Shown: one piece after another, positions 1 through 64,000 of the stretch | How positions within the stretch are numbered: the stretch's first letter is position 1 | How the letters are laid out: the number at the start of each line of letters is the position of its first letter | Source of the DNA: a virus | Taxonomy: Duplodnaviria; Caudoviricetes | IMG/VR virus record: IMGVR_UViG_3300028048_000072 | Coordinates: 32,001-96,000 of that record | Length of the DNA: 64,000 nucleotides | Strand: one strand, 5' to 3' | The notes under the pieces: generated by a model | The model's database searches: none | Seen by the model: the letters and a program-made list of their open reading frames with translations, nothing else | What the model was told of the DNA's origin: nothing | Translations under genes and position numbers: made by a program

Positions 1-383
1 TTTATAAATTCTTCACTTGTTACTCCTATAGAATTTAAAAATTTCATAACTTCATCATTATCCATAGGATTTTTAAGTTTTCCAATAACTTTAATAGAAG
101 GATATTTAATTTTTTTATGTTTTTCTTTAGTGTAAACGGAAAATATATCATTATATTTTCCATCCAAAATTTTACCAAATAACAATTTCTGCAAAGTAAT
201 AATATTGCCTTTAGCACCACAAGCGAAACAATGCCATAACCCCGTATCTAAATCTATATGACAACTAGGGTTATGGTCTGTATGATAAGGATTAATACAT
301 TTAAATTTTAAGGAATTCCCCATATCAACATAGGAAATTCCTTTCATATTCAAAAACGTTTTAATATCATGTTCATATTTCAT
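1..383 (-). CDS. DNA primase, N-terminal CHC2 zinc finger (runs off window start)
   Basis: Manual translation from ATG 383: ...KCINPYHTDHNPSCHIDLDTGLWHCFACGAKGN... = CHC2 zinc-binding domain; sigma70-like TTGAAT-17-TATAAT upstream on the minus strand. Confidence 0.8.
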   Translation of the reverse strand, partial: MKYEHDIKTFLNMKGISYVDMGNSLKFKCINPYHTDHNPSCHIDLDTGLWHCFACGAKGNIITLQKLLFGKILDGKYNDIFSVYTKEKHKKIKYPSIKVIGKLKNPMDNDEVMKFLNSIGVTSEEFI

Positions 384-438
384 ATGTTGATATTATAGTT
401 TATAAATTTTGTTTATTCAATCGAAAAATGAAAAAAAA

Positions 439-666
439 TTAAATATTTTGTAAAATTACAGAATATCCTTTTCTTTTTGCAGTTCCTAAAACTGATGAAA
501 TTGTTCCACCCGTTTGCATTTTATGAGTTTTATCTAAATATTTATCTACACAATTCAATATTGATTCATCATCATAATCCAACTTTTTCAATTCATCAAA
601 AATATAATCTGTAGCATCATTTTCATTTTCAATATTCATTGCTTTTTCTAAAATAGATTCAATCAT
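439..666 (-). CDS. hypothetical protein
   Basis: ORF overlapping its neighbour in a minus-strand run. Confidence 0.6.
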   Translation of the reverse strand: MIESILEKAMNIENENDATDYIFDELKKLDYDDESILNCVDKYLDKTHKMQTGGTISSVLGTAKRKGYSVILQNI

Positions 667-863
667 TTTATAAATTCCTCAACTATAATAGGTTCAAAAA
701 TTAAATAACTTTCAATCGGTTTTAATTTATCCATCATTTCTTTAGATTGTATTATAATTCCTTCATTCTTTTTTAATGCAATACTATTTATATAAATATT
801 ATCTCCATAAGGATTTTCATCTAAAAATACTTTTATAGGATAACTTAAATTAAAACCCGACAT
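663..863 (-). CDS. hypothetical protein
   Basis: ORF with AAGGA RBS. Confidence 0.6.
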   Translation of the reverse strand: MSGFNLSYPIKVFLDENPYGDNIYINSIALKKNEGIIIQSKEMMDKLKPIESYLIFEPIIVEEFIK

Positions 864-873
864 AATTCATTCC

Positions 874-1182
874 TTACATATTTGCTAATCTTTCTAAATC
901 TTCTCTAGTTTTAGGATAAGAAGATTTCCAACAATAAAAAGTTGCAGAACCTTTAGTTACAAGTTCATTTACCATATCAATATATCTTACAGAACGATGT
1001 GAATTTGCAGTATTATCTTTATTCTTAAATTTCATTCTCAACATAGCCTTTCTTAAATTTTCAGGTGTAGTTTTGATTGCAAATTTTCCATAGCCTTCTT
1101 CTGAAGATGCCATTCCCCAAACATTATCATTTGAGTAAGTCATTGTGATTGGTATTAATCTTTTGTTACTAATATTATTCAT
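874..1182 (-). CDS. hypothetical protein, probably leaderless
   Basis: ORF; TAACTAT motif 7 nt before ATG, no SD. Confidence 0.6.
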   Translation of the reverse strand: MNNISNKRLIPITMTYSNDNVWGMASSEEGYGKFAIKTTPENLRKAMLRMKFKNKDNTANSHRSVRYIDMVNELVTKGSATFYCWKSSYPKTREDLERLANM

Positions 1183-1193
1183 GAATAAAATAG

Positions 1194-1484
1194 TTATTCA
1201 TGAAGTGCATTTTCTACTAATTCTTTAAATTTAGAAAAAGTATCTTTTGTGATTTTTAAATCACCAATTTCAAATACATCAAAATCATCATCGATAGGAA
1301 CAACATAATCTTCCATTTCTGTTACATCCAAATATTCTATAGAATATTGATTTGTAGTTTTATTATAAATTAAACTCATATATTCATTTGTATCTGATAA
1401 TTCCAACTCAATAATATCTTCATTGATAATATCAATGTCGAAATCATCACTCATTTTCAACAATTCAGAAATTCCATTATCCAT
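1194..1484 (-). CDS. acidic hypothetical protein
   Basis: ORF with GGAGG RBS. Confidence 0.65.
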   Translation of the reverse strand: MDNGISELLKMSDDFDIDIINEDIIELELSDTNEYMSLIYNKTTNQYSIEYLDVTEMEDYVVPIDDDFDVFEIGDLKITKDTFSKFKELVENALHE

Positions 1485-1507
1485 ATTTAATCCTCCGATG
1501 AATGAAT

Positions 1508-2146
1508 TTATAATCTTTCTATATAACCTTGTTCAATTAATGCTTTTTTAATTGACATGGCAATTTGTTGTGTAAAAAATCCAAAATGTCTTAAAACAGA
1601 TTCAATAATTTTTGATACTTTTACATTTGGTCTATATTTATCCCAAAATTTAGGGGCAATATTACAAGGCATTAAACTCGCATTATCTAAACTTAACCAA
1701 TATGACAACCCCATCCACCAAAAAGAAGGGTCTGAACTTTTTAATTTTATATCTTCACTTAATTGAATTAATGCAACAACATCACCTTTTGTAAAATCAT
1801 TTGGTCTTTCCAATCCGAATTCTTCAATTAAATCCCAAAAATCATTTATTCTGATTGTTACCATATATTCATCGGAAATATTATTAATCATTTCTCCATT
1901 ATTACCAACTAATTCTTTTTTAACACTTCCATCTTTAGTTGCTTTTACCGCAAATAAAATATCACAATATCCTTCGTCATCAATTTCTGTAGCAATCAAT
2001 CTTATATTAGATATATCTTTACCGTTATATTTTCTTCTTAAATCGTAAAACTTTTTAAGATGCCAATTGTCATCTCCCGTATAAAATATTTTATTTATAA
2101 GTTCACTATAAGATAGATTTTCAATCAATTTTTCTGAATCGTTCAT
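1508..2146 (-). CDS. hypothetical protein with degenerate SWIM-like segment
   Basis: KLKSSDPSFWWMG...VSKIIESV resembles CxCPxF...CKH with ligands replaced; start taken as ATG 2146. Confidence 0.5.
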   Translation of the reverse strand: MNDSEKLIENLSYSELINKIFYTGDDNWHLKKFYDLRRKYNGKDISNIRLIATEIDDEGYCDILFAVKATKDGSVKKELVGNNGEMINNISDEYMVTIRINDFWDLIEEFGLERPNDFTKGDVVALIQLSEDIKLKSSDPSFWWMGLSYWLSLDNASLMPCNIAPKFWDKYRPNVKVSKIIESVLRHFGFFTQQIAMSIKKALIEQGYIERL

Positions 2147-2170
2147 ACTCAAATAGTTAATTTTATAAAA

Positions 2171-2203
2171 AAAAATAAGACACTATAAAAGTGTCTTATT
2201 TTT
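2171..2203. terminator. intrinsic terminator hairpin
   Basis: aaaaataagacac/gtgtcttattttt inverted repeat with A/T tails. Confidence 0.7.
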
Positions 2204-2210
2204 CGATTAA

Positions 2211-2639
2211 TTAAACATAATATTTTGGTTCTTTAGACCAAAATTTAAGATATTCATATGCTCTACCATAATCACTAATTTCATCAATAATATTGTCTGT
2301 ATAACTTAAATCATGACCAATAACATAATCATTAATGAAATCATTGAGCATACTTTCTACAATATCATTAATTTTTTTATATTCTTTAGATGGAAGATTT
2401 TTTAACTCAACATCATGTTCATATCCATTTTCATCCCATTCATATAATGAATAATCAAAATCATTCAATTTTGCATCTTCAACAAACAAATCCTCATTAT
2501 CGTTGAATCCATCATTATATGAGGGAGTAACTTCTGTATTGACTTTAAACCAAACATCTTTAACGCTATAACATTTATCATTTACATAAAAATATAATTC
2601 TGATAAATCTAAATATTCTGTATCATACGAATATTTCAT
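2211..2639 (-). CDS. acidic hypothetical protein
   Basis: ORF, AGGAG RBS, TAACTAT upstream. Confidence 0.65.
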   Translation of the reverse strand: MKYSYDTEYLDLSELYFYVNDKCYSVKDVWFKVNTEVTPSYNDGFNDNEDLFVEDAKLNDFDYSLYEWDENGYEHDVELKNLPSKEYKKINDIVESMLNDFINDYVIGHDLSYTDNIIDEISDYGRAYEYLKFWSKEPKYYV

Positions 2640-2668
2640 AAATAATTCTCCTTTATAATATCATATAG

Positions 2669-2950
2669 TTATTTTTCAGAGTATCTAAACAGTAAATCAT
2701 CAATTTTATCATTCATTTCTGAAATATCTACATTTGGTAAATATTCCAAACATTTCATATCATAATTATCTGAATTAGGATAAATAATTTCCCCTAAAAC
2801 AATAATTGTAAACTTTGATTCATTTTCTCTATAAGTTTGAATACTTACTCGTGTAAAAACTTTTACACCGTCAATTATTTCTTCTCTATCTTGTGTTCTA
2901 AGATATTCAGTTGGAAATTTACACATATTATCTTCCTTTTGCCATTTCAT
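2669..2950 (-). CDS. hypothetical protein
   Basis: ORF overlapping the upstream gene. Confidence 0.55.
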   Translation of the reverse strand: MKWQKEDNMCKFPTEYLRTQDREEIIDGVKVFTRVSIQTYRENESKFTIIVLGEIIYPNSDNYDMKCLEYLPNVDISEMNDKIDDLLFRYSEK

Positions 2951-3464
2951 CTAGTCTATTAATTCTGTCTGTTCCTAATATTTGTTCCCACATATGATGA
3001 TGTTCTGTTTCTGAAATTCTAATATTTGTTCCAATCCAACATCTATCATCTAATGTGGAATGTAATGCTCTAGGTAAAAGAACAATATTATCTTCAACAT
3101 AAGCCATTTCGGGATGAACACTTCTTTCTTTATAATGACAAGCATCAAATCCATTAGTTATCCACCCATATTCTCTTAAAATTTGTTGTTGCCAAGCATC
3201 TAATATTACAAAAAATTCAAGATATGGTTTTAAATCATGTTTAATATGTACATTTCTCATTGCAGTTTCAACTTTGAAAACATATTCACTAGGAGTATCT
3301 TCATCATATTCTTCATTCAATTTTTCCATTTTAGTACAATAATTTTCATACTTAGATTTTAACTGATTATCTGTATAATCAGTTTTCCAAGTATTTTGTG
3401 GAAACGGTAAACAATGATTTTCTTTATAATAATCAAAATATTCCTTTTCTGTTAAAACATACAT
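2928..3464 (-). CDS. HNH/NinG-like nuclease
   Basis: FDACHYKERSVHPEMAYVEDNIVLLPRALH resembles the His-Me finger DxxH...N...H pattern. Confidence 0.5.
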   Translation of the reverse strand: MYVLTEKEYFDYYKENHCLPFPQNTWKTDYTDNQLKSKYENYCTKMEKLNEEYDEDTPSEYVFKVETAMRNVHIKHDLKPYLEFFVILDAWQQQILREYGWITNGFDACHYKERSVHPEMAYVEDNIVLLPRALHSTLDDRCWIGTNIRISETEHHHMWEQILGTDRINRLDEMAKGR

Positions 3465-3592
3465 ATCAAAATCCTCACTACAATAATAGTGAAGATTTCA
3501 AATAATTGCAAATATTATTTATAAATTTTATTAAATTACTATTCAAATAAATACTTGTATACAATTATACACCTATACAAAACTACTATAAA

Positions 3593-4561
3593 TTACACCC
3601 TTTTTAATTCTTCTCCATCCAACATAGAAAAAATATCACCTTCTTTAGATTCAAGTTTAATTCTATCATCAAACTTACCTACAACATTTAATGTTGCATA
3701 AATCATAGAAAGTTTATTTTTCTTAAACTCACATTTTTGTGAAAATGAAGAAAGTTGCGTAGATGAAATATCTGCATTTTTTACCAAGTTCCAATTAAGA
3801 TGAATATTATTTTCTTCTTTTTCAATTTTCATTCTCCATCCCATATCCAAAAAATCTAATTCAGATACATGAGCAATGAAATCATTAGGATTATCAAATT
3901 TTGAAATAATTTCTTTAAAAAAAGGTTTTGGTAAATTCTTTAATGCACCGATGATATTATCACTATTATCACCATAAAAAGTTTTATAAAAACAAATATT
4001 TGAATAACTTGCTTCAAAATTCATTCTTTCCAAAAATAATTCTTTTGTCCAAATTTCTTTACCTTTATATTGATGTACATTATCTGCCAAATTTCTACAC
4101 CAATCCATATCATCAGAAATCATCAATACTTTATCTGTATCTTTTACTTTTGCTTTAATTAAAGGTGAACAATAATCATCTGCTTCTAGAAATTGAATTC
4201 TATACAATTCACCGTCAATATAATTTGTTAAAATTAATTGAATAAAATCTAATTCTCTATAAAACCAATCAGGTTGAATCTGTCTTTTCTTTTTATATTC
4301 TTCTGATAAAACTTTTCTATATCTTGTAACTGATGTTTTTGCATTATCCATTAAGAATATCAATTTAACATCTTCTTTACCATACTTAGAAATATATGAA
4401 TTTATCATCTGCATAAATTTAACAATACCATTTGTATGTATTATTTCTTTTGTTTGTGAATCTTTAATTGTATCAGAACCATTCTTTTCTGCCACATAAG
4501 ATGCTCTATAAAAAATATTATAACAATCAAAAATGATAAAATCATATATACCTTTATTCAT
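3593..4561 (-). CDS. 5'-3' exonuclease / T4 RNase H-like (FEN family)
   Basis: FDCYNIFYRA, EADD, ISDDMD, GDNSDNI motifs. Confidence 0.9.
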   Translation of the reverse strand: MNKGIYDFIIFDCYNIFYRASYVAEKNGSDTIKDSQTKEIIHTNGIVKFMQMINSYISKYGKEDVKLIFLMDNAKTSVTRYRKVLSEEYKKKRQIQPDWFYRELDFIQLILTNYIDGELYRIQFLEADDYCSPLIKAKVKDTDKVLMISDDMDWCRNLADNVHQYKGKEIWTKELFLERMNFEASYSNICFYKTFYGDNSDNIIGALKNLPKPFFKEIISKFDNPNDFIAHVSELDFLDMGWRMKIEKEENNIHLNWNLVKNADISSTQLSSFSQKCEFKKNKLSMIYATLNVVGKFDDRIKLESKEGDIFSMLDGEELKRV

Positions 4562-4573
4562 ATATTCTCCTAA

Positions 4574-5110
4574 TTAATTCTTTGTGATATTTGAAACAAA
4601 ATGAACGGATTTCCAAAATAAATCCCACTCACCTTTTTTAATATGTTCCATTAAAAATACCAATGGAATTTTACATTTATATTTTTCAATAGATGATGTT
4701 TCAAAATTAAAAATATCCATTTCATTGAACTTGTTATGAATTCTTTCCAATCTTCCGTATTTATTTGTAACGGTTTTTTTAGAAAGAATAATATCATTCA
4801 ATACCTTACCTTCTTCAATCAATTTATCTATTTCTTCTGTAGATAAATTTACTTCTTCCGTTTTATATATGATAGGATATGAATTCAACAATTTATTTTT
4901 AATTTCAGAAATTACATCTTTTTTATCTTTAGTTGGGTCTAACATTACTTCAATTTCATTATCATCTGTCAGAATTACAATCTTTTCAATTTCGGGAATG
5001 TATGTAATTTTTGGTTGTAAAGGACATTTAGAACAAAAATTACTTAATGATGATAAAAATTTTTTTCCATAACTTCCTAAATTTTTTATTTCCAAATTTT
5101 TCATAGCCAT
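4574..5110 (-). CDS. hypothetical protein
   Basis: ORF with GGAG RBS. Confidence 0.65.
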   Translation of the reverse strand: MAMKNLEIKNLGSYGKKFLSSLSNFCSKCPLQPKITYIPEIEKIVILTDDNEIEVMLDPTKDKKDVISEIKNKLLNSYPIIYKTEEVNLSTEEIDKLIEEGKVLNDIILSKKTVTNKYGRLERIHNKFNEMDIFNFETSSIEKYKCKIPLVFLMEHIKKGEWDLFWKSVHFVSNITKN

Positions 5111-5121
5111 ATTTTCTCCAA

Positions 5122-5153
5122 CAGAATCACCTTAAATTAATAAGGTGATTCTG
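5122..5153. terminator. perfect 13-bp inverted repeat (terminator-like)
   Basis: cagaatcacctta/taaggtgattctg. Confidence 0.6.
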
Positions 5154-5161
5154 AAAAACAA

Positions 5162-6220
5162 CTAAGCATTAATCTTAGTCAAAATTGTTTCTTCTTCATC
5201 TGAAAGTTTAATGATAAACAATTTCTTACTAGAATCCTTACTTGCAAAAATAGAAACTGTAGTTTTATCTTTAGCAAGTTTAGAAAGAATATCCATTACA
5301 TTTGTACAATTGAATGGAAGTCTATATTCTGCATCCAAATGTTCTTCATTAATCTTTTCAATCTTAATATCAACAATATTATTTTCAGAACATGACAAAC
5401 TTGCTTTACCATCATGATAATTCAAGAAAATTACATTAGATGGTGAGTTTTTCGCATAAAATGACATAAATGTAAGTTTATTCATAAATTCTGCAACATC
5501 TACAACAATTTCAGTTGTATTCATAACATCATCACATTTTGACTTAAATTTTTCTTCCAAAACGGGAAGATAATCTACATCACGATTTGAACATACATAA
5601 ATTTCTACATTATCTTTAATAAGAAGATAAGAATCAGAATTATTAAACAATTGTGTACCGATTCCCATTGTAAAAATATTTTTAATTACTTCATTTGAAA
5701 TGATTGTATCTGAAACATTTTCAATCTTTCCAAGATAAATTCTGTTAGAAGATGAAGAAAAAATATAACCGTCTTTAATATGAAGATAACGGCTATTTAC
5801 ATTAATTGCATTTTCATCAATATAAATTGAAGCCTTATTAAAAGTTTTCAAAATATTTTCATCTACGGTAAACATAGGTGTATATTCATCTTTCTGTTCA
5901 AAAGCAACTTTCAAAGAATCCAACACATCAATAAAATCATCGTTCTTTGTGAATTTACCTTTTGCTACACCCGCAATATAAGAATAATCAGATTTCAATT
6001 CTACATTATCTGCAAAAGAACAGATATGAATAAAATCATTATTACTGATTACAAATACTTTTTCATCTGTAACATCTTCAAAAGGAACGTTCAATCTCAA
6101 CGTTGTATGTTCATTAGAAAAATAAATCTTCTGATTTGCTACATCGATATAGACATAATCAGAACCCACAGAACAAATTGACTTCAAATTGTTCTTAATC
6201 TCAAATGTACTAAATTTCAT
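5162..6220 (-). CDS. sliding clamp, DNA Pol III beta-like
   Basis: 352 aa, three-domain beta-clamp-like pattern (SSSSNRI at the ATDxHRL position, PFNCTNVMDIL at the FNxxYLxD position); DnaX-like loader in the same window. Confidence 0.6.
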   Translation of the reverse strand: MKFSTFEIKNNLKSICSVGSDYVYIDVANQKIYFSNEHTTLRLNVPFEDVTDEKVFVISNNDFIHICSFADNVELKSDYSYIAGVAKGKFTKNDDFIDVLDSLKVAFEQKDEYTPMFTVDENILKTFNKASIYIDENAINVNSRYLHIKDGYIFSSSSNRIYLGKIENVSDTIISNEVIKNIFTMGIGTQLFNNSDSYLLIKDNVEIYVCSNRDVDYLPVLEEKFKSKCDDVMNTTEIVVDVAEFMNKLTFMSFYAKNSPSNVIFLNYHDGKASLSCSENNIVDIKIEKINEEHLDAEYRLPFNCTNVMDILSKLAKDKTTVSIFASKDSSKKLFIIKLSDEEETILTKINA

Positions 6221-6292
6221 ATTTTAGTAACCTCCACCATATTTATATTGTATATTAAATTATAAAATTTTTAGATTTACATGTCAAATTAT

Positions 6293-6610
6293 TTATCTTT
6301 TTTTATCCATTTCCAACAAACCATTTATCGCATACTGATATTTAAATAAATCAATTTCTTCATCAGTAATACTATCTAGAAATTCATCTGTTTTATTTTC
6401 ATCTACAATAATTGATTTAAATTCTTCTTCAAATAAAGGTAAATATTTTGAATTTTCATCCATCAATTCTTCTTCTTTACAATTATATTTTGAAAGAAAT
6501 CTAAAGAACAATGTATATTTTATAAGTTCAAACATAAAATTTAAAAGTTCCATTTTCTTAAAATTTCTGCCATTAATGTTTTTTGACATTTTCTTTGCTT
6601 TACTACTCAT
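6293..6610 (-). CDS. hypothetical protein
   Basis: ORF, GGAGG RBS, TAACTAT upstream. Confidence 0.65.
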   Translation of the reverse strand: MSSKAKKMSKNINGRNFKKMELLNFMFELIKYTLFFRFLSKYNCKEEELMDENSKYLPLFEEEFKSIIVDENKTDEFLDSITDEEIDLFKYQYAINGLLEMDKKR

Positions 6611-6648
6611 ATTAAAAAATCCTCCAAAAGATTATATTATAATAGTTA

Positions 6649-6677
6649 TTGACATTATATTTCATATTATCTACAAT
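6649..6677 (+). promoter_or_regulatory. sigma70-type promoter
   Basis: TTGACA-17-TACAAT. Confidence 0.7.
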
Positions 6678-6712
6678 GTAAGTTGGATATATTATATTTA
6701 AGGAGTTATGTT

Positions 6713-7948
6713 TTGGCAACAATAATAGATTTTAACTTAGAATTAAGTAGAAGAATGTCATTATTTAAAGAAAAATGTGAAACAAGATATAATATGGATG
6801 GCACAAGTCAAAACATCTATCATTTTGATAATAAATCATTTTTTGTATTAAAAGAATCATTGATGCAAAACGGACAAATTGGATTTTATATTAAATTAAA
6901 AGAAAATGGAGAATATAAATTCTGTACGGATGTTTCTAAAGAAGAAATTGAAAAAGAAATTACAAAATACAATGAATTTGATTTAGAACGATTATTTAGC
7001 AGAATGTATTTTAAATGTTATTGTATTGAATCAAAATTACCTACAACATTTTATTTGAATGGTAGTTATGTAAATACAGATGTTCATCGAGCATGGCAAA
7101 AAAGAGATGAACATTATCAACAATATATTTTAGCAAAAAATAAAGAAGATTTTAAAAAATTAGTAAAAGAACATGATGAAACAAAACGTGCAATCATGGC
7201 TAGAAAAATACAAACAAGAATCAGATTCTCAAAATTAGGAAATGGTGAGAAAGCATATTTAAGTATTCATTGTCATAATAATATTGTATGTAGAAAAATG
7301 ATGACTTCAATTCAATATGTAGTAGAATTTAGAAAAGAATTTTTAAATGCTTTTAATTCTCAAACCAAATTTAAAACATTAGAAACATTCCTTTCTCATG
7401 AAACATTCTTTCAACTTTTAATGAAAAATTCTTATTTTTATCAAAATGATTATGTTACTCCAACTAAATCATTTATTAGTAGAGAATTCAGTAAATTTAA
7501 AGCATTAGTTATTAAAATTTTAAAAGGTGGAATTATTCAAAAATTTACTAAAGAAGAAATGGAATTTTCGGGATATTTAGATAATGGAATTAATAAAAAA
7601 TACTCTTTAGAAGTTAAAAATAGAACTTTATATGAAAGATTTAGTATGTATTTTACTGATTTAGTTCAATATTTTGATAAAAAATTTGATTTAAAAAAAT
7701 TTAAAAATTATTATTTGTCCTTATTTAATATTGTTAATAAAGAGTGTTTTCCTTCTGTAAAATTTCTTGGATTATACAAAGTCTACGAAAAGTTGCAAGA
7801 AAAAGTAAAAAAAGAGTATGACGAACGTACTTACGGATGGCATACTACTCAAAATGGTGCAGTTTGGGATACAAAAGCCTTTGAATTACATATGAAATAC
7901 CTAAAACGTAAATTTGCAATAGAAGCATCGAAAAAATCAGAAAAATAA
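6713..7948 (+). CDS. large basic hypothetical protein
   Basis: Long ORF; AAGGAG then TTG at 6713 is the likely start; no motif recognised. Confidence 0.65.
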   Translation: MATIIDFNLELSRRMSLFKEKCETRYNMDGTSQNIYHFDNKSFFVLKESLMQNGQIGFYIKLKENGEYKFCTDVSKEEIEKEITKYNEFDLERLFSRMYFKCYCIESKLPTTFYLNGSYVNTDVHRAWQKRDEHYQQYILAKNKEDFKKLVKEHDETKRAIMARKIQTRIRFSKLGNGEKAYLSIHCHNNIVCRKMMTSIQYVVEFRKEFLNAFNSQTKFKTLETFLSHETFFQLLMKNSYFYQNDYVTPTKSFISREFSKFKALVIKILKGGIIQKFTKEEMEFSGYLDNGINKKYSLEVKNRTLYERFSMYFTDLVQYFDKKFDLKKFKNYYLSLFNIVNKECFPSVKFLGLYKVYEKLQEKVKKEYDERTYGWHTTQNGAVWDTKAFELHMKYLKRKFAIEASKKSEK

Positions 7949-7959
7949 TGGATTTTTCA

Positions 7960-7988
7960 TTGACTTTTTATGTTCTCATAAATATACT
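7960..7988 (+). promoter_or_regulatory. sigma70-type promoter
   Basis: TTGACT-17-TATACT. Confidence 0.7.
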
Positions 7989-8025
7989 CTTATATAAGAT
8001 TTTATAAGTGTGAGGATAATGTAAT

Positions 8026-10617
8026 ATGAGTAAACTTCAATTGAGAAGTTTGGAAGAAATTAAAACAAAATATCCTTATTTGGATATTAATGATAAGTAT
8101 AAACAGATTTTTAATATTCTTGAAAATACAAATGATATGTTGAATATTGTAGGGGAAGCGGGTTGTGGAAAAGCACAACCTTTAGATACAATTATTCCTA
8201 CACCTAATGGATATAAAAGATTTGGTGATTTGAAAGTAGGTGATTACGTTTTTGACAGAAACGGAAAACCAACAAAAGTAATCGGTGTTTATCCTAGAGG
8301 TAAACTTGATTTATATAAGGTTACTCTTTCAGATGGTAGAGAAACATTTTGTAACGATGACCATTTGTGGTCTTATTATACATCTAGGGGAAATCTTAAA
8401 ACTGTTTCACTTAGAGAAATGATTGATAAAGGAATCATTAAAGAAACTCGTTCTAAAAACGATAATCGTATAAGAAAAAATTGTAGATTTAAAATTCCTA
8501 CACATAATCAAGTTGAATTTAATTTTCATGATAAATTACCAATTGACCCTTATGTGATAGGGGCATTTATCGGAAACGGATGTAATTTAGAAAAACAATT
8601 ATCATTTTCTAGTAATGATGAATTTACTGTATCGGAATGTTCTAAACTTTTAAATTTTGATTACGATAAATTATCTGATAAAAATTATACATGGGTCTTT
8701 AGATATAAAGAAAAATGTGAAAATCCTAATAAAATTAGACCTCAAACATTGGAAATTTTTTCTGAATTTAAAAATGAACTTTGTGTTAAATCTAATTTAA
8801 AAAGAATACCACAAATATATAAAACTTCATCGATTAAAAATCGATTGTCTTTAATTCAAGGTCTGTTTGATACAGATGGTAGTATTACAGAAAGTGATGG
8901 AAGAATGAATTTATCATATTCTACAACTTCTATAAATTTAGCAAACGATATTAAGGAAGTTCTTTTATCATTAGGATATGTATCATCAATTCACCTTTAT
9001 AAAAGAGATAATAAAAACGATTGTTATACTCTTAATGTAAACATTAATGATTTTGAAAAATATAATTTTTTTAGACTTCCTAGAAAGTTAGAAAAAATAA
9101 AATGTAGAAATAAAAATAGAAATTATAATATGGTTGGAATTAAAAAAGTTACTCCAATGAACACAAAAGTTGAAATGATGTGCATTAAAGTAGATAATGA
9201 TGAAGAATTATATCTTACAAATGATTACATTGTAACACATAACACTACACTACTTGAAATCCTAAATTTTGCCATTAAAGGTAATGTTATGATTTGTGCG
9301 AGTACGGGTGTTGCTAGTTCATTACTTTCATCTGCAGATGGTGTTTTTGCTACTACAATTCATTCTGCTTTTAATATTGCACCACAGACAATTTATTCTA
9401 ATAGTTTTCCTAAATTAAATTTTCTTAAAAAAGAAGTAATTAGTAATACAGATTGTTTGATTATAGATGAAATGTCTATGGTAAACGCATCTTTATTTGA
9501 TTATCTTATTAATTTAATCAAATATACTCGGCATGGTAGTTTACCTAGAATTATTTTGTTTTCTGATATTTTGCAGTTAGAGCCTGTAATTGGAAATAAT
9601 GATGTTGTAACCAATTATTTTAAAAACCTTTATAAAGGAAATGTTTTTTATTTTAATTCAAATGCTTTTAAGGATTTAAATTTCAAAACAATTCTTTTGA
9701 ATAAAGTTTATAGACAGAATGGAGATAATGAATTTAAAGATATTCTCAATAGAATTCGTGTAGGAAAAGCAACAAGATATGATTTGGATAAATTAAATAC
9801 TAGAGTTGCTACAGAAGATGAAGAATTGTATTGGGAAATTGACCATCCAACTTCATTAAAAATTGTTACTACCAATAAGAACGCAGAAAGATATAATAAT
9901 ATGCGATATGAATTATTGGAAGGTGAAGAATTTATATATAGAGCAAATATGACAGAATCGTTTGTTGCATCTGATTTATATAAAAGTGGTTTATACCCTG
10001 AAGAAATTAAATTAAAAATTGGTGCATCAGTAATGATTTTGAAAAACGATATTAATAAAGAATATGTAAACGGTGATATGGGTATCGTTGAATCATGTGA
10101 TGTTGAAAATAGAACTGTTCGTGTAAAACTTAATAGTGGTAAACTTGTTACCGTTCATGAATATGAAACAGATGAATATGACTATTATGTTGAAAAAAAT
10201 GATGATGGTAGTACATCAGTATATACTAGAGTTAAATCTTCATATATAAATGTTCCGTTAAAATTAGCTTATGCTACAACAGTTCATAAATCACAAGGTT
10301 TGACATTAGATTATGGATGTTTTGATAAGGGAAGTTGGGTAACTAATGCTAGTGTTTATGTTGCTTTATCAAGATTTAAAAGATTAGAAGGATTCATTTT
10401 AAGTAAACCATTGGAAATGAAAGATATTCTGATTAATGATGAAGCATTGAGTTTCTTAAACAATGTAGAATCAGAAAATAATTCAATATTGGATGATAAA
10501 GAATATGTTGAAGAAAAAGAAGAAAAGAAAGATATAAGAAGTGAATTTTTATCTAAATTGGAAAGTTTAGATGAAGGTAAATTAAATAAACTGATGAAAT
10601 TAATAGACAATGTATAA
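8026..10617 (+). CDS. PIF1/RecD-like SF1B helicase with intein
   Basis: GEAGCGK|T Walker A, IIDEMSM, DILQLEPV, VYRQ, YATTVHKSQGLT, YVALSR. Confidence 0.9.
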   Translation: MSKLQLRSLEEIKTKYPYLDINDKYKQIFNILENTNDMLNIVGEAGCGKAQPLDTIIPTPNGYKRFGDLKVGDYVFDRNGKPTKVIGVYPRGKLDLYKVTLSDGRETFCNDDHLWSYYTSRGNLKTVSLREMIDKGIIKETRSKNDNRIRKNCRFKIPTHNQVEFNFHDKLPIDPYVIGAFIGNGCNLEKQLSFSSNDEFTVSECSKLLNFDYDKLSDKNYTWVFRYKEKCENPNKIRPQTLEIFSEFKNELCVKSNLKRIPQIYKTSSIKNRLSLIQGLFDTDGSITESDGRMNLSYSTTSINLANDIKEVLLSLGYVSSIHLYKRDNKNDCYTLNVNINDFEKYNFFRLPRKLEKIKCRNKNRNYNMVGIKKVTPMNTKVEMMCIKVDNDEELYLTNDYIVTHNTTLLEILNFAIKGNVMICASTGVASSLLSSADGVFATTIHSAFNIAPQTIYSNSFPKLNFLKKEVISNTDCLIIDEMSMVNASLFDYLINLIKYTRHGSLPRIILFSDILQLEPVIGNNDVVTNYFKNLYKGNVFYFNSNAFKDLNFKTILLNKVYRQNGDNEFKDILNRIRVGKATRYDLDKLNTRVATEDEELYWEIDHPTSLKIVTTNKNAERYNNMRYELLEGEEFIYRANMTESFVASDLYKSGLYPEEIKLKIGASVMILKNDINKEYVNGDMGIVESCDVENRTVRVKLNSGKLVTVHEYETDEYDYYVEKNDDGSTSVYTRVKSSYINVPLKLAYATTVHKSQGLTLDYGCFDKGSWVTNASVYVALSRFKRLEGFILSKPLEMKDILINDEALSFLNNVESENNSILDDKEYVEEKEEKKDIRSEFLSKLESLDEGKLNKLMKLIDNV
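8173..9243 (+). mobile_element. class 3 intein with LAGLIDADG endonuclease (Ala1) in helicase P-loop
   Basis: AQPL start, DHLW (block B), MMCIKV (block F), THN|T end; IGAFIGNG and QGLFDTDG motifs. Confidence 0.9.
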
Positions 10618-10628
10618 AGGAGAAAAAT

Positions 10629-10952
10629 ATGTCTGATAAATATGATTTTGTATCACATCCAAATCATTATAATGGTCATGTGGTATTAGGTAAAAAAAAT
10701 ACAGATTCAGAAAAAGAACCATTTCTAATGGAAACAATTGATTATCTTGATTCTAGGGCAAGAAGATTTGAAGGTATTTTGAAATATGATGAACTTCATT
10801 CTTATATTGATTGTGGTAAATATTATGATAGAGCAGGAGATAAACCCGAACAAGGAAAAAGTGTAAGGGGAAAACTTTATGAAGATATTGGAAAAATGAT
10901 TTGGTATCTTGAACATTGTAGAGAACTTATGAAGAAAAACGGATTAGATTAA
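10629..10952 (+). CDS. DUF3310-like protein
   Basis: VSHPNHY...ETID...KYYDRAGDK...EDIGKMIWYL. Confidence 0.7.
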   Translation: MSDKYDFVSHPNHYNGHVVLGKKNTDSEKEPFLMETIDYLDSRARRFEGILKYDELHSYIDCGKYYDRAGDKPEQGKSVRGKLYEDIGKMIWYLEHCRELMKKNGLD

Positions 10953-11052
10953 AAAAAATAATTTGACTTTTTTTCTAAAATAAGCAATAATATCGTTGTT
11001 CGTTGAACAATGTAATAAATTAAGGTCTTAGACCAATTAAGGAGATTAGCGT

Positions 11053-12426
11053 ATGACAGTAGAAGAACGCAAAAAGAAATTTGAAGAAGCCAAAAAAGCA
11101 AGAGAAATGAAATTGAAGGAAGAATCTAGTGGTGGATTCGGAAGTGTGGATGTACCTGATTTTAAGTGTGCAGTATTGAAACCAAATAAGGGTATGGTTA
11201 TTCGTCTTATCGGTAATGCCGTAGAAATGGCAGAAAAAGATACAGACCCTATCATTGTAGAAAGGTCTGTAATTAAGGGTGATGATGATAAGTGGTTTAA
11301 TTTGATTTGGTCAAAAGATGATGAACACCCGATGAATAAATTGAAAAAAACTATTTTGGGAAAATATTCATGGGATAAAGATAATAAATGTCGTATTTAT
11401 GAAAATAAAGATTTGGCAGTTTTCAAGCGTTTCATGACAAATGGAATTGAAGGAAATCCTTATAATCAAGGAATGATGCCACAGAAGTTTATTTTGTTTA
11501 ATTGTATTACACGTGGTGATGATACGTGGTGTAAAGACAATAAACATACGAAGATGTTGTGTTGGGATGCCACAGAAAAAGAAGTTGATGGTAAAATGGT
11601 AAGTTATCCTACTTATGGTGTAAAACCAAGTTTTTATCGGGAAATTTTTGACAAAAAATGCACTCTCCTCAATCGTCATTTTGAAGATACAGATTTTTAT
11701 GTAAAACGTCTTAGTAAGGAAACAAAAATTGGTGATTCTTACATGATGATTCTTACACCTGAAGAAAAATCTGCAATTAGAGGTGAGGGTGAAAAACAAG
11801 GTGTAGATTTCTTGTCATTTATTAATGATGATTATCTTTCTGATGAAGAAGCATCTTATGAAAGATATGTTTTGAAAGACATTCCTTTCGTTAGTATGTC
11901 TACTCCCGTAAGTGTAATTCTTTCAAAACTCGGAAAATACATTAAAGAAGTAGATAAGACATTTGGAACAAATCACTATGAAGAATTTGTTGAATGGAAA
12001 GCAAAGGAAATTTCTGAATTGAAACAGAAGAATGAAAATAAAGAAGAAGATTCTAAGAAAGAATCATCTGTTTCAACAAGTTCATCAAATGGAACATCTT
12101 TTAATGATATGAAAAAGGTAGAAACAACATCTGCAGATAATGAAGAAGTTGTCGAAGAAGAAAACAATCTTCCCACAGAAGTTGAAGAACCTAAAGTTGT
12201 TACAAAGAAAGTTTTGAAAAAGACATTCAATGTCAATGACTATAAAGATGCGATTCCTTTTGTAGAAAAACTTACTGATTCAGAAAAATCAACAATTGTT
12301 GGTGTGGATGATGATGCAGGTGAATTGAAATTAGAAGGAACTGATATTTGTGAGTGTCCTCAATGTAATGCTACAATTGGTGATTGGCATGTATGTCCAT
12401 TCTGCGGGACAGAATTTGATGAATAA
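11053..12426 (+). CDS. putative gp32-like ssDNA-binding protein with C-terminal zinc ribbon
   Basis: IRLI near N-terminus, acidic linker, CPQC..CPFC tail, replication context. Confidence 0.5.
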   Translation: MTVEERKKKFEEAKKAREMKLKEESSGGFGSVDVPDFKCAVLKPNKGMVIRLIGNAVEMAEKDTDPIIVERSVIKGDDDKWFNLIWSKDDEHPMNKLKKTILGKYSWDKDNKCRIYENKDLAVFKRFMTNGIEGNPYNQGMMPQKFILFNCITRGDDTWCKDNKHTKMLCWDATEKEVDGKMVSYPTYGVKPSFYREIFDKKCTLLNRHFEDTDFYVKRLSKETKIGDSYMMILTPEEKSAIRGEGEKQGVDFLSFINDDYLSDEEASYERYVLKDIPFVSMSTPVSVILSKLGKYIKEVDKTFGTNHYEEFVEWKAKEISELKQKNENKEEDSKKESSVSTSSSNGTSFNDMKKVETTSADNEEVVEEENNLPTEVEEPKVVTKKVLKKTFNVNDYKDAIPFVEKLTDSEKSTIVGVDDDAGELKLEGTDICECPQCNATIGDWHVCPFCGTEFDE

Positions 12427-12446
12427 GATTAATTTAAAATAATCTG

Positions 12447-12477
12447 AAAGGAGATAGAAAAAATCTATCTCCTTTTT
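12447..12477 (+). terminator. intrinsic terminator
   Basis: aaaggagataga/tctatctccttt followed by T run. Confidence 0.75.
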
Positions 12478-12500
12478 ATTTTTAACTTGAAAATTTTTAA

Positions 12501-14582
12501 ATGATTGTTTATCCTAAATGTATGGATGAAATTGTAAAAAAAGGACATGGTTATTATCTCAATGATTTTAAATTTTACACAAAAGAAAGTATTAGTAAAA
12601 TTTTACATAAAAAGAACACAACGATTCAATTGATTATAGATTATTTAGGAATAAAATCATATCCAAATAAATGGAATAAAAATTTATATACAGAATCAGA
12701 TTTTTGTCAAATACAAGAATTTGTGAAGGAAAATCCAAACACAAAAGTTTTTTTCACCAAACAAACAAATCTTAAACGATATGGTGTGGATTCTTTTACT
12801 AAAACTGAAAAATTTAAAAATGAAATTAAAAACACTTGTATGAAGAAATATGGAGTAGAACATTATTCTAAAACTAAAGAATATAAAGATAAATGTAAAA
12901 AAACAAATTTAAAGCGTTTCGGATGTGAATATTCTTTGCAGAGTGAAGAAGTTAGAAATAAAGGAAAACTAACTAATTTTGAAAAATACGGAAATGTAGT
13001 TTATAGTAAAACTGATGATTTTAAAGAAAAATATAAAAACGCAATGATTAAAAATTATGGTGTAGAACATTATTCTCAAACAGATGAATTTAAAGAAAAA
13101 TGTAAAAAAACATCATTAGAAAGATATGGTGAAGAACATTATATTAACGTTGAAAAAATTAAAAATACATCTATTAAAAAATATGGAGTAAGTAGTTATA
13201 CAAAAACACAAGAATATAAAGATAAAGTAAATAAAACCAATTTAGAAAAATATGGAACTTTATGGACATTACAGAATAAAGAAATTAGAAATAAAATTAA
13301 AGAAACAAATTTAAAAAAATATGGTTGTGAAAATCCATATCAAGCAGAAGAAATAAAAGAAAAAATAAAGAAAACAAATTTAAACCGTTATGGTGTAGAA
13401 CATCCATCTCAATCTGATGAAATACACAACAAAATGTTTTCTCATTTAAAATCAAAGAATGACGGTTATTTATCTAAAGCGGAAAAGAAATTTGCAGAAA
13501 TGCTTACTAATAGAAATATAAATTTTAAGCATGAGTATTTTTATAACAATAAACATTGGGATTTTGCTATTTTTGTAGATAATAATTTAAATACTTTGGT
13601 TGAAATTGATGGCGAATATAATCATGGTTTAATTTCTGATTTTAACGGTGTTCATGTTAAAGACCAAGAAGATTATGGTAGATTTTCATTGATAGATGAA
13701 AATATAAAGTTTATAGCAATTGATTCTAAAAAGATTGATGAAAGTTTTTCTCTTTTATTTGAAACATTAAATATTGATTATGAAAAATGGATTAATAATA
13801 TATTAAATTCACTTCCTGAAGAATTCCCATATCATGAATATTCTGATAAAAGAATGATGAATGATTGGAAACATTTATGTGAATATGAATATAAAGTTGG
13901 TCAAAAATTGGGATATTCTATTATAAATAATTTTCATAAATCAATTTATTCATGTAGTATTAAAAATAAACCATCTCCATTAAACGCATGGAATGATAAA
14001 AAATTATTGGAAAAATGCGTAAGAAACAGATTTATTTATAAATCGATTTTAAGTTCACAAAACATTGCAGATGGATTTAATGTTTGCAAAATTGCACCAA
14101 AGATTTCAATATTTAATCCTAGTTTAGCAAGATATTTAACAGAAAAATATCTGAATGAGTATGATATTATTTTTGACCCTTTCAGTGGATTTAGTGGAAG
14201 AATGTTAGGTGTATGTTCTTTAGGTAAAAAATACATTGGTCAAGATATTAATGAAACTACTATAAAAGAAAGCGAATTAATTAAAAATAAATTTAATTTG
14301 GATGCTACATTGAAAATAAAAGATGTTTTTGATTCTTATGGAGAATATGATTGTTTGTTTACATGTTCCCCTTATTCTGATAAAGAAAATTGGAATAATA
14401 AAAATCAGAAAATATTATTTTGTGATGAATGGATAGATGTTTGTTTAAATCATTTCAAGTGCAAATCTTATTTATTTGTTGTAGATAATACAGAAAAATA
14501 TAAAGATTATATTGTAGAAGAAATTGATAACATTTCACATTTTAATTATAATAAAGAATATGTAGTTTATATAACTATATAA
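12501..14582 (+). CDS. repeat-containing endonuclease-like / DNA methyltransferase fusion
   Basis: Ten K(Y/F)G repeats of about 23 aa; DFA..VEIDGEYNH PD-(D/E)xK/Vsr-like domain; DPFSGFSG SAM motif; FTCSPY. Confidence 0.65.
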   Translation: MIVYPKCMDEIVKKGHGYYLNDFKFYTKESISKILHKKNTTIQLIIDYLGIKSYPNKWNKNLYTESDFCQIQEFVKENPNTKVFFTKQTNLKRYGVDSFTKTEKFKNEIKNTCMKKYGVEHYSKTKEYKDKCKKTNLKRFGCEYSLQSEEVRNKGKLTNFEKYGNVVYSKTDDFKEKYKNAMIKNYGVEHYSQTDEFKEKCKKTSLERYGEEHYINVEKIKNTSIKKYGVSSYTKTQEYKDKVNKTNLEKYGTLWTLQNKEIRNKIKETNLKKYGCENPYQAEEIKEKIKKTNLNRYGVEHPSQSDEIHNKMFSHLKSKNDGYLSKAEKKFAEMLTNRNINFKHEYFYNNKHWDFAIFVDNNLNTLVEIDGEYNHGLISDFNGVHVKDQEDYGRFSLIDENIKFIAIDSKKIDESFSLLFETLNIDYEKWINNILNSLPEEFPYHEYSDKRMMNDWKHLCEYEYKVGQKLGYSIINNFHKSIYSCSIKNKPSPLNAWNDKKLLEKCVRNRFIYKSILSSQNIADGFNVCKIAPKISIFNPSLARYLTEKYLNEYDIIFDPFSGFSGRMLGVCSLGKKYIGQDINETTIKESELIKNKFNLDATLKIKDVFDSYGEYDCLFTCSPYSDKENWNNKNQKILFCDEWIDVCLNHFKCKSYLFVVDNTEKYKDYIVEEIDNISHFNYNKEYVVYITI

Positions 14583-14598
14583 AAAAGAAGGTGATTAT

Positions 14599-14928
14599 AT
14601 GAAAGATACTTTTAATATTTCAAAAGATTATATTATTGAAGGAATTTATCTTAAAAAAGGTTCTAAATTATCGTTAGTTGAAGAAGTTGAAATTGGTTCA
14701 GAAGAATCTAGGGAAGAATTGGAATTAAAGGCTCAACCTCTCATTGATTTGGCAATTGAAAACAATATTATTGAAGAAAATGATTTTGATAAGATTGAAA
14801 AAATAACTGATTTTTACATTACAAAATATTTGGAAAATCCACAGAACGTACCTACATTAGAAGATGTAAAGAAATTGATTTCTGAAATCGATGATTGTGA
14901 TGTTATTAGAAATGAATTCATTGATTAA
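14599..14928 (+). CDS. acidic hypothetical protein
   Basis: ORF; TAACTAT upstream. Confidence 0.6.
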   Translation: MKDTFNISKDYIIEGIYLKKGSKLSLVEEVEIGSEESREELELKAQPLIDLAIENNIIEENDFDKIEKITDFYITKYLENPQNVPTLEDVKKLISEIDDCDVIRNEFID

Positions 14929-14948
14929 ATTTTTTAAATAATAAAAAA

Positions 14949-14990
14949 TTGACATTGAAAACTTTCTGTACTATATTTGTACAGAAAGTT
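14949..14990 (+). promoter_or_regulatory. sigma70 promoter with -10 box in the loop of a 12-bp inverted repeat
   Basis: TTGACA-17-TATATT; aactttctgtac/gtacagaaagtt. Confidence 0.65.
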
Positions 14991-15010
14991 TATTTTTTAT
15001 GGAGGATTAA

Positions 15011-16102
15011 ATGACTATCGAAGAAAAGAAAAAGAAGTTGGCACTTTTAAACAAGTCTTTTGAAAAGAAGTACAATTCTAAAATGATTGTAAAAGGAAGC
15101 GATGTTCCAAAAGTAGAATTCTATTCAACGGGAATTCCAAGTATTGATACTATTTTAGGTGGAGGATGGGCAAAAAAACGTATTGGTTCAGTTTATGGCG
15201 AATTCTCTAGTGGAAAAACAACTCATTTGTTGCAGACAATTGCATACAATCAGAAAATTGACCCCGATTTTATGGCACTTTATGTAGACCAAGAAAACGC
15301 ATTGGATATTGATTATTGTGAAAAATTGGGAATCGATATGGAAAGATTTCAAGTAATTGAATCTGATAAAGCAGAAAAAAATCTTGATGCTTTAAGAGCA
15401 ACAATTGAAGAAGGATTTTATAATATCATTGTAATTGATAGTACAAATGCATTAGTACCTACTACAGAATTGGAAAAAGATGTATCTTCTACGGCAAGTA
15501 TTGGTACAGTTGCAAAACTTCTTTCTGTATTTACACGAATGGTTGTAGGAATGTTGAATAAATCTGAATCTAAAACTGCATTGATTTGTATAGAACAGAC
15601 TAGGGAAAAAGTCGGTGCGATGGCGGTGAACGGTATTATTCCACAAGTTATTGGTTGTGGTAAAGCCGTAGGATTTTATTGTTCACAAAGATTGGAATTT
15701 AAGAAAGGAAAACCAATTACTGAAGGAGATGAAACAATTGGAAATACTACAAAAGTTAAATGTGTAAAGAATAAAGTTTATACACCTTTTGCTAAAGTTG
15801 AAGTGCCTATGGTATTTGGTAAAGGATTTGATGTTGAAATGGATAATCAGATGTTCATTATTGATAGTGGTATTATTGAACGTATTAATGCACAAAAATG
15901 GTCATATACTGCTAATAACGGTGAAGTAATTGAAATTCGTGGTCAGAAAAATATCATCCCTACACTTAAAGAAAAAGGTCTTTTTGAAGAAGCATTTGAA
16001 AACGCAAAACAAAAAGTATTTGCTCATACTGATACAAAATCAGAATATGAAGGAATTGATTTGGAAGAAGAACAGAATAAAGAAATTGTTATAGAAGAAT
16101 AA
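15011..16102 (+). CDS. recA: RecA/UvsX recombinase
   Basis: STGIPSID, GEFSSGKTT, VDQENALD, VIDS, KNKV. Confidence 0.95.
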   Translation: MTIEEKKKKLALLNKSFEKKYNSKMIVKGSDVPKVEFYSTGIPSIDTILGGGWAKKRIGSVYGEFSSGKTTHLLQTIAYNQKIDPDFMALYVDQENALDIDYCEKLGIDMERFQVIESDKAEKNLDALRATIEEGFYNIIVIDSTNALVPTTELEKDVSSTASIGTVAKLLSVFTRMVVGMLNKSESKTALICIEQTREKVGAMAVNGIIPQVIGCGKAVGFYCSQRLEFKKGKPITEGDETIGNTTKVKCVKNKVYTPFAKVEVPMVFGKGFDVEMDNQMFIIDSGIIERINAQKWSYTANNGEVIEIRGQKNIIPTLKEKGLFEEAFENAKQKVFAHTDTKSEYEGIDLEEEQNKEIVIEE

Positions 16103-16109
16103 TTTATTA

Positions 16110-16148
16110 ATGTCTATGATTTAGGCGAAAAACCTAAATCATAGACAT
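16110..16148. terminator. 16-bp perfect inverted repeat
   Basis: atgtctatgatttagg/cctaaatcatagacat. Confidence 0.65.
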
Positions 16149-16176
16149 ATTAAAATTATTTCACAAGGATTAAGTT

Positions 16177-17460
16177 ATGAAAAATTATCTAAATAAAACA
16201 GAATTGCGTAAAAAATTTAAAATATGTGCCGATACTTTAGATAAAATATTAAATTATCTTAATTTGCCTTTTGAAATTAGAATGACAAAAAATTATAAAC
16301 AAGTACCTTATTATAATCAAGAAAATATCAATAAAATTGAAAAATTTATAAAAGAAGAATACAATTCAAATTTTTTCTTTTCATTATCGTGGAGTAAAAA
16401 AGGTTGGAGTATTCCCATGATTGCAAAAGAATTAAATTGTGATAGATGTAAAATTGAAAGAATGATAAAAATATTAAATCTACATTATGAAAAAGGAAAA
16501 GGAAAACAGAATTATTATACAGATAATGAAAAAGATTTAATTGTGAACGGTCTAAATTCTAATATAAGAAAAGAATTTCAAAACTTATATTATGTTCATA
16601 CTTTAGCAAAATATTTTAATGTTGATGATTCTACCATAAATCATTGGATTGATTTTTTAAATTTGAATTATCAAATAAATAACAAAGGAAAATATTTAGA
16701 TGAATATGAATTTGATAAATTAAAAAATTATGTAAATAATCATGATATTCATAAGGACATATGGAAAAGTAAAAAACAAAAATATTTTTATAACGGATAT
16801 ACTTTATTATCTTCATTAAAAGAAAATTATAATATATCAAACATACCGTATAATTATTGTGATTATTTAGGAATTAAAGTTTATGATTTTCCAAATCATT
16901 TAAGTGGTAATATTTCACATTATATCAAGAATAAAGATGTTGAAAAATTAATAAATTATTTAAATTCTATGAATTCTAAAGAAAGACAATTACATATGAT
17001 GAAAATTACAAATAATAAGAAATTTGGATGCGATTATTATTCTCAATCATCTAACGCAAAACGAAAATCTAAATGGTTATTTGATAATATTAATTTTGAT
17101 TCAAAGTGGGAAATTTATTATTACTTTTATTTAAAAAACAATAATATAAATTTTCAAATGCAAATTCCTATGGATTATTATGAAGATAATGGTAAACATA
17201 GAGTATATAAGTGTGATTTTTATTTAATTGATTCTGATGAATATATTGAAATTAAAAATCCAAAATGTTTAAATGAGAAAGGTGAACTTATTGAATTTTA
17301 TAAAAGTGATTCTAAATCGAAAATAAATGCTAAATATAAATGTATGATAGAACATAATGTAAAAATAATTTCTAAGGAAAAAATAGAATTTTATATGGAA
17401 TATTTTAAGAAAAATTGTAAAATTCCAATAATTGATGCAAGAAAAAAATCAAACGAATAA
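16177..17460 (+). CDS. homing-endonuclease-like protein (HTH repeats + PD-(D/E)xK domain)
   Basis: Repeated HTH-like units; FDSKWE..YKCDFYL..YIEIK. Confidence 0.7.
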   Translation: MKNYLNKTELRKKFKICADTLDKILNYLNLPFEIRMTKNYKQVPYYNQENINKIEKFIKEEYNSNFFFSLSWSKKGWSIPMIAKELNCDRCKIERMIKILNLHYEKGKGKQNYYTDNEKDLIVNGLNSNIRKEFQNLYYVHTLAKYFNVDDSTINHWIDFLNLNYQINNKGKYLDEYEFDKLKNYVNNHDIHKDIWKSKKQKYFYNGYTLLSSLKENYNISNIPYNYCDYLGIKVYDFPNHLSGNISHYIKNKDVEKLINYLNSMNSKERQLHMMKITNNKKFGCDYYSQSSNAKRKSKWLFDNINFDSKWEIYYYFYLKNNNINFQMQIPMDYYEDNGKHRVYKCDFYLIDSDEYIEIKNPKCLNEKGELIEFYKSDSKSKINAKYKCMIEHNVKIISKEKIEFYMEYFKKNCKIPIIDARKKSNE

Positions 17461-17548
17461 TTGAATAAAATTAAACAATTTCCCTTGACCTAATTATAAA
17501 TCTCTTGTATATTATATGTATACAAGAGATTTTTTAATTTAAAGGGGT

Positions 17549-17971
17549 ATGATTATGAACTACAAAACACTTAAAAAGGAACTTACTAAACTTGCAAAGG
17601 CAAATAATGTTTGTCTTACATTTGGTGAAAAGAAACAGTTTGAAAAAGGTTGTTTTTTGATTACTAATCATGGATTTGTAAAAGGTTCTGATGGTGTTGT
17701 AGAAGTTGAATCAGAAATTCCTTCTAATGCAAATTGGACTTCTCGTGGCAAAGGTTATTGGATGCATGATGAAAATGGCAAGGCTACAGAATATCGTGAT
17801 GTTGTACATTGGAGTTATAGGGAATATTCTATTGTAGATGTTGAGAAGATATTCAATCATTATGGTAGAATGGTTCTTGAATCTGCAGATTGTTATAACG
17901 ATTCAAAATATGGAAAACATGATTTGCTCAAGACTTATCGTGTTTATTTATCAGAAGAATATTTGAAATAA
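17549..17971 (+). CDS. hypothetical protein
   Basis: ORF after TTGACC-17-TATATT promoter. Confidence 0.65.
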   Translation: MIMNYKTLKKELTKLAKANNVCLTFGEKKQFEKGCFLITNHGFVKGSDGVVEVESEIPSNANWTSRGKGYWMHDENGKATEYRDVVHWSYREYSIVDVEKIFNHYGRMVLESADCYNDSKYGKHDLLKTYRVYLSEEYLK

Positions 17972-17983
17972 AGGAGTAATGAT

Positions 17984-18304
17984 ATGTCATTAAATGAATT
18001 GATTAGATTTGCTAAAATGCATAATATTGATTTTGATAAAGATATTATTTGTGTATCACAAGTTGACGGTGAAATTTATTTAGATAATCTCGAACAGATT
18101 GCTATGAAAGAAACAGATGAAGGAAATAAACTTGTGGTTATTCCTTTTGTGTATTCTTATGATGCTGATATGAATAAAGAATTTGAATTTTGTGATACTG
18201 TAAACTCATGTGATGATGATGCTTATGACAGATGTTCAAATTGTGGTTCATCAAATACATCTAAAGATGGATTTGTTTATTTGTCTGATGAATACTTGAA
18301 ATAA
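17984..18304 (+). CDS. hypothetical protein with CxxC
   Basis: ORF with AAGGAG RBS. Confidence 0.65.
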   Translation: MSLNELIRFAKMHNIDFDKDIICVSQVDGEIYLDNLEQIAMKETDEGNKLVVIPFVYSYDADMNKEFEFCDTVNSCDDDAYDRCSNCGSSNTSKDGFVYLSDEYLK

Positions 18305-18385
18305 GTAAATGAATGAAAAAAAAAAGGCTATAATTTAATTTATAGTCTTTTTCATTATAACTATTATATTTATGGAGATAATATC

Positions 18386-18964
18386 ATGGAAATTAAAGAT
18401 GAATTTGATTTTAGAGATTTAATGAATAAATGTTGGAGTGGTGCTAAAAATACACTTGAAATGATTGAAGATAAGGGATATGAAGATGAACTTATGTCAC
18501 ATTTGGAAGATGTATTTTATGGTGATATTCCAACTTTAACAGAAGTAAATGATTATCTTTGGTTTGAAGAAGATGCAATCAAAGAAGCATTGGGAATTTT
18601 TGAACTTGATGAAAAAATTAATATTTCAGAAGTTGAAAAAGCAAATGATAACCTTGCAGATTGGCGAAAGCCTAGAATGATTACTGATGGTGATTTAATT
18701 GCTTATGATGATTTAATGGATGGTTCAATGTCTGAATCTGATTTGTCAGAACAAATCGATGAAATCACTACAAAAATTGGTGAAGTTAATGACAAAGTAG
18801 ATGAACTTCTTGATGTAGATAACGAAGATGATTTTGATACTACTAAAGATGAACTTTATGATTTGGTAAATGAACTTGATAATCTCATTATCGATTATGT
18901 AAAAGATAATACAAAAGTTTACAAAGAAATTGAAGATATTTGTGAAACATTTGAAAACCTTTAA
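18386..18964 (+). CDS. acidic hypothetical protein
   Basis: ORF, GGAG RBS, TAACTAT upstream. Confidence 0.7.
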   Translation: MEIKDEFDFRDLMNKCWSGAKNTLEMIEDKGYEDELMSHLEDVFYGDIPTLTEVNDYLWFEEDAIKEALGIFELDEKINISEVEKANDNLADWRKPRMITDGDLIAYDDLMDGSMSESDLSEQIDEITTKIGEVNDKVDELLDVDNEDDFDTTKDELYDLVNELDNLIIDYVKDNTKVYKEIEDICETFENL

Positions 18965-19022
18965 TTTATAATAAATAAGGCTAGACTTAAAAAAATCTAG
19001 CCTTACTTTTAAGGAAATACAT

Positions 19023-19295
19023 ATGAGAGATATTAGAAATAAACAATTGAGAGCAAAACTTGATAAATTAGGAATTAAAGATGTTGTTCTTAATTTTGAC
19101 AATGGATTCGTAGATGTTTGGTCAGAAGATGATTTGACAGATACAATTCTTCATTATACAGATAATTCAATCGAAACTAGATTATTTTCTGATTATACAG
19201 TTGATGAATGGGTGGATATGATTAAAGATATTTTTGATGATGGTTTAGAACATTATGAACGAAGAAATTCTAAGAATACGATTATTCTTAAATAG
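19023..19295 (+). CDS. hypothetical protein
   Basis: ORF with AAGGA RBS. Confidence 0.65.
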   Translation: MRDIRNKQLRAKLDKLGIKDVVLNFDNGFVDVWSEDDLTDTILHYTDNSIETRLFSDYTVDEWVDMIKDIFDDGLEHYERRNSKNTIILK

Positions 19296-19337
19296 AAGCA
19301 ATCAGTTTAACTATATTTAATTGAGGAGTGAATATTT

Positions 19338-19643
19338 ATGTACGTTATAAATGATGAAGATTTAATTTATAAAGTTCGTATAGATAAACAAGATATTGTT
19401 GATTATGGCGATGAAAAATCATACATGATTATAAAACTTGATTTAGTTTGTGGAAAAGATTGGATAGAAGTTAATTCTTATGGAGGAACACAAGGTTGGA
19501 TTCCTCCTGAATATTTCGTTGATGAAGTTCAGTTTGAACAAGTTGTATGCTATTTCTATGAAGAAAGTATAATTAATGTTCTTGAAGAAAATGGATTCAA
19601 AGAAATTAAGAAACTTCCAAAGATTGAAAAACCAAAAGAATAA
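19338..19643 (+). CDS. acidic hypothetical protein
   Basis: ORF, GAGGAG RBS, TAACTAT upstream. Confidence 0.65.
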   Translation: MYVINDEDLIYKVRIDKQDIVDYGDEKSYMIIKLDLVCGKDWIEVNSYGGTQGWIPPEYFVDEVQFEQVVCYFYEESIINVLEENGFKEIKKLPKIEKPKE

Positions 19644-19659
19644 ATAGGAGAATAAAATT

Positions 19660-20263
19660 ATGAATATTAAAGAACGTTCAGAAGAAAATGAAATTATTGT
19701 TTCAGAACTTCTAGATACAGTTGAGTATTTTTTGTGGATTGTTTGAAGAACTAGGAGAACTTAAAGGAAATGCGTTAAAAGACCTTAAAAATGCGGTAGA
19801 AAGACTTGAAGTGTTTAATTCTATAGGTTCTATTTATCAATGGGGAGTTGAAGTTTTGAATAAATGTGGAATTAAATATAAAGGCTTGAAAGAAAGCAAG
19901 AAATCTATGAAAGAATCTAAAGAATATAATTTTGATTATTTTTATCAATTATTAAAAGATGATAAACATTTTTCTGTAAATTATGCTCATGATGATTTAC
20001 CTGATGATGATACAGTTTATGCAAATGGAACAGTTGATGTTAAATGGTTTATAGATGGAAAAAGATTAAATCATTCGGCTATTCTCTCAATACCTTGCTT
20101 TAGTATGGTATTTACATATGAAGGTCTTTTGTTTAATTGTGAACGTGGTAGTAGATATGATTCTATAATCGGATATGCAGATATTTCAGATGTTCGTTTT
20201 ACGTCAGATGTACTTAGTTTGTTATTAGTAAATGGATTAAGAGTTACATTTAACTTGTATTAA
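19660..20263 (+). CDS. modular protein with ESKKS linker; apparent frameshift at T6 run 19728-19733
   Basis: RBS + ATG 19660 (MNIKE...) joins the 19721 ORF if one T is removed; LKESKKSMKES. Confidence 0.55.
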
Positions 20264-20292
20264 TGGTGAATTTAATCATAGGAGAATAAATT

Positions 20293-20679
20293 ATGATGGG
20301 ATATAGTGGATTGTATAAAGGTACTCGTGGTGCTAAAGAAATGAAAGAATCAAGAGATAATGGTCAAGTTAAATATGATGATATTTACGCTTGTGATGTA
20401 AGATATGATGTATTTGTAGAAGTTTATGATAAAGATAAATATAAACAACTTGCCGATGAAGATTTATTGTTATGGACTAAATCAGAAAAAGATGTAAATT
20501 TGAATTGGAAAATGTTTCAAGATGAAATCAGTTATCTTAGAGATGATATGAATAGTTCAGATGATTTCAGTATGAAATTACAATTATCGAATGGAACACT
20601 TCACATTTATACAATTTATGATGGAGATGATTCTATCGTTATGGAAATTTATGTTGTTCCAAAAATTGTAACAAATTAA
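20293..20679 (+). CDS. acidic hypothetical protein
   Basis: ORF with AGGAG RBS; MKES motif. Confidence 0.65.
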   Translation: MMGYSGLYKGTRGAKEMKESRDNGQVKYDDIYACDVRYDVFVEVYDKDKYKQLADEDLLLWTKSEKDVNLNWKMFQDEISYLRDDMNSSDDFSMKLQLSNGTLHIYTIYDGDDSIVMEIYVVPKIVTN

Positions 20680-20694
20680 TAGGAGAATAAAATT

Positions 20695-21081
20695 ATGGAT
20701 AAGAAAATTACAGAAAAATTTGATGCACCAAAAGATTGGGATTTTGATGATATGTTATCACAATATGGTTTTGAGTATTTAGGTGAACATAATCCTGATG
20801 TAGAACCATATGATATGGGCGAATTTAATGACCTTACAGATTATAGGGATGACCCACTTGAAGCAATTACTAGAGCGTTTTTTGGTGGAAGATATGGATT
20901 TAAAAATGATTCATTCAATCCTAATGACGAATATTTTGCTTATAATGGTTATGGAAATCTCATTTCAATTAAAGATTATGACATTCTCGATTATTTTAAA
21001 GATTATATTGATGAAGGAGAATTTTATGATTGGTGTGTAGATAATGGATATTTTGAATCTGATGAAGATGAGGAGGAGTAA
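20695..21081 (+). CDS. acidic hypothetical protein
   Basis: ORF with AGGAG RBS. Confidence 0.7.
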   Translation: MDKKITEKFDAPKDWDFDDMLSQYGFEYLGEHNPDVEPYDMGEFNDLTDYRDDPLEAITRAFFGGRYGFKNDSFNPNDEYFAYNGYGNLISIKDYDILDYFKDYIDEGEFYDWCVDNGYFESDEDEEE

Positions 21082-21084
21082 TTC

Positions 21085-21963
21085 ATGATTAAAAAGTTCA
21101 TTTATGGTCAAGAAATCATAGATTTCCTTGAAGAATATGGTTACAATAAGCGTGGTGAAGATTTTGAACAACATAAAGATTATTCTACAGTAACATATAT
21201 GTATGCTATTCCTAAAGGTATGCGACCACAAACACCTTATGTAGAATTTACAGTGGATGCAGATAATGATGCATTTATCTTTGGTGAATATTTTACAGAT
21301 GGTAGAAAAGGATATTCAACAGAATTTGATTCTGTAGAAGATTTGGAATATTTTGTTTCTAATGCAAATTATAAAAATTCAGATTTGACAGAATCTAAAA
21401 ATATTCCAACAATTGAAGGTAATTATAAAGCAAATGATGGAAATGACTATTATAACATTGCATTAAATCTTGAAAATGGTGATTTTGTAAGAATTAAAAA
21501 TGCTAGTTGTACCGCTGTAGCAGAAGAAATGGCATGTGAATATTTTAATGTTCCTTGTAATGCTATGACTTATAAAACTATTAAAATTATTTTTATGGGA
21601 ACTTCACCAAATCTTGATTTGAATAAAATCCCTAAGAAATATCAGAAATATTTCAATAAAATCAATGAATCTAAAAAATCATTGAAAGAATCTACAATTG
21701 AAAAAGATATTGAAGATTATGTTTATAATAAAGTATCTTCTTTATATGATTCTATTGTAGAAGTAACATATAATGATAATGATGAACTTGTTATTAAAAT
21801 TGGTGTATGGGATTTGTATGGAACTAATAAAGCAGATAAAATTTCATCAATGTTATCAAGAGATAATTATTTCATGAAAATGGTAGATAATACTGATAGA
21901 ATTTGTAAGTTGTCAATTTATGATGTTGAAAAACCATCTGTATATCGTGTAGACCAAATCTAA
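21085..21963 (+). CDS. three-module protein with LTESK / INESKKSLKES linkers
   Basis: ORF translation. Confidence 0.7.
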   Translation: MIKKFIYGQEIIDFLEEYGYNKRGEDFEQHKDYSTVTYMYAIPKGMRPQTPYVEFTVDADNDAFIFGEYFTDGRKGYSTEFDSVEDLEYFVSNANYKNSDLTESKNIPTIEGNYKANDGNDYYNIALNLENGDFVRIKNASCTAVAEEMACEYFNVPCNAMTYKTIKIIFMGTSPNLDLNKIPKKYQKYFNKINESKKSLKESTIEKDIEDYVYNKVSSLYDSIVEVTYNDNDELVIKIGVWDLYGTNKADKISSMLSRDNYFMKMVDNTDRICKLSIYDVEKPSVYRVDQI

Positions 21964-21986
21964 TAAAATAAATATTTAAAAATGTC

Positions 21987-22019
21987 AAATCCCATGTGTT
22001 AATTTACATGGGATTTTTT
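21987..22019 (+). terminator. intrinsic terminator
   Basis: aaatcccatgt/acatgggattt followed by T run. Confidence 0.7.
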
Positions 22020-22069
22020 ATTGAAATCTAATTAAAAATAATATAATATGTATAATAAGTGGAGTATTT

Positions 22070-22981
22070 ATGAAAACATACGGATTGCCATATAAGGGAA
22101 GTAAAGATAAAATTGCCGATAAAATTTGTTCTTTGTTTCCTATTCGTGAAAACTTTTATGATTTATTTATGGGCGGAGGCAGTATAATCCATTATCAATT
22201 GTTACAAGATAATTATAAAAATTATTTTGCCAATGATTTTAATTCTTTAGTAGTAAAAGCATTTAACATGGCTATTCATGGAAAATTTAAGAATGAAAAT
22301 AGATGGATTAGTCATGAAGATTTTGATAAATTAAAAAATATAGACCCTTATGTTGCGTTCTGCTTCAGTTTTGGAAACGATTTAAAGTCATACGCATATG
22401 GTAAAGACATAGAATCTTATAAAAAAGCATTACATTATTTAGTGATTTTTCAAGATGAAAGTTTAATGAAACAATTATTTCTAAACGTAGATTTTTCTTT
22501 TGTACACGATATTAAAGATATTAATAATCGAAGATTGAAAGTAAAAAGAGTTATCGATAATATCTTGAATGAAGATGATAATAGAATAAGAAGCAATGAA
22601 TCTTTACAATCATTAATTCAATTAGAATCTGTTCAAAGGCTCGAATCGGTGAAAAGGCTCGAAATTTTTTCGGCAAGTTATGATGAAATAAAAATTAAAC
22701 CTAATTCTGTTATATATTGTGATATTCCTTATAAATCCACAAACAAATATGAGATTTCCAAAGATTTTGATTATGATAAATTTTATAATTGGTGTGAAAA
22801 ACAAACTGAATTATGCTTTATTTCAGAATATAATATGCCAAAAGATAGATTTACATGTATAGCAGAATTTAAACATAGAAGTATTATATCTGCAAAAGAA
22901 AATCAATCTGTAATAGAAAGAGTTTTCTTACCGAATCATCAAGTAAAAGATTATAAACCTAATGATATATTTAATATGTAA
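22070..22981 (+). CDS. D12/Dam-class N6-adenine DNA methyltransferase
   Basis: PYKGSK, DLFMGGGS, YCDIPY. Confidence 0.85.
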   Translation: MKTYGLPYKGSKDKIADKICSLFPIRENFYDLFMGGGSIIHYQLLQDNYKNYFANDFNSLVVKAFNMAIHGKFKNENRWISHEDFDKLKNIDPYVAFCFSFGNDLKSYAYGKDIESYKKALHYLVIFQDESLMKQLFLNVDFSFVHDIKDINNRRLKVKRVIDNILNEDDNRIRSNESLQSLIQLESVQRLESVKRLEIFSASYDEIKIKPNSVIYCDIPYKSTNKYEISKDFDYDKFYNWCEKQTELCFISEYNMPKDRFTCIAEFKHRSIISAKENQSVIERVFLPNHQVKDYKPNDIFNM

Positions 22982-23051
22982 TTTTTTTCTTGAATTAATC
23001 ATTGTTTTAATGTATGATATATTCATATCTATTATTGGAGGATAATTTTAC

Positions 23052-24221
23052 ATGTTGGCAACATCAATTAGACCTACTAAATGGGAAGATATTATCGGTC
23101 AAGATATTATCGTGAAAGGTCTTAAAAATTTTCTTAAACAGAAGAATGTACCTAATTGTATTGTTCTAGCGGGTTCAAGTGGTTGTGGTAAAAATACAAT
23201 CGCAAATCTTCTTTCTATGTGTATTCAGAATATGGATGAATTGGATGAAAATTGTAATCCAAATTTGGAATCAAGTTCAAGTAAAGATATTTTGAATGAA
23301 AGATTTACAAGAGATGTTCATGTTTATAATGGTGGATTGTTTTCTCCTGAAGTTCTCAAAGAAGTATCTGAAATTACATCTTATAATGCACAATTTGATG
23401 ATAATGTAATTATTATTATTAATGAATGTCAGTTGATTAATCCTACTACAATGAAAAAACTTTTGGAAAAAATTGAATGTAATACAAAAGGTGTTTATTG
23501 GATTTTTACATCTACAGACATTTCTAAATTTCAGAATACTTATAAAGATAATGTAGGTAAGGATGCAGAAAAAAATGCTTTTAGGTCAAGAATTTCCATG
23601 TTCACAATTAAACCTATTCAGACAAATATATTGATGGATTTTTTGTTTAAATTGGCAAATGATTTTGACCCTAATGGTGAAAAATTAACTGATATTTTCT
23701 TTGAAGAAGGAATTACTACAATTGCAGAAGGCTCAAAAAATAATCTTAGACAAGCAATTAATGATTTCTATACCGCTGTAAATTCAGAATGTTATGATAG
23801 AGAATCTATTATAAATCTTTTGAATTATGAAGATGAAAAGAAAGAATATGAACAGATGATTATGCTTGCAAGAAAAGATAAATCATTTTTATCATTTATT
23901 CAGAATTTTGATGATGTAGAATCATTCTTCAATTATACATGGAAAATTATTTCTGATAACTTGATGCGTGATATTTCAGAAGTACCATTTAAAGAAGAAT
24001 ATAAAGAAAAGTCATATAAAACATTTAAAACTTTGGGTACATTGAATGAACTTTCTGATTTATATTCAAGAGTGAATATGTTGAATAACGGATATTTCAG
24101 AACATCAATTTATTTTGGTGAATTGTGTAAATATTATAAAGGTGAAAAGAAAATTGTTGAAAATATACAGACAACAAACGCACCTATTAAAAAAGTAAAG
24201 AAAATCATTAAGGAGAATTAG
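23052..24221 (+). CDS. dnaX: clamp loader, DNA Pol III gamma/tau-like AAA+
   Basis: RPTKWEDIIGQD, GSSGCGKN, IIIINECQ, FRSR. Confidence 0.8.
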   Translation: MLATSIRPTKWEDIIGQDIIVKGLKNFLKQKNVPNCIVLAGSSGCGKNTIANLLSMCIQNMDELDENCNPNLESSSSKDILNERFTRDVHVYNGGLFSPEVLKEVSEITSYNAQFDDNVIIIINECQLINPTTMKKLLEKIECNTKGVYWIFTSTDISKFQNTYKDNVGKDAEKNAFRSRISMFTIKPIQTNILMDFLFKLANDFDPNGEKLTDIFFEEGITTIAEGSKNNLRQAINDFYTAVNSECYDRESIINLLNYEDEKKEYEQMIMLARKDKSFLSFIQNFDDVESFFNYTWKIISDNLMRDISEVPFKEEYKEKSYKTFKTLGTLNELSDLYSRVNMLNNGYFRTSIYFGELCKYYKGEKKIVENIQTTNAPIKKVKKIIKEN

Positions 24222-24225
24222 ATAT

Positions 24226-24504
24226 ATGACTAATGAACAGATTAAAGAAAAAATTAAATTTTTGGGAAAGAATGTTTCTATTGTAAATAAAAATTTGAAT
24301 GAATATAGAAAAGATTTGAAAATTATTGAAAAGAATATTCTTGAACTCAAATCTAAAAATGGTAATCTTACTAGAGATGAAACTTTGAAATATCTTCTTT
24401 TGAAAGATAAAAGAAAGATTTATACTAATGTAATTCATGAGAAAAAGATTGAAGTAAAATATTTTTCTAAGAAGATTTCTGAATATGAAAAAGATTTGAA
24501 ATAA
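24226..24504 (+). CDS. basic coiled-coil hypothetical protein
   Basis: ORF with AAGGAG RBS. Confidence 0.6.
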   Translation: MTNEQIKEKIKFLGKNVSIVNKNLNEYRKDLKIIEKNILELKSKNGNLTRDETLKYLLLKDKRKIYTNVIHEKKIEVKYFSKKISEYEKDLK

Positions 24505-24516
24505 AAGGAGTTTATA

Positions 24517-25062
24517 GTGGTTAGTTTTGATTTCCTAGAATCTGATGCAGAAAAAGTAAATTTTATAAATAACATTGGTAATTTGATTAAAAATGGTGAA
24601 ATTTCTCCTGAAGCATTAAATGAATGTTTGGGTAATTTCTTTTCCATCACAAGATATATTTTGACACTTTATGAATCTGTATCTTTGGAAGATGATAATT
24701 TGAAGTTACAATATAAATTGTGGTGGTCAGATAAATACGATGATGCACAAATTTATTTGAGTAAGGATACAAGTCCATCAAAGACAATATCAGATACTAA
24801 AATTGAGAATCGTGTAATTGTTTCTAATAAAGAAGAATATGAAGAATGGCAGAAAAAACTTATTATGAGTGAAAAGCGAAAATCTTTTTACTATCGTATT
24901 TTAGAATCATGGAAAGCCAATTCTAAACAAATCACAGAACTTTCTCAAAATATGAGAACTGAATTAATGTCTTTATCTGTAGAAAAGAAAGCGAACGAAG
25001 ATTTAACTAAAGAAGGATTAATTCGTCATGCTAAAATTAAAAAAGTAAAATTAGATGATTAG
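24517..25062 (+). CDS. putative UvsY-like recombination mediator
   Basis: Helical protein of similar size, RecA context; weak resemblance only. Confidence 0.35.
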   Translation: MVSFDFLESDAEKVNFINNIGNLIKNGEISPEALNECLGNFFSITRYILTLYESVSLEDDNLKLQYKLWWSDKYDDAQIYLSKDTSPSKTISDTKIENRVIVSNKEEYEEWQKKLIMSEKRKSFYYRILESWKANSKQITELSQNMRTELMSLSVEKKANEDLTKEGLIRHAKIKKVKLDD

Positions 25063-25071
25063 GAGATAAAA

Positions 25072-26031
25072 ATGAGATTAAAAATTTCACATATTGATTT
25101 GGATGGTTGCTCATCTGTAATCGATAGAGTTTTTGAGATACAATTTGATAAAGTGAATTTTACAAATTATGGTGATGAAAAAGAATTGATATATCTTGAT
25201 GAACTTGATGAAAATTCAGAAGTAGTTTATGTGGATTTTACACCGAATGAAGATGCACAAAAATTGATTGTAAAAAGTGGTGCAAAATGTCATATATATG
25301 ACCACCATGAATCAATGAAAGAAAGTATTGATAATTGGATGAAAGAATATTCCAAAGTGGAATATTTTTATGACAATGAAAGAAGTGGAACAAAAATTTA
25401 TTATGATTTCTTAAAAGAAAAATATCCTAAAAATGATGTTTTGGAACAGTATGTTGAACTTGTAAATACTTATGACCTTTTTAAAAAAGATTCTCCTTTA
25501 TGGAAAGATGCAGAAAATTTAAATAGAGTTTTCTTCAAAACACTTGCTTTTTATAAAGAAGGTGAAGAAAGATTTGAACCTTTTATTAAAAATCAAGTAT
25601 GGAAATGCGAGAATATGGATTTTTATAAATTTTCATCATGGGAAATGGATAAGATTACTAAAGACATTCAAGAAGAAAATGATATTTTTTCATCTATAAT
25701 TAATGGTGGAAAAGAAACCATGAAAACTAGAAAAGATGAAGATGGTAATTATTTTGTTGTAGTAAAACTAAAGAAAAAAGTATCTGCAATATGTTCTAAA
25801 CTTTTGGAAAAATATAAAGGTTTAAAATATGTAATTGCAATAAACACATATAACAATGATGATTGGAAAATATCGGTTAGAAGTAGAGATGATTTTGATT
25901 TGTTAAATTTTGAGCATTGTAAAGGTCATGCTACGGCTTGTGGAATTTCCAATGAAAAAATAAATGTGGATGAATATTCAAAAAATCTTTGGGAAGGAAA
26001 AGAATATTGTTTGAAAAGAAAAGTAGAATAA
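25072..26031 (+). CDS. DHH family phosphoesterase
   Basis: SHIDLDG, VDF, DHH, SVRS, GHATACG. Confidence 0.85.
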   Translation: MRLKISHIDLDGCSSVIDRVFEIQFDKVNFTNYGDEKELIYLDELDENSEVVYVDFTPNEDAQKLIVKSGAKCHIYDHHESMKESIDNWMKEYSKVEYFYDNERSGTKIYYDFLKEKYPKNDVLEQYVELVNTYDLFKKDSPLWKDAENLNRVFFKTLAFYKEGEERFEPFIKNQVWKCENMDFYKFSSWEMDKITKDIQEENDIFSSIINGGKETMKTRKDEDGNYFVVVKLKKKVSAICSKLLEKYKGLKYVIAINTYNNDDWKISVRSRDDFDLLNFEHCKGHATACGISNEKINVDEYSKNLWEGKEYCLKRKVE

Positions 26032-26078
26032 ATTAGGAAAATATTTGAAATTAGGAAAATAATTCACGAAACATTTTC

Positions 26079-26492
26079 CTAATTTCTTATATGATTCCAT
26101 AAATTATTAAAATTAGTATTAATATGTCTTTTATTAAATATATTTTCAAATTTTTCAGAAATTGATTCATGATGAATCAATTGTTTTTTTATTTCATCAC
26201 AATGTTTTTGTTTTAACTCTTTATCAGATGGAATTTCATTTGTTATTTCAAAACTAGAAATCTTTTTTGTATTATTATCAAAAACAAAAGGCATATATTT
26301 GTCTGTATAATATTGTAATTTTTCAACATCCATACATTTACATTTATCAATTAAAAGTTTTATTAATGTTTCTTTAGGAATAATCCTAGTATTTTCAAGA
26401 GAATTTATAGCATATTTGTAATAATTTTCTTTATATCCGTCTGCAAATATAAAACTTATAGATGCTATGGAAATATTATCTATATTTATCAT
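26079..26492 (-). CDS. hypothetical protein
   Basis: ORF; AAACTAT 8 nt before ATG. Confidence 0.6.
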   Translation of the reverse strand: MINIDNISIASISFIFADGYKENYYKYAINSLENTRIIPKETLIKLLIDKCKCMDVEKLQYYTDKYMPFVFDNNTKKISSFEITNEIPSDKELKQKHCDEIKKQLIHHESISEKFENIFNKRHINTNFNNLWNHIRN

Positions 26493-26542
26493 AATATTAA
26501 ATAGTTTATAATCTTCAACTATTTTAAAATAGGAGGAATTTT

Positions 26543-26995
26543 ATGACTAATATTGAAGATGTTATTCGTGAACAGAAAAAAGTCTTAGAAGCATTGTACA
26601 AAGCAAAAGAAGAAAAGAAAACTACAACTGATGAAGATATGCGACAAGATGTAATGACTTTTGTTACTCATGAAATGAACACTATTAAAAATCAAGATAG
26701 ATTAAGGGAAATCGTTGAAGCAGAAATTTCTCAAAAAGTATTGTTACATGAAATGGATACAAGTGAATTATTGGATACATATAAAACATTATCTGATGAA
26801 AAATCAAAGAATACTGATGTTTTGTTGTCTTTATTCAGACCATCAAATTCATCACCAAATTCATTAATGTTACCACCAACAAAAGAAGAAAAATCAACTA
26901 TAGATTTGACACCACAACAAAGACAAAGTTTGGAAAAATTATTTAATGTTATTGAATATTCAAACAAAAATAAAGGAGAAAACAATGAAATATAA
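26543..26995 (+). CDS. hypothetical helical protein
   Basis: ORF with AGGAGG RBS. Confidence 0.7.
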   Translation: MTNIEDVIREQKKVLEALYKAKEEKKTTTDEDMRQDVMTFVTHEMNTIKNQDRLREIVEAEISQKVLLHEMDTSELLDTYKTLSDEKSKNTDVLLSLFRPSNSSPNSLMLPPTKEEKSTIDLTPQQRQSLEKLFNVIEYSNKNKGENNEI

Positions 26996-27227
26996 ATATG
27001 TCTGTAAAAATTGTGGAAATACTCAAATTTTAGATATTCCTATGGGAAATGATTTACCAAATAAAATTGCTTGTGTAAAGTGTGAAACTTTTATGTTTCA
27101 AGACTATAGCGATAAAATGAACGGATTAAGAATCGGATTGGATTTTCAAGCAACAAGCGAATTTAAACCTAAAAATTATAACATTGGTGGTAGTTCAGAT
27201 TTGGAATCTTATAGAGAAGATTTGTAA
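26985..27227 (+). CDS. FmdB-like zinc ribbon protein
   Basis: MKYKYVCKNCG...CVKC; RBS before ATG 26985. Confidence 0.65.
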   Translation: MKYKYVCKNCGNTQILDIPMGNDLPNKIACVKCETFMFQDYSDKMNGLRIGLDFQATSEFKPKNYNIGGSSDLESYREDL

Positions 27228-27251
27228 CTATGTAAATTAGGAGTTTTAATT

Positions 27252-28751
27252 ATGAAAAAATTTCTTGAAGGTTGTGAAAAAGTTGGGAATTTATATCGTA
27301 TTAGAGAAACAATTTCTATTGGTGGTGATAAAGTAGAAAAACTCCCAATTAAAGAATCTAAAGTTATTGTAGAAGGAAAAGAATATAATGTTGGTAAATC
27401 TTATAGATTTAAGATTTGGGATTCAGACCCTACAGAAAAAGGATTTAATGCTAATGGTAGAAACTATTGCCATCTTGTTGAAAAAGCAAAGAATATGACT
27501 AATTTAGTAACATTATCTTTGGCAGACCATCCTGAAGATGGAAACGAATCTGTTACTAGATATTGTGGTGTAGAAAAAAACGTTAGACTTGATGATGATG
27601 GTTGGTTGAGTTATGAATTCATTCCTATTGGTGAATATGGAAGAAATATTTGTGAAATTATTGATAATGGTGGATATATTGAAATGTCAAGTTCTATATT
27701 AGGTGATTTGGATGATAATGGATATGTTATTGCAGAATCGGCAACTATCGAAAGGCTCGGAGATTGGGTAGTAAATTGTTCAAATCGTCTTTTACAATAT
27801 TCTAACAAAACAGAAGTTCATACCGATGAAGGAAATAATGAATTTATGTGTGATGAAGGTTGTAATTCAACTATTTATGATAATGAAGAAATAAAAGAAT
27901 CTGTAGTAAATAAGCGTGGAAATAACGCTACAGATTTAAATATTAAGGAGAAAAAAATGCCTGATAACGAATTATTAGAAGCATCTTTGAAAATGAATAT
28001 TAAATCTATTATTAAAGATGCGGATAAGGTTGAAAATCTTTATGAAAAGAAAGATTTGTTAGTGTCGGCTCATGACTACGCAGAAAAACTTACAGACAAA
28101 ACATTACTCAATGAAACATCTGATAAGATTGCGAAAGTTGATGAAGAATTAAAAACTTTAACTGAAAAAGGTCTTAAAACAGATGAACTTGAAGAAAATG
28201 TTAAAAATCTTGAAAAAGAAAATTTAATCATTGCAAAGGATTCTGCAAAACTTGAAGAAGAAAAGAATTCCATTAAGGAAAAATATGAAATTCTTTCTAA
28301 GATGTATGAAGAAAAACAATTCAAGGCATCTAAGATTGAATTGGAAAGAAATCATAACCTTTCTAAAGAAGTATGTTCTTTGAAGTTAAAGGCTCGTAAA
28401 CAAGAAAATACTATCCTTTCTCTTAAAAAAGAAAACAGACTTTTGAAAGAAAAAATGGATAAATTGTCTGCTATGTCTAATGGTAAAGTAGATGCAGAAA
28501 TTGTAAAAGATTTGAATGAACAGATTGAAGAATTGACAAATAAAAATGTTCGTCTTTCTGAAAGTCTTAAATCTTTGAGAAAAGAAAAACTCGAATCTGT
28601 AAATAGAACATCAAGATTTAGTAGATTTGAAGAAGCAAAAAATCGTTTACCAAAACGTGATTCTATTATGAAATCTTCAACAATCGTTGAAAATAAAGAA
28701 TTCGATGATGAAGATGCAAAAATGGAAAAAATGCTTAGTGGTAACATTTAA
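27252..28751 (+). CDS. T4 gp21-like prohead protease fused to coiled-coil scaffold
   Basis: NANGRNY, LADHP, MSSSILG, DWVVNCS correspond to gp21 NxNGRxY, HP, SSRG, DxVxxPS; C-terminal coiled coil. Confidence 0.75.
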   Translation: MKKFLEGCEKVGNLYRIRETISIGGDKVEKLPIKESKVIVEGKEYNVGKSYRFKIWDSDPTEKGFNANGRNYCHLVEKAKNMTNLVTLSLADHPEDGNESVTRYCGVEKNVRLDDDGWLSYEFIPIGEYGRNICEIIDNGGYIEMSSSILGDLDDNGYVIAESATIERLGDWVVNCSNRLLQYSNKTEVHTDEGNNEFMCDEGCNSTIYDNEEIKESVVNKRGNNATDLNIKEKKMPDNELLEASLKMNIKSIIKDADKVENLYEKKDLLVSAHDYAEKLTDKTLLNETSDKIAKVDEELKTLTEKGLKTDELEENVKNLEKENLIIAKDSAKLEEEKNSIKEKYEILSKMYEEKQFKASKIELERNHNLSKEVCSLKLKARKQENTILSLKKENRLLKEKMDKLSAMSNGKVDAEIVKDLNEQIEELTNKNVRLSESLKSLRKEKLESVNRTSRFSRFEEAKNRLPKRDSIMKSSTIVENKEFDDEDAKMEKMLSGNI

Positions 28752-28777
28752 TAAAATATAAATAAGGAGAATAGATT

Positions 28778-29074
28778 ATGAAATTGGTAAAATTAACTAA
28801 CGGTGTTTCTTTTGGTACAAAACTTACAGTTACCGCTGATGATTTGGATAGCGATGGAAAATTAACAGTAAAATTCGTTGGTGCAAGCGAAAATGAACCA
28901 TCATATGATTTAGCAGTAGTTGTAAATGCTTTTAATGCTAGTAACGCACCTGTAACACTCACAACCGTTGAAGTAGCAAAATCAACAGTTACTATCGATG
29001 GTCTTTCTGCAACAGATGTTGTACATATCATTGCTCAAAGAAGTGCAGACGGTGAAGATGTTGTACTTGCTTAA
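28778..29074 (+). CDS. putative small virion structural protein
   Basis: Beta-rich Val/Thr/Ala composition, directly after protease gene. Confidence 0.45.
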   Translation: MKLVKLTNGVSFGTKLTVTADDLDSDGKLTVKFVGASENEPSYDLAVVVNAFNASNAPVTLTTVEVAKSTVTIDGLSATDVVHIIAQRSADGEDVVLA

Positions 29075-29093
29075 TTAAATAAGTATTTTTTTG

Positions 29094-29128
29094 AAAAACT
29101 CTATGTGAAAGCATAGAGTTTTTTTTTT
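29094..29128 (+). terminator. intrinsic terminator
   Basis: aaaactctatg/catagagtttt followed by long T run. Confidence 0.8.
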
Positions 29129-29161
29129 ATTTCTTCTAACTATTTTCTTAATGGAGAAATT

Positions 29162-29518
29162 ATGAATTTCATTTTAGATTATTATGGAACATTATTAGCA
29201 GACTGTTTGATAATTGCAATTGAAACAATTGGATTAGTAAAATTTTTAGATAATTTTATTTTTCCAAAAAGAGATTTATCTTTGCGTGAAAAATGTATGA
29301 TGGAATTATTAATTTGTATAGTATGTTCTATAAATAATTCTACTTATATGAACGAATGTATAGGTGATATTTGTAATTTATTCATGCTTGCTTTATCTTT
29401 AACTCAATTGGCATATGATTGTATAGTACATGGTATTCCTAAATTTTTAGAAAAAATGTTTTTAGGAAAAACAGATTTTGAAGAAAAAGAAATTCATGAA
29501 AATGTGGAAGGTAAATAA
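29162..29518 (+). CDS. membrane protein, holin-like
   Basis: Three hydrophobic segments, charged C-terminus. Confidence 0.4.
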   Translation: MNFILDYYGTLLADCLIIAIETIGLVKFLDNFIFPKRDLSLREKCMMELLICIVCSINNSTYMNECIGDICNLFMLALSLTQLAYDCIVHGIPKFLEKMFLGKTDFEEKEIHENVEGK

Positions 29519-29520
29519 CT

Positions 29521-29916
29521 ATGGAAATAAATGGAACATCAAATGTAGTATATAAAGATTTTCCAATCTGTAAAAAACTCACAAATAACGGTGAATTAAA
29601 AATGTATGAAGATTCTGAAGCATTAGCACAAGCCGTTAAAATATGGTTGAGTGCAGATAAAGGAGAAAAAATAAGAAATTTAAGTGGTGGAATATTATCA
29701 CCATTTTTAGGTAAAATGATGGATGATGATGTTGCAAAAGATATGGAAGTTACAATTAGAGATGGTTTAACAAAAGATTTCAAACCAAATTTAACAATTG
29801 TATATCTTAAAGTAACACCAAATTATCAAAGAAACGTATGGATAATAGACATTGCGGGATTCAATGCAGATTTAGCAGTAGGTATCAATACTAACGTAAT
29901 TATTTCAAATTTATAA
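29521..29916 (+). CDS. gp25-like baseplate wedge protein
   Basis: EALAQAVKIWLSADKGEK pattern, 131 aa. Confidence 0.7.
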   Translation: MEINGTSNVVYKDFPICKKLTNNGELKMYEDSEALAQAVKIWLSADKGEKIRNLSGGILSPFLGKMMDDDVAKDMEVTIRDGLTKDFKPNLTIVYLKVTPNYQRNVWIIDIAGFNADLAVGINTNVIISNL

Positions 29917-29965
29917 AAAAAATAATTTGATTGTTTTTTAATTTTTGTGTATATTTAATATATAC

Positions 29966-30040
29966 GATTCTTTAGTTCAGTTGGATTAGAACAATTGCCT
30001 TCTAAGCAATAGGTCGCAAGTTCGAATCTTGCAAGAATCA
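29966..30040 (+). tRNA. tRNA-Arg(TCT)
   Basis: Cloverleaf; attgc-CTTCTAA-gcaat anticodon arm; GTTCGAATC T-loop; CCA not encoded. Confidence 0.95.
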
Positions 30041-30095
30041 AAGTGCAATACATCGTTGATGTATAATTAAAAATTTTTTGGAGGATTTTATTTTT

Positions 30096-32705
30096 ATGAT
30101 AAATGAAATCGAATTTTCTGATAACGTCAGAAGTAAAATGCTCAATGGTATGGAAAAGGTTTCTAAAGTAGTAAGTGCTACACTCGGCCCGAAAGGAAGA
30201 TTGATTGCCGTTGAACAACAGTTGGGTTCACCTATTTTGTCAAAAGATGGTGTTTTTTGTGCAAAAGCCGTAGGTAAACTCAAAGACCCTTATGAAAATA
30301 TGGGTGCAAATCTTTTGAAAGAAGTTTCTTCTAAAACTAATGAAACTGATGGTGACGGCCCGCAACCTCTTTATGCAAAAGTTCTTACACCAAATGGATT
30401 TGTAAGAATTGATTCATTGAAAATTGGTGATGAAATTTGTAGAATTGATGGAACTACACAGAAAGTAATTGGTATTTTCCCTAAAGGAAAGAAAGAACTT
30501 TATAGGGTTCATTTTGACCACGGGGATTATGTTGAATGTTGTGCAGACCATTTGTGGACAGTAACAAATACAAATTCTTCATCTAAAAAATTGCAAACAT
30601 TAACTGTTTCTGAAATGATTGAAAAAGGAATTTATAGAAATAATAAAGAATATAAATCTAGTAAATTTTTTGTTCCAAACAATAAATCATTTTTTAATAC
30701 AAAAAATGTTGTACTTGACCCATTCTTAGTTGGTGTTTTGATTGGAGATGGTTGTTTTACAGAAAAACAAGATTATTGTGAAATTACTATCGGATACAAA
30801 AAAGAACAGAAAATTATTCCAAATTTGGTTTTGCCTGAAGGAATTTTCCTAAAGAGAAATGATTATCCTAAGCGAAACGCATGTAGATTTAAGTTTGAAG
30901 GTAAAACAAAAGATGGTAAAACAATGCTCGATTTGTTGAAAGATATTGGTTTGTTTGGATGTAATTCATTTACAAAACACATTCCTACAGATTATTTGAT
31001 TAATTCTTTTGAAAATCGTGAAAAATTGTTGAATGGTCTTATGGTTACAGACGGTTATCTTAATTATAAAAATCTATTTGAATATAGCACCGTAAGTAAA
31101 CAGTTGTGTGATGATATTGTTTTCTTGTTTAAGAGTTTGGGAATTGATGTTTATACACAATTAAAAGAAAGAAGTATTGAAAAAGGTGCTTTTTCTAATA
31201 CACCCGTTTATAGAATTTCTCAATTGAAAGGATATAAATATGGTAGACGAATTACTGCTATTGAAGATATGCACAAAGAAGAGGAAATGATGTGTATTAA
31301 AGTTAGTGGTGATGAAGAACTTTATATTACTGATAATTTTATCACTACTCATAATACTTCAACTTCTTGTGTACTCGCATTTGCAATGGCAAAAGAAGGA
31401 ATGAAAGCCGTTAGTGGTGGTGTACCACCTATTTCACTTAAACGTGGTATTGATAAAGCATGTGAAAAAGTTATTGAAGAAATTAAGAAAGTAACAAAAC
31501 CAATTGAAAGTAATGAAGATTTAATTCATATTGCTACAATTTCTGCAAACAATGATGAATCTATCGGTTCTATTATTGCCGAAGCCGTAGAAAAAGTTGG
31601 TAAAAACGGTGTAATTACTACGGGCGAATCTTCTACATCAGAAACAACAATTGAATTTATGGAAGGTATGCGATTTGATAGAGGTATGTTGTCACCATAC
31701 TTTACTACAAATAATACTAATGGACTTATTTGTGAATATAAAAATCCATATATTCTTGTTACTGATAAAAATATTACAAATATTAATGAAATTGCAGGTA
31801 TTCTACAAACTGTATCTCAAAGTGGTAGACCGTTGGCAATCGTTTGTGATGACATGTCTAATGAAGTTCTTACTGTTTTGGTAAAGAATAAACTTAATGG
31901 TGCATTGCCATCAGTAGTTGTAAAAGCACCTTATTTTGGTGAAGTAAAAAAAGCCTTTTTGGAAGATTTGGCTATTTTGGTCGGGGCAACATACTTTACA
32001 GATGCAATCGGAAATTCCATCAATAAATGTACTATTAATGATTTGGGTTCATCTGAATCAATTAAATGTACTAAAGATGATACAATTATTGTTGGTGGAA
32101 ATGGTGATTCTGCAGAAATTGAAAATCGTGTAAATATTATTAATTCACAGATTAAAGTTGAAAAGAAAGATTTTAATTTGGAAAAACTTAGAGAACGATT
32201 AGCAAAATTGTGTGGTGGAGTTGCTATTGTAAAAGTTGGTGCAAATTCTGATACAGAAATGGAAGAAAAGAAACATCGTGTAGAAGATACTTTGTCTGCA
32301 ACACGTTCTGCTCTTGAAGGTGGAATTGTTTGTGGTGGTGGAGTAACACTTGCTAGAATTTCAAAAACACTTTCTGATGTAAAAACAGAAGATGAAGATG
32401 AAAAGCGTGGTGTAGAAATTGTTGCTAAGGCTCTTACAGAATTAGTAAAGTGTATTGCTAATAATGCGGGATTTAATGGTGATGTTATTCTTAATAAGAT
32501 TCTTGAAGATGATAATATGAATAACGGATATGATTTTAGTAAGCATACTCTTGTTTATGAAAATATCTTTGATAAAGGTATTGTAGACCCTGCAAATGTA
32601 GAAATTTCTGCTATTAAAAACGCATCTTCCGTAGTAGGACTTATTCTTATGACAGAAGGTGGAATTGTCATGGTAAATGACGAAAACGATAAATGTAAAA
32701 AATAA
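30096..32705 (+). CDS. groEL: chaperonin GroEL with intein
   Basis: TLGPKGR, SKDG, GDG|TST, EGMRFDRG, KAPYFG, GGG; RBS before ATG 30096. Confidence 0.95.
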   Translation: MINEIEFSDNVRSKMLNGMEKVSKVVSATLGPKGRLIAVEQQLGSPILSKDGVFCAKAVGKLKDPYENMGANLLKEVSSKTNETDGDGPQPLYAKVLTPNGFVRIDSLKIGDEICRIDGTTQKVIGIFPKGKKELYRVHFDHGDYVECCADHLWTVTNTNSSSKKLQTLTVSEMIEKGIYRNNKEYKSSKFFVPNNKSFFNTKNVVLDPFLVGVLIGDGCFTEKQDYCEITIGYKKEQKIIPNLVLPEGIFLKRNDYPKRNACRFKFEGKTKDGKTMLDLLKDIGLFGCNSFTKHIPTDYLINSFENREKLLNGLMVTDGYLNYKNLFEYSTVSKQLCDDIVFLFKSLGIDVYTQLKERSIEKGAFSNTPVYRISQLKGYKYGRRITAIEDMHKEEEMMCIKVSGDEELYITDNFITTHNTSTSCVLAFAMAKEGMKAVSGGVPPISLKRGIDKACEKVIEEIKKVTKPIESNEDLIHIATISANNDESIGSIIAEAVEKVGKNGVITTGESSTSETTIEFMEGMRFDRGMLSPYFTTNNTNGLICEYKNPYILVTDKNITNINEIAGILQTVSQSGRPLAIVCDDMSNEVLTVLVKNKLNGALPSVVVKAPYFGEVKKAFLEDLAILVGATYFTDAIGNSINKCTINDLGSSESIKCTKDDTIIVGGNGDSAEIENRVNIINSQIKVEKKDFNLEKLRERLAKLCGGVAIVKVGANSDTEMEEKKHRVEDTLSATRSALEGGIVCGGGVTLARISKTLSDVKTEDEDEKRGVEIVAKALTELVKCIANNAGFNGDVILNKILEDDNMNNGYDFSKHTLVYENIFDKGIVDPANVEISAIKNASSVVGLILMTEGGIVMVNDENDKCKK
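30360..31355 (+). mobile_element. class 3 intein (Pro1) with LAGLIDADG endonuclease in GroEL
   Basis: PQPL start, DHLW, MMCIKV, THN|T; VGVLIGDG and NGLMVTDG. Confidence 0.9.
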
Positions 32706-32789
32706 AAATTAAAAAAATTGATATTTGACATAAAACAGACTTCGCAAGATGCCATCCCTTTAGGGTGGCATTTAGAAGTCTGAAATGAG

Positions 32790-32818
32790 TTGACACATTC
32801 GGAATTATGTTTTATAAT
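32790..32818 (+). promoter_or_regulatory. consensus sigma70 promoter for tnpB
   Basis: TTGACA-17-TATAAT. Confidence 0.8.
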
Positions 32819-32877
32819 TTGACCAATGTGAAGTTATTTTGAATTTAGGTCAAAATAAAAATAACTATTTATAGAGT

Positions 32878-34176
32878 ATGAGCAAGACAAATATTTCGTT
32901 GGAAGAACGACAGAAAATTAAAGATTCTCTTAAAGCGACTAAAGAAAGACGAAAAACTCAAACAATCAAAGTGTTTGAATTAAAAGTTAATTGTCACCAT
33001 ATATCCAAAGAAACATTCAAAAAATTAAACGATTGCTTCAAGCAAGCAAAATGGGTATATAACGATATGCTCAATTATGGAAATATTGAAGGAAACGATA
33101 TTTTCAAATATGAGTATTTAGACCATAAGACCGTTACAAGATTAGATAAGGATGGAAATAAAATAAATGAAAAAATTGATTTGGCAGTTGTTTTTCATAG
33201 AGCGATTGTTAAACAAGTAAAGACAAATATTTCTAATCTTGTAAAAGCAAAGAAAAAAGGACTGAGAGTTGGAAAATTAAAGTATGTTTCTGAAATAAAC
33301 TCCATTCCGATTATAACAGGATTTATTAAAATCAAGAATAAGAAACGTATTACAATTCCATCATTTAAGAATCTTTGTGTTTACGGGTTAGACCAATTAG
33401 ATAAATACAAAAATTATGAAATTGCGGATGGAAGACTAATTAGAAAAGCAAGTGGTTTTTATGTTAAAATTTCAGTCTGTATAAATAAAAGTGAATTCAA
33501 GTCTGAAAAAATCGGCAAATCGGTTGGATTGGATTTTGGAATAAGAAAGAATATCACGACTTCTGACGGTGAGAAGTTCAACTGTAATGTGCTAGAAAGT
33601 GAACAACTTAAATTTCTGCAAAAACAACTGCATAGAAAGCAAGAAGGTTCAAAGCGATATTACAGACTTCTTAATCAAATCAGAAGAGAGTATGAACATC
33701 TTTCAAATAAGAAAACGGATGAAGCAAACAAACTTGTTCATTATCTGAAAACAAACAACGATGTTATTTATTTTCAAGATGAACAGATTACCAATTGGAA
33801 GAAAAAGAAACGAAACAAGAAAAATGGAAAAGTGAATTATCGTCTCTCATTTGGCAAGCAGATTCAGAGTTCTTATTTGGGAAGAGTAAAGAATAAACTT
33901 GTTTCTTTAGAGAAAGAAGGGAAGTCTTTCAAAATATCCAAGTGGAAAGCAACTACAAAGTTTTGTCCGAATTGTGGATGTCTTAATGACATTGGTGATT
34001 CTGAAACTTATGTTTGTGAATGTGGCTACACAATGGATAGAGATGTTCATGCTTCAATGAATATTTTAATGTTTGGCTCGACTAAGAGAGCTGAGTGGTT
34101 GGAACAACCCTCCGTAGAGGAATTGGTCAATACAAGTTTGAACGCTAGTCGTTCAGATTGCAAATCAGTCCGTTGA
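32878..34176 (+). CDS. tnpB: TnpB RNA-guided nuclease family protein
   Basis: VGLDFG RuvC-I, TTKFCPNCG..CECG zinc finger, DRD RuvC-III. Confidence 0.9.
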   Translation: MSKTNISLEERQKIKDSLKATKERRKTQTIKVFELKVNCHHISKETFKKLNDCFKQAKWVYNDMLNYGNIEGNDIFKYEYLDHKTVTRLDKDGNKINEKIDLAVVFHRAIVKQVKTNISNLVKAKKKGLRVGKLKYVSEINSIPIITGFIKIKNKKRITIPSFKNLCVYGLDQLDKYKNYEIADGRLIRKASGFYVKISVCINKSEFKSEKIGKSVGLDFGIRKNITTSDGEKFNCNVLESEQLKFLQKQLHRKQEGSKRYYRLLNQIRREYEHLSNKKTDEANKLVHYLKTNNDVIYFQDEQITNWKKKKRNKKNGKVNYRLSFGKQIQSSYLGRVKNKLVSLEKEGKSFKISKWKATTKFCPNCGCLNDIGDSETYVCECGYTMDRDVHASMNILMFGSTKRAEWLEQPSVEELVNTSLNASRSDCKSVR

Positions 34177-34267
34177 AGCGAAAACAAAAAGTCACCACCT
34201 TTTAAGGTGGTGTGTAGTTCACATAATAAACTATGTTAAATATCAATTTTTAATGGAGGAACTAAAA

Positions 34268-34504
34268 ATGATTAAACCAATCAACAAAAGTATTTTGGTA
34301 AAAAAGATTACTGAAAACACAAACAAATTTGTTATTGAAACAAATCGTACAAAAGGTGAAGTTGTAGCCGTTGCTAAGGATTGTGAATCTGAAATCAAGG
34401 TAGGAGATATTGTTTATTTTGATGATAACTCTACACAAGATTTGGATGGATTTAAGATTATTAGAGAAAATTATGTCATCGCTATCGCAGATGATAAGGA
34501 GTAA
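34268..34504 (+). CDS. groES: co-chaperonin GroES-like
   Basis: MIKPINKSILVK, GEVVAV, IKVGDIVYF, IIRENYVIA. Confidence 0.8.
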   Translation: MIKPINKSILVKKITENTNKFVIETNRTKGEVVAVAKDCESEIKVGDIVYFDDNSTQDLDGFKIIRENYVIAIADDKE

Positions 34505-34506
34505 AT

Positions 34507-34701
34507 ATGTGGGAAAAGGTAAAAGCGTTTTTTGCTAACAAAATCGTGAAGATTGTTGAATGGGTGGTTCTTGCCGTAGTTATGGTAGGACTTATTATTG
34601 GTGGTGTAACAACAGATACTATTACGGGTTCAGTTGCTCTTGTAGGTGGTATTGTTGGTGCAATCGCATTGTTTGTGAAATTTATTTCAGATAATTCTTA
34701 A
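34507..34701 (+). CDS. small two-TM membrane protein (holin-like)
   Basis: Two hydrophobic helices. Confidence 0.55.
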   Translation: MWEKVKAFFANKIVKIVEWVVLAVVMVGLIIGGVTTDTITGSVALVGGIVGAIALFVKFISDNS

Positions 34702-35019
34702 TTTTTCACTTAACAAAGATGATGTTATTTGTTATAATAACATCATCTTACAAATAAAGAGGAAATAAACTTGAAAAAATTTTTGTACAAAGTAAAAAAG
34801 AATGGTGAAGTTTTCACGGGAAATGTTGTATCTTTTGATGACAATCTTTCTAAAGAAGAATTGGACAAAGCAGAAAGAGATTATCTTGAAAATCTTTCTA
34901 AAGAAAAAGGTAAAACATTTTTGTTCAAAGATAAATAAGTTTATTAATTAGTGGTAAAGATGTAGCCAAAATCCAAATCAATGAATCACTTAAAATAAAT
35001 TGTTGATTTGGTAATTTAT

Positions 35020-35090
35020 TCTTGGATAGTGTAATGGTAGCACATCAGTTTTTGGTACTGAATGTGAGGGTTCGAATCCTTCTCCGAGAA
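35020..35090 (+). tRNA. tRNA-Gln(TTG)
   Basis: tcttgga/tccgaga acceptor stem, tcagt-TTTTGGT-actga, GTTCGAATC. Confidence 0.9.
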
Positions 35091-35215
35091 CTTTAATTAT
35101 AAACACAGATGTTGTTTCCAACTAAATGTTTAGGTGATAATCCTACGGATGAAAGATATTGGAGTAACGACCAATAACAAATACTAATGTGTTTATAATT
35201 TATTTAGAGGATAAT

Positions 35216-35584
35216 ATGTTAGATGTAAAACATTCTACCAATGAATATAAATGTTACACAAATTTAAATAAGAAAGATGGAAGATTAAGATGTGTTTTGG
35301 TTTATACAGATGGTCATAAAGAAAATATATCTTATCCGAAATTGATAATGGAGCAATATTTAGGTAGAAAATTAAATAAAAATGAACAAGTTCATCATAT
35401 AGATGAAAATCCATTGAATAATGATATTAATAATTTACAAATTTTAAAATTGGGAGAACATCAAAAATTACATAATCCTAGTAAATTTATAGAATATTAT
35501 AAAATATGTGAGTTTTGTAAAAAAGAATTTTTAATAACATTGAAACGTCATAGAAATCATCGAGGAAAAAAAATGGTTTTGTAG
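35216..35584 (+). CDS. HNH homing endonuclease; C-terminal zinc finger cut by frameshift at A8 run
   Basis: EQYLGRKL..VHHIDENPLNNDINNL..H; CEFC, then WFCSRQC in another frame. Confidence 0.85.
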   Translation: MLDVKHSTNEYKCYTNLNKKDGRLRCVLVYTDGHKENISYPKLIMEQYLGRKLNKNEQVHHIDENPLNNDINNLQILKLGEHQKLHNPSKFIEYYKICEFCKKEFLITLKRHRNHRGKKMVL

Positions 35585-35630
35585 TAGACAATGTGTTGGA
35601 AAATATTATAATATATAATATATAATTTTT

Positions 35631-35712
35631 GCACCTTTGGCGGAATTGGTAGACGCATTTGGTTTAAGCCCAAACGATGAAAATCATAAAGGTTCAAGTC
35701 CTTTAAGGTGTA
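35631..35712 (+). tRNA. tRNA-Leu(TAA)
   Basis: GGCGGAATTGGTAGACGC D-arm, tttgg-TTTAAGC-ccaaa, long variable arm, GTTCAAGTC. Confidence 0.92.
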
Positions 35713-35735
35713 TACTTTTAATAAGTGGAGATAAA

Positions 35736-36347
35736 ATGATTGAAGTTGAATTGATTACAAAAAATCCAATGTATCAAGTAAAAGACATGAATTGTCTTAC
35801 TATTGGAAAACGTGCCATTAGAGATAAATTTTATTCAGACGAAGAACAAGAAAAATTTTGGTATGATATGTTTATTTCAGAACATTCTACTTTAAGAACT
35901 GTTCAATTTAGAATTGTAGATACAAACATGAGAAGTGATATTTCTGCTCAACTTTTGCGTGCTACAAAAAATCATCCACAACCATATTGTCAATCACATA
36001 GACCCGATTGGAATGGTGGTGAAAAGAGAAAACCATCTAATGAAACATTTGGATATTTTGCACATATTCACAATGCAGAAAGTTTTATGGCTATGTGTAG
36101 ACAAAGATTGTGTATGGCTACAATGAAAGAAACTAGAGAAAAAGTTTTGGAAATTTTGGAAGTAATGCAGAATTCTGATGAAGCCTTTTTTAGAGTATTA
36201 GCAAAATGTTGTGTACCTAATTGTGTATATCGATGTGGATGCTCTGAAAAAAGAACAAATTGTGGACTTATTCATAAAATATCTATGGGAAATCTTACAG
36301 ATATTAAAGAACGATATAAAAATTATTATGATTGGAGAAATAAATAA
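35736..36347 (+). CDS. ThyX/Thy1-like flavin-dependent thymidylate synthase
   Basis: SEHSTL, SAQLLR, QSHR, RLC..A..ETR, PNCVYR; start after tRNA at ATG 35736. Confidence 0.65.
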   Translation: MIEVELITKNPMYQVKDMNCLTIGKRAIRDKFYSDEEQEKFWYDMFISEHSTLRTVQFRIVDTNMRSDISAQLLRATKNHPQPYCQSHRPDWNGGEKRKPSNETFGYFAHIHNAESFMAMCRQRLCMATMKETREKVLEILEVMQNSDEAFFRVLAKCCVPNCVYRCGCSEKRTNCGLIHKISMGNLTDIKERYKNYYDWRNK

Positions 36348-36349
36348 TT

Positions 36350-36574
36350 ATGAATTATGATGTAGTTGGTATCATTATTGTTGTGTTTATTCTTTGGGAA
36401 TCATTGGGCATTATCACTTATAAACTTTGGAATAAAATGTTTGATATTTCTTATTTCAAAGAAGGTGCTATTGCTACATCAATGATGTTATCAATTACTG
36501 TAATTCCTTTTATTTTTATTTATAAACTTTATAAGATTATTTTAAACCTTGTGAAATTCATAAAAAGCAAATAA
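36350..36574 (+). CDS. membrane protein
   Basis: Two hydrophobic segments. Confidence 0.55.
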   Translation: MNYDVVGIIIVVFILWESLGIITYKLWNKMFDISYFKEGAIATSMMLSITVIPFIFIYKLYKIILNLVKFIKSK

Positions 36575-36585
36575 CTATTTTTGTT

Positions 36586-36984
36586 ATGGATAAGAATACT
36601 ATTAAAGAATTAAATATTGAGATTAAATATTATCTTAAATCTATAGGTAAAATGTTGATTGATGCGGGAAATGATTTCGACATTGAAAAATATAATGAAC
36701 CTAAAGATATTGAAAAATGCAATCTTGTGGACTGTATTAAATACATTTGCTATGTCATCGCAATTAACGGTGATTATAGAAAAAATCCTATTCATTTCTT
36801 AATTAAAGATTTAAAAAGTGAAAACCATTGGCAACTTCAAATTTGGAAAATATTTGAAAATTCTGCATTGGATTTCGTATTACACTTTGCTAGACTTAGA
36901 CGTTCTAGGTTGCATAAGGATAAAAGTGGTAAATCGTTTGGGGATGTAAAAGGTTCAAATGTTCATATAGGAACACAAGTATAA
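36586..36984 (+). CDS. hypothetical protein, probably leaderless
   Basis: TAACTAT 7 nt before ATG. Confidence 0.6.
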   Translation: MDKNTIKELNIEIKYYLKSIGKMLIDAGNDFDIEKYNEPKDIEKCNLVDCIKYICYVIAINGDYRKNPIHFLIKDLKSENHWQLQIWKIFENSALDFVLHFARLRRSRLHKDKSGKSFGDVKGSNVHIGTQV

Positions 36985-36999
36985 ATTAAGGAGAATATT

Positions 37000-37272
37000 A
37001 TGAAAAAGTTTAGAGAATCAAATAACATTGGTGAAGTAACAGATTTAGTTTTTGATGCTACAGAAGGTAAAAAATTTACAACTACTGAAGCAATTGCGAA
37101 AGTATTGAAAGCACAAGGTCTTAAAATTGTGGAAATCGTGAGTTGTGAATATATTGTAATTAAATACAAAGATGATACTTATTTGGTATTTGTAACTGAT
37201 ACAAAACCAATTGAAGTTCTTTCTGTAGAAAATGATGTAAACTTTCATATCTTACCTAATGATGATGAATAA
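37000..37272 (+). CDS. hypothetical protein (N-terminal MKKFRES)
   Basis: ORF with AAGGAG RBS. Confidence 0.65.
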   Translation: MKKFRESNNIGEVTDLVFDATEGKKFTTTEAIAKVLKAQGLKIVEIVSCEYIVIKYKDDTYLVFVTDTKPIEVLSVENDVNFHILPNDDE

Positions 37273-37373
37273 TTAAAAAAAGTAAACCTAGATGAATAAT
37301 CTAGGTTTTATTATTTTTGCCTTAACCTTTTTCAAAATTTAATGTATAATAACTTTACATTAAATATAAAGGA

Positions 37374-37790
37374 GTGTTTGGTTATATGAGAACACATTAT
37401 GAAAGAACAACTAGAAAACCTAAAATGATTAAAACTATAAATCATGCTAAATCTATAAGCGATGATGAATTACTTAAAGTTTGTGCAGATTATTTTAATG
37501 AATTGGCAAATGGTTATTATTTTGAATATGAAGAAGTTCATTTTGATGAAAATACTAAAACTTATCTTGAATCAGATGGAAGTAAATCATATTCATCAGT
37601 AAATGATTTTTGTAATGAAATTGCTTATTGGCTATCATGTTATTATGAAAGTGGTAACACACGACACGAAGATGAATATAATGACCGAAAAGCATTTTTG
37701 AAATTTCTTGAAGTATTCAAACCGTATTGTGAAAAAATCAATCTTGATTGGATTCCAATAAATAAGGATACAGAATTTTTATTTAAGTAA
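37374..37790 (+). CDS. hypothetical protein
   Basis: ORF track. Confidence 0.6.
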   Translation: MFGYMRTHYERTTRKPKMIKTINHAKSISDDELLKVCADYFNELANGYYFEYEEVHFDENTKTYLESDGSKSYSSVNDFCNEIAYWLSCYYESGNTRHEDEYNDRKAFLKFLEVFKPYCEKINLDWIPINKDTEFLFK

Positions 37791-37801
37791 AAGGAGTTAT
37801 T

Positions 37802-38056
37802 ATGACTAGATATATGAAACCTTCCATTGATGCTAATGTTCAGATGATTTTGGAAGATGCTAAAAAGAATAAAAATAGAAAAGAAGAAGAATGTGTTTAT
37901 CCTAGAGCATGGTCTTTATTGGCTAGTGCGATTATGAAAAGTGCAAAAAAAGATAATGATGTTGAATTTTTTAAATCTGATTGGTGCGAATGTATTAATG
38001 AATTGGCAACATTCTTTGTAAGAAGCAAAACATCAACTTATGTAAAAATAAAGTAA
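37802..38056 (+). CDS. hypothetical protein
   Basis: ORF with AAGGAG RBS. Confidence 0.6.
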   Translation: MTRYMKPSIDANVQMILEDAKKNKNRKEEECVYPRAWSLLASAIMKSAKKDNDVEFFKSDWCECINELATFFVRSKTSTYVKIK

Positions 38057-38407
38057 AAAAGGATTATTAAATTATGATTAAATTAATTGATTATGATACA
38101 TTGCAAGTAACATTTATGAAATATAATTTTATAAATCTTATCAAATGTGAATTTCTAACAATTTGGGATGCTAGAAGATATAATTATTTTGTAATGTATT
38201 AAGGAGTAATAAATGCCTTTTATATTAAAAATTATTGTTACCATGTTTGGATTACTTTTATCTTTAGGTGGTTTAGTTGATGCTAAAGGAAAAAATACAG
38301 AAACTTTAGTATCATTTATGTGTTATGTAATTTGTCATAGTGCAATTATTCTAGGTATGATTTTCTTGCCGTGGATAATTTAATAATAAATATTGTGGAG
38401 GAATAAT

Positions 38408-39748
38408 ATGAATTTTACAGAAATAATGGATACTTGTAATAAGGTGAAATCAATCTCATCAACAAACGAAAAGAAAGAATTTCTTGCATCAATTACTGAT
38501 GAAGATTTCAAAAAATTTCTTAAATGGGAATTTGATAGTAGCATTATAACGGGAATTTCAGATAAAAAAATTAATAAAATTTTCGATGATGATGTTTTCA
38601 GTGATTGGGCAACATGTGACGTAAAAGAAATTTTTGATGTATTCAGATATTTGGAAAATCATAAAACGGGAACAGATGAAGATATTCGTACAATTCAGTG
38701 GTACAGAAATCATCTTTGTGAGAATGATGAAGAAAAAGAATTCTTTAATAGAGTTGTTAGTAAGGATTTGCCGATTGGTTGTGATGTAAAAATTTTGAAT
38801 TCTGTTTGGAATGGTCTTATTCCTACATTTAACGTAGGATTATGTGATAAATATTATGGAAATGAAAAGATAATTGATGGAACAGTAGACTATCTCATCG
38901 ATACTAAAACGGATGGTTGCCGTTGTGTTGCAATTAAAGAAAATGGAAGTGTAAGACTTACTTCAAGAGGTGGTAAACCTTGGCTTGGAATGATTGAAAT
39001 TGAAAAAGCAATTAAAGATTTACCACAAGATAATATTGTATTTGATTCGGAAATTACTATTAAAAATCCACAGAATTATCCTTCATTGGAAGTATATGAT
39101 AGAACGATTAAAATTGTAACAACTAAATTAGAAGAAAAAGTAGGATTGCAGTTGAATTGTTTTGATTATATGACACTTGAAGAATGGAACAATCAAGAAT
39201 CAAAATTCCCTTGTATTGAAAGAAAGGCACAACTTGAAAAAATTATAGAAGGAAATGAATTCCTTGTATATGTTGAAAATCTTTATGTTGGGAAAGACCC
39301 TAATGTTATTGAAGAATTGATGAATACAATTGTTGAAGATAATGATATGGAAGGATTGGTTGTTAAGGTGGCTAATTCTCCATATCAGTGGAAAAGAACA
39401 AAGAATTGGCTCAAAGTTAAAAAAATGTTGCGTTCTGATGCTGATGGTAAAGAAGTAGACGCTACAATTGTTGGATACTATGAGGGTAAAAATAAAAATA
39501 AAGGAAAACTTGGTGGATTGTATTGTACTATGGAACACCCAACTTATGGACATTTGGAATTCAAATGTGGTGGAGGTTTCAGTGATTATATGAGAGAATA
39601 TCTGTTTTCTCTAGGTGATAAACTTATAGGAAGAACAATTTCTGTACAGTATTTTGAAGCAAGTAAGAATTCTAAAACCAATGTACAGTCGGTTAGATTT
39701 CCTGTATTCCTTGAATTAAAGGAAGAAGGACAAGAACCGAATAATTAA
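38408..39748 (+). CDS. ATP-dependent DNA ligase
   Basis: KTDGCR, FDSE, FD, EGLVVK, WLKVK, RFP. Confidence 0.92.
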   Translation: MNFTEIMDTCNKVKSISSTNEKKEFLASITDEDFKKFLKWEFDSSIITGISDKKINKIFDDDVFSDWATCDVKEIFDVFRYLENHKTGTDEDIRTIQWYRNHLCENDEEKEFFNRVVSKDLPIGCDVKILNSVWNGLIPTFNVGLCDKYYGNEKIIDGTVDYLIDTKTDGCRCVAIKENGSVRLTSRGGKPWLGMIEIEKAIKDLPQDNIVFDSEITIKNPQNYPSLEVYDRTIKIVTTKLEEKVGLQLNCFDYMTLEEWNNQESKFPCIERKAQLEKIIEGNEFLVYVENLYVGKDPNVIEELMNTIVEDNDMEGLVVKVANSPYQWKRTKNWLKVKKMLRSDADGKEVDATIVGYYEGKNKNKGKLGGLYCTMEHPTYGHLEFKCGGGFSDYMREYLFSLGDKLIGRTISVQYFEASKNSKTNVQSVRFPVFLELKEEGQEPNN

Positions 39749-39802
39749 TTGATTAATTAATTAAAAATCAATATAATCATATTACTTTGGAGGATTAATT
39801 TA

Positions 39803-40330
39803 ATGGAAAACGTATTGTTTAGATACGCAAAAGTAAGAGATGTTGAATCACCACTTGTTTCTACAGATTATAGTGTAGGAATTGATTTTTTTATGCCTAA
39901 ATTTACTATGGAACTTGCCGATGAAATTTGGGAAAAGAATAAGGATTCAATTAGTGAAGTTTTTGGTTCTGAATTTGGTACTGCAGAATGTGGATTTAGA
40001 ATTAAACCACATCGTGGAGTTGTAATCCCTAGTGGATTGAAAATTCAGATTCCAACAGATAAGGGATTGGCTTTTGGAAATCGTTCATCTGTTGCAAGTA
40101 AAAAACTTACTATTGTCGGTGCGTTTTTAATTGACCCTGATTATAAGAATGAAATGTTCTTTAATCTTATCAATGTATCTGATGATTATGTCACATTTAA
40201 CTTTGGTGATAAAATCGTTCAAGGTCAGATTGTAAATCGTCATGAAATTACATTTGAAGAAGTAAAGGAAGATGAATTAATATATCCAATTTCAAATAGA
40301 GTTGGTGGTTGTGGTTCTACGGGTAAATAA
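39803..40330 (+). CDS. dut: trimeric dUTPase
   Basis: GIDF, RSS, IDPDY, Q, RVGGCGSTG. Confidence 0.9.
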   Translation: MENVLFRYAKVRDVESPLVSTDYSVGIDFFMPKFTMELADEIWEKNKDSISEVFGSEFGTAECGFRIKPHRGVVIPSGLKIQIPTDKGLAFGNRSSVASKKLTIVGAFLIDPDYKNEMFFNLINVSDDYVTFNFGDKIVQGQIVNRHEITFEEVKEDELIYPISNRVGGCGSTGK

Positions 40331-40757
40331 TCAATGTTTAGGATAAATCTGATAACTATGTTCATTATTGGAGTTTTTATGAAAAATAAAAAATTAGATG
40401 AAAAGATTACAGATTTATCCTTTATTGAAGATATTGCGTATATCGTAAATTCTTCACTTGCTAGAAAATATGGTGAAGATGTATATTTAGGAAAAGAATT
40501 TTATCAGAAAATGAAACCTTTAGTTGAAGATTTTATAATGGAAATTGCAACTAGTGTATAAGGAGGAATATCTTATGGAAGAAACAAAAATTGAAGAAAA
40601 GAAAATCATTGTAAATGGAAAATCATTTACTGAAACAGAATTTGCAGAAGAAAAAAAGAAACTTACAGAAAAGAAAATTAAACTTGTAGAAGTTGGAAAT
40701 AACGAATATAAGACACGATTGGAAGATTAAAAAAAATAATTTAGGTGGAGGATAAGA

Positions 40758-42557
40758 ATGGTAAAAATCTATCTTGATATGTCAGATGGATATATGCATT
40801 TTAAAATAGAAAAAGAATTAGCATGGAATACAATTCAGTCTATTTTTAAAATGAATCATGTAAAATTTGATTATTCATCTAAAACATATATAGAAGAACC
40901 ATCTTTAAAAGCAAAAAATCTTTATGATGAATTAAAAGATTATACTGATGTTGAAATTTCAGAAGATGATTTATCTATGTTAGATTTTGCCACTTATCCA
41001 CCTAGTAATGAAGTTAGAAGAATTAAATATTCTGTAAATAAAGAATTGATTGAAAAGCATCCACCAATGAAAGGTGTGGAAGGTCATGAAAACTTTCAGT
41101 TAGAAGCAATAAAGAAAGTAATCATGAATAATAGACTTTTAGTAGATGTATCATGTCGACATGGGAAAAGTTATATTTCGATTATTTCTTTCGGTAGTCT
41201 TTTGTTGAAAAATGTAATTGATAAAGTTTTTGTGGTTTGCAGACCTGAAGGAATAGTGAATTATAAATTAGAAATTTTAAGATTTTTACCTTTTATTAAA
41301 GAAGATGATATTGCAATTATTACAAAAGATAATCGTAATATTGAAGATTATTTTAATAAGAAAATTATTATAACATCATATAATACATTCAGATTAACAT
41401 CTGTTTATTATAAAACTTTGAGAACAAAGAAAATAAAAGATAAAAAAACTACAATGAAAAGTGCTAGAAAATCTTATGTTGATTTTTCAAAGTTTGGTAA
41501 TAACAGAATGATTATTCTTGATGAATGTCAATCTATAAATAATTATAGTTCTCAACAATCTACATGTTTACATTTAATTAAAGATTATTTTGAAAGACGT
41601 GTAGAAATGAGTGGAAGCATCGGGTATAAATTTCTGCAGATGTACTCATTGTGTAAATTTTTAGTACCACAAAGAATCCCATATAATTTTTCTGAATGGA
41701 AGAATTTGGTATCTAAAGATGATTGGGGTAGAGAATTAAATGAAGAAAAAGTAAAGGAATTTAAAGAAAATGTTATTGATGATTTAATGATTTCATATCA
41801 TAATTGTGTACCACAGAAAGAAGAAAATTTTGAATTAATATATATCGATATGGATGATAAAATGAGAAAAATTTATCAAGAATTTTCTTCTAGTGTAATA
41901 AATGATTTGGTAAAAGAAAATAATGGTGAAGTAACTAGACAATCAATTCTTGAAAAATTAAATTATCTATCACAAATTACATCAGACCCATCTTTATTGG
42001 AAATAAAAGGTTGGAAATTGGAAGATAATCCAAAAGTAGAAATTTTAAAATCACTTTTTGAAAAATATATCGATGATGAAGATAGAAAAGTTATTGTATG
42101 GTCAAATCATCCTAGAGTATTAAATGGATTAGCAGAAATATTTTCTAATTATAATCCATGTGTAATTCATGGTGATGAAAAAACATCTGTAAAAAGAGAA
42201 AATAGAATTGATAGAGTAAACGAATTTAAAAATGACCCTAAACAAAAAATATTGTTTACAAATAAAGTTTTATCTACATCAATTTCTTTAGTAGAATGTA
42301 GTGTAAATATCTATTTTGACGTACCATCTGATGCAGATTATTTTGAGCAATCTAGGAAACGTGAGCAAGGTGCTTTACAGAAAAAAGAAATTTATACAAA
42401 TATATTAATGTTTGATAAATCAGTAGACCTTTATTTATATTACGAAGTTTTATTGAAAAAACAGACAATGAAAGGATTAATTTCTATGAAAGATAAATTA
42501 GGATTGGAAGATTATAAAAATATTTTAAATCCAAAAAGAGAATATTTTATAGAATAA
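40758..42557 (+). CDS. SF2/SNF2-like helicase
   Basis: FQ, CRHGKS (variant Walker A), DECQ, MSGS, KVIVWS, QSRKR. Confidence 0.75.
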   Translation: MVKIYLDMSDGYMHFKIEKELAWNTIQSIFKMNHVKFDYSSKTYIEEPSLKAKNLYDELKDYTDVEISEDDLSMLDFATYPPSNEVRRIKYSVNKELIEKHPPMKGVEGHENFQLEAIKKVIMNNRLLVDVSCRHGKSYISIISFGSLLLKNVIDKVFVVCRPEGIVNYKLEILRFLPFIKEDDIAIITKDNRNIEDYFNKKIIITSYNTFRLTSVYYKTLRTKKIKDKKTTMKSARKSYVDFSKFGNNRMIILDECQSINNYSSQQSTCLHLIKDYFERRVEMSGSIGYKFLQMYSLCKFLVPQRIPYNFSEWKNLVSKDDWGRELNEEKVKEFKENVIDDLMISYHNCVPQKEENFELIYIDMDDKMRKIYQEFSSSVINDLVKENNGEVTRQSILEKLNYLSQITSDPSLLEIKGWKLEDNPKVEILKSLFEKYIDDEDRKVIVWSNHPRVLNGLAEIFSNYNPCVIHGDEKTSVKRENRIDRVNEFKNDPKQKILFTNKVLSTSISLVECSVNIYFDVPSDADYFEQSRKREQGALQKKEIYTNILMFDKSVDLYLYYEVLLKKQTMKGLISMKDKLGLEDYKNILNPKREYFIE

Positions 42558-42731
42558 AGTTGAAAAATATACAAATTTATTATACAATAAATTCATCTTA
42601 AATAAGTGGAGAATTGTTATGGATGAACTTACAAAAAATTTCTTACAAAAGAAACAATATTTAATTTATAGTAAATATATTTTTGTAGATAACTATCTAA
42701 TATAAAGAATAAATATATTTTAGGAGATATT

Positions 42732-43896
42732 ATGTCATAACTTAATTTTAGAATTTTATAAACCAACTTATAATCTTGATTTTGATTATGATGGTGACGG
42801 TGGATTGGATTTACATTTCACAAACATTAAAGGTGAGTTCTTCATGACAATGAATGACAGTTATAATTCTGTTTACATTGAAGATGAAGATTGTGAATTC
42901 TCAAAAGGTGAAATGTTTGCTACTGTAGATTTGGGCGACTTGGTTGAAAGAATTGTTCAAGGTGAATTCAGACAGACTAATGGAAAAGCAGTTAGTGATT
43001 GGGGTAAACGATTCATTGGTGATGGTGAAGAAAGAATAGAATTTAATGGTAAGAATTATGCAGATGGCTTATCATTTTGGAATGATTTCTTTAAGGAAAT
43101 GCCAAAAGATGAAATTAAAGATTTCATGACATTCTGTGAAGATTACCTTTATTTGCCGAACATTGAAGTTGATACTGTTTCAGATAAGTATGATTTTGAA
43201 AACGGCAAAGTTGAATTAAAATCTAATGGTAAATGGGGTATTACCATTAATGATGATTACACAATTATTTCAGTTGATGAATTTACTTGTAATTCTACAG
43301 ACGCTTGTGATACTTATGATGTTGCAAGTTCTGAATCAGATGTAGATGATTATTATGAATCAAAGAAATCTGTAAGAAAATCTTTGAAAGAAGGAATTGA
43401 TGTTAAAATCGTATATTGGGACGACACCCCTACAGATTATCTTGACGATGTTACAAGAAATGATATTATTGATTTGGAAAATGACGCAAATGTTTATAAA
43501 ATCATCGATGTAACTAATGGCAAGAAGAAAACAATTTATTTGGATGAATCAAAGAAATCTGCTAGAAAATCTTTGAAAGAATCAACAGATGAAGATTTTT
43601 CACTTTATGACCTTAATAAACACGACCCTTTTGTAAAAGAATGGGTTAAAAATATCAATAAAGAACTTAAAGATGTTTCTATTGAATCAATTGGTGATGA
43701 TGAAATTGTATTTAGAGTTTGGTTTGATGAAACTATGGATTTGGATATTTTTGATGATATCGTAACCGATTGTATGCCTAAAACATTAATTGAGTTTATG
43801 TCTGATATGAATATTGATTTTGGTTATCAGTTTGTGTATGAAGATGATAAATTTACAGAAAATGATTTTGTATTTATCAGATTTGTAGCATGGTAA
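42732..43896 (+). CDS. acidic three-module protein with two ESKKSxRKSLKE linkers; 5' end apparently frameshifted
   Basis: RBS + ATG 42732 is 1 nt out of frame with the open frame running to 43896. Confidence 0.6.
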
Positions 43897-43912
43897 TATA
43901 GGAGAAAATAGT

Positions 43913-44470
43913 ATGAATAAAATTTTTAATGAACTTGAAAAATATTGCGATAGACATTCTGTTAAATTGCAAATTGATGAATTTCCCAAAGATAAAAATA
44001 GATTTGAAATAACACTTGATAATTTTATATATGAAGAATTGAGCGATATTCGTAACATTATTCGAGATTTTGCTAAAATAGAAGATGATGTTCATTTAGC
44101 AGGAAATGGTAGAGCAATTGATATTTATATTGAAGATTTAAATGAATCAAAGTCTATGAAAGAATCTGTAGATGGAAAATTCGCTACAGATGAAGAATGT
44201 AATATGGCTGGTGAAGGTTGGATTCTTGAAGGTACATATAATTTCATAATGGAATTTCTTGAAGAATGGGGAATCGCACCTACAGATGTGATACCTCAAA
44301 AACATGATACACTTGCTTTGTATAACACTGATGGAAATGTTTTTGGATATTGCCACCATGATGATGAAGTTGATATTTATGTAGTTGATAAAGAAATCAA
44401 TTATTTTTGGAAAAATTACAAGCCTTCAACTAAGCGTGTAAAAGTAACTGCTTTTGATGAAATATTTTAA
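43913..44470 (+). CDS. two-module protein with LNESKSMKES linker
   Basis: ORF translation. Confidence 0.7.
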   Translation: MNKIFNELEKYCDRHSVKLQIDEFPKDKNRFEITLDNFIYEELSDIRNIIRDFAKIEDDVHLAGNGRAIDIYIEDLNESKSMKESVDGKFATDEECNMAGEGWILEGTYNFIMEFLEEWGIAPTDVIPQKHDTLALYNTDGNVFGYCHHDDEVDIYVVDKEINYFWKNYKPSTKRVKVTAFDEIF

Positions 44471-44502
44471 TTAAAAATAAATTATGGGGGGGGGAATTAA
44501 AT

Positions 44503-45081
44503 ATGGCTAGTGAATTTGATGTTTATTCTTTTGTAAAAGGTGAATTTGGAGTAGAAATTGTAGGTCAAGGAAAAAATGGAACTTATGACACAGTTCATCT
44601 ATATATTCAACCTTTTAGTAGAAATAATGATAAATTGGCGGTTGATGAATATGTAGGAAGATATGCAGAAACACCAAGTTGGTCTAAAATATTCACTCTT
44701 TCAGAAAATGATTTATCTGACGCAATAAAAATATACAACAATTATGTTGTATCTAGCGATAGAATAGATATTCACATGATTGATAAAGAAATTTATAAAG
44801 AAGTAAAAATGAGATTGAATGATATTTTTGAAATAAAAGAATCAAAGAAATCTGTCAGAAAATCTTTGAAAGAAAAAGTTACAGTTGCTAAATCATTGAA
44901 AATTATAGAATGTGCTTTGTTGGATTTGATTCATGATGACACAATTCAAGAAGAGTTTAATATGGCTTTTGATGATGTTGATGGCATTTATGATTCTGTA
45001 GATGATATGTTTGAAGTTAGCGTACATAATGTACTGAATAAACTTCTTAAAGAACATACAATTACTGTGTTGCCGTTTTAA
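44503..45081 (+). CDS. two-module protein with ESKKSVRKSLKE linker
   Basis: ORF translation; G9 tract in RBS position. Confidence 0.7.
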   Translation: MASEFDVYSFVKGEFGVEIVGQGKNGTYDTVHLYIQPFSRNNDKLAVDEYVGRYAETPSWSKIFTLSENDLSDAIKIYNNYVVSSDRIDIHMIDKEIYKEVKMRLNDIFEIKESKKSVRKSLKEKVTVAKSLKIIECALLDLIHDDTIQEEFNMAFDDVDGIYDSVDDMFEVSVHNVLNKLLKEHTITVLPF

Positions 45082-45275
45082 TTAAAAATTTTGTAAAATC
45101 ATTGAAACGATAAAACTTCTGTAGTATAATAAAAGTATTAAATCGATTTTGTATAAAAGTCTTGATAAAACTGTATAAATTTTATCAAGACTTTATGTAA
45201 AATTCTACTTGAAAAATAGATAAATTATCTGATTTAGACTTGAAAGAATATTGTAAAGTGGATAGGATGTAAACG

Positions 45276-46040
45276 ATGAGCGAAATAACTTTATATAAAG
45301 GTGATTGTTTAGAATTGATGAGCAATATAAAAGATAAATCGGTTGATATGATTTTGGCTGATTTACCGTATGGTCAATTAAAATCTGAAACTTTAAAATG
45401 GGATAATATAATTCCGTTTGATAAGTTATGGGGACAGTATAATCGAGTTATTAAAGATAATGGTGTAATTGCTTTGTTTGGAAGTGGATTATTTACTGTA
45501 GATTTAATCAATTCGAATCGAAAAGATTTTAAATATAATCTTATTTGGGAAAAGAATGTTCCCACAGGAATGTCATCTGCAAAATATAGACCGATGAAAT
45601 ATTATGAAACAATTTCAGTATTTTATAAAGAACTTCCAACTTATAATCCAATTATGAAAGAAAGAATTGGAAAAGGTAAAGAATGTTATAATTATGAACA
45701 TTATTGTGGAAATTCTAATCATCTCAAATTAAATAAAATAAAGAAAAAATATGACCCTAATTTTGTACAACCTTCTGATATTTTGAAATTTGATGTAGTT
45801 CCAAATAGAAACGGAAAATTACATCCTACTCAAAAACCAACTGCTTTACTTGAATATCTCATCAAGACCTACACTAACGAAAATGAATGGATATTAGATA
45901 ACTGTATGGGAAGTGGTAGTACATGTGTCGCTTGTATCAACACAAAAAGAAATTTTATCGGAATTGAAAAAGATGATAAATATTTTGAGATTGCGGAAGA
46001 TAGGATAAACAAGGCGAAGGAAAGTATTTTTGACATGTGA
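45276..46040 (+). CDS. N4/N6 DNA methyltransferase (beta class)
   Basis: GDCL, DLPYG, HPTQKP, LDNCMGSGST. Confidence 0.92.
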   Translation: MSEITLYKGDCLELMSNIKDKSVDMILADLPYGQLKSETLKWDNIIPFDKLWGQYNRVIKDNGVIALFGSGLFTVDLINSNRKDFKYNLIWEKNVPTGMSSAKYRPMKYYETISVFYKELPTYNPIMKERIGKGKECYNYEHYCGNSNHLKLNKIKKKYDPNFVQPSDILKFDVVPNRNGKLHPTQKPTALLEYLIKTYTNENEWILDNCMGSGSTCVACINTKRNFIGIEKDDKYFEIAEDRINKAKESIFDM

Positions 46041-46054
46041 GAGGGAAATAAATT

Positions 46055-46873
46055 ATGAATTTTCAACCAGCGATTAAATGGAGTGGAAGTAAACGAAGCC
46101 AATGTGATGAAATTATTTCATACTTCCCTAGAAAAATAGAAACTTATTATGAATCTTTTCTTGGTGGTGGTTCTGTAGCATACAGACTTATGAATTCTGA
46201 TATAAAAGTGAATAAGTTTGTTTTGTCTGATTTGAATACAGATTTAATAAATTTATACAAACTCATACAGAATGATTACAAGTCAATTGTTTCTCACTAT
46301 AAACTTTTATGGAATGAATTAAACAAAGATTCAGACTTTGAAAGAAAGAAATTGTATTTTGCAGAAATAAGAAAAAGATTGAACGAAAAGCATGACCCTA
46401 AAGATTTTATGTTTATAATGCGTACTACTACAAATGGTATGCCAAGATATAATTCTGATGGTAATTTTAATAATACTTTTCATACAACTCGTTGTGGTAT
46501 TGAACCTTTTAGGTTAGAAAAAATATTAAAAGAATGGAATTTAGTGTTGAATAATCATAATGTGGAATTTATAAATGCAAGTTATGATACATTTAGTCCG
46601 AATGAAAATGATTTTTGTTATTACGACCCACCTTATGCTAACACAAAAGGAATGTATTTTGGTGCAATAGATAATGATAAATTTTTTAACTTTCTTCAAA
46701 ATTTAAAATGTCCGTACTGTTTTTCATTTGATGGATATTGTGAAGATGAGGACTCAACTTATGATGTGCCGAAATCTGTTTATGATGAACATATTTACCT
46801 AAAAGCAGGAAAATCTTCTTTTAGACGACTTGTTGGAAAATTTACAGATAAAATGGTATATGAAAGTCTATAA
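46055..46873 (+). CDS. Dam-class DNA adenine methyltransferase (tail apparently frameshifted)
   Basis: IKWSGSK, ESFLGGGS, YDPPY. Confidence 0.9.
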   Translation: MNFQPAIKWSGSKRSQCDEIISYFPRKIETYYESFLGGGSVAYRLMNSDIKVNKFVLSDLNTDLINLYKLIQNDYKSIVSHYKLLWNELNKDSDFERKKLYFAEIRKRLNEKHDPKDFMFIMRTTTNGMPRYNSDGNFNNTFHTTRCGIEPFRLEKILKEWNLVLNNHNVEFINASYDTFSPNENDFCYYDPPYANTKGMYFGAIDNDKFFNFLQNLKCPYCFSFDGYCEDEDSTYDVPKSVYDEHIYLKAGKSSFRRLVGKFTDKMVYESL

Positions 46874-46985
46874 AGGTTGTGAAAAGCAAAAGGAAAGTTT
46901 GTTTGATATGTAATAATTTTCAGTTTAGAATTGAAATTATTTCAGAAAGAGCATAAAATCATATAAAACAACATAAGGAATAAAT

Positions 46986-49121
46986 ATGAACGAAACAAAT
47001 GTCAAGATAAAGAAAATCAAGAAAGTTATGAGTGAAACAAATTTTATTGGTGTCGATTTGAGTAAAGGTAGTGATGTAGGAACTTGTAATGGAAAAGTTA
47101 CACCTAAAGTTGTAAAAAAAGTAAAGAAGATTGTAAAAGATGAATCTACCATGAAATCTGATGTTGTAGACAATTCTCCTTGCGATTTCAGTGATTTTGA
47201 AAGTGGTAAAGTTGAAGTATCTAGTTCTGCTAATGTGCCGACTGTGAAAAAGGTGAAGAAAGAAATTAAAAAAATTGTAAAAGATATTAAAGACGAAATA
47301 TCTAATTCTACAGATGTAATTTCTTTTGTACGAGTCATTGACTTGAAAAGAGAAGATTATTCAGAATTTACTGAAGAAAAATATCCATACGGTTTGACCT
47401 TCCTAGATTTTGAGGTGTTCAAGTATGATTGGTTGGTAGTTTTGATAGATGTTATTGAATTAAAAGAAACTATAATTGTAAACGATAGAAAAGCGTTGTT
47501 GAAGTTCTATATGTCTCATCGTAACAAATTACACGCTTCATATAACGGTCGCTCTTACGATTCTACAATATATAAAGGAATTATTCTTGGTATGAATCCT
47601 AAAGAATTGAATGATAAATTGATTGTAGAAAGATTAAAACCTTTTCAAATTAGTAATAAATTTAAAGAAGTTGAATTATTAAATTATGATATAATGACTA
47701 AAATAGAATCATTAAAGGTTCTTGAAGCGTACCTACAAGATTCTATATATGAATCAAAAATTTCTTTTGACATTGATAGACCTCTTACAATGGATGAACT
47801 TGAGGAAACGATTCGCTACTGCCATAACGATGTTGTGGAATGTAAAAAAGTTTTTCTTTTAAGACACGATGATTTTGAAGTTAGTATGGGTGTAATTGAA
47901 ATGTTTAATTTACCTATATCAAATATAAATCTTACAAATGCACAATTGACTGCTAAAGTTTTGGAATGTGAAAGACCAAAAGAAGATAGAAAAGATGAAT
48001 TTAATTTGTGGGTAGTTGATACAGTAAAACTTGAAAAATATAAAGACGTTATCGATTGGTTTATGAATCCTGCAAATCATGATTATAGTAAATTTTATGT
48101 TCGTGATGTTTGTGGTATGAAACATAAATTTGGTTGGGGTGGATTACATTCTGTGAATGATGAACCGATGATTATCAACGAACATGTACAAGATTGGGAT
48201 GTGGCTAGTCTTTATCCCTCACTTGATATTCGATACGAGTTGCTAACTAGAAATTGTAAACATCCTGAAAAATTTAAATTTATTTATGACGAACGCATTC
48301 GATTAAAGAAAGCAAAAGACCCTAAGAACAAATGTTTGAAGTTGATTTTAAATTCAACTTATGGAATTTGTAAAGATAAAAACAGTTCTGCTTACGACCC
48401 TTTGATGTCAAACATGACTTGTCTTACAGGACAACTTTTAATTCTTATGTTAATTGAATGGATTGAACCTTATGTAAAAATATGGGTTCAAACCAATACG
48501 GACGGAATCCAGTTTGTTGCTAAAGATGGTTGTCAAGAAAAGATAGAAAGTTTAATTCACAAATGGGAAGGTGTATCAGGTATGAATATGGAAGTCGAAA
48601 ATATTTTGAAAACTTACCAATCGAACGTCAACAATTATACCTTCCAACTAGATGATGGGTCGTTTAAAAGAAAAGGAGCATATCTTAAAAAAGCAACTCC
48701 ACTAGACGCTGATTTACCAATTGTCAATGAAGCAATGTTTAATTTCTTAGCATATGGAAAAAAAATTGAAGATACTATAAATGAATGTAATGATTTATAC
48801 ATGTTTCAGAAAGTGTATAAAATTTCATCAAACTACAAATATGGTTATCATAATGGCAAAGAAATTAACGAAAAGGTGTATCGTATTTTTGCTTCTAATG
48901 ATTTGAAAGATACATGGTTAGGAAAACAGAAAGAAAAAGGGGGAACGATTGAAAAATTTGCAAATTGTCCAAATAACTGTTTTCTTGAATTGGGAGATAT
49001 ACATGGTAAAAAATGTTCAGAATATCCTATGTTGAATAAACAATGGTATATTGATTTAGCACAAGATAGAATTGAAAAAGGTTATCATTTGGATTGTAAA
49101 CCAAGTATTTTTGATTTTTAA
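46986..49121 (+). CDS. family B DNA polymerase
   Basis: DFE, YNGRSYD, YCHND (exonuclease); DVASLYPS, KLILNSTYG, NTDG (polymerase). Confidence 0.92.
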   Translation: MNETNVKIKKIKKVMSETNFIGVDLSKGSDVGTCNGKVTPKVVKKVKKIVKDESTMKSDVVDNSPCDFSDFESGKVEVSSSANVPTVKKVKKEIKKIVKDIKDEISNSTDVISFVRVIDLKREDYSEFTEEKYPYGLTFLDFEVFKYDWLVVLIDVIELKETIIVNDRKALLKFYMSHRNKLHASYNGRSYDSTIYKGIILGMNPKELNDKLIVERLKPFQISNKFKEVELLNYDIMTKIESLKVLEAYLQDSIYESKISFDIDRPLTMDELEETIRYCHNDVVECKKVFLLRHDDFEVSMGVIEMFNLPISNINLTNAQLTAKVLECERPKEDRKDEFNLWVVDTVKLEKYKDVIDWFMNPANHDYSKFYVRDVCGMKHKFGWGGLHSVNDEPMIINEHVQDWDVASLYPSLDIRYELLTRNCKHPEKFKFIYDERIRLKKAKDPKNKCLKLILNSTYGICKDKNSSAYDPLMSNMTCLTGQLLILMLIEWIEPYVKIWVQTNTDGIQFVAKDGCQEKIESLIHKWEGVSGMNMEVENILKTYQSNVNNYTFQLDDGSFKRKGAYLKKATPLDADLPIVNEAMFNFLAYGKKIEDTINECNDLYMFQKVYKISSNYKYGYHNGKEINEKVYRIFASNDLKDTWLGKQKEKGGTIEKFANCPNNCFLELGDIHGKKCSEYPMLNKQWYIDLAQDRIEKGYHLDCKPSIFDF

Positions 49122-49144
49122 CAAATTAACTATTTTAGTAATTG

Positions 49145-49224
49145 AACGATTACAGATAGGTGTGCGAAACCTTAGAAAGTAAAGAAATCGACTCCTTTTA
49201 CTTTCATATCTGCAATCGTTTTTT
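49145..49224 (+). ncRNA. putative three-way-junction antisense RNA
   Basis: 14-bp closing stem, two hairpins, T tail; loops complementary to 49270-49276 and 49299-49307. Confidence 0.6.
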
Positions 49225-49310
49225 ATTTAATTATTTTATTTATAAATATTAACTATTTATTATGTGTTATTCGCACTAGCACAAAAAATTATTTCTATAG
49301 GAGTCGAATT

Positions 49311-50456
49311 ATGACAAAAGAAGAAGCAACTCAAAAATATTATAATTTAGTGGAATTATGTAAAATTGAAGATGTTGATTGTGAAAAATACAACATGCAT
49401 CATATCGAACCAATTTTTACATTGAAAGAAAAATACAATGTAAAACGAACTAAGGAAATTAGATATAATAAGAATATTGATTTTGGTGAAGAAATAAAAT
49501 GTTCAATTCCGCATCACATAATGTTACATTTTTATTTATGTTTTATGTTTGATAGAGGAACGACATTATATAAAAGTGCAAAATCTTCATTTTGGTTCAT
49601 TACTAATAAAACATTAACGCAAAGTATAGAATCTTTAACAGAAGATGATGTTAAAAATATAGGTAAATATTGTGAAGAGTTGAAGAAAACTAATTGGACG
49701 GATGAAGATAAGAAAAATTATAGAAAAACTAATAAACGAATAGAAGCCGACAGAGAATATAGAAGAAAAAACAAAGAAAGATTAGCAAAACAACATAGCG
49801 AATATTATAAAGAACATAAAGAAGAAAGAATGGAATATTATGAAGAATGGAGAAGTAAAAATGAACCTAGATTGAGGGAATATAGAAAAGAAAGAAATCA
49901 AATAATAAGAAATCGCTTGTGTGTAGACCCAAGATGTATTATTAGTAATAAAATAAAATCAAAAATAACAAATTGGAGAAATTTGTCTAGTTGGATGGAT
50001 AAAAATCCTCAAAATGAATTAGTAAAAGAATTTAAATCATCTAATGATTTTGCTGATTATTATCTTATTAAAGATGAAAATAACAATTATATATACGATA
50101 TTGAATTAGCGGAATCTATCTTAAAAACAACGACAAATAAAAAATTTTCAAATATATTAAATTTTAAAATACAAGGAGTTAAAAATCCTAAAGATAGTAA
50201 TGTTCGTTTATGTATAGACCCCAGATTTGGAAAAACGATAATTATATCTAAATACAAAAGTATAAATTGGAATTCAGAAATTACAGAATGGAGAAATTTG
50301 TATAATTGGTGTAAACGTAATTCTGATAATGAACTGATTGAAAATTTAAAACCCAATGAATTTGCAAACAAATATTTAATAATTGATTCAGAAGGAAATT
50401 ACATTTATGATGAAGAAACAGCATTAAAAATTATTAATAAAGAAAATAATGATTGA
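49311..50456 (+). CDS. HNH homing endonuclease with duplicated C-terminal domain
   Basis: HHIEP...HHIMLHFYL; two copies of LC(V/I)DPR..WRNL..W..NEL..YLI..NYIYD. Confidence 0.7.
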   Translation: MTKEEATQKYYNLVELCKIEDVDCEKYNMHHIEPIFTLKEKYNVKRTKEIRYNKNIDFGEEIKCSIPHHIMLHFYLCFMFDRGTTLYKSAKSSFWFITNKTLTQSIESLTEDDVKNIGKYCEELKKTNWTDEDKKNYRKTNKRIEADREYRRKNKERLAKQHSEYYKEHKEERMEYYEEWRSKNEPRLREYRKERNQIIRNRLCVDPRCIISNKIKSKITNWRNLSSWMDKNPQNELVKEFKSSNDFADYYLIKDENNNYIYDIELAESILKTTTNKKFSNILNFKIQGVKNPKDSNVRLCIDPRFGKTIIISKYKSINWNSEITEWRNLYNWCKRNSDNELIENLKPNEFANKYLIIDSEGNYIYDEETALKIINKENND

Positions 50457-50516
50457 TTTTATCCTAAAAATATTATACAATCTTTCTTATTACAAGAAAA
50501 TAAGTGGGAAAATTGC

Positions 50517-51923
50517 ATGAAAGATGAAACTTTAAAAATTTCTATTTTGGAAAAACAGATTATTAAAAGTTGGTTGAATGACCCGTCTTTAATGATTGAG
50601 GATGACATTTTTTGTTCTGAAACTGCAAAAGAATTACAGTTTATTTTATTAAATCTTAGGGATGAAAATAAAGATTTTACAGAAGAACACATTTTGTCTG
50701 AAAGTGTGGAATATGTAAATAAAGATACTTTAGATTCCATAAATGAAGTAAATTATCAAGAAGATAAAATAGAAGATTATGTTCAGAATTTAAGAAAAAA
50801 GAATATTTTGTTTTCATTTAAAAATGAACTTCTTCACGAAATAAATTCTGATGATAGTGATTTTGAAAAAGTAATTTCACTTCAATCATCCTTAGATGAA
50901 GCAATCAGTAAAATTGAAAATCCAAAAGAAGATGAAGGAATGTCTTTTAGTGATATGATTGACACTCATATCGAAACATTAAAAGACAGAAAAAACAATG
51001 TAAGTGTAAGTACGGGCGATTATTTGTTAGACAGACTTGCAAAACCTACGGCAGGGATATGGACTATACTTGGGTATAGTGGTTCATGTAAATCAACTTT
51101 TGTTGCTACACAATTAAAGGCTAGAATTTCAAAAAGATTACCTACAGTTTATTTTAATACAGAACTTTCACAAGAAGGTGTAATGGATGGTTTGTTGTCA
51201 TCTTTAATTAAAGAAACATATTATGATATTCAAGGTATGTATAATGATGATGAACATATTGATTTTGATACAATTATTGAAAAATGTAAGTATTTGGCAG
51301 AACATTCTGATAAATCAAAATTCGCATATTTTCCAAATTCTACAGTAAGTGTAAATGATATTAAAAGATTTTCTCTTATTCAAAGAAAGAAAATGGGATT
51401 AAAGAAAAATGAATTATTGTTTGTATATGTAGACCTTTTATCTATGGTAAAAGAATTTCAAGAAAATACTAGAGGTTCTAACCGTTCAGATGTCATTTTA
51501 CAAGCATTGAATAAATTGAATGATATTGCTTTAGCAAACAATTTATTGATTATTGGTACTGTACAAGCGAAACGTATGCCAACGGGAATTAAGATTAATA
51601 AAGAAGAAGATATTATGAAATTTCAATTGGATGCTAGTGCGATTAGGGATTCAGGTGGATATGAAGAAAGAAGTCGTTGTATTTTTAGTATTTTTAATCC
51701 TTACAATATTGTTCGCAAAAACCCATGTAGTGAAGTTATTAAAGCAATAACAGAACCAATAATTTATGTTAAAACTCTAAAAAATACATATGGCGAAGTT
51801 GGAAAAGAAGTATATTATTATTTCGATGCAGATTATAAAAATCTTTATCCTTATGAAGGTGAATTACCTAACTATAGTTTAGATGAAGAAGATGAAACGG
51901 AGAATGTAGAAAATGACGATTGA
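50517..51923 (+). CDS. DnaB-like replicative helicase
   Basis: GYSGSCKST, FNTEL, YVDLL, VQ, IRDSGGYEE. Confidence 0.8.
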   Translation: MKDETLKISILEKQIIKSWLNDPSLMIEDDIFCSETAKELQFILLNLRDENKDFTEEHILSESVEYVNKDTLDSINEVNYQEDKIEDYVQNLRKKNILFSFKNELLHEINSDDSDFEKVISLQSSLDEAISKIENPKEDEGMSFSDMIDTHIETLKDRKNNVSVSTGDYLLDRLAKPTAGIWTILGYSGSCKSTFVATQLKARISKRLPTVYFNTELSQEGVMDGLLSSLIKETYYDIQGMYNDDEHIDFDTIIEKCKYLAEHSDKSKFAYFPNSTVSVNDIKRFSLIQRKKMGLKKNELLFVYVDLLSMVKEFQENTRGSNRSDVILQALNKLNDIALANNLLIIGTVQAKRMPTGIKINKEEDIMKFQLDASAIRDSGGYEERSRCIFSIFNPYNIVRKNPCSEVIKAITEPIIYVKTLKNTYGEVGKEVYYYFDADYKNLYPYEGELPNYSLDEEDETENVENDD

Positions 51924-52236
51924 AAAGTTTATTAAAAAATTACAGTCTTATAAAAATCAAGATTGTTATGAAAAATGGATTTATTGTGAAAACTCTAAAA
52001 TAATATATACAATTGAAGCATTTAATATTTTAAATAATACTTGTTTTATTTGGTTGAATGATTCTGATGATTGTAAAACAAATTATACACCTAAATCATT
52101 AGTTAGAGATTTATCACCTTATACAAAATGGCAGAAAGATTTTATTATTGAATTTGTAGATGATGAAAGAAATGAAGTTTATACTGAAAATTCATTCTAT
52201 ACAGAATTTGATAATTTATATATTAATATGAGATAG
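51913..52236 (+). CDS. hypothetical protein
   Basis: ORF overlapping helicase end. Confidence 0.55.
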   Translation: MTIEKFIKKLQSYKNQDCYEKWIYCENSKIIYTIEAFNILNNTCFIWLNDSDDCKTNYTPKSLVRDLSPYTKWQKDFIIEFVDDERNEVYTENSFYTEFDNLYINMR

Positions 52237-52247
52237 GAAATTAAAAA

Positions 52248-53017
52248 ATGAGTATAGAATTAATTAAAGGTGATTGTCTTAAAGAAATGAAAAATATTAA
52301 AGATGAATCTGTGCAACTTATTCTTACAGATTTACCTTATGGTACTACACCTTTAGAATTTGATAAAGAGATAATTCCTTTTGAACCTTTATGGAAAGAA
52401 TATAAAAGAATTATTAAGAAAAATGGTGCTATTGTATTATTTGCTCAACAACCTTTTACAAGTAAATTAATCATGTCTAATTTAGATATGTATAAATATA
52501 ATTGGATATGGGTAAAAGATAATGCAACAAATTTCTTGAATAAACGTTATCAATGTGGAAAGATTACGGAAGATATTTGTGTATTTGGAAAAGGTGCATG
52601 TTCTTTTACTAAGAATGGTATTAATATGAAATATAATCCACAAATGGAAGTTGGAAAACCGTATAAAACTACTAATAATGTGTTTAGAAGAAAGTGTGCG
52701 GTCGTGAGGGGGGGATTAGAAATGTCGATACAATAAATAATGGTGAAAGATTGCCAAATAATTTATTGTATTTTTCACATGATACAGATGAAAGATTGCA
52801 TCCTACACAAAAGCCTTTAGATTTAATTAGATATTTGATTAAGACTTATACTGATGAAAATGATTTGGTTTTAGATTCGTGCATGGGAAGTGGAACTACT
52901 GCTATAGGATGTTTTGCAGAAAAGAGAAATTTTATCGGATATGAAATTGATGATAATTATTTTGAAATTGCAAAGAAAAGATATGAAAAAGTAAGTACAA
53001 GTATATTTGATATGTAA
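52248..53017 (+). pseudogene. N4/N6 DNA methyltransferase split at a G7 tract (52708-52714)
   Basis: DLPYG in ORF1; HPTQKP and LDSCMGSGT in ORF2; G8 would fuse them. Confidence 0.85.
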
Positions 53018-53060
53018 TTGTATTTGTGATATAATTTCTGTTAGTTGGAGGATTACTACT

Positions 53061-53471
53061 TTGAAATTAATAAAACAAGAAAAAGAAATGTTGGAAAATC
53101 TTAGAAACATAAGCGGTGAAAATCAAGAAAGAATCGCTAATGTATTGAAAGCCTTGTCTTTATCTACACTTATGAATTATGCAGATGATGAACACAATAT
53201 TTTTATTCCATATTTTGGATGCTTACATATTGTTTATAAAGGTGATATTATTGTAGATAATAAACGTGAAGCAGATTTGGATATTCAGTTTTTTCCTAGT
53301 TCATATCTTAAATTAAATATTGGTGAAATTGAAGATATTAAAAAGAATGGAAATACTATTGATATTATGAAAATTCCAATTATCAATGAAATATCAAAAG
53401 ATATTGAAAACGGTCTTAGAAATATAATTGATGGTACTACAGATTTAAATGATGAAGAAAACAACGGGTAA
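53061..53471 (+). CDS. HU/IHF-like DNA-binding protein
   Basis: Two helices then IFIPYFG..FFPSSYLK resembles VxxxGFG..FKPxxxLK; GGAGG before TTG 53061. Confidence 0.5.
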   Translation: MKLIKQEKEMLENLRNISGENQERIANVLKALSLSTLMNYADDEHNIFIPYFGCLHIVYKGDIIVDNKREADLDIQFFPSSYLKLNIGEIEDIKKNGNTIDIMKIPIINEISKDIENGLRNIIDGTTDLNDEENNG

Positions 53472-54225
53472 ATATATGGAATTAAATTTTATTGAAGATT
53501 TTAAACCTTGTGGAAAATGTAATAAAGGTTTTACAATTTTTGAAGGTCGTGTAAAACCTTGTTCATGTTGGTTAAATTATAAAAATAAAATTAAACTTTT
53601 TGGAAAATATTTGGATTCAAATCTTTTACAGAAAGAATCAACTTCAAGTAATGCAGAAGAACTCATTAATTATACTTTGTGTAATTATAAAGGAAATGAT
53701 GAAAATAAAAATCTTCCAAAATTGCAGAAGTTTATTGAAAAGTTTGATGAAAAGTTTAATACAATTTCATTATTTTTCTATGGTGAAATGGGAACACAAA
53801 AAACTCATATTGCTAAATGGATTTTAACTTCTTTAATAAGTAAAGGTAAATCAACTTATTATATCTCTAGTAAAGATATAATTGATTTGATTATGAAAAG
53901 TGAAAGAGATGAAGAAAGTCAAAATCTTGTAGATTATATTACAAAAGTTGATTGTTTAGTATTGGATGAATTTACAAGATTGAATTACTTTTCTACAGAT
54001 TATAAACAGAAAGTTTTATATTCATGGCTTAAAACAAGATTGGAATCTGTTCATAAATCTACAATTATTATTGATAATATAAAAGTAGATGAAATTAAAA
54101 ATTCTCCTATGGGTGAAAATATTGGTCAATTAATTGAAAGAAATACAAAAGAATGTGTATTTGAATTTAAAGATAATTATTACTCTAATGGTGGTGGAGT
54201 TGATTTGAAAGGATTGTGGGATTAG
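53449..54225 (+). CDS. DnaC/IstB-like helicase loader ATPase
   Basis: CxxC..CxC, GEMGTQKTH, LVLDE. Confidence 0.8.
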   Translation: MMKKTTGKYMELNFIEDFKPCGKCNKGFTIFEGRVKPCSCWLNYKNKIKLFGKYLDSNLLQKESTSSNAEELINYTLCNYKGNDENKNLPKLQKFIEKFDEKFNTISLFFYGEMGTQKTHIAKWILTSLISKGKSTYYISSKDIIDLIMKSERDEESQNLVDYITKVDCLVLDEFTRLNYFSTDYKQKVLYSWLKTRLESVHKSTIIIDNIKVDEIKNSPMGENIGQLIERNTKECVFEFKDNYYSNGGGVDLKGLWD

Positions 54226-54228
54226 ATT

Positions 54229-54969
54229 ATGAGTAAAGTTGAATTGTATAATGAAGATTGCTTGGAAGTAATGGAGGGGGTGGCAGATAAATCGGTAGAC
54301 ATGATTTTATGTGATTTACCTTATAATGTTACTGCTTGCGAATGGGATATATTAATACCTTTTGATAAATTATGGGGGCAATATAATAGAATTATAAAAG
54401 ACAATGGTGCGATTGTATTATTTGGTACAGAACCGTTCTCTACACAATTAAAAATGAGTAATCTGAAACATTATAAATATGATTGGATTTGGAATAAAGT
54501 TCGTGGTGTAGGATTTCAAATTGCAAAATATAGACCAATGCAACAACATGAATATATTTCTGTATTTTGCAACGGTAAATTAAATTATTATCCTATTATG
54601 GAAAAAAGAGATAAAGTGAAAAAATCTAAAAATTATGGTAATTCTAAAGTTTGCAGATTACAAAGTAATGATATGAAAGAAAGAATTTATACAGAAAAAT
54701 ATCCAACTTCAATTTTAACTTATTCTAATGCTTCTCAAAAAGGTAGATTGCATCCAAGTCAAAAACCTACAAATTTATTAGAATATCTTATAAAGACTTA
54801 TACAAAAGAAAACGAAACAGTTTTGGACAATTGTATGGGAAGTGGAAGTACAGGTGTCGCTTGTATTAATACAAATCGCAATTTCATCGGCATTGAAAAA
54901 GACGACAAGTATTTCAAGATTGCGGAAGATAGGATAAACAAAGCGAAAGAAAGTATTTTTGATATGTAA
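54229..54969 (+). CDS. N4/N6 DNA methyltransferase (beta class)
   Basis: DLPY, HPSQKP, LDNCMGSGST. Confidence 0.92.
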   Translation: MSKVELYNEDCLEVMEGVADKSVDMILCDLPYNVTACEWDILIPFDKLWGQYNRIIKDNGAIVLFGTEPFSTQLKMSNLKHYKYDWIWNKVRGVGFQIAKYRPMQQHEYISVFCNGKLNYYPIMEKRDKVKKSKNYGNSKVCRLQSNDMKERIYTEKYPTSILTYSNASQKGRLHPSQKPTNLLEYLIKTYTKENETVLDNCMGSGSTGVACINTNRNFIGIEKDDKYFKIAEDRINKAKESIFDM

Positions 54970-55057
54970 AAATTTTCAGTTTAGAATTGAAAATAATGGT
55001 GAATATTTATTGGATAAAACTGACGATATTTTCAATTAATCATCTAACTATATTTTA

Positions 55058-55429
55058 ATGTATGGAGATTTTATTATGACAAAAATGCAGAAGAAATTTA
55101 ATGAATATATTGTTGCTAGTGCAGAATTAGTAAAACACTTGAATGAATCAGATTATGATGTAGATAATTTTGATGAAGAAACAGATAGATTGAATGATGT
55201 TATAGATGATATGGGTGCAGAATTAGGTGGTGAAACAGATGATTTTACAATCTATAATGATAAAAGTGGAGATACTACAATTGATAATCTTTATCTTGAT
55301 GATTATATCAAATCAGTAATGGGTAAAGATTATTTTTATGATAAACGATGTTGGGAATATCTATATGACATTGTAAAAGAAATGTTGGAAGATATGCCTA
55401 TTGCAGATGAAAATGTAATTTATGAATAA
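55058..55429 (+). CDS. acidic hypothetical protein
   Basis: TAACTAT upstream; KKFNE and LNES motifs. Confidence 0.65.
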   Translation: MYGDFIMTKMQKKFNEYIVASAELVKHLNESDYDVDNFDEETDRLNDVIDDMGAELGGETDDFTIYNDKSGDTTIDNLYLDDYIKSVMGKDYFYDKRCWEYLYDIVKEMLEDMPIADENVIYE

Positions 55430-55508
55430 TTTTTCACTTAACATAAAATACCATTTGTGATATACTTTTGAATATAAATACTTGATGTTGTAAAGGGGAA
55501 TATGAATT

Positions 55509-55832
55509 ATGACAGTAAAGGTTACATTTAATGACTTTGTATTGGTAAATTACAAAGAAAGAGAGTTGGAAGTTCATTGTATCGCAAATGGATATGATAC
55601 ACATGAAAATGAAGTTTTGTATTTTGCAGATGGAAGTGGACAACCCGCTTATGATGAATTTGAAGTAGATGACTTTGAAATCACAAAAGTAATTGAAAAT
55701 GGTAAAGAAATAACTGATTACGATAAGGATGAACTTGAAGAACTTGTTTATGATGCTTTGTATGAAGAATCAGAAAATGGTTCTGAAAAATGGGTCTATC
55801 CTGAAGTAGATGATTATTACGATTTTGATTAA
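55509..55832 (+). CDS. acidic hypothetical protein
   Basis: ORF followed by hairpin 55841-55876. Confidence 0.65.
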   Translation: MTVKVTFNDFVLVNYKERELEVHCIANGYDTHENEVLYFADGSGQPAYDEFEVDDFEITKVIENGKEITDYDKDELEELVYDALYEESENGSEKWVYPEVDDYYDFD

Positions 55833-56016
55833 TTAAAATTAGAACACCTATTCTAAAAATGATTAGGTGTTCTTTTATTAAAATGGAGTGATTAATGATA
55901 GACAAAGATATTTTGATAAATGATATTTTTCATACCATCTTTGTCTTTATTCACTATTATATTAGGCTTTATAGGAATGTTGATATTCATTATAAAACTT
56001 TTAGGAGGATTTTAAT

Positions 56017-56307
56017 ATGATAATGGTTTCTACAATGCTTTTAGTTGGATTACTTCTTTATTGTGTAATTTCAACGATTGGTATAATTTTAATGTATAAA
56101 ATGAATTTTGATTTGGAAAATGAACTTTGTGATGAAAAGGAAATTAATTTTGAAATTAAATCAAGATTTGTTAGATGCAATACTTGTACAAAAGAAATGA
56201 AAGATAAATGCCTTATGTGGTCTGAAAATCTTTGTGAAGGTGAAAGATGTAATGAACTTATCGATATTCAATCTTTAATGAATAAAGATAATTTGGTAAT
56301 TCATTAA
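56017..56307 (+). CDS. membrane-anchored Cys-rich protein
   Basis: N-terminal TM, CxxC. Confidence 0.55.
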   Translation: MIMVSTMLLVGLLLYCVISTIGIILMYKMNFDLENELCDEKEINFEIKSRFVRCNTCTKEMKDKCLMWSENLCEGERCNELIDIQSLMNKDNLVIH

Positions 56308-56326
56308 TTAATAGGAAATAAGAAAA

Positions 56327-57079
56327 ATGACAGTAAATAAAAATTCAATTATTTTGGGTGATTGTTTAAGTGGATTAAAAGAAATTGAAGATAATACATT
56401 TGACGTTGCTTTTACATCACCACCGTATGGGGATATAGGAACAGAATCTTTTGAAGAAATTAAAGCAAAAGGTAAAGGTAATAATCCTTATGGTACTCAT
56501 AGAAAATATCTGAATGTCGAACAACATATTGATGATTGGTATGAATGGCAAGTTGAAATTATAGATGAACTTCTTAGAATTTGTAAGAAATGGGTAATTT
56601 ATAATATTGGTGCTATTAAAGTTAATAGAGAAAATGTTTATAAATTAATCGGTCATTATGCAGACAGAATACATGACGATATTATATGGTACAAAAGTAA
56701 TGGATTGCCGTGTAGAAACGAAGGTTCTATTTCTAATACATATGAACATATTCTTTTGATAAAAAAGAATCCAAAAGATATGATTCATGTAAAATCACAT
56801 TGTTTTAGAAATGTCATTGAAGAAGGTGTAAATTCACAAAATGAATTTGCACACATTCATCATGCCGTAATGAATAAAAGAATTTCTGATATCTGCATCA
56901 ATGAATTTACAGATGTTGGTGATTTTGTAATTGACCCGTTTATGGGAATGGGAACTACGGCTATGAGTTGTATTGATTTGAAAAGAAATTATTTTGGATT
57001 TGAAATTTGTGAAGAATATTATAAAAATTGTTTGCAAAGAATTCAAAATAGAAATATGATTAATGATATATGGGAATGA
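56327..57079 (+). CDS. N4-cytosine/N6-adenine DNA methyltransferase
   Basis: FTSPPY, HHAV, IDPFMGMGTT. Confidence 0.9.
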   Translation: MTVNKNSIILGDCLSGLKEIEDNTFDVAFTSPPYGDIGTESFEEIKAKGKGNNPYGTHRKYLNVEQHIDDWYEWQVEIIDELLRICKKWVIYNIGAIKVNRENVYKLIGHYADRIHDDIIWYKSNGLPCRNEGSISNTYEHILLIKKNPKDMIHVKSHCFRNVIEEGVNSQNEFAHIHHAVMNKRISDICINEFTDVGDFVIDPFMGMGTTAMSCIDLKRNYFGFEICEEYYKNCLQRIQNRNMINDIWE

Positions 57080-57089
57080 GGAATAAATT

Positions 57090-57677
57090 ATGTTGAGAAA
57101 TGATTTGAATAACTGTGATTTTACTTCAATTAAAGAAATAGAAGAACTTAGTTCTGTTAAAATCGCAAGATGTAATGATTTGGTACATGATATGGAAAAG
57201 GAAGTGTATAAATATACTAAACTTCTTGAACTTGCAGAAGCAGATAGACTTGAAACAATTTCGCATGAAGTATTTTATAATGATTTTGATTTCTGTTTTG
57301 ATAATCCAAATATCACAATGGATAAATTAAATAATTCTGGTGAATCATATTTAAAACACACAATTGAAGAAACTATTGGATTTATTATTGGATATGATGA
57401 AAATGAAATTTCAATCACTAAAACAATGTTTGAAGGATATGATTGTTATAATCTAAGTATTTATTTTACTGTAGCAGATTATCCAATTACATTTGAATTG
57501 CGTATTCCTAACATGAAACAGATTAAAGAACATTTCAAAAATATGAATTATGGTAAAATGTTATTGATGTATGAAAGTAAACCTAGTACATGGGAGTTTA
57601 TTTATGATTCATATAATGAAAAAGAATTTAAAGATGCTTTTAAAAAATTTATAAACAATAGAATGGGAGAATTGTAA
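57090..57677 (+). CDS. hypothetical protein
   Basis: ORF with GAGG RBS. Confidence 0.65.
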   Translation: MLRNDLNNCDFTSIKEIEELSSVKIARCNDLVHDMEKEVYKYTKLLELAEADRLETISHEVFYNDFDFCFDNPNITMDKLNNSGESYLKHTIEETIGFIIGYDENEISITKTMFEGYDCYNLSIYFTVADYPITFELRIPNMKQIKEHFKNMNYGKMLLMYESKPSTWEFIYDSYNEKEFKDAFKKFINNRMGEL

Positions 57678-57679
57678 TT

Positions 57680-57955
57680 ATGGCAAAGTATAGTTCAAAA
57701 GATATTTATTCTGTATTGTTTTCTACTACAGATAATTTTTCAGAATCAGACCAAAGTTATTTGTTTGAAAATGTGTTTACTGAAAGTTTTATTGATGATA
57801 TTAAAAATAATCCAAAGAAAGCATATAATGTTTTAAATGAAGTTGTACAGAATATTGAAAAAGGTAAGGAAGATAGAGTTTCTAAAATGTTTAAGAATTA
57901 TGTAGATAAGATTTACATGATGAAAAATATGTTAAAAGATTACGGTGGATTTTAA
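57680..57955 (+). CDS. hypothetical protein
   Basis: ORF track. Confidence 0.6.
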   Translation: MAKYSSKDIYSVLFSTTDNFSESDQSYLFENVFTESFIDDIKNNPKKAYNVLNEVVQNIEKGKEDRVSKMFKNYVDKIYMMKNMLKDYGGF

Positions 57956-58006
57956 TAGAGTTAATCAATCTTGTTGGACTGTTTGTAAGTTTGAGGGAGT
58001 TGCAAG

Positions 58007-58324
58007 ATGTTTGAGAAAGAAGCAGAAGAATATTTTGAAACTGAATGTTTGCATAGACACGCAGATACAGAAGAACAACTAAAAGAAGATGTTGTGCCTG
58101 CATTTCAGAAAGGTGCAGAGTTCGGATATAACAAGGCAAAGGAAGAACTTGAAAAGGATAATAATAGATTATTTCTTGAAGGTGCTAAAAGAGTTGCAGA
58201 ACTAGAAGCACAGATTGAGAAAATGAAGTGTTGCGGAAACTGTGCAAAGAGAGGGCATATATGCGTAGCAGAAGAAATGCAAGGAAATTTGTGTGGCAAA
58301 AATAAGGTTAAATTAAGGAGATAA
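58007..58324 (+). CDS. hypothetical protein with C-terminal CCxNC
   Basis: ORF, slightly GC-richer than surroundings. Confidence 0.6.
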   Translation: MFEKEAEEYFETECLHRHADTEEQLKEDVVPAFQKGAEFGYNKAKEELEKDNNRLFLEGAKRVAELEAQIEKMKCCGNCAKRGHICVAEEMQGNLCGKNKVKLRR

Positions 58325-58330
58325 AAGAAA

Positions 58331-58498
58331 ATGACCAAAAAGATTAAAGTAATTTTAACTTGCTACAAACAAACATCTTATGAAGATTATACACACTTTT
58401 TCAAATCGATAGAAATTGAAGTGCCTTATAATGAAGGGGAAGAATGGCACGTTTGTGGAGAAGAATACCAAGAACAGGAGATAAAAGAAAATGAATAG
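58331..58498 (+). CDS. small hypothetical protein (55 aa)
   Basis: AGGAG RBS + ATG 58331, manual translation. Confidence 0.5.
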   Translation: MTKKIKVILTCYKQTSYEDYTHFFKSIEIEVPYNEGEEWHVCGEEYQEQEIKENE

Positions 58499-59048
58499 AA
58501 GAGCAAAACGAAATAAATACAGAAATAAAGTCAATACTCTCAAAAATGAAGTTCGTGGTTATACAAATGCGTATTATAGTGCGTTATCTGATTTTCGAAA
58601 ATGTTCTAGGAAACTAGAAGAACAAGAAGAAAAGACAAAAGAATATAAAACGAAATATTTCGACCAACTTAAAAAGGAATTTCTCGAAGGTAACAAAGAG
58701 TTAGTTACTTTATCTTTAGCAATTCCAAAAGACCTTACATTATTAAATTCTCCTATTCCAATAGAAGAATTAGAAAAAGAGCGAAAGAAAGTTCTTTGCT
58801 ATGAACTTGCCAAAAGTTTATATGATAATTTTGATGCACTAAGACGAACGGAATATGAAACTAGTACAAGATTTGATTTGGTGTTGGTGAAATGGAATCA
58901 GAGTAATAGAAATATTGATGATTGGGATGAGTTCTGCGGTTATGCAGATATTAATCCATACGCAATTAATAATCGTGGTTTTACGGCTAATGAACTTATG
59001 AAAGGAAGAAGTAGAAGCAATGATATCAGATGTAATTTTGGAGAATAA
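58491..59048 (+). CDS. hypothetical protein
   Basis: ORF with AGGAG RBS. Confidence 0.65.
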   Translation: MNRRAKRNKYRNKVNTLKNEVRGYTNAYYSALSDFRKCSRKLEEQEEKTKEYKTKYFDQLKKEFLEGNKELVTLSLAIPKDLTLLNSPIPIEELEKERKKVLCYELAKSLYDNFDALRRTEYETSTRFDLVLVKWNQSNRNIDDWDEFCGYADINPYAINNRGFTANELMKGRSRSNDIRCNFGE

Positions 59049-59051
59049 GAT

Positions 59052-59255
59052 ATGGATTGTAATTGTCAAAAATGTGGTGGAAAAATAGAAAATAATGATT
59101 ATTTTTTAATTGATTTTTATATTACTAAAACTTATACTCAAACACGAATGATATGTAAAAAATGTGCAAAGAAAGTAAAAGGTAGATGTAAGGTGTGTGG
59201 TGAAGCAAATGGACGTTGTGAACATACATCTGTTCTTTGGAATTTTATGGAGTGA
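59052..59255 (+). CDS. small zinc-finger protein
   Basis: Three CxxC pairs. Confidence 0.55.
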   Translation: MDCNCQKCGGKIENNDYFLIDFYITKTYTQTRMICKKCAKKVKGRCKVCGEANGRCEHTSVLWNFME

Positions 59256-59425
59256 ATATTTTATGATGAAACAAATAGAAATAAAGAATGGAATAACAAA
59301 TCGTGGAGTTTAAAATGTGGTTAGATGTTTTTATTATTTTATTGGTAGTCTATTTTAGTGAAGAACTTAAAGACCTTGAACTCTAAAAAATTCATAACTA
59401 TTTTTTATATATCTGAATAAAGAAT

Positions 59426-60097
59426 ATGGAGCATCCGATGAATTTTTTAGAATTTTATTCTTCTCATTTTGTAGGTTTAACACTAGTAATTTTCTTATTA
59501 GTTGCGTTATTGTTAGTTGGTGTCTTTTTTATCTGTAAAAAGATTTTGAAAGAAAATAAAAAATTAAAAACCCCGTGGTTTGAAATAGCACCTGATTCTG
59601 TAAAAACCGCAGAAACGGAAGATATGGGTAAAACAAGATTATTGTTAAAAAGACAAATGGAATTTGTCGATAATTATATTAAAGGAACAGAACCTATATT
59701 TTTAATGTTAACTAAAAAAGTTGTTACTGAATCATTAAAAAATCTTTTATTAGATGATATTACAAAAACACATATGATTAGTTGTTTTACTCAAAGTGAA
59801 ACAAATACATTGATGGAAATATTAAAAAGTTATATTAATAATCTTTTAGTTATGAATCATATTGGAACTAATAGAGAAAAAATAGAATCTTATGCTAAAA
59901 ATCACGTATCACAATTAGCAGGGATTACAAAACAATTTTATTGTGAATGTTATAATAAATTAAGTGGTGATGTTTGTGTAGATACATTACAGTATTGGAA
60001 AGAAATAAATATTGAACCTATAAGTTGGACTTATGACAGATTACTTGAAATCTTGATAGGTGTTGCAGAATTAAGATATTCTGATTTTAATAAATAA
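59426..60097 (+). CDS. single-TM membrane protein
   Basis: Long N-terminal hydrophobic helix; TAACTAT upstream. Confidence 0.65.
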   Translation: MEHPMNFLEFYSSHFVGLTLVIFLLVALLLVGVFFICKKILKENKKLKTPWFEIAPDSVKTAETEDMGKTRLLLKRQMEFVDNYIKGTEPIFLMLTKKVVTESLKNLLLDDITKTHMISCFTQSETNTLMEILKSYINNLLVMNHIGTNREKIESYAKNHVSQLAGITKQFYCECYNKLSGDVCVDTLQYWKEINIEPISWTYDRLLEILIGVAELRYSDFNK

Positions 60098-60120
60098 AAT
60101 TTATATGGTGGAGGTATAAC

Positions 60121-60480
60121 ATGATTAAAAATAAAATTATTGCTATTGACTATGATGGAACTTGTACAGAAAAAAACGAATATCCTAATCTTGGTGTATT
60201 GAGAGATGGATTAAAAGGTGTTATAGACTTACTTCAAGATAATGAAAATATTTTAATTTTAAATACTTGTAGAAAAGGAAAAGAATTACAAGAAGCCATA
60301 GATTTCTTGGAAGAAAATAAAATACATTTTGATTATGTAAATGAAAATGTACCTTTTCTTATTGAAAAATATGGTGATTGTAGAAAAATATATGCAGATA
60401 TTTATATTGATGATAATAATTTTCTACAGAATAAAGATATAAATTGGTACGATATTTTCAGATATTTTCTTTCTTATTAA
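60121..60480 (+). CDS. HAD-superfamily hydrolase
   Basis: IAIDYDGT, TCR, ADIYIDD. Confidence 0.85.
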   Translation: MIKNKIIAIDYDGTCTEKNEYPNLGVLRDGLKGVIDLLQDNENILILNTCRKGKELQEAIDFLEENKIHFDYVNENVPFLIEKYGDCRKIYADIYIDDNNFLQNKDINWYDIFRYFLSY

Positions 60481-60892
60481 AGGAGATTAAAAAAATGATA
60501 TATTTAGATGATGCTAAAAATTTATTAATTGGAACAGATAATTTATTTTGCAAAAACATGATTTGTAAAAATTATAATAATTGTGTACGTGCAGTAAATA
60601 ATTATAAATTTTTACAGAATGAAAGATACGGATTGTTTATTTTTGATAAAACAAATCTTTATTATAAAGAAGTTGAAAAATGTAACAATTTTATTCAAAA
60701 GGTGTATGAAAATGAAACAAAATCAACTAGTAAAAAATCAAGTAAAAAATAAACAGAAAACAAAAAATTGTGCAAATTGTAAATTCTGCAGATGTACAAA
60801 TACAGAATTTAGTTGTACAATATTCAACAAGACCGTATCTGAATGGAATTTATGTTCTCTATTTAAATAATTAATGTGGAGGTTTTTTAATT

Positions 60893-61891
60893 ATGGGAAA
60901 TATGGTTGTAGTTGGGGATATCCATGTTCAAGATAAAGAACCTAAAAAATCACAATCTTTAGATTTTTTAGAATGGCTTTTTAATCAAGAATTTAATAAT
61001 AAAGAAAATATTCTTTTGATTCTTGGTGATTTATGTGAAATTAACGCATCTTTTGAAATGTTTGGTGAATATGTAAACTTTTTTACAAATAAATCAAAAT
61101 TTAAGAAAATAATCTGTTTACAAGGTAATCATGATGCAGTAAATCAGTCTACAATTCTTTCAATTTTTGAACCGTTAAAAAATGTAGAAGTAATTACAGA
61201 ATATACAAGTTATGAAATTGAAAATATTAAATGTTTGTTTTTACCACATTATAATCATGAAGGAACTAAAAAAGATTCCATGATTGATTGCTATTCAAAT
61301 CTGTATAAAGAATTTGAAGATGTTTCTTTTGATTATGGATTTGCTCATATAGAAGATGAAACAGAACATTTTTCTAAGAAGTTTTGTGACACATCAAAAT
61401 TGAATGTAAAAACATGGATGAACGGTCATATTCATGTACCTACTATTCAAAATGGTGGTCATTATCTAGGTTCACCTATTCTTAATTCGTTTACAGAAAG
61501 TGGAAAAACACCTTATGTTGCAAGTATTAATCTTGAAAACAAAGAATATGAATTAATTGAAGTACCAAAATTTCTTGAATATTATGAAGTAACTTATCCT
61601 GAAAAATTACCAAAGATTGATACAAAATATGCTCTTTTCTTGGTAAGAGATTCTATTGATAAAGAAACTACAATTGAAGAATATTCAAAACAAGCAGAAG
61701 AATTAGGATATAAATTTTATACAAGAAGAATTTTGAGTAAAAAATCTGTATCTGATATTGATTCTAATGTAGAAAATGTTGATAATATCTGTACTTTTGA
61801 TGTATTTGCAAAAGAAAAAGAAATATCTGATGATATTGCAGATATTTGTAAAGAAATTATTAAATTGAAAGGGGAAATTGTAAATGCTTAA
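60893..61891 (+). CDS. sbcD: SbcD/Mre11/gp47-like nuclease
   Basis: GDIH, LGDL, GNHD, GHIH. Confidence 0.85.
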   Translation: MGNMVVVGDIHVQDKEPKKSQSLDFLEWLFNQEFNNKENILLILGDLCEINASFEMFGEYVNFFTNKSKFKKIICLQGNHDAVNQSTILSIFEPLKNVEVITEYTSYEIENIKCLFLPHYNHEGTKKDSMIDCYSNLYKEFEDVSFDYGFAHIEDETEHFSKKFCDTSKLNVKTWMNGHIHVPTIQNGGHYLGSPILNSFTESGKTPYVASINLENKEYELIEVPKFLEYYEVTYPEKLPKIDTKYALFLVRDSIDKETTIEEYSKQAEELGYKFYTRRILSKKSVSDIDSNVENVDNICTFDVFAKEKEISDDIADICKEIIKLKGEIVNA

Positions 61892-64000
61892 ATTAAATAA
61901 ACTTACTCTTAAAGGATTTGGAATTTTTAAGGAAGAAAAAGTTTTTGAATATGAAAACAATTTCAATATTCTTCATTGTGAAAACGGTAAAGGTAAAACA
62001 ACTTCTTTTAATGCTATAGAGATGTTGTTGATTTCAAATTATGACGGTTCATATTCAGATTATTTGAATACTGAATCAGAAGAATTTAAAATTTCATTGG
62101 ATTTTAATTTAAATAAATATCATCTTTATGAAGAACTTATTTATAATGGAACTACATCCACTAGAGTATTGAAAAATGCAGATACAGATGAAGATTTAGC
62201 AAGTGGTGAAAAAGTAAAAGTATGGTTGAATAAATATCTTCCTACATCAATTACAAAATATGCTCTTTTTGCTAGACAGAATTCTAAAATTGATATTATT
62301 AACTGTTCAGATTCAGAAAGACGTGATATTTTTAAGAAAATTCAAGATTTGGATTATTCTAAAGAAATTGAAACAATTATTGTGCCAAAGATAAATTCTG
62401 TTAAAGAATCAATTACAAATGTTGATAAAGAAATTTTTGCATTGGAAAATAAAAAATATCAGAAAGAAGATTTATTGGAATATCCTTTTACAGAAGAAGA
62501 ATATGAAAATAAAAAACTTAAAGTAGAAAGCATCAATTCTAAAAAATCATTGTTTGAAGAAAAACTAAAGCAGAAAGAAAACATGATTTCTAGGGCAAAT
62601 TCTATTGAAGAAGAAATAAATGAACTTAAAGATAATAAAGAAGAATCTTTGTCAAAAATTGATGATTGTAATACAAAGATTGAAAAAATTAAATCTGATT
62701 TGGAAAATGAAAAAATCAGTAAAGAATCTAGTATTAGTGAAAAAGAACGTGCGATTTCTTCCCTAACTTTAGAAAAAGAAAATTTGAGAGTAAAAAAAGA
62801 AGAAGAAAAGAACAATTTGGAAAAAGTTGTAAAAACTAATACTAGTGAATTAGCAGATATTGATTCTAAACTTGAAAATATAAAGTTGAAGAAAATTGTA
62901 AAATTCAATGATAATTTATTGGATGATGCTATTTTTAAGGTATCTGAAAAGAAAACAGAAATTACACTTAAAGAAAAAGACATGGAATCATTAAAAGATG
63001 GAATATGTCCTATTTGTGGTTCTAATTGTACTCATAAATTAAGTGAATATACTGATGATGTAAATAAATTGAAGTTGGAATTAGTATCATTAAACAACAA
63101 TGTATCTTCATTGAAAGCAAAAAAATTAGAAGTTGAGGATGATATTAAAAAGAATGATGATTTGAAAACATTGAAGATGAATCTTTCTAGTACAAGAGAT
63201 AAGATTGTATTCAATATTGAAAATGCCAATATTAAATTAGAAAATTTGGATGTAAATTATGAAAAGCAATATGAATTAATTGATGAAAAAATTACCAATA
63301 ATGAAAAATCTATTGAAGATATTAAAACTCAATCTGATTCATTTGTTCAGTCATCAGAAGAAATGAAAAATCATCTTGATTCAATGATTACTTCATTAGA
63401 ATCATCAATTAAAGATACAGAAAAGAAAATCACTAAAAAAGAAGATGAAATTTCTAAATTAAAAGATGAAATTGATTCTATAAATGAAGATTCTTTTGAT
63501 GATGAAGAATTAAATAAACTTAATGAAGAAATTTCTTCTTATGAAAATGTCGTAAGTAAGAATAAATTCATTAAAGAAAATAATTCAAAGTTGGATGTAG
63601 AAAAAGAAAATGATTCTAAAAAATTGGAAGGATTTAAAGATGAAAGAAAGAAATATGAAAATCAGTTATTCAATTTAGAATCTGCAAAATCTATTATGAC
63701 TAAAGACTATCCTAATTGGGTAATTGAAAATTCCATTCAAAATATGGAAAACAGTATGAATGAATTTATTAATGATATTTATTATAAACCGTTATACATT
63801 TCATTAAGGTCTACAAAAACATCAATTAAATTGGAATATGGTAAAAATGAAAATCATAAACTTCCATGTAGCCGTTTAAGTGGTGCAGAAAAACAGATTG
63901 TAAACCTTGCGTTTATAAACAACTTCAATAAAATGCTAGGATTGAATGTTATTTTCTTAGATGAAATTGATGCTCCATTAGATAATGACAGAAAAGAAAT
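61884..64000 (+). CDS. sbcC: SbcC/Rad50/gp46-like ATPase (runs off window end)
   Basis: Manual translation: ENGKGKTT Walker A, coiled coil, CPICG hook near 63006, LSGAE signature, FLDEID Walker B. Confidence 0.88.
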   Translation, partial: MLKLNKLTLKGFGIFKEEKVFEYENNFNILHCENGKGKTTSFNAIEMLLISNYDGSYSDYLNTESEEFKISLDFNLNKYHLYEELIYNGTTSTRVLKNADTDEDLASGEKVKVWLNKYLPTSITKYALFARQNSKIDIINCSDSERRDIFKKIQDLDYSKEIETIIVPKINSVKESITNVDKEIFALENKKYQKEDLLEYPFTEEEYENKKLKVESINSKKSLFEEKLKQKENMISRANSIEEEINELKDNKEESLSKIDDCNTKIEKIKSDLENEKISKESSISEKERAISSLTLEKENLRVKKEEEKNNLEKVVKTNTSELADIDSKLENIKLKKIVKFNDNLLDDAIFKVSEKKTEITLKEKDMESLKDGICPICGSNCTHKLSEYTDDVNKLKLELVSLNNNVSSLKAKKLEVEDDIKKNDDLKTLKMNLSSTRDKIVFNIENANIKLENLDVNYEKQYELIDEKITNNEKSIEDIKTQSDSFVQSSEEMKNHLDSMITSLESSIKDTEKKITKKEDEISKLKDEIDSINEDSFDDEELNKLNEEISSYENVVSKNKFIKENNSKLDVEKENDSKKLEGFKDERKKYENQLFNLESAKSIMTKDYPNWVIENSIQNMENSMNEFINDIYYKPLYISLRSTKTSIKLEYGKNENHKLPCSRLSGAEKQIVNLAFINNFNKMLGLNVIFLDEIDAPLDNDRKE

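Follow-up and report, generated by a model that had tools for sequence, protein, structure and literature searches.

A short Ile/Leu-Phe peptide forms the C-terminus of the DNA polymerase, of the primase and of nearly all DNA methyltransferases in an uncultured tailed phage (G000) and in related phages, and it is predicted to dock on a sliding clamp encoded by the phage itself. The phage is represented by a record of 133 kb (IMG/VR IMGVR_UViG_3300028048_000072); coordinates refer, unless otherwise indicated, to the window, a stretch of 64,000 nucleotides covering positions 32,001 to 96,000 of that record. Three related phages (G001, G002 and G003) were used for comparison. The reading preferred here, to which we assign a probability of about 70%, is that the phage clamp serves as a docking hub for the tailed polymerase and methyltransferases, such that new DNA would be methylated near the fork; the docking is based on structural modeling, and the coupling to replication is presumed from it.

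The occurrence of the peptide was analyzed on the basis of a strict motif, [ILM]F[DNSTGE][FMLIW] at the exact C-terminus, with the expected number calculated from how often it occurs at other positions of that proteome. Among the 175 ORFs of G000, six ended in the motif versus 0.18 expected (binomial P 1.3e-8), an excess beyond chance, and the corresponding numbers were 5 versus 0.22 in G002 and 10 versus 0.33 in G003. All six carriers in G000 are DNA enzymes, namely the polymerase, the primase and four methyltransferase ORFs. In G000, G002 and G003 combined, 15 of the 21 strict tails were located on methyltransferases of families PF01555 or PF02086, which account for 22 of the 745 ORFs (Fisher p about 1e-21). 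Of the remaining six, two were found on GNAT proteins, two on proteins of unknown function, and one each on the polymerase and the primase. When Trp is allowed in place of Phe, an aliphatic-Phe/Trp ending is present on every methyltransferase of the three genomes except for a Hef-like fusion. The original prediction, made from the sequence alone, had quoted such endings for the polymerase, the methyltransferases, a FEN nuclease and a DnaC-like protein, all of which were found on those genes, and the genome-wide scan that it proposed revealed the enrichment described here.

The polymerase (711 aa, 46986-49121, + strand; phrog_1252) terminates in PSIFDF, encoded at 49101-49118. It gave no Pfam match, and a sequence search of the PDB returned no meaningful match. 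The ortholog in G003, which ends PSMFEEFF, carries a weak family-B signal (PF00136); together with the GenBank annotations of homologs, this weakly suggests a divergent, family-B-like enzyme. Homologs with 40-45% identity, encoded in small phage contigs, end about 10 residues earlier, after a conserved KRLxDFG helix. Nearly all of these are devoid of the tail, and three end in the beta-motif-like sequences FSLF, PTLF or KSIF.

The methyltransferases belong mainly to two classes. Among the PF01555 (N6/N4) enzymes, assigned by Pfam, those at 45276-46040 (254 aa, + strand) and 54229-54969 (246 aa, + strand) bear the tail ESIFDM, while a third gene (52248-53017, + strand) is split into two frames (52248-52736 and 52694-53017) at a run of seven G residues (52708-52714), its C-terminal part ending TSIFDM. 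The fourth (56327-57079, 250 aa, + strand) has the variant tail NDIWE, an Ile-Trp-acid ending as observed on the DnaC-like proteins. The D12-class (PF02086) enzyme at 22070-22981 (303 aa, + strand) ends NDIFNM, and PSLFDMI is the ending of the G003 ortholog, which is 82% identical. The second D12-class gene, Dam-like (46055-46912, + strand; 111 bits), has an ORF that stops at 46873; a 5-nt deletion ends it early and leaves the tail codons (..KESLFDM, stop) orphaned at 46875-46912 in the +1 frame, with those for ESLFDM at 46892-46909. The frameshift had been proposed earlier, and alignment of the DNA with the intact G003 ortholog (287 aa, 91% identity), which itself ends ESLFDM, reveals the deletion. 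The DUF7487 (Hef-like) fusion with a partial methyltransferase domain (12501-14582, + strand) is the exception, lacking the tail and ending ..VVYITI. In all, two of the seven methyltransferase genes are broken or tail-less in the G000 assembly. The earlier description of two unrelated methyltransferase classes holds for their C-terminal regions, which are non-homologous, but is an overstatement for the enzymes as a whole, since PF01555 and D12 proteins are both Rossmann-fold SAM enzymes.

As judged by comparison with database homologs, the tail is an add-on to the methyltransferases that is specific to this phage clade. Among the best 120 database matches of the enzyme at 45276, 115 (most of them about 70% identical) do not possess the tail and stop just past the last helix, and the tail was encountered only at about 84-92% identity.

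The proposed hub is a 352-aa protein encoded at 5162-6220 (- strand). Its AlphaFold2 model (pLDDT 90.4) displays three domains with repeated strand-helix units, and the top Foldseek matches were all bacterial DnaN clamps (E 1.8e-18, TM 0.76, 10-15% identity). On the strength of this model, the protein is a beta-like clamp with the three-domain DnaN-type fold. The relationship is scarcely evident at the sequence level: the only Pfam match was PF02768 at 25.2 bits, below the 27-bit gathering cut-off and hence outside DnaN membership by sequence, and a PDB profile search gave only an E of 0.006 to domain III of the S. aureus clamp. The family is small, with 71 representatives at E 1e-3 or better among 1.84 billion proteins in a profile search. 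A DnaX/delta'-type AAA+ clamp-loader subunit (389 aa, 23052-24221, + strand; PF13177 DNA_pol3_delta2, 38 bits) is also encoded, with orthologs in G001 and G003, so that both the clamp and the DnaX-like loader of the original prediction are supported in silico. A T4-type clamp was rejected as the receptor of the tails, because no gp45-type clamp (PF02916) was detected in G000, G002 or G003. Distant clamp homologs on contigs L116-L118 occur in a conserved order of clamp, ORF of ~180 aa and FEN, including the FEN motif described below; these contigs are too short to inform on methyltransferases. The wider clamp alignment (A3) was too divergent to seed a scan of the collection.

Related endings were observed on other replication proteins. 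The 5' part of a DnaG-type primase gene (PF01807 zinc ribbon) lies at 1-383 (- strand) of the window; the whole gene (genome positions 31406-32383, 325 aa) encodes the C-terminus NDIFTW, 594 bases before the window start, and the orthologs end KIFW, DIFWT, EIFWL or EFIW. The FEN/5'-3' exonuclease (3593-4561, - strand; PF02739) carries a sub-terminal GDIFSML, followed by DGEELKRV, at 9 residues from its C-terminus, and the motif is retained in six orthologs. The DnaC/IstB-like helicase loader (53449-54225, + strand; PF01695 and PF00308) ends KGLWD, and its orthologs end SIWD, TLWDD, NIWDD or NIWED. The looser variants of the original prediction (FEN, DnaC-like protein and NDIWE methyltransferase) are present, and those of FEN and the DnaC-like protein, like that of the primase, are kept in relatives; as clamp tails, the endings of these three replication proteins are candidates.

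Docking was examined by complex prediction of the clamp with residues 215-254 of the methyltransferase at 45276-46040, the ESIFDM tail of which had been put forward for such a check. The ipSAE scores were 0.62, 0.62 and 0.63, versus 0.02 for the best control, the value to which the score fell once an unrelated protein was substituted for the clamp. In calibration, 58 of 80 solved complexes and 2 of 110 mismatched pairs reached the ipSAE mark. The runs agreed in at least 55% of contacts, with a pLDDT of 49-52 for the partner. Tail residues I251, F252 and M254 are predicted to occupy the canonical pocket between domains II and III, contacting clamp residues 156, 159-161, 218-228, 333-334 and 346-348, and in the clamp-family alignment the contact positions P219, L334, I161, F225, K333 and I346 are invariant or nearly so. 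Since many beta-clamp/peptide structures have been solved, part of the score may reflect memory of them by the model; in addition, the pLDDT of the partner is only ~50. The full-length methyltransferase model was poor (mean pLDDT 62, with confidence falling over the last four residues) and was excluded from the evidence. The motif enrichment, its clade specificity, the clamp fold and the complex prediction combined nevertheless support clamp docking of the tail in silico.

Several other explanations of the shared ending were weighed. The tails might dock on the host beta clamp, instead of or besides that of the phage, in which case the methyltransferases would ride host-type clamps. The Ser-Ile/Leu-Phe core does resemble the final three residues of QL[SD]LF, the three distant small-phage polymerase homologs with FSLF, PTLF or KSIF ends come from phages in which no clamp is known, and some unrelated methyltransferase homologs end KEKLF or KKKLF. 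We nonetheless consider this unlikely, given that a clamp and a loader are present in the phage genome itself, that two extra residues follow the Phe, the last of which touches the phage clamp in the model, and that the tail is confined to methyltransferases of the phage clade having this clamp family. Another replisome hub (SSB, a DnaB-like helicase or the polymerase itself) could also be addressed, in the manner of T7 gp2.5 and gp4, whose acidic, Phe-ended tails bind T7 polymerase. The tails here are indeed acidic and aromatic, and the Trp-containing endings of the primase and DnaC-like protein, related but distinct, might serve a different partner; moreover, CheckV estimates the G000 record at only about 72% completeness, so that an additional hub protein is possibly absent from the data. 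Such a receptor appears rather improbable, however, since the polymerase is itself tailed, which is consistent with the clamp as receptor, and the controlled prediction prefers the clamp pocket to an unrelated protein.

The ending could also reflect common descent and 3'-end recombination among the methyltransferase genes, with no role in docking. The genes at 45276, 54229 and 52248-53017 are paralogs, and the last codons and 3' flank of the PF01555 gene at 54229-54969 are near-identical to the D12 gene at 46890-46936, ~45-60 nt being held in common from the tail codons through the downstream TTTCAGTTTAGAATTGAAA; the tails must thus represent fewer independent acquisitions than genes. Against descent as the whole explanation, which we regard as quite improbable, the ending is located at the exact C-terminus of cores that are 22-60% identical or belong to different families (polymerase, D12, PF01555 and GNAT), is maintained in three genomes of 27-38% GC, is missing from the ~70%-identical homologs outside the clade, and has an invariant Phe252 (numbering of the 45276-46040 enzyme) while the linker varies in the alignment. 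A scar left by cassette insertion behind the polymerase gene was rejected as the sole cause, because the tail-bearing methyltransferases are scattered over 35 kb, from 22070 to 57079. Finally, a C-terminus that is short and hydrophobic may function as a degron, and every carrier falls within the early/replication gene block, such that the tail might be a degradation or sorting signal (a protease degron or packaging tag) of early proteins. This seems very improbable: the tail is confined to DNA-acting enzymes instead of being spread over the other early proteins, and a signal of this kind would not account for how well the tail is predicted to fit the clamp pocket.

We thus favor the phage clamp as the receptor. 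In the proposed mechanism, the DnaN-fold clamp of the phage would serve as the hub, and a C-terminal peptide, in which an aliphatic-Phe core is followed by one polar or acidic position and Met, Leu or Phe comes last, would enter the domain II/III pocket. This peptide appears on the polymerase and on nearly all of the N6/N4-type and D12-type methyltransferases and, in the relatives, also on a GNAT-domain protein. Docked methyltransferases would ride clamps loaded on phage DNA during or shortly after its replication, thereby placing modification close to the fork, with protection against host restriction as the presumed benefit. The part of the original prediction that concerns a bank of clamp-docked methyltransferases is thus supported in silico by the enrichment, the fold and the complex prediction; fork-coupled methylation and its anti-restriction benefit are what we infer from it.

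Orphan methyltransferases constitute a main escape route of phages from restriction-modification systems; to our knowledge, how these enzymes outrun host nucleases on fresh DNA has rarely been addressed. If the reading is correct, a clamp-docking tail would provide a simple physical answer to this race, and DNA modification in bacterial viruses would join the functions of the clamp "toolbelt", in parallel with DNMT1-PCNA. A putative binding motif would also be defined for a family of phage beta-like clamps that is highly diverged and uncharacterized, and clamp clients of uncultured phages could be found at little cost by a sequence rule in which the polymerase C-terminus is matched against every other C-terminus. 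A broader proposal is held tentatively, at somewhat less than even odds: phage clamps of unrelated types may be landing pads for an entire DNA-modification arsenal (N6/N4 and D12 methyltransferases and GNAT/Mom-like proteins), with an address tag of ~10 codons passed by 3'-end recombination from one gene to another, unrelated one; modification would thereby be wired to the fork, as a convergent counterpart, in prokaryotic viruses, of DNMT1-PCNA. No prokaryotic or phage link between a methyltransferase and a clamp was reported in the full-text-searched literature (open-access papers and preprints). GenBank phages gave no match by megablast (22 kb of the window) or tblastn (clamp), and the comparison consequently includes no cultured relative.

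The closest known arrangement is that of T4/RB69, in which the clamp-binding C-terminal tail of gp43 also occurs on gp33 and gp55, and in which the RB69 tail is very similar to the Ser-Leu/Ile-Phe-Asp-Met wording seen here. In both cases an extreme C-terminal polymerase peptide is reused by other phage proteins for the phage's own clamp (docking being predicted here). The T4/RB69 clamp, however, is a trimer of the gp45/PCNA type rather than three-domain DnaN-type, its additional clients are transcription factors rather than DNA methyltransferases, and the polymerase described here falls in another group, phrog_1252, which is highly divergent. The structure of the RB69 polymerase C-terminal peptide on its clamp has been solved (PMC2705854).

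The bacterial beta-clamp "toolbelt" comprises clients with QL[SD]LF or QLxLF motifs, including Pol II, III, IV and V, MutS/L, Hda and ligase (PMC2705854, PMC9690074). The phage system resembles it in the clamp fold, the (here predicted) domain II/III pocket, the terminal position of the motif outside the folded domain and the many unrelated clients. In contrast, the phage tail, worded [KP]-[ES]-S-I-F-D-[MF], has no conserved Gln or Leu, matches QLxLF only in the x-aliphatic-Phe part and continues for two residues after the Phe. No bacterial DNA methyltransferase is included among the beta-clamp clients in these reviews (PMC2705854, PMC9690074). In phage Mu, MuC is reported to recruit the host beta clamp for late transcription (PMC12867686); there, too, a non-polymerase phage protein uses a beta-type clamp (as predicted here), although for transcription on a host clamp, as opposed to DNA modification on a phage clamp. 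Lastly, Dnmt1 binds PCNA, and maintenance methylation is coupled to replication in animals (PMC9690074). DNMT1 likewise combines a methyltransferase with a clamp-binding peptide (putative in the phage) and acts on newly replicated DNA (as presumed here). It methylates cytosine at C5 and carries an N-terminal PIP box for trimeric PCNA, whereas the phage possesses several N6/N4-type enzymes with C-terminal tails and a beta-like clamp, and the likely purpose in the phage is protection from restriction, as opposed to epigenetic inheritance.

Translation of all ORFs in the window recovered every C-terminus quoted in the original prediction, according to which DNA methyltransferases (MTases) and the phage DNA polymerase dock on the phage clamp by a common C-terminal tail, and the enzyme classes of the tail carriers were confirmed by Pfam. 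The polymerase (46986-49121) ends in PSIFDF, two PF01555 MTases (45276-46040 and 54229-54969) in ESIFDM, a split PF01555 MTase (52248-52736/52694-53017) in TSIFDM and a D12 MTase (22070-22981) in NDIFNM. A further PF01555 MTase (56327-57079) ends in NDIWE and a DnaC-like protein (53449-54225) in KGLWD, while the FEN protein (3593-4561, minus strand) carries GDIFSML nine residues before its end. An additional carrier, a DnaG-type primase ending in NDIFTW (minus strand, genome positions 31406-32383, its 5' part at window positions 1-383), had been missed because the end of the gene falls outside the window.

The occurrence of the tail was analyzed with a strict pattern taken from the polymerase and MTase tails (an aliphatic residue, Phe, one of D/N/S/T/G/E and one of F/M/L/I/W, at the exact C-terminus), the expected count being derived from how often it occurs at other positions of these proteins. 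In this genome, 6 of 175 ORFs carry the pattern versus 0.18 expected (P = 1.3e-8, a generous value, as the pattern was chosen after the data were seen), and all six encode DNA enzymes. Two related phages have 5 (0.22 expected) and 10 (0.33 expected), such that the excess is ∼30-fold in each of the three genomes. The anticipated enrichment in DNA-acting proteins was borne out: MTases, which account for 22 of 745 ORFs, carry 15 of the 21 strict tails (Fisher p ∼1e-21, a figure inflated by paralogy). The rest of these tails belong to the polymerase, the primase, a GNAT-domain protein (in G002 and G003), a 166-residue protein whose MTase-like signal is weak, and a 306-residue unknown protein.

The relatives were reached through homologs of the clamp protein, of which there are only a handful: three IMG/VR records, namely G001 (a 40-kb fragment), G002 (135 kb, 38% GC) and G003 (218 kb, 92% complete), and several metagenome contigs. 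Whole related records were compared with this phage, and Pfam profiles run against the raw DNA served to list every PF01555 and PF02086 gene of this genome, G002 and G003. With the sole exception of the Hef-like DUF7487 fusion (12501-14582), their products terminate in an aliphatic-Phe or aliphatic-Trp peptide (e.g., ESLFDM, ETIFDI, TNLFDL, KGLFDL, EDIFDF, KDIFSL, ADLFDL, SDIFDL, EDIFGL, PSLFDMI, GNLFDEI and GGLFND). Within a given orthologous group the variant endings are retained: IFW, IFTW, IFWT, IFWL or FIW in the primases, [IL]W[DE] or [IL]W[DE]D in the DnaC-like loaders, and, in FEN, [IL][FLD][SDG]ML followed by [DNE]G.., a motif that distant relatives have as well. With their Trp-containing endings, the primase and helicase loader may bind the same pocket or another partner. 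The G003 polymerase ends in PSMFEEFF; a protein without a family in G002 (29846-30613, minus strand) and G003 (96029-96502, plus strand) has the closely similar ending EPSMFDDDF or EPSMFDDNF. The GNAT-domain protein (∼310 residues, tail KDLFDL or KELFDF; G003 214347-215297, G002 122947-123864, minus strand in both), for which this genome showed no ortholog, may be a further DNA-modifying clamp client.

The putative clamp, the 352-residue product of 5162-6220 (minus strand), was modeled confidently (pLDDT 90.4) as three repeated domains, and its top Foldseek matches were exclusively bacterial DnaN clamps (E 1.8e-18, TM 0.76, 10-15% identity), in agreement with the beta-like fold originally proposed. 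By sequence it is barely recognizable: PF02768 scored 25 bits, under the cut-off, the best PDB match in a profile search had an E of 0.006, and only 71 relatives were detected among 1.84 billion representatives. The DnaX-like loader was likewise found, as a DnaX/delta'-type ATPase at 23052-24221, the only loader-type ATPase recognized in the genome; its basic C-terminus (..KKVKKI[IV]K..) is conserved in this phage, G001 and G003. A ∼180-residue ORF without a family (4574-5110, minus strand) separates the clamp gene from the FEN gene in most of the relatives that were examined, and is located just past the FEN gene in G003; it may encode a clamp or loader accessory protein.

Docking was assessed by complex prediction, with controls, from the clamp alignment and the C-terminal 40 residues of the alignment of the MTase. 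Three runs of the clamp with the MTase tail scored 0.62, 0.62 and 0.63, versus 0.02 for the best of three controls. In the calibration of the method, 58 of 80 solved complexes reached this mark, as did 2 of 110 mismatched pairs; these counts are rough, as custom alignments were used. At least 55% of the contacts were common to the runs (partner pLDDT 49-52), the confident tail contacts being I251, F252 and M254. On the clamp side, the contacts involve strands of domain II (residues 156 and 159-161), the linker plus the first helix of domain III (218-228) and the last strands (333-334 and 346-348); several of these positions are invariant or nearly so across the clamp family. The prediction supports the proposed tail-clamp binding, although the high score may partly stem from the many beta-clamp/peptide structures already solved. 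Overall, docking on the phage clamp has good in silico support, and we place its probability at roughly 0.7.

Sequence comparison indicates that the tail is an add-on peculiar to the clade of this phage. Among the best 120 database matches of the MTase at 45276-46040, 115 lack it, these being mostly ∼70% identical and mostly ending a few residues past the last helix; the four closest (84-92% identical) have the tail, and so does one other (∼71%), in the form RLWE. Three matches from other metagenomes (P0046, P0053 and P0104, ∼70% identical) end in KEKLF or KKKLF, which may be clamp tails for another clamp type. Alignments of the polymerase with 80 IMG/VR homologs (mostly from 35-45-kb phages, 40-45% identity) stop at residue ∼697, where the homologs finish; three end in FSLF, PTLF or KSIF, similar to the bacterial beta-clamp motif. 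The tail module also seems to be exchanged among non-homologous genes through 3'-end recombination, as the D12 gene and a PF01555 gene have nearly identical last codons and 3' flanks (46890-46936 and 54945-54992, respectively) over ∼45-60 nt, including TTTCAGTTTAGAATTGAAA, which lies downstream of the tail codons and occurs only at those two places within the window. Such exchange would imply fewer independent acquisitions, but leaves unaccounted the retention of the tail across genomes and its presence on the polymerase, primase and GNAT proteins.

Two MTase genes are broken. In the D12 gene at 46055, DNA alignment with the G003 ortholog (91% identical, intact, 287 residues, ending in ESLFDM) revealed a 5-nt deletion that creates a stop at 46873 and costs the enzyme only its putative docking tail; the ESLFDM codons noted past the frameshift are intact just downstream (deletion and tail codons together span 46868-46912), so the deletion is recent, polymorphic or an assembly error. 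In the PF01555 gene at 52248-53017, the frame changes exactly at a run of seven Gs (52708-52714) in a 26%-GC genome; this run may serve to switch one MTase by phase variation, or it may be a sequencing error in a homopolymer.

The window (∼26% GC) represents bases 32001-96000 of one 132,722-bp virus record, ∼72% complete by CheckV. The phage encodes a tail sheath and tail lysin, indicative of a contractile tail, and an anaerobic ribonucleotide reductase, suggestive of a host that lives anaerobically; no GenBank phage matched either the DNA (megablast, 22 kb of the window) or the clamp (tblastn). Two genes, for a Pif1/RecD-like helicase and a phage GroEL-like chaperonin (8026-10617 and 30078-32705), contain interrupting LAGLIDADG/intein signatures; a TnpB (OrfB_IS605) gene follows at 32878-34176. 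In the most likely mechanism, the phage loader would place the clamp at primer ends, the polymerase would grip it via PSIFDF, and tail-bearing MTases would sit in the ring's second pocket, or on clamps that remain on completed DNA, and scan new DNA one-dimensionally. The presence of seven MTase genes within 133 kb fits protection from restriction, a benefit that we infer, as we do the timing of methylation at the fork; anti-restriction methylation coupled to replication is a plausible proposal.

Open-access papers and preprints yielded no description of a clamp-bound MTase from a bacterium or phage. The wording of the tail is similar to that of RB69, but no gp45-type clamp was detectable in this phage, G002 or G003. 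Three systems come closest as precedents, although this case differs from each: the T4/RB69 polymerase tail, which further clamp clients reuse, the "toolbelt" of bacterial QLxLF clients, and DNMT1-PCNA (PMC2705854, PMC9690074). The clamp described here shares the beta fold with that of the bacterial clients, but the phage motif is not QLxLF; and whereas DNMT1 is a C5 enzyme whose PIP box is N-terminal, the putative clients of this phage clamp are N6/N4-type MTases with C-terminal tails.

Follow-up and report, generated by a model that had tools for sequence, protein, structure and literature searches.

The internal proteins of T4 and other T-even phages (IPI, IPII, IPIII, and Alt) carry a capsid targeting sequence that is removed by the prohead protease gp21, which cleaves after L/I-x-E (PMC9026906). 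These proteins are diverse and have in common only the conserved signal for targeting and cleavage, and Ip1-3 are known to block GmrSD nucleases (PMC3012670, PMC12373910). The heads of the giant phages phiKZ, 201phi2-1, and SPN3US contain many paralogous proteins, which S80 proteases related to gp21 cut at several x-x-Glu sites. Polyvalent proteins, for which delivery with the DNA and release by proteolysis have been proposed (Iyer et al., 2017, PMC5512222), are single polypeptides with two to fifteen unrelated domains. The PeSL cassettes in the hyperplastic regions of T4-type phages use a short genome-wide repeat as the crossover point for the shuffling of accessory genes (PMC2839356, PMC4122927). 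They consist of an intergenic promoter with a stem-loop and exchange whole genes. In polymorphic toxins, the pre-toxin motifs VENN in CdiA and PxxxxDPxGL in Rhs mark the border of a swappable C-terminal module. These motifs serve as recombination homology and, in Rhs, also as the cleavage point.

Here we describe a family of "beads-on-a-string" proteins, in which a short linker peptide joins the modules, limited to a small set of rumen phages that are low in GC and distantly T4-like. The analysed DNA, hereafter the window, is a 64,000-nucleotide stretch from an uncultured, T4-like phage from the rumen. Like T4, this phage has a protease of the gp21 fold, and the likeness to the internal proteins extends to a short conserved signal ending in hydrophobic-x-Glu before small, highly diverse cargo, to a cargo set that varies between relatives, and to size, the modules being about 50-170 aa long and IPI* 76 aa. 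As with T4-type cargo, hypervariable modules beside the conserved signal are present across related phages. However, T4 has one N-terminal leader of 10 residues per gene, whereas the signal is here repeated between the modules of one polypeptide, the first modules lack a common leader, and the modules are strongly acidic. In giant phages, the inner-head and ejection proteins come with long propeptides and are cut at [S/A/G]-x-E sites; they have no fixed 12-residue linker as cassette border, and module shuffling at their cut sites has not been described. With two to at least seven modules per protein, the linker proteins resemble polyvalent proteins in composition. The latter, however, lack a uniform linker and are defined by recognisable conflict domains, usually with an embedded peptidase (e.g. 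MPTase), none of which was detectable here with Pfam, PHROG, and NCBIfam. In contrast to PeSLs, the junction here encodes an in-frame peptide, and protein modules are what it shuffles. Polymorphic toxins, which belong to bacterial systems with immunity genes, carry a single such border in each protein.

The linker repeat and its genes

The first-pass annotation had seen a near-identical 36-nt repeat at three places. Indeed, GAATCAAAGAAATCTGNNAGAAAATCTTTGAAAGAA was found with no mismatch at exactly these positions (43357-43392, 43546-43581, and 44839-44874), always on the + strand. The three copies, which agree with one another at 34 of 36 nt, rare codons included, are all in frame and encode ESKKS[V/A/V]RKSLKE inside ORF1 and ORF3 (Table 1). 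The shorter versions noticed earlier near 44138, 21667, and 19886 are also real, although the first and last of these positions include two extra upstream residues, and clustering of the modules bore out that the domains flanking the linkers are mutually unrelated.

Table 1. Features of the linker-gene clusters and the protease gene in the window
Feature	Position	Strand	Remarks
TAACTAT motif heading second acidic-gene cluster	18358..18364	+	further copy at 19308-19314
Two-module protein, second cluster	19721..20263	+	short linker ESKKSMKE at 19892-19915
Three-module protein	21085..21963	+	decayed linker LTESKNIPTIEG at 21385-21420; short linker ESKKSLKE at 21667-21690
Prohead protease, T4 gp21 fold with coiled-coil tail	27252..28751	+	TAACTAT motif at 27225
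Sigma-70-like site, TTGAAA-17-TACAAT	42560..42588	+	upstream of operon; consensus match only
TAACTAT motif, candidate late promoter	42690..42696	+	42 nt before ancestral ORF1 start codon
Ancestral ORF1 ATG and 5-nt deletion, giving ATG TCA TAA	42732..42740	+	alignment with L001-L003
ORF1, modules A-B-C	ATG 42844 or TTG 42805, to 43896	+	
ORF1 module A	42844..43356	+	171 aa, pI 4.05, net charge -26
Linker 1, ESKKSVRKSLKE	43357..43392	+	
ORF1 module B	43393..43545	+	51 aa, promiscuous
Linker 2, ESKKSARKSLKE	43546..43581	+	
ORF1 module C	43582..43896	+	104 aa, generic alpha/beta sandwich (predicted structure)
ORF2, modules of 77 and 101 aa	43913..44470	+	joined by ESKSMKE (44144-44164)
ORF3, modules I-H	44503-45081	+	
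ORF3 module I	44503..44838	+	112 aa; F or F-G at the same place in relatives
Linker 3, ESKKSVRKSLKE	44839..44874	+	
ORF3 module H	44875..45081	+	68 aa

The linker genes lie in a genome of 26.7% G+C, rich in K and E, in which an AT-rich, Lys/Glu-rich proteome could produce low-complexity likeness of this kind by chance. However, no copies of GAATCAAAGAAATCTGNNAGAAAATCTTTGAAAGAA are expected from 100 dinucleotide-preserving shuffles, and the degenerate linker DNA pattern was restricted to five IMG/VR stretches and 25 metagenome contigs. The five stretches are four from known relatives and one fragment with the same protease family, and the contigs contain further linker-bearing ORFs. The shuffles and the narrow database distribution of the pattern refute a chance origin, to which we assign a negligible probability.

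Position 42732 is the ancestral start codon of ORF1. Because of a 5-nt deletion relative to three relatives (L001-L003), the window ORF1 lacks the 39-residue N-terminal extension of all relatives, every one of which aligns to it from its own residue 40. The second module of ORF2 stands behind a full linker in relatives (P0003, P0025), and the modules of the 21085 protein recur behind full linkers in P0016, P0018, P0021, and P0029. The modules are acidic, as first described, with pI 4.05-4.83 and net charges of -6 to -26. Such acidity is odd for proteins packed against DNA and speaks against regarding the modules as capsid cargo.

Pfam, PHROG, and NCBIfam searches with the five window linker proteins returned no family, the exception being a weak, unannotated PHROG match for the 21085 protein. 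An Atlas search with module A gave no lead, and tblastn of ORF1 against cultured phages gave no match. The AF2 model of ORF1, built from a mosaic alignment, was poor (pLDDT 53), with only module C modelled confidently. The structural matches of module C were generic alpha/beta only (best Z 7.9, BFVD E above 0.01), and therefore no function can be read from them. The lack of a known fold or function in the modules and the lost start of the window ORF1 are further observations against a cargo role.

The N-termini of the linker proteins had been thought to be related to each other. This claim did not survive comparison with the background: [LIMF]-x-E occurs in 6 of the 19 first-module families, no more commonly than expected by chance, given that 27% of all proteins of these phages have it in their first 14 residues. 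The first modules start differently (MSEHNLILEF, MANKIIFGAD, MIIDLILDRK, MASEFDVYSF, and others), and no shared T4-like capsid targeting leader was found among the 19 families. The missing common leader speaks against a chain that is packaged into the prohead.

Modules pass between genes and phages at the linker

About 50 proteins contain at least 48 module families, and clustering showed that nearly all architectures are unique. ORF1, with the order A-B-C in the window, has the orders A-D-C in L001, A-E-D-C in L003, A-L-E-D-C in L002, and M-B-N in L004. ORF3 is I-H in the window, and F-G-H and F-H occur in relatives. Module H is thus kept behind differing N-terminal modules, and in P0014 it is joined directly to module A (A-H). 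Module B has more than 12 different module families as neighbours on either side in relatives. For one protein, P0047, no relatives were found in IMG/VR.

The window and L004 share module B at about 95% DNA identity, with different neighbours on both sides, and the similarity around it begins and ends inside both flanking linkers. More generally, internal BLAST alignments ended in linkers in 37% of cases, as opposed to 13% for random positions. Domain order is therefore far from fixed among the relatives; it is highly variable, with breakpoints in the linkers, and on these grounds the proposal of the first-pass annotation that linker DNA serves as homology for domain shuffling holds. The linker is the place where modules pass between genes and between phages. 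Even without any cleavage, the recombination of at least 48 module families at a single 12-residue junction is clearly documented, and it is a clean natural case of domains exchanged in the manner of exons by a virus that has no introns.

Selection on the linker peptide

The linker peptide has the consensus E-S-K-K-S-x-[RK]-K-S-[LMI]-K-E, or phi-x-E-S-K-K-S-x-[RK]-K-S-[LMI]-K-E-[S/G] in its extended form. Among 69 linkers, E1, S2, K11, and E12 are invariant and K3, K4, and K8 nearly so. Positions 10-12 are L40/M16/I12, K69, and E69, and the next residue is S34/G10. The 53 distinct DNA copies encode Ser9 by TCA (19), TCT (18), or AGT (13), and the Lys and Leu codons vary as well. Since the peptide is near-invariant despite the varying codons, the peptide itself is under selection, and the sequences show that strong purifying selection acts on it and not just on its DNA. 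We rejected the idea that the conservation stems from a signal in the RNA or DNA, be it a frameshift site or an inverted repeat of 7 bp (TCAAAGA...TCTTTGA), since the peptide stays fixed even between distant copies that differ at silent sites.

Selection does not account for everything. AAG is used at K3 in 72% of the copies, compared with 16% genome-wide, and TTG in 81% compared with 26%; these unusual codons show that identity by descent or gene conversion shapes the linker too. One could go further and regard the linker as a neutral soluble hinge without any function of the peptide, homogenised by frequent recombination and gene conversion and serving as a good crossover site. The near-identity of the window copies down to their rare codons, the overuse of AAG and TTG at fixed positions in all lineages, and the breakpoints within the linker would all follow. 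Nevertheless, we regard this explanation as improbable: seven residues are invariant or nearly so in the 69 copies despite synonymous differences, and both Ser codon families, TCN and AGT, are used, which no single silent change interconverts. Flexible hinges usually drift fast, and the adjoining modules diverge more than the linker does, the mean pairwise identity being 72% for module B, the best-kept module, and 79% for all linkers in any context.

When modules B or M take the first place, they keep a stub of the linker (M-R-L-K-E, M-N-L-K-E, or A-I-K-E) or the whole linker (MIMESKKGNKKSLKE-). Some linkers are decayed, such as LTESKNIPTIEG at 21385, or very short, such as the ESLKES forms, and thus an intact site is not needed at every junction.

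The prohead protease and a candidate cargo polyprotein

The first-pass annotation had taken the ORF at 27252 for the phage protease. The AF2 model of its residues 1-240 (pLDDT 77) matched only PDB 5JBL, T4 gp21, in chains A-C (E 6e-5 to 1e-4, probability 1.0, TM 0.62-0.64 by target), and His93, Ser146/147, Glu167, and Asp171 are invariant. The modelled fold thereby identifies the ORF as a prohead protease of the T4 gp21 fold, which spans residues 1 to about 200 and is fused to a scaffold-like coiled-coil tail. The N-terminus M-K-K-F-L-E|G is conserved, and its F-L-E|G parallels LIE-9 of gp21 (PMC9026906). At its end, the linker reads [LMI]-K-E with S or G next, a motif that agrees with the L/I-X-E rule of gp21.

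We judge the chance to be nearly even that the linkers are cut in the prohead by this gp21-type protease and that the modules are capsid cargo like the T4 internal proteins. The linker would be a processing site cut after Glu12 in [LMI]-K-E, perhaps with a second cut after Glu1, which often has a hydrophobic residue at position -2, freeing a basic 11-mer. One late gene could load several small acidic proteins into the prohead, where the chained modules would be separated before leaving with the DNA, and the in-frame linker would let the phage population reshuffle its cargo. Such a scheme would amount to the T4 internal-protein system in polyprotein form. In its fullest form, which we put forward tentatively and below an even chance, the Glu-ended peptide would combine a gp21-type cut site, perhaps a prohead-targeting element, and an in-frame recombination border in a combinatorial cargo-polyprotein system, making up a shufflable library of at least 48 injected small acidic proteins, plausibly inhibitors of host defence. 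That the modules counteract host defences is a guess, drawn from the analogy with T4 Ip1-3.

Cleavage might instead be carried out in the cytoplasm by another protease, either a host or an unrecognised phage enzyme, yielding true polyproteins with equal amounts of their products and no capsid packaging. A conserved peptide between modules acts like a polyprotein site, and a capsid-targeting leader is absent. However, no other peptidase was found near the linker genes or in the searches, which covered part of the genes, and the linker site fits the one protease present, making this possibility quite remote.

It is also conceivable, albeit rather unlikely, that the proteins remain uncut and act as multi-domain cytoplasmic proteins for host takeover or counter-defence, for example as strings of acidic inhibitors or DNA mimics. 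The linker would then be some other functional peptide (a binding motif, a basic patch, or a KKS/RKS phosphorylation site) as well as the crossover point. Known DNA-mimic anti-restriction proteins are acidic, as the modules are. The first modules share no targeting leader, decayed linkers are tolerated, and the genes lie between those for an SNF2 helicase and for DNA methyltransferases and a polymerase, with the sigma-70-like site upstream, although such sites are no commoner in the 42560 region than in shuffled sequence, which makes this weak evidence. Against uncut proteins, conservation is strongest at the two Glu and at the [LMI]-K-E-[S/G] end, exactly the gp21-type rule, and first-placed modules retain that stub only; no partner or kinase is known, and the linker genes have the TAACTAT motif in common with structural genes.

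This motif also bears on the cargo reading. Intergenic DNA makes up only 9% of the genome but contains 36 of its 45 copies of TAACTAT. The copies are oriented towards the gene downstream, and the genes behind them include those for the sheath, tail lysin, portal, capsid, and protease; the motif, a candidate late promoter, also heads both linker-gene clusters. In G001, a copy is found within 1 kb of 6 of the 7 linker genes, compared with 34% of all genes. Late timing is tentative, because the linker genes sit amid methylase genes and genes for replication, with the sigma-70-like site upstream as well.

If the linkers are indeed cut in the prohead, the T4 internal-protein system has a polyprotein form, in which one late gene loads many small proteins and the in-frame linker makes the exchange of a single module as easy as that of a whole gene. 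The modules would then provide a large, ready collection of candidate effectors for injection, which possibly inhibit defence systems, and the linker a defined protease site and cargo rule that are directly testable and usable for protein packaging.

HMMs for Peptidase_S78, Phage_capsid, Peptidase_S77, and Gp23 had no match in this record, nor did Peptidase_S77 and Gp23 in four relatives, and cultured phages showed no tblastn match to the protease. The protease was recognised by its fold only and the capsid protein by tblastn only. One block present in G001 but not in this record proved to carry radical-SAM and HNH genes and is not the head module. In favour of the cargo reading, M-T-E|A, or M-K-E|A in G001, lies at the end of the lineage-specific N-terminal part of the major capsid protein.

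Module shuffling at a conserved linker

The source virus record comprises 132.7 kb at 26.7% G+C, is about 72% complete according to CheckV, and includes the window as one part. ORF1, ORF2 and ORF3 form a three-gene block with long intergenic regions on both flanks. The 36-nt repeat reported in the first-pass annotation was recovered exactly, in three copies in total against a chance expectation of none. All three copies are in frame, encode ESKKS-x-RKSLKE and differ only in the variable codon. The short linker forms were likewise confirmed, two of them in a second acidic cluster, in the ORFs starting at 19721 and 21085. Between the linkers lie acidic segments of pI 4.05-4.83 and net charge -6 to -26; the median pI of the proteome is 5.3. 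None of the five linker proteins matched an annotated family in Pfam, PHROG or NCBIfam.

IMG/VR contains five related loci. With modules written as letters, the window ORF1 reads A-link-B-link-C, and its homologues read A-link-D-shortlink-C in locus L001, A-link-E-link-D-shortlink-C in L003 and A-link-L-link-E-link-D-shortlink-C in L002. L004, from a different phage, reads M-link-B-link-N. For ORF3, I-link-H in the window corresponds to F-link-G-link-H in L001 and L003 and to F-link-H in L002, and one database fragment has A fused straight to H. An exhaustive HMMER search retrieved about 50 real ORF1 relatives, the matches landing on separate modules, and some of these relatives are chains of at least seven modules. 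Cutting all relatives at the linkers and clustering the pieces resulted in at least 48 module families, with nearly all architectures unique. Module B alone has more than 12 distinct neighbours on each side, and modules of 19721, 21085 and ORF2 reappear in the chains of relatives behind full linkers.

The window and L004 share about 95% DNA identity over module B, and the similarity starts within the upstream linker and stops within the downstream one. Internal BLAST alignment ends fall in linkers in 37% of cases, as opposed to 13% for random positions. With module orders this variable and breakpoints in the linkers, a domain order fixed in all relatives, which the first-pass annotation had named as contrary to its reading, was not seen: the modules have been shuffled. 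The module orders and the positions of these similarity and alignment ends also support its proposal that linker DNA serves as homology for shuffling, for which the PeSL cassettes (PMC2839356) are a gene-level, intergenic counterpart. We also observed a decayed linker, LTESKNIPTIEG, between two modules of 21085, at a junction that in relatives is a full-length ESKK...KE linker, indicating that junctions can erode into permanent fusions.

Coordinates of the features discussed (window positions unless stated)
Feature	Position	Strand	Remark
ORF1	ATG 42844 (or TTG 42805) to 43896	+	three-gene block
ORF2	43913-44470	+	three-gene block
ORF3	44503-45081	+	three-gene block
36-nt linker repeat	43357, 43546, 44839
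Short linker forms	44144, 21667, 19892		ESKSMKE, ESKKSLKE, ESKKSMKE
Decayed linker	21385-21420
Protease ORF 27252	27252-28751
Major capsid protein	G000 17923-19461	-	outside the window, locus L017; 66% identical in G001
TAACTAT examples	18358, 19308, 27225, 29137, 29516, 42690, 59395
Sigma-70-like TTGAAA-17-TACAAT	42560
Region with sigma-70-like TTGAAA-17-TATAAT	45102-45210		11/12 matches
G9 run	44486-44494
G7 run	52708-52714
Overlapping methyltransferase ORFs	52248-52736, 52694-53017

Conservation of linker peptide and linker DNA

Both the linker peptide and the linker DNA are conserved, the peptide more so. Among 69 full linkers, E1, S2, K11 and E12 are invariant and K3, K4 and K8 nearly invariant, with S5 and S9 close behind; L, M or I occupies position 10, and S or G mostly follows the linker. 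In 53 distinct linker DNA copies from 28 sequences, Ser9 is encoded by TCA (19), TCT (18) or AGT (13), both Lys codons are used for Lys3 and Lys11, and Leu10 is TTG, TTA or CTG. The retention of Ser through both TCN and AGT codons indicates selection at the amino-acid level, and the linker is thus conserved as a peptide. At the same time, AAG accounts for 72% of Lys3 codons vs 16% genome-wide, and TTG for 81% of position-10 Leu codons vs 26% genome-wide. This over-use of rare codons at fixed places, together with the near-identity of the window copies, argues that common descent or gene conversion also contributes; avoidance of long A runs may partly explain the codon choice.

A degenerate linker DNA pattern occurred in only five IMG/VR stretches, four of them from known relatives and one from a further fragment with a protease gene of the same family, and in 25 metagenome contigs, so the linker is peculiar to one small group of phages. 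A full-text literature search found no paper on the linker peptide, and tblastn of ORF1 and the protease against cultured phages found no cultured relatives.

The prohead protease and the capsid-cargo reading

ORF 27252, called a protease in the first-pass annotation, is well supported as a prohead protease. Pfam and PHROG models both miss the ORF. Its 20 homologues share invariant His93, Ser146/147, Glu167 and Asp171 and a nearly invariant N-terminus, M-x-K-F-L-E-G. The AlphaFold model of residues 1-240 (pLDDT 77) had as its sole match the T4 capsid assembly protease gp21 (5JBL; E 6e-5, probability 1.0), with no other structure below E 0.08, and an Atlas search likewise pointed to families S77 and S80. 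Over its C-terminal ~260 residues the protein is coiled-coil, which gives it the look of a protease fused to a scaffold. A T4-type portal (PF07230) and a sheath are encoded as well. Its 512-aa major capsid protein, missed by Pfam and PHROG capsid models, was recognised via tblastn to annotated capsid proteins and begins with ~103 Lys/Glu-rich residues. Separately, G001, a related genome, carries at 80-93 kb (locus L010) three radical-SAM genes, an Fe-S oxidoreductase and an HNH nuclease, a block missing from this record.

T4 gp21 cuts after Glu within L/I-X-E, and its own N-terminal region contains LIE-9 (PMC9026906). At the end of the linker, [LMI]-K-E followed by S or G conforms to this rule, as do the protease's own N-terminal F-L-E before G and the capsid sequence M-T-E before AMQTGG (M-K-E before A in G001). 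The last of these is a candidate maturation site and marks where resemblance to other capsid proteins sets in. A usually internal module placed first retains a stub (MRFNE-, MRLKE-, MNLKE- or MELKE- before GIDIK...), module M in first place is preceded by AIKE- or an entire linker, and one G001 protein begins with MIMESKKGNKKSLKE-. Since Glu1 often has Y, L, F or I at -2, a second cut after it, freeing a basic 11-mer, is conceivable.

The nearest known system is the T-even internal-protein set, diverse cargo that has in common only a targeting and cleavage signal, is processed by gp21 and injected, with Ip1-3 blocking different GmrSD nucleases (PMC3012670, PMC9026906, PMC12373910). Unlike in that set, the signal here is internal and repeated, several putative cargos are strung in one polypeptide, and the putative cargo is acidic. 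In giant phages, head proteins are processed at many x-x-Glu sites (PMC5694885); these resemble the present proteins in their predicted processing but not in cassette structure. Polyvalent proteins share the idea of multi-domain proteins that are delivered and processed, but what defines them, known conflict domains together with embedded peptidases, is absent here (PMC5512222).

Cleavage, packaging and function are each plausible, the whole chain taken together falling a little short of probable, and because it can be put directly to the test, the reading is of considerable interest. The related N-termini proposed in the first-pass annotation did not hold up: [LIMF]-x-E is no commoner near these N-termini than in the remaining proteome. 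The first modules have no common N-terminal leader, a further difference from the T-even proteins and a departure from T4, where as a rule each cargo protein carries one targeting sequence; the prohead targeting step would be accounted for only if the linkers themselves bind the core. Decayed junctions, as at 21385, and minimal ones (ESLKES), like the strong acidity of the modules, speak against a role as cargo. The quality of the ORF1 model was too low for linker exposure to be judged, and the model of module C was a generic alpha/beta sandwich with no telling structural match.

A candidate late promoter and the start of ORF1

When upstream regions were screened for k-mers, TAACTAT stood out as strongly enriched. 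Intergenic DNA, 9% of the genome, accounts for 36 of its 45 copies, and nearly all face the next gene, 5-65 nt 5' of its start. The motif often extends to [AT]TAACTAT[AT]T and is without a -35 partner. It lies upstream of the tail sheath, the gene after the sheath, the tail lysin and the protease, of the portal and capsid genes in G001, and of baseplate genes in both phages; replication genes have none nearby. The copies at 18358 and 19308 head the other acidic cluster. In G001, six of the seven linker genes have a copy no more than 1 kb upstream, compared with 34% of all genes. By analogy with the T4 late -10 element, we take TAACTAT to be a candidate late promoter in these phages. A sigma-70-like site is also present at 42560, and in L001-L003 ORF1 is directly downstream of another small gene.

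The copy at 42690 is 42 nt upstream of the ancestral ORF1 start, 42732, where the feature of the first-pass annotation begins and which is the start codon in all relatives, whose proteins are 39 residues longer N-terminally (MSEHNLILEFYKPTYNLDFDYDGDGG...). Compared with three relatives, the window has a 5-nt deletion right after ATGT, producing ATG TCA TAA (42732-42740) and restricting the ORF1 start to the TTG or the ATG listed in the table. Near-identity to the relatives persists for 100 nt past the deletion; either ORF1 was truncated very recently or the assembly is wrong at this point.

The G9 run, 8 nt upstream of the ORF3 start codon and the sole G or C run of at least 8 in the 132-kb record, may be a site of slippage or phase variation. 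In G001, two G9 runs follow ATG, as ATGGGGGGGGG, with a putative reading M-G-G-G that resembles the FMGGG motif in the window methyltransferase 22070. The G7 run, where another methyltransferase frame splits into two overlapping ORFs, could reflect a frameshift or phase variation. Finally, 3' of ORF3, the near-consensus sigma-70-like site is followed by an AT-rich inverted repeat, CTTGATAAAA...TTTTATCAAG, upstream of methyltransferase genes.

What the first reader, a model, noticed from the sequence alone, without database searches (positions are those of the whole stretch)
49127..49313. Three-way-junction small RNA with two loops complementary to the leader of the downstream HNH gene
Seen: TAACTAT at 49127, then an RNA of about 80 nt closed by a 14-bp stem (49145-58/49207-20, one mismatch) with a T tail. 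Loop 1 GTGCGAA (49162-68) is the exact complement of TTCGCAC (49270-76), itself the loop of a hairpin (tgtgtta/tagcaca). TCGACTCCT (49188-96, loop 2) is the exact complement of AGGAGTCGA (49299-307), which covers the SD. A second TAACTAT at 49250 could start the mRNA separately. Established: T4 homing endonucleases are silenced by RBS-sequestering hairpins. Inference: here a separately promoted, double kissing-loop antisense RNA acts like an antitoxin for the nuclease.
Basis: partly seen in the sequence, partly recalled or inferred. Interest (0 to 1): 0.8.

Follow-up and report, generated by a model that had tools for sequence, protein, structure and literature searches.

The report
Two-loop phage RNA silencing neighbouring nuclease gene
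An uncultured phage carries a small, folded RNA gene whose two loops match the leader and ribosome-binding site of the next gene, a mobile nuclease-like gene, and matched changes in related phages show the pairing is real, much as in the c4 RNA of phage P1.

Summary
A 76-nt three-way junction (49145-49220) ends in a U-run. Its 7-nt loop is the exact complement of the loop of a hairpin at 49263-83. Its second loop is complementary to 49299-49310, which covers the Shine-Dalgarno (SD) site of the ORF at 49311.

This is not chance. I found ten further loci from other samples (nine with the intergenic region), falling into six sequence classes. Both contacts, the closing stem and the mRNA hairpin all change in a compensatory way. 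Cognate RNA/leader pairs beat all other pairings (1 of 720 permutations). In its own 132.7-kb genome this leader is the best target of 172 genes.

TAACTAT is the most upstream-specific 7-mer in the genome apart from SD-like words, so separate promoters for the RNA and the mRNA are plausible. They are not shown, because no usable RNA data exist.

The closest known system is the P1/P7 c4 antisense RNA: same strand, two sites, the downstream one over the ribosome-binding site. The Rfam C4 model does not match this RNA, and the layout of the recognition elements differs.

The target ORF has an HNH-like motif that no Pfam model or fold search recognises. It is laterally exchanged between phages, as a homing-type gene would be.

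Verdict: a real, conserved RNA-RNA repression module and a new variant of a known kind. The "antitoxin" label is unproven.

The parts
49127..49133 (+). TAACTAT, promoter-like element P1 for the small RNA, just after the polymerase stop codon (49119-21)
   Evidence: Genome-wide, 36 of 45 copies are intergenic and 28 lie within 45 nt upstream of a gene, in sense. The motif is kept upstream of the RNA in 9 of 10 loci. Promoter function is inferred, not shown.
49145..49220 (+). Core of the small RNA, 76 nt, a three-way junction. The closing stem is 49145-57 / 49208-20.
   Evidence: MFE fold z -4.27. In the RNAalifold and covariance-model alignment, 10 of the 13 closing-stem pairs show changes on both sides and 98% of cells are paired. 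Model R1 finds it once in the genome.
49158..49172 (+). Hairpin 1: 4-bp stem AGGU/ACCU with the 7-nt loop GUGCGAA (49162-68), recognition element 1
   Evidence: The loop is the exact complement of 49270-76. In relatives the loop and its target change together: GUACGAA/UUCGUAC and GUGAGAA/UUCUCAC.
49175..49205 (+). Hairpin 2: 10-bp stem with the 11-nt loop AAAUCGACUCC (49185-95), recognition element 2 (anti-SD plus specific bases)
   Evidence: It is complementary to 49299-310. Six classes have different loop sequences, each matching its own SD region. Only 1 of 720 permutations scores as well as the cognate pairing.
49219..49228 (+). U-run directly after the closing stem, terminator-like
   Evidence: Read from the sequence. 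A T-run follows the stem in all 10 loci (column 'tail'). The consensus scanner does not call it, because the enclosed 'loop' is longer than 8 nt.
49228..49234 (+). TAATTAT, a decayed copy of TAACTAT. Most relatives have an intact TAACTAT here, which gives tandem promoter-like elements.
   Evidence: Alignment A1.
49250..49256 (+). TAACTAT, promoter-like element P2 for the mRNA
   Evidence: It lies exactly 6 nt before the 5' hairpin in the 9 loci that have the motif.
49263..49283 (+). Hairpin at the inferred 5' end of the mRNA: 7-bp stem and 7-nt loop UUCGCAC (49270-76), target site 1
   Evidence: Across 7 distinct sequences, 100% of cells are paired and 2 pairs changed on both sides. The loop is the exact complement of loop 1 in every class.
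49299..49310 (+). Target site 2, AGGAGUCGAAUU: the SD site (AGGAG) plus the spacer up to the start codon
   Evidence: Positions -11 to -4 each show two or three Watson-Crick pair types across the classes (read).
49311..50456 (+). Target ORF, 381 aa. It has an N-terminal HNH-like domain (..NxHHIxP..KCSxxHHxxLH..) and two ~85-aa RLCxDPRF repeats.
   Evidence: There is no Pfam or PHROG hit. It is laterally exchanged: 93% nt identity to L083 although the polymerases are 48% identical, and 61% identity to L084 although the polymerases are 97% identical.

Best explanation
The intergenic region holds a small regulatory RNA gene and the leader it controls.

A TAACTAT promoter-like element (49127) would start an RNA of roughly 80-85 nt. 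This RNA folds into a three-way junction closed by a 13-14-bp stem and ends at the U-run (about 49224-28). A second TAACTAT (49250) would start the mRNA of the next gene at about 49263. The mRNA would then begin with a hairpin that displays UUCGCAC in its loop.

Loop 1 of the small RNA (GUGCGAA) kisses that hairpin loop. Loop 2 (AAAUCGACUCC-U) pairs with AGGAGUCGA-UU, which covers the Shine-Dalgarno site and the spacer up to the start codon. This blocks 30S binding and keeps translation of the nuclease-like ORF low.

The RNA, the leader and the ORF travel together as one laterally exchanged cassette at the 3' end of the DNA polymerase gene. Each cassette lineage has its own matching loop/target pair.

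Shown here: the structure, the two complementarities and their co-variation, the uniqueness of the target, and the promoter-like behaviour of TAACTAT. Inferred: the transcript ends, action in trans, repression of translation, and nuclease activity of the target.
For: 1. Anatomy.

2. Relatives. The ORF has homologues in other samples. Nine further loci (L083-L088, L210-L213) carry the same layout: polymerase, then an intergenic region of about 165-195 nt, then the ORF. (L089 has only 34 nt of upstream sequence.)

3. Six sequence classes keep both contacts through different sequences.
- Loop 2 / SD region: UCGACUCCU/AGGAGUCGA; CAGUCCUC/GAGGACUG; UCAACUCC/GGAGUUGG (with one G:U); CUACUCC/GGAGUAG; AAUCAACCCUC/GAGGGUUGAUU; GACCUC/GAGGUC.
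- Loop 1 / hairpin loop: GUGCGAA/UUCGCAC; GUACGAA/UUCGUAC; GUGAGAA/UUCUCAC.

4. Cognate pairs score best. For loop 2 and the SD region, the summed duplex energy is -80.1 kcal/mol for cognate pairs against -50.6 for the best all-mismatched assignment, and only 1 of 720 permutations is as good. For loop 1 the figure is 24 of 720.

5. Divergence sits at the contacts. Window and L083 intergenic regions are near-identical except for two patches. Those patches are exactly the hairpin-2 loop and the spacer/SD region.

6. RNA structure is supported. In the closing stem, 10 of 13 pairs have changes on both sides, 98% of cells are paired and 0 of 500 shuffles reach the covariation score. In the mRNA hairpin, 100% of cells are paired. 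G:U pairs in stems and contacts point to the RNA level rather than DNA.

7. Target specificity in the own genome. This leader ranks first of 172 genes for loop 1, for loop 2 and for their sum (-25.5 against -15.2 for the next gene). It is the best site on either strand apart from the RNA gene's own antisense.

8. Separate transcription. TAACTAT is the most upstream-specific 7-mer that is not SD-like. It is kept before the RNA and, at a fixed 6-nt distance, before the mRNA hairpin. A U-run follows the closing stem in all loci.

9. Precedent. P1 c4 works this way (PMC5320573; annotation of AF234172; fold).
Against: - No transcript data exist. The single metatranscriptome run found holds only two read-sized contigs inside the ORF.
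- Promoter and terminator roles are inferred from motifs. The simple terminator scan calls nothing here.
- Only six independent classes exist, all from one clade, so the statistics are modest.
- Loop 2 contains a generic anti-SD core (CUCC). It scores -10 to -11 kcal/mol on several other genes.
- Class L213 has an internal mismatch in the SD contact. Hairpin 1 has only 4 bp.
- A relative of the ORF (L216) sits 19 nt after the polymerase stop with no RNA at all. The RNA is therefore not a universal need of this gene family.
- Sequence alone cannot separate action in trans from pairing within a read-through transcript.
Confidence: 0.6

Rival explanations
1. The same base pairs form, but only in cis. 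The folded domain is part of a long transcript that reads through from the polymerase gene (or from P1 past a leaky terminator). Its loops fold back onto the hairpin loop and the SD site of the same molecule, silencing translation. Transcripts started at P2 lack the domain and are translated. This is the T4 logic of delayed homing-endonuclease expression, built with a long-range contact in place of a local hairpin.
For: - The co-variation supports pairing but not the number of molecules involved.
- The two partners lie about 100 nt apart on one strand.
- T4-type endonuclease genes are silenced in read-through transcripts and freed by an internal late promoter (PMC3014915).
- P1 c4 itself is co-transcribed with its target (PMC5320573).
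Against: - A stem plus U-run directly after the domain is kept in all 10 loci. One or two promoter-like elements are kept between the domain and the target.
- A promoter-like element also sits directly before the domain.
- Together these signals look like a separate short transcription unit.
Confidence: 0.25
2. The folded RNA has another main job, and the match to the leader is secondary. Candidate jobs are a branched terminator or attenuator of the polymerase operon, a processing or stability element, or a decoy for a host factor.
For: - It sits at the end of the polymerase gene and ends in a U-run.
- The hairpin-1 region is strongly conserved in sequence beyond what pairing needs.
- Loop 2 resembles a generic anti-SD.
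Against: - A terminator does not need two displayed loops that track changes in a site 100 nt downstream.
- The leader is the single best target in the genome.
Confidence: 0.08
3. The complementarities act at the DNA level. They would be inverted repeats serving as paired protein-binding or recombination sites of the mobile cassette, not as RNA contacts.
For: - They are inverted repeats within a laterally exchanged cassette.
- The ORF has repeated modules that could bind DNA.
Against: - G:U wobble positions occur in the contacts and stems; these do not pair in DNA.
- Each repeat sits precisely in a hairpin loop of a co-varying RNA structure.
- One repeat coincides with the SD site.
- The repeats differ in length and register between classes.
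Confidence: 0.04

Closest known systems
c4 antisense RNA of phages P1 and P7 (Rfam C4, RF01695), immI operon c4-icd-ant
   Same: - Both are RNAs of about 77 nt closed by a long stem with a three-way junction (P1 fold; this RNA).
- Both are encoded upstream of the target on the same strand.
- Both have two short recognition elements (7 and 8-9 nt) that pair with two sites in the downstream leader. The distal site covers the ribosome-binding site (PMC5320573).
- The gap between the two target sites is 22 nt in both (P1 3431-3452 of L215; here 49277-49298).
- In both, specificity differs between related phages by a few matched changes. For P1 versus P7, PMC5320573 cites Citron & Schuster 1990. 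Here there are six classes.
   Different: - The Rfam C4 model finds nothing in this genome at E<=10. It scores 68.8 bits on P1.
- In c4 one element (a') lies in the single-stranded junction, and the first hairpin is a plain tetraloop. Here both elements are hairpin loops.
- The order of the elements along the RNA is reversed relative to their targets.
- c4 is cut out of the operon transcript by RNase P, and its first target starts 3 nt after it (PMC5320573). Here promoter-like and terminator-like signals frame the RNA, and further promoter-like elements precede the target.
- Here target site 1 is itself a hairpin loop, giving a loop-loop kiss.
- The c4 target is an antirepressor operon of a temperate phage. 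Here the target is a mobile nuclease-like gene.
RBS-sequestering hairpins of T4-type homing endonuclease genes (I-TevI, Aeh1 mobE, segB)
   Same: - Translation of a mobile endonuclease gene is held down by pairing of its ribosome-binding site.
- A promoter placed so that some transcripts escape the pairing is part of the design (PMC3014915).
   Different: - Those are short local hairpins within one mRNA.
- Here the anti-SD sequence lies about 100 nt upstream, in a separate co-varying three-way junction behind a terminator-like signal.
- A second contact (loop-loop) adds specificity.
Kissing-loop antisense control of plasmids (ColE1 RNA I/RNA II, R1 CopA/CopT) and type I toxin-antitoxin RNAs
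   Same: From my own knowledge: fully complementary 6-7-nt hairpin loops start the recognition, and matched loop changes define specificity (incompatibility) groups. In type I toxin-antitoxin systems an RNA blocks translation of a harmful protein.
   Different: - Those RNAs are mostly transcribed from the opposite strand of their target and are fully complementary to it. Here the RNA is on the same strand and has only two short matches.
- The protein here is a 381-aa nuclease-like protein, not a small membrane peptide, and its toxicity has not been tested.
CfrI antisense RNA of cyanophage S-PM2, between psbA and the homing endonuclease gene F-CphI
   Same: A phage non-coding RNA physically linked to a homing endonuclease gene (PMC12197685, citing Millard et al. 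2010).
   Different: CfrI is a true antisense transcript from the opposite strand with a proposed role at psbA. It is not a same-strand, two-loop repressor of the endonuclease's SD site.

Membership tests
Rfam C4 antisense RNA (RF01695) | Match to the family covariance model at or above the gathering score (45 bits) | tested here: not met
   No C4 hit in 48900-49500 at E<=10. No hit in the whole 132.7-kb record at E<=10. The positive control, P1, scores 68.8 bits.
Rfam C4 antisense RNA (RF01695) | RNA of about 77 nt, with a long closing stem enclosing two hairpins | tested here: met
   76-nt core, 13-14-bp closing stem and two hairpins.
Rfam C4 antisense RNA (RF01695) | Lies upstream of the target on the same strand, with two short target sites, the distal one over the RBS | tested here: met
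   Sites at 49270-76 and 49299-310, start codon at 49311.
Rfam C4 antisense RNA (RF01695) | Recognition elements are the b' hairpin loop plus a' in the 3' single-stranded junction; the first hairpin is a tetraloop | tested here: not met
   Here both elements are hairpin loops, and the upstream-site binder comes first.
Rfam C4 antisense RNA (RF01695) | Matured from the operon transcript by RNase P | not testable with these tools
   No usable RNA reads. Promoter-like and terminator-like signals suggest a different route.
Type I toxin-antitoxin system | Small toxic, usually membrane-active, peptide as the target | tested here: not met
   The target is a 381-aa protein with an HNH-like motif and repeat modules.
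Type I toxin-antitoxin system | An RNA that blocks toxin translation by base pairing | tested here: inconclusive
   Pairing over the SD site is supported by co-variation. Neither repression nor toxicity was measured.
T4-type cis RBS-sequestering hairpin | The SD site is paired within a short local hairpin of the same leader | tested here: not met
   In the fold of 49122-49330 the SD region is not in a local hairpin. Its only strong complement lies 111 nt upstream, in loop 2.
HNH (beta-beta-alpha-Me) endonuclease | Match to a Pfam HNH model | tested here: not met
   No HNH hit for the ORF, for 12 homologues, or for 10 distant relatives.
HNH (beta-beta-alpha-Me) endonuclease | His-His at the end of strand 1, an Asn, and a His on the following helix | tested here: inconclusive
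   - The wider family keeps K[YF]NxHHIxP...GNxIKLSxxNHxxAH.
- In the window's subfamily the Asn position is Glu or Asp.
- The AF2 model of residues 1-125 (pLDDT 91.5) has strand 27-31 ending in HH, strand 61-65 and helix 66-79 carrying H68/H69/H73.
- The protein-atlas neighbours include a cluster in which 17% of members carry HNH.
- Foldseek and VIA-align list no HNH structure.
Free-standing homing endonuclease gene | Patchy, laterally exchanged distribution at a fixed site between conserved genes | tested here: met
   - The ORF is 93% nt identical to L083 while the rest of the polymerase is 67% identical or undetectable.
- The ORF is 61% aa identical to L084 while polymerase and helicase are 97% identical.
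- It is absent from the IMG/VR viral contigs, including the 80 polymerase relatives fetched from them.
- L210 has a second copy of the polymerase C-terminus downstream of the cassette.
Free-standing homing endonuclease gene | Site-specific cleavage of the cassette-free allele | not testable with these tools
   This needs an enzyme assay.
Intrinsic terminator | A stable stem directly followed by a U-run | tested here: inconclusive
   A 13-14-bp stem plus U-run is present in all 10 loci. The stem closes a branched structure rather than a simple hairpin, and the scanner does not call it.

The most novel reading that the evidence does not exclude
The small RNA and its leader form a private lock-and-key pair that belongs to the mobile nuclease cassette.

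The six matched loop/target classes would then be specificity (immunity) groups, like P1/P7 heteroimmunity or plasmid incompatibility groups. They would be driven apart by conflict between related cassettes, or between co-infecting phages. A resident RNA would silence an incoming cassette of the same class but not one of another class. That would decide which endonuclease is expressed and which genome is cut during mixed infection.

The evidence does not exclude this. Divergence between near-identical intergenic regions is concentrated exactly at the two contacts, and non-cognate pairs are predicted to bind much less well.
Probability: 0.15. Interest if true: 0.8.

Novelty: new variant of a known kind. 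Interest (0 to 1): 0.62.

Why it matters
Known homing-endonuclease genes in phages are kept quiet by local hairpins in their own mRNA. This would be a case where the mobile gene carries a dedicated small RNA repressor with two recognition loops.

- It extends the c4 design, so far a family of Proteobacteria and their temperate phages, to a very AT-rich uncultured phage lineage and to a different kind of target, with no detectable sequence kinship.
- The six natural classes with matched changes form a ready-made specificity set. They could be used to test how two short contacts (a loop-loop kiss plus SD occlusion) set the selectivity of an RNA regulator.
- The TAACTAT motif gives a first handle on transcription signals in this phage group.

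Tried and rejected
- **Rfam.** A scan of 48900-49500 at E<=10 gave only three chance-level hits (snoRNA and plastid families). The C4 model found nothing in the whole genome.
- **tRNA.** ARAGORN finds four tRNAs in the window but none here, so the RNA is not a tRNA or a tRNA-like gene it recognises.
- **GenBank phages.** blastn with polymerase plus ORF gave no match.
- **IMG/VR.** The ORF gave no relatives. The polymerase gave 80 loci at <=45% identity; none carries the RNA. Two exact-pattern scans gave nothing.
- **Metagenome pattern scan.** All 120 loci (L090-L209) are chance hits, many in tRNA-like or coding contexts. This scan was wasted.
- **RNA evidence.** One bovine-gut metatranscriptome run holds 6% of the sampled words. 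When laid on the window, only two perfect 151-nt contigs fall inside the ORF (50030-50180, 50269-50419). The other pieces are short, low-identity matches. It says nothing about the small RNA or about transcript ends, and such a library can contain DNA.
- **Sigma-70 promoter and simple terminator scan.** It gave nothing beyond chance.
- **ORF identity.** Pfam, PHROGs and PDB profile searches found nothing meaningful.
  - The whole-protein AF2 model was poor in the N-terminal domain.
  - Foldseek on both models, and VIA-align wide on the good N-domain model, listed only helical look-alikes at Z<=5.2.
- **Papers.** The older P1 papers (PMC204598, PMC523184, PMC312442, PMC41593) are not held.
- **Small ORFs.** I rejected the idea that the region encodes a peptide. 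The 30-aa and 36-aa ORFs overlapping it have no SD site and would be broken by the indels in loop 2 seen in relatives.
- **First 17 nt of the ORF.** These are invariant across loci. I considered that they are part of the RNA contact and found no complement in the small RNA. A conserved N-terminal helix plus AT-biased codon choice explains the invariance more simply.
Full report
**Setting.**
The window is bases 32001-96000 of a 132,722-bp IMG/VR virus record with 26.7% G+C. The finding lies in the 189-nt gap between two genes. Upstream is a family-B DNA polymerase gene (46986-49121; phrog_1252, E 1e-129). Downstream is a 381-aa ORF (49311-50456) with no Pfam or PHROG match. A DnaB-like helicase gene follows (50517-51923).

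**Observation.**
- The region 49134-49230 folds into a three-way junction with MFE -23.5 kcal/mol, z -4.27, and 0 of 200 shuffles as stable.
- Its parts are a closing stem of 13-14 bp; hairpin 1, with a 4-bp stem and the loop GUGCGAA; and hairpin 2, with a 10-bp stem and the 11-nt loop AAAUCGACUCC. A U-run follows.
- Downstream, a 7-bp hairpin at 49263-83 displays UUCGCAC, the exact complement of loop 1.
- AGGAGUCGAAUU (49299-310) is complementary to loop 2 over 12 nt with one mismatch. It covers the SD site and the spacer up to the ATG.
- The 9-mer AGGAGTCGA and its reverse complement each occur once in the whole genome.
- None of 5000 shuffled leaders reaches both loop energies.
- Among the 5' regions of 172 called genes this leader ranks first for loop 1, for loop 2 and for the sum (-25.5 against -15.2 kcal/mol).
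- Over all 51-nt windows on both strands, only the RNA gene's own antisense scores better.

**Relatives and co-variation.**
The ORF has homologues in assemblies from other samples. I fetched their contigs. Nine loci with enough upstream sequence show the same layout. L089 has only 34 nt upstream of its ORF. Together with the window, the intergenic regions fall into six classes. Each class has its own matched pair of loop 2 and SD region:

| Class (loci) | Loop 2 | SD region |
|---|---|---|
| Window, L084 | UCGACUCCU | AGGAGUCGA |
| L083, L086 | CAGUCCUC | GAGGACUG |
| L085, L087, L088, L210 | UCAACUCC | GGAGUUGG (one G:U) |
| L211 | CUACUCC | GGAGUAG |
| L212 | AAUCAACCCUC | GAGGGUUGAUU |
| L213 | GACCUC | GAGGUC (then a mismatch and two more pairs) |

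Read in register from the start codon, positions -11 to -4 each show two or three different Watson-Crick pairs across the classes.

Loop 1 and the mRNA hairpin loop change together twice: GUACGAA/UUCGUAC and GUGAGAA/UUCUCAC.

In a 6 x 6 matrix of duplex energies, the cognate pair is the best in every column and in five of six rows for loop 2.
- The cognate sum is -80.1 kcal/mol, against -50.6 for the best fully mismatched assignment. Only the true assignment among 720 permutations reaches it.
- For loop 1 the figure is 24 of 720, because four classes share the same loop.

The window and L083 intergenic regions are almost identical except for two patches. These are exactly the hairpin-2 loop and the spacer/SD region.

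The RNA's own structure is supported as well.
- In the covariance-model alignment, 10 of 13 closing-stem pairs show changes on both sides. 98% of cells pair, the covariation score exceeds all 500 shuffles, and sliding the partner by one to three columns destroys the pairing.
- The window's single A:C mismatch in that stem is A:U or G:C elsewhere.
- The mRNA hairpin pairs in 100% of cells, with two pairs changed on both sides.
- G:U pairs in stems and contacts argue for the RNA level rather than DNA.

**Transcription signals.**
TAACTAT occurs 45 times in the genome. Of these, 36 lie in the 8.4% that is intergenic, nearly always on the coding strand. 28 lie within 45 nt upstream of a called start. 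Apart from SD-like words it is the most upstream-specific 7-mer. A plain count in the window is not above chance; the signal is in the placement.

Several genes start 7-10 nt after the motif, as expected if it is a -10-type element giving leaderless or very short leaders. That reading is an inference.

In the relatives the motif is kept right after the polymerase stop, before the RNA, in 9 of 10 loci. It is also kept, often twice in tandem, before the mRNA hairpin. The last copy is always exactly 6 nt from the first base of the hairpin. L211 has TATAAT-like words at the equivalent places instead. A U-run follows the closing stem in all loci.

This is the anatomy of a short, self-contained transcription unit followed by a separately started mRNA whose first structure is the target hairpin. 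No expression data could be obtained. The one metatranscriptome run that shares words with the region yields only two read-sized contigs inside the ORF.

**Comparison with the known.**
Rfam has no match for the RNA. The design is nevertheless that of the c4 antisense RNA of P1/P7, for which PMC5320573 summarises four points:
- it is a 77-nt RNA processed by RNase P;
- its loops a' and b' pair with the downstream mRNA;
- b' occludes the ribosome-binding site and a' gives specificity;
- four matched differences separate P1 from P7.

I fetched the P1 record. There c4 (77 nt) is followed by target a2 (7 nt), a 22-nt gap, target b2 (8 nt) and then icd. The gap between the two sites here is also 22 nt.

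P1 c4 folds into a three-way junction too. There, however, the first hairpin is a plain tetraloop, b' is the second hairpin loop, and a' lies in the single-stranded junction. The order of the elements therefore mirrors the order of the targets. Here both elements are hairpin loops, and they come in the same order as their targets.

The Rfam C4 model scores 68.8 bits on P1 and finds nothing in this genome at E<=10.

The element therefore works like c4 but is not a detectable member of that family. It also differs in being framed by promoter-like and terminator-like signals.

The T4-type control of homing endonuclease genes (PMC3014915) shares the aim, which is to hide the RBS. It uses a local hairpin, and none forms here.

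**The target gene.**
Homologues share a well-conserved N-terminal domain of about 100 aa and two to four copies of an ~85-aa RLCxDPRF module.

A scan of the 1.8-billion-protein library with the N-domain found 19 relatives. Their alignment shows the core K[YF]NxHHIxP ... GNxIKLSxxNHxxAH. This reads as an HNH motif without the usual cysteines. In the window's subfamily the Asn position is Glu or Asp, and cysteines are present.

With this alignment AlphaFold2 gives a confident model (pLDDT 91.5). It has a strand ending in His-His, a second strand, and a helix carrying three His residues. This is compatible with a beta-beta-alpha-metal fold.

No Pfam model, PDB sequence profile, Foldseek search or VIA-align search confirms the fold. 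'HNH-like' is therefore a reasonable reading, not a result.

The gene does behave like a mobile one.
- Against L083 it is 93% identical in DNA. The intergenic region is 83% identical, the last 290 nt of the polymerase gene 76%, and the rest of the polymerase gene 67% or undetectable (48% at protein level).
- Against L084 the polymerase and helicase are 97% identical, but the ORF is only 61% identical and has an extra repeat.
- L210 carries a second copy of the last ~50 codons of the polymerase gene downstream of the cassette. This looks like an insertion footprint.
- IMG/VR holds no relative of the ORF, and none of the 80 more distant polymerase relatives fetched from it carries the RNA.
- A more distant ORF relative (L216) sits 19 nt after the polymerase stop with no RNA. 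The RNA therefore belongs to one sub-lineage of the cassette.

**Mechanism and odds.**
The best-supported reading has five steps.
1. The cassette encodes its own small RNA.
2. Loop 1 makes a 7-bp loop-loop kiss with the 5' hairpin of the mRNA.
3. Loop 2 pairs over the SD site and spacer.
4. Translation of the nuclease-like protein is thereby held down.
5. Matched loop/target changes give each cassette lineage a private pair.

I put the functional pairing at about 0.85. I put the full statement, with a separate trans-acting RNA, at 0.6. The same pairing acting only within read-through transcripts gets 0.25. Other roles for the RNA, or DNA-level repeats, share the remainder.

What is shown is structure, complementarity, co-variation, target uniqueness and motif statistics. 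What is inferred is the transcript ends, repression, trans action, and the nuclease activity and harmfulness of the target.

**Verdict.**
The finding is a new variant of a known kind of system, not a new kind. The 'antitoxin' label should be replaced by 'c4-like translational repressor RNA of a mobile nuclease-like gene'.

The same stretch was also noted in an overlapping window (e1-5885297); its follow-up was withheld and not used.

Noticed in passing
whole genome; in the window e.g. 14572, 18358, 19308, 27225, 29137, 32862, 36572, 55045, 59395 (+) and 1190, 2153, 2665, 6642 (-): TAACTAT, often TAACTATWTT, sits 7-30 nt upstream of many start codons on the coding strand. 36 of 45 copies are intergenic. 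It is probably the phage's own promoter element, and several genes would be leaderless or nearly so.
   Followed up: partly
window 2133-2163 (-) versus 49123-49156 (+): The promoter-like element plus the first bases of gene 1508-2152(-) resemble the promoter-like element plus the 5' arm of the small RNA: AAATTAACTATTTGAGTATGAACGATTCAG against AAATTAACTATTTTAGTAATTGAACGATTACAG (88%, E 7e-5). The 5' part of the RNA gene may derive from a duplicated gene start. That gene has no PHROG hit.
   Followed up: partly
L210 3266-3415: A second copy of the last ~50 codons of the DNA polymerase gene lies downstream of the cassette (RNA, ORF and a 104-aa gene). This looks like the footprint of an insertion that brought its own polymerase 3' end.
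   Followed up: partly
window 49311-50456 and homologues (alignment A2): The ORF carries 2-4 copies of an ~85-aa module (RLCxDPRF ... W ... FA.YLI.D..GNYIYD). AF2 predicts the module confidently (pLDDT about 88-92), but it has no Pfam or PDB match. Copy number and sequence vary between otherwise near-identical phages. It may be a DNA-recognition array.
   Followed up: partly
L217 409-496 and L218 347-434: A distant relative of the ORF (P0021) has TAACTAT in its upstream region. It also has an 8-nt anti-SD word (AATCTCCT) 27 nt before its SD site (AGGAGATT). The MFE fold does not form that pair and the two loci are identical, so this is unsupported. It could be a cis version of the same control.
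   Followed up: partly
L216 1380-1530: A relative of the ORF (57% identity in the N-domain) follows the polymerase stop after only 19 nt, with no small RNA. This is a natural RNA-less arrangement.
   Followed up: no
window 21291-21377, 29966-30040, 35020-35091, 35630-35713: Four tRNA genes on the + strand: Gln-UUG twice, Arg-UCU and Leu-UAA.
   Followed up: no
L083 2398-2449: The public gene call for the L083 homologue starts at an in-frame GTG inside the leader hairpin, giving 400 aa. The conserved ATG with its SD site lies 51 nt downstream and is the likely true start. The corresponding frame is closed in the window.
   Followed up: no
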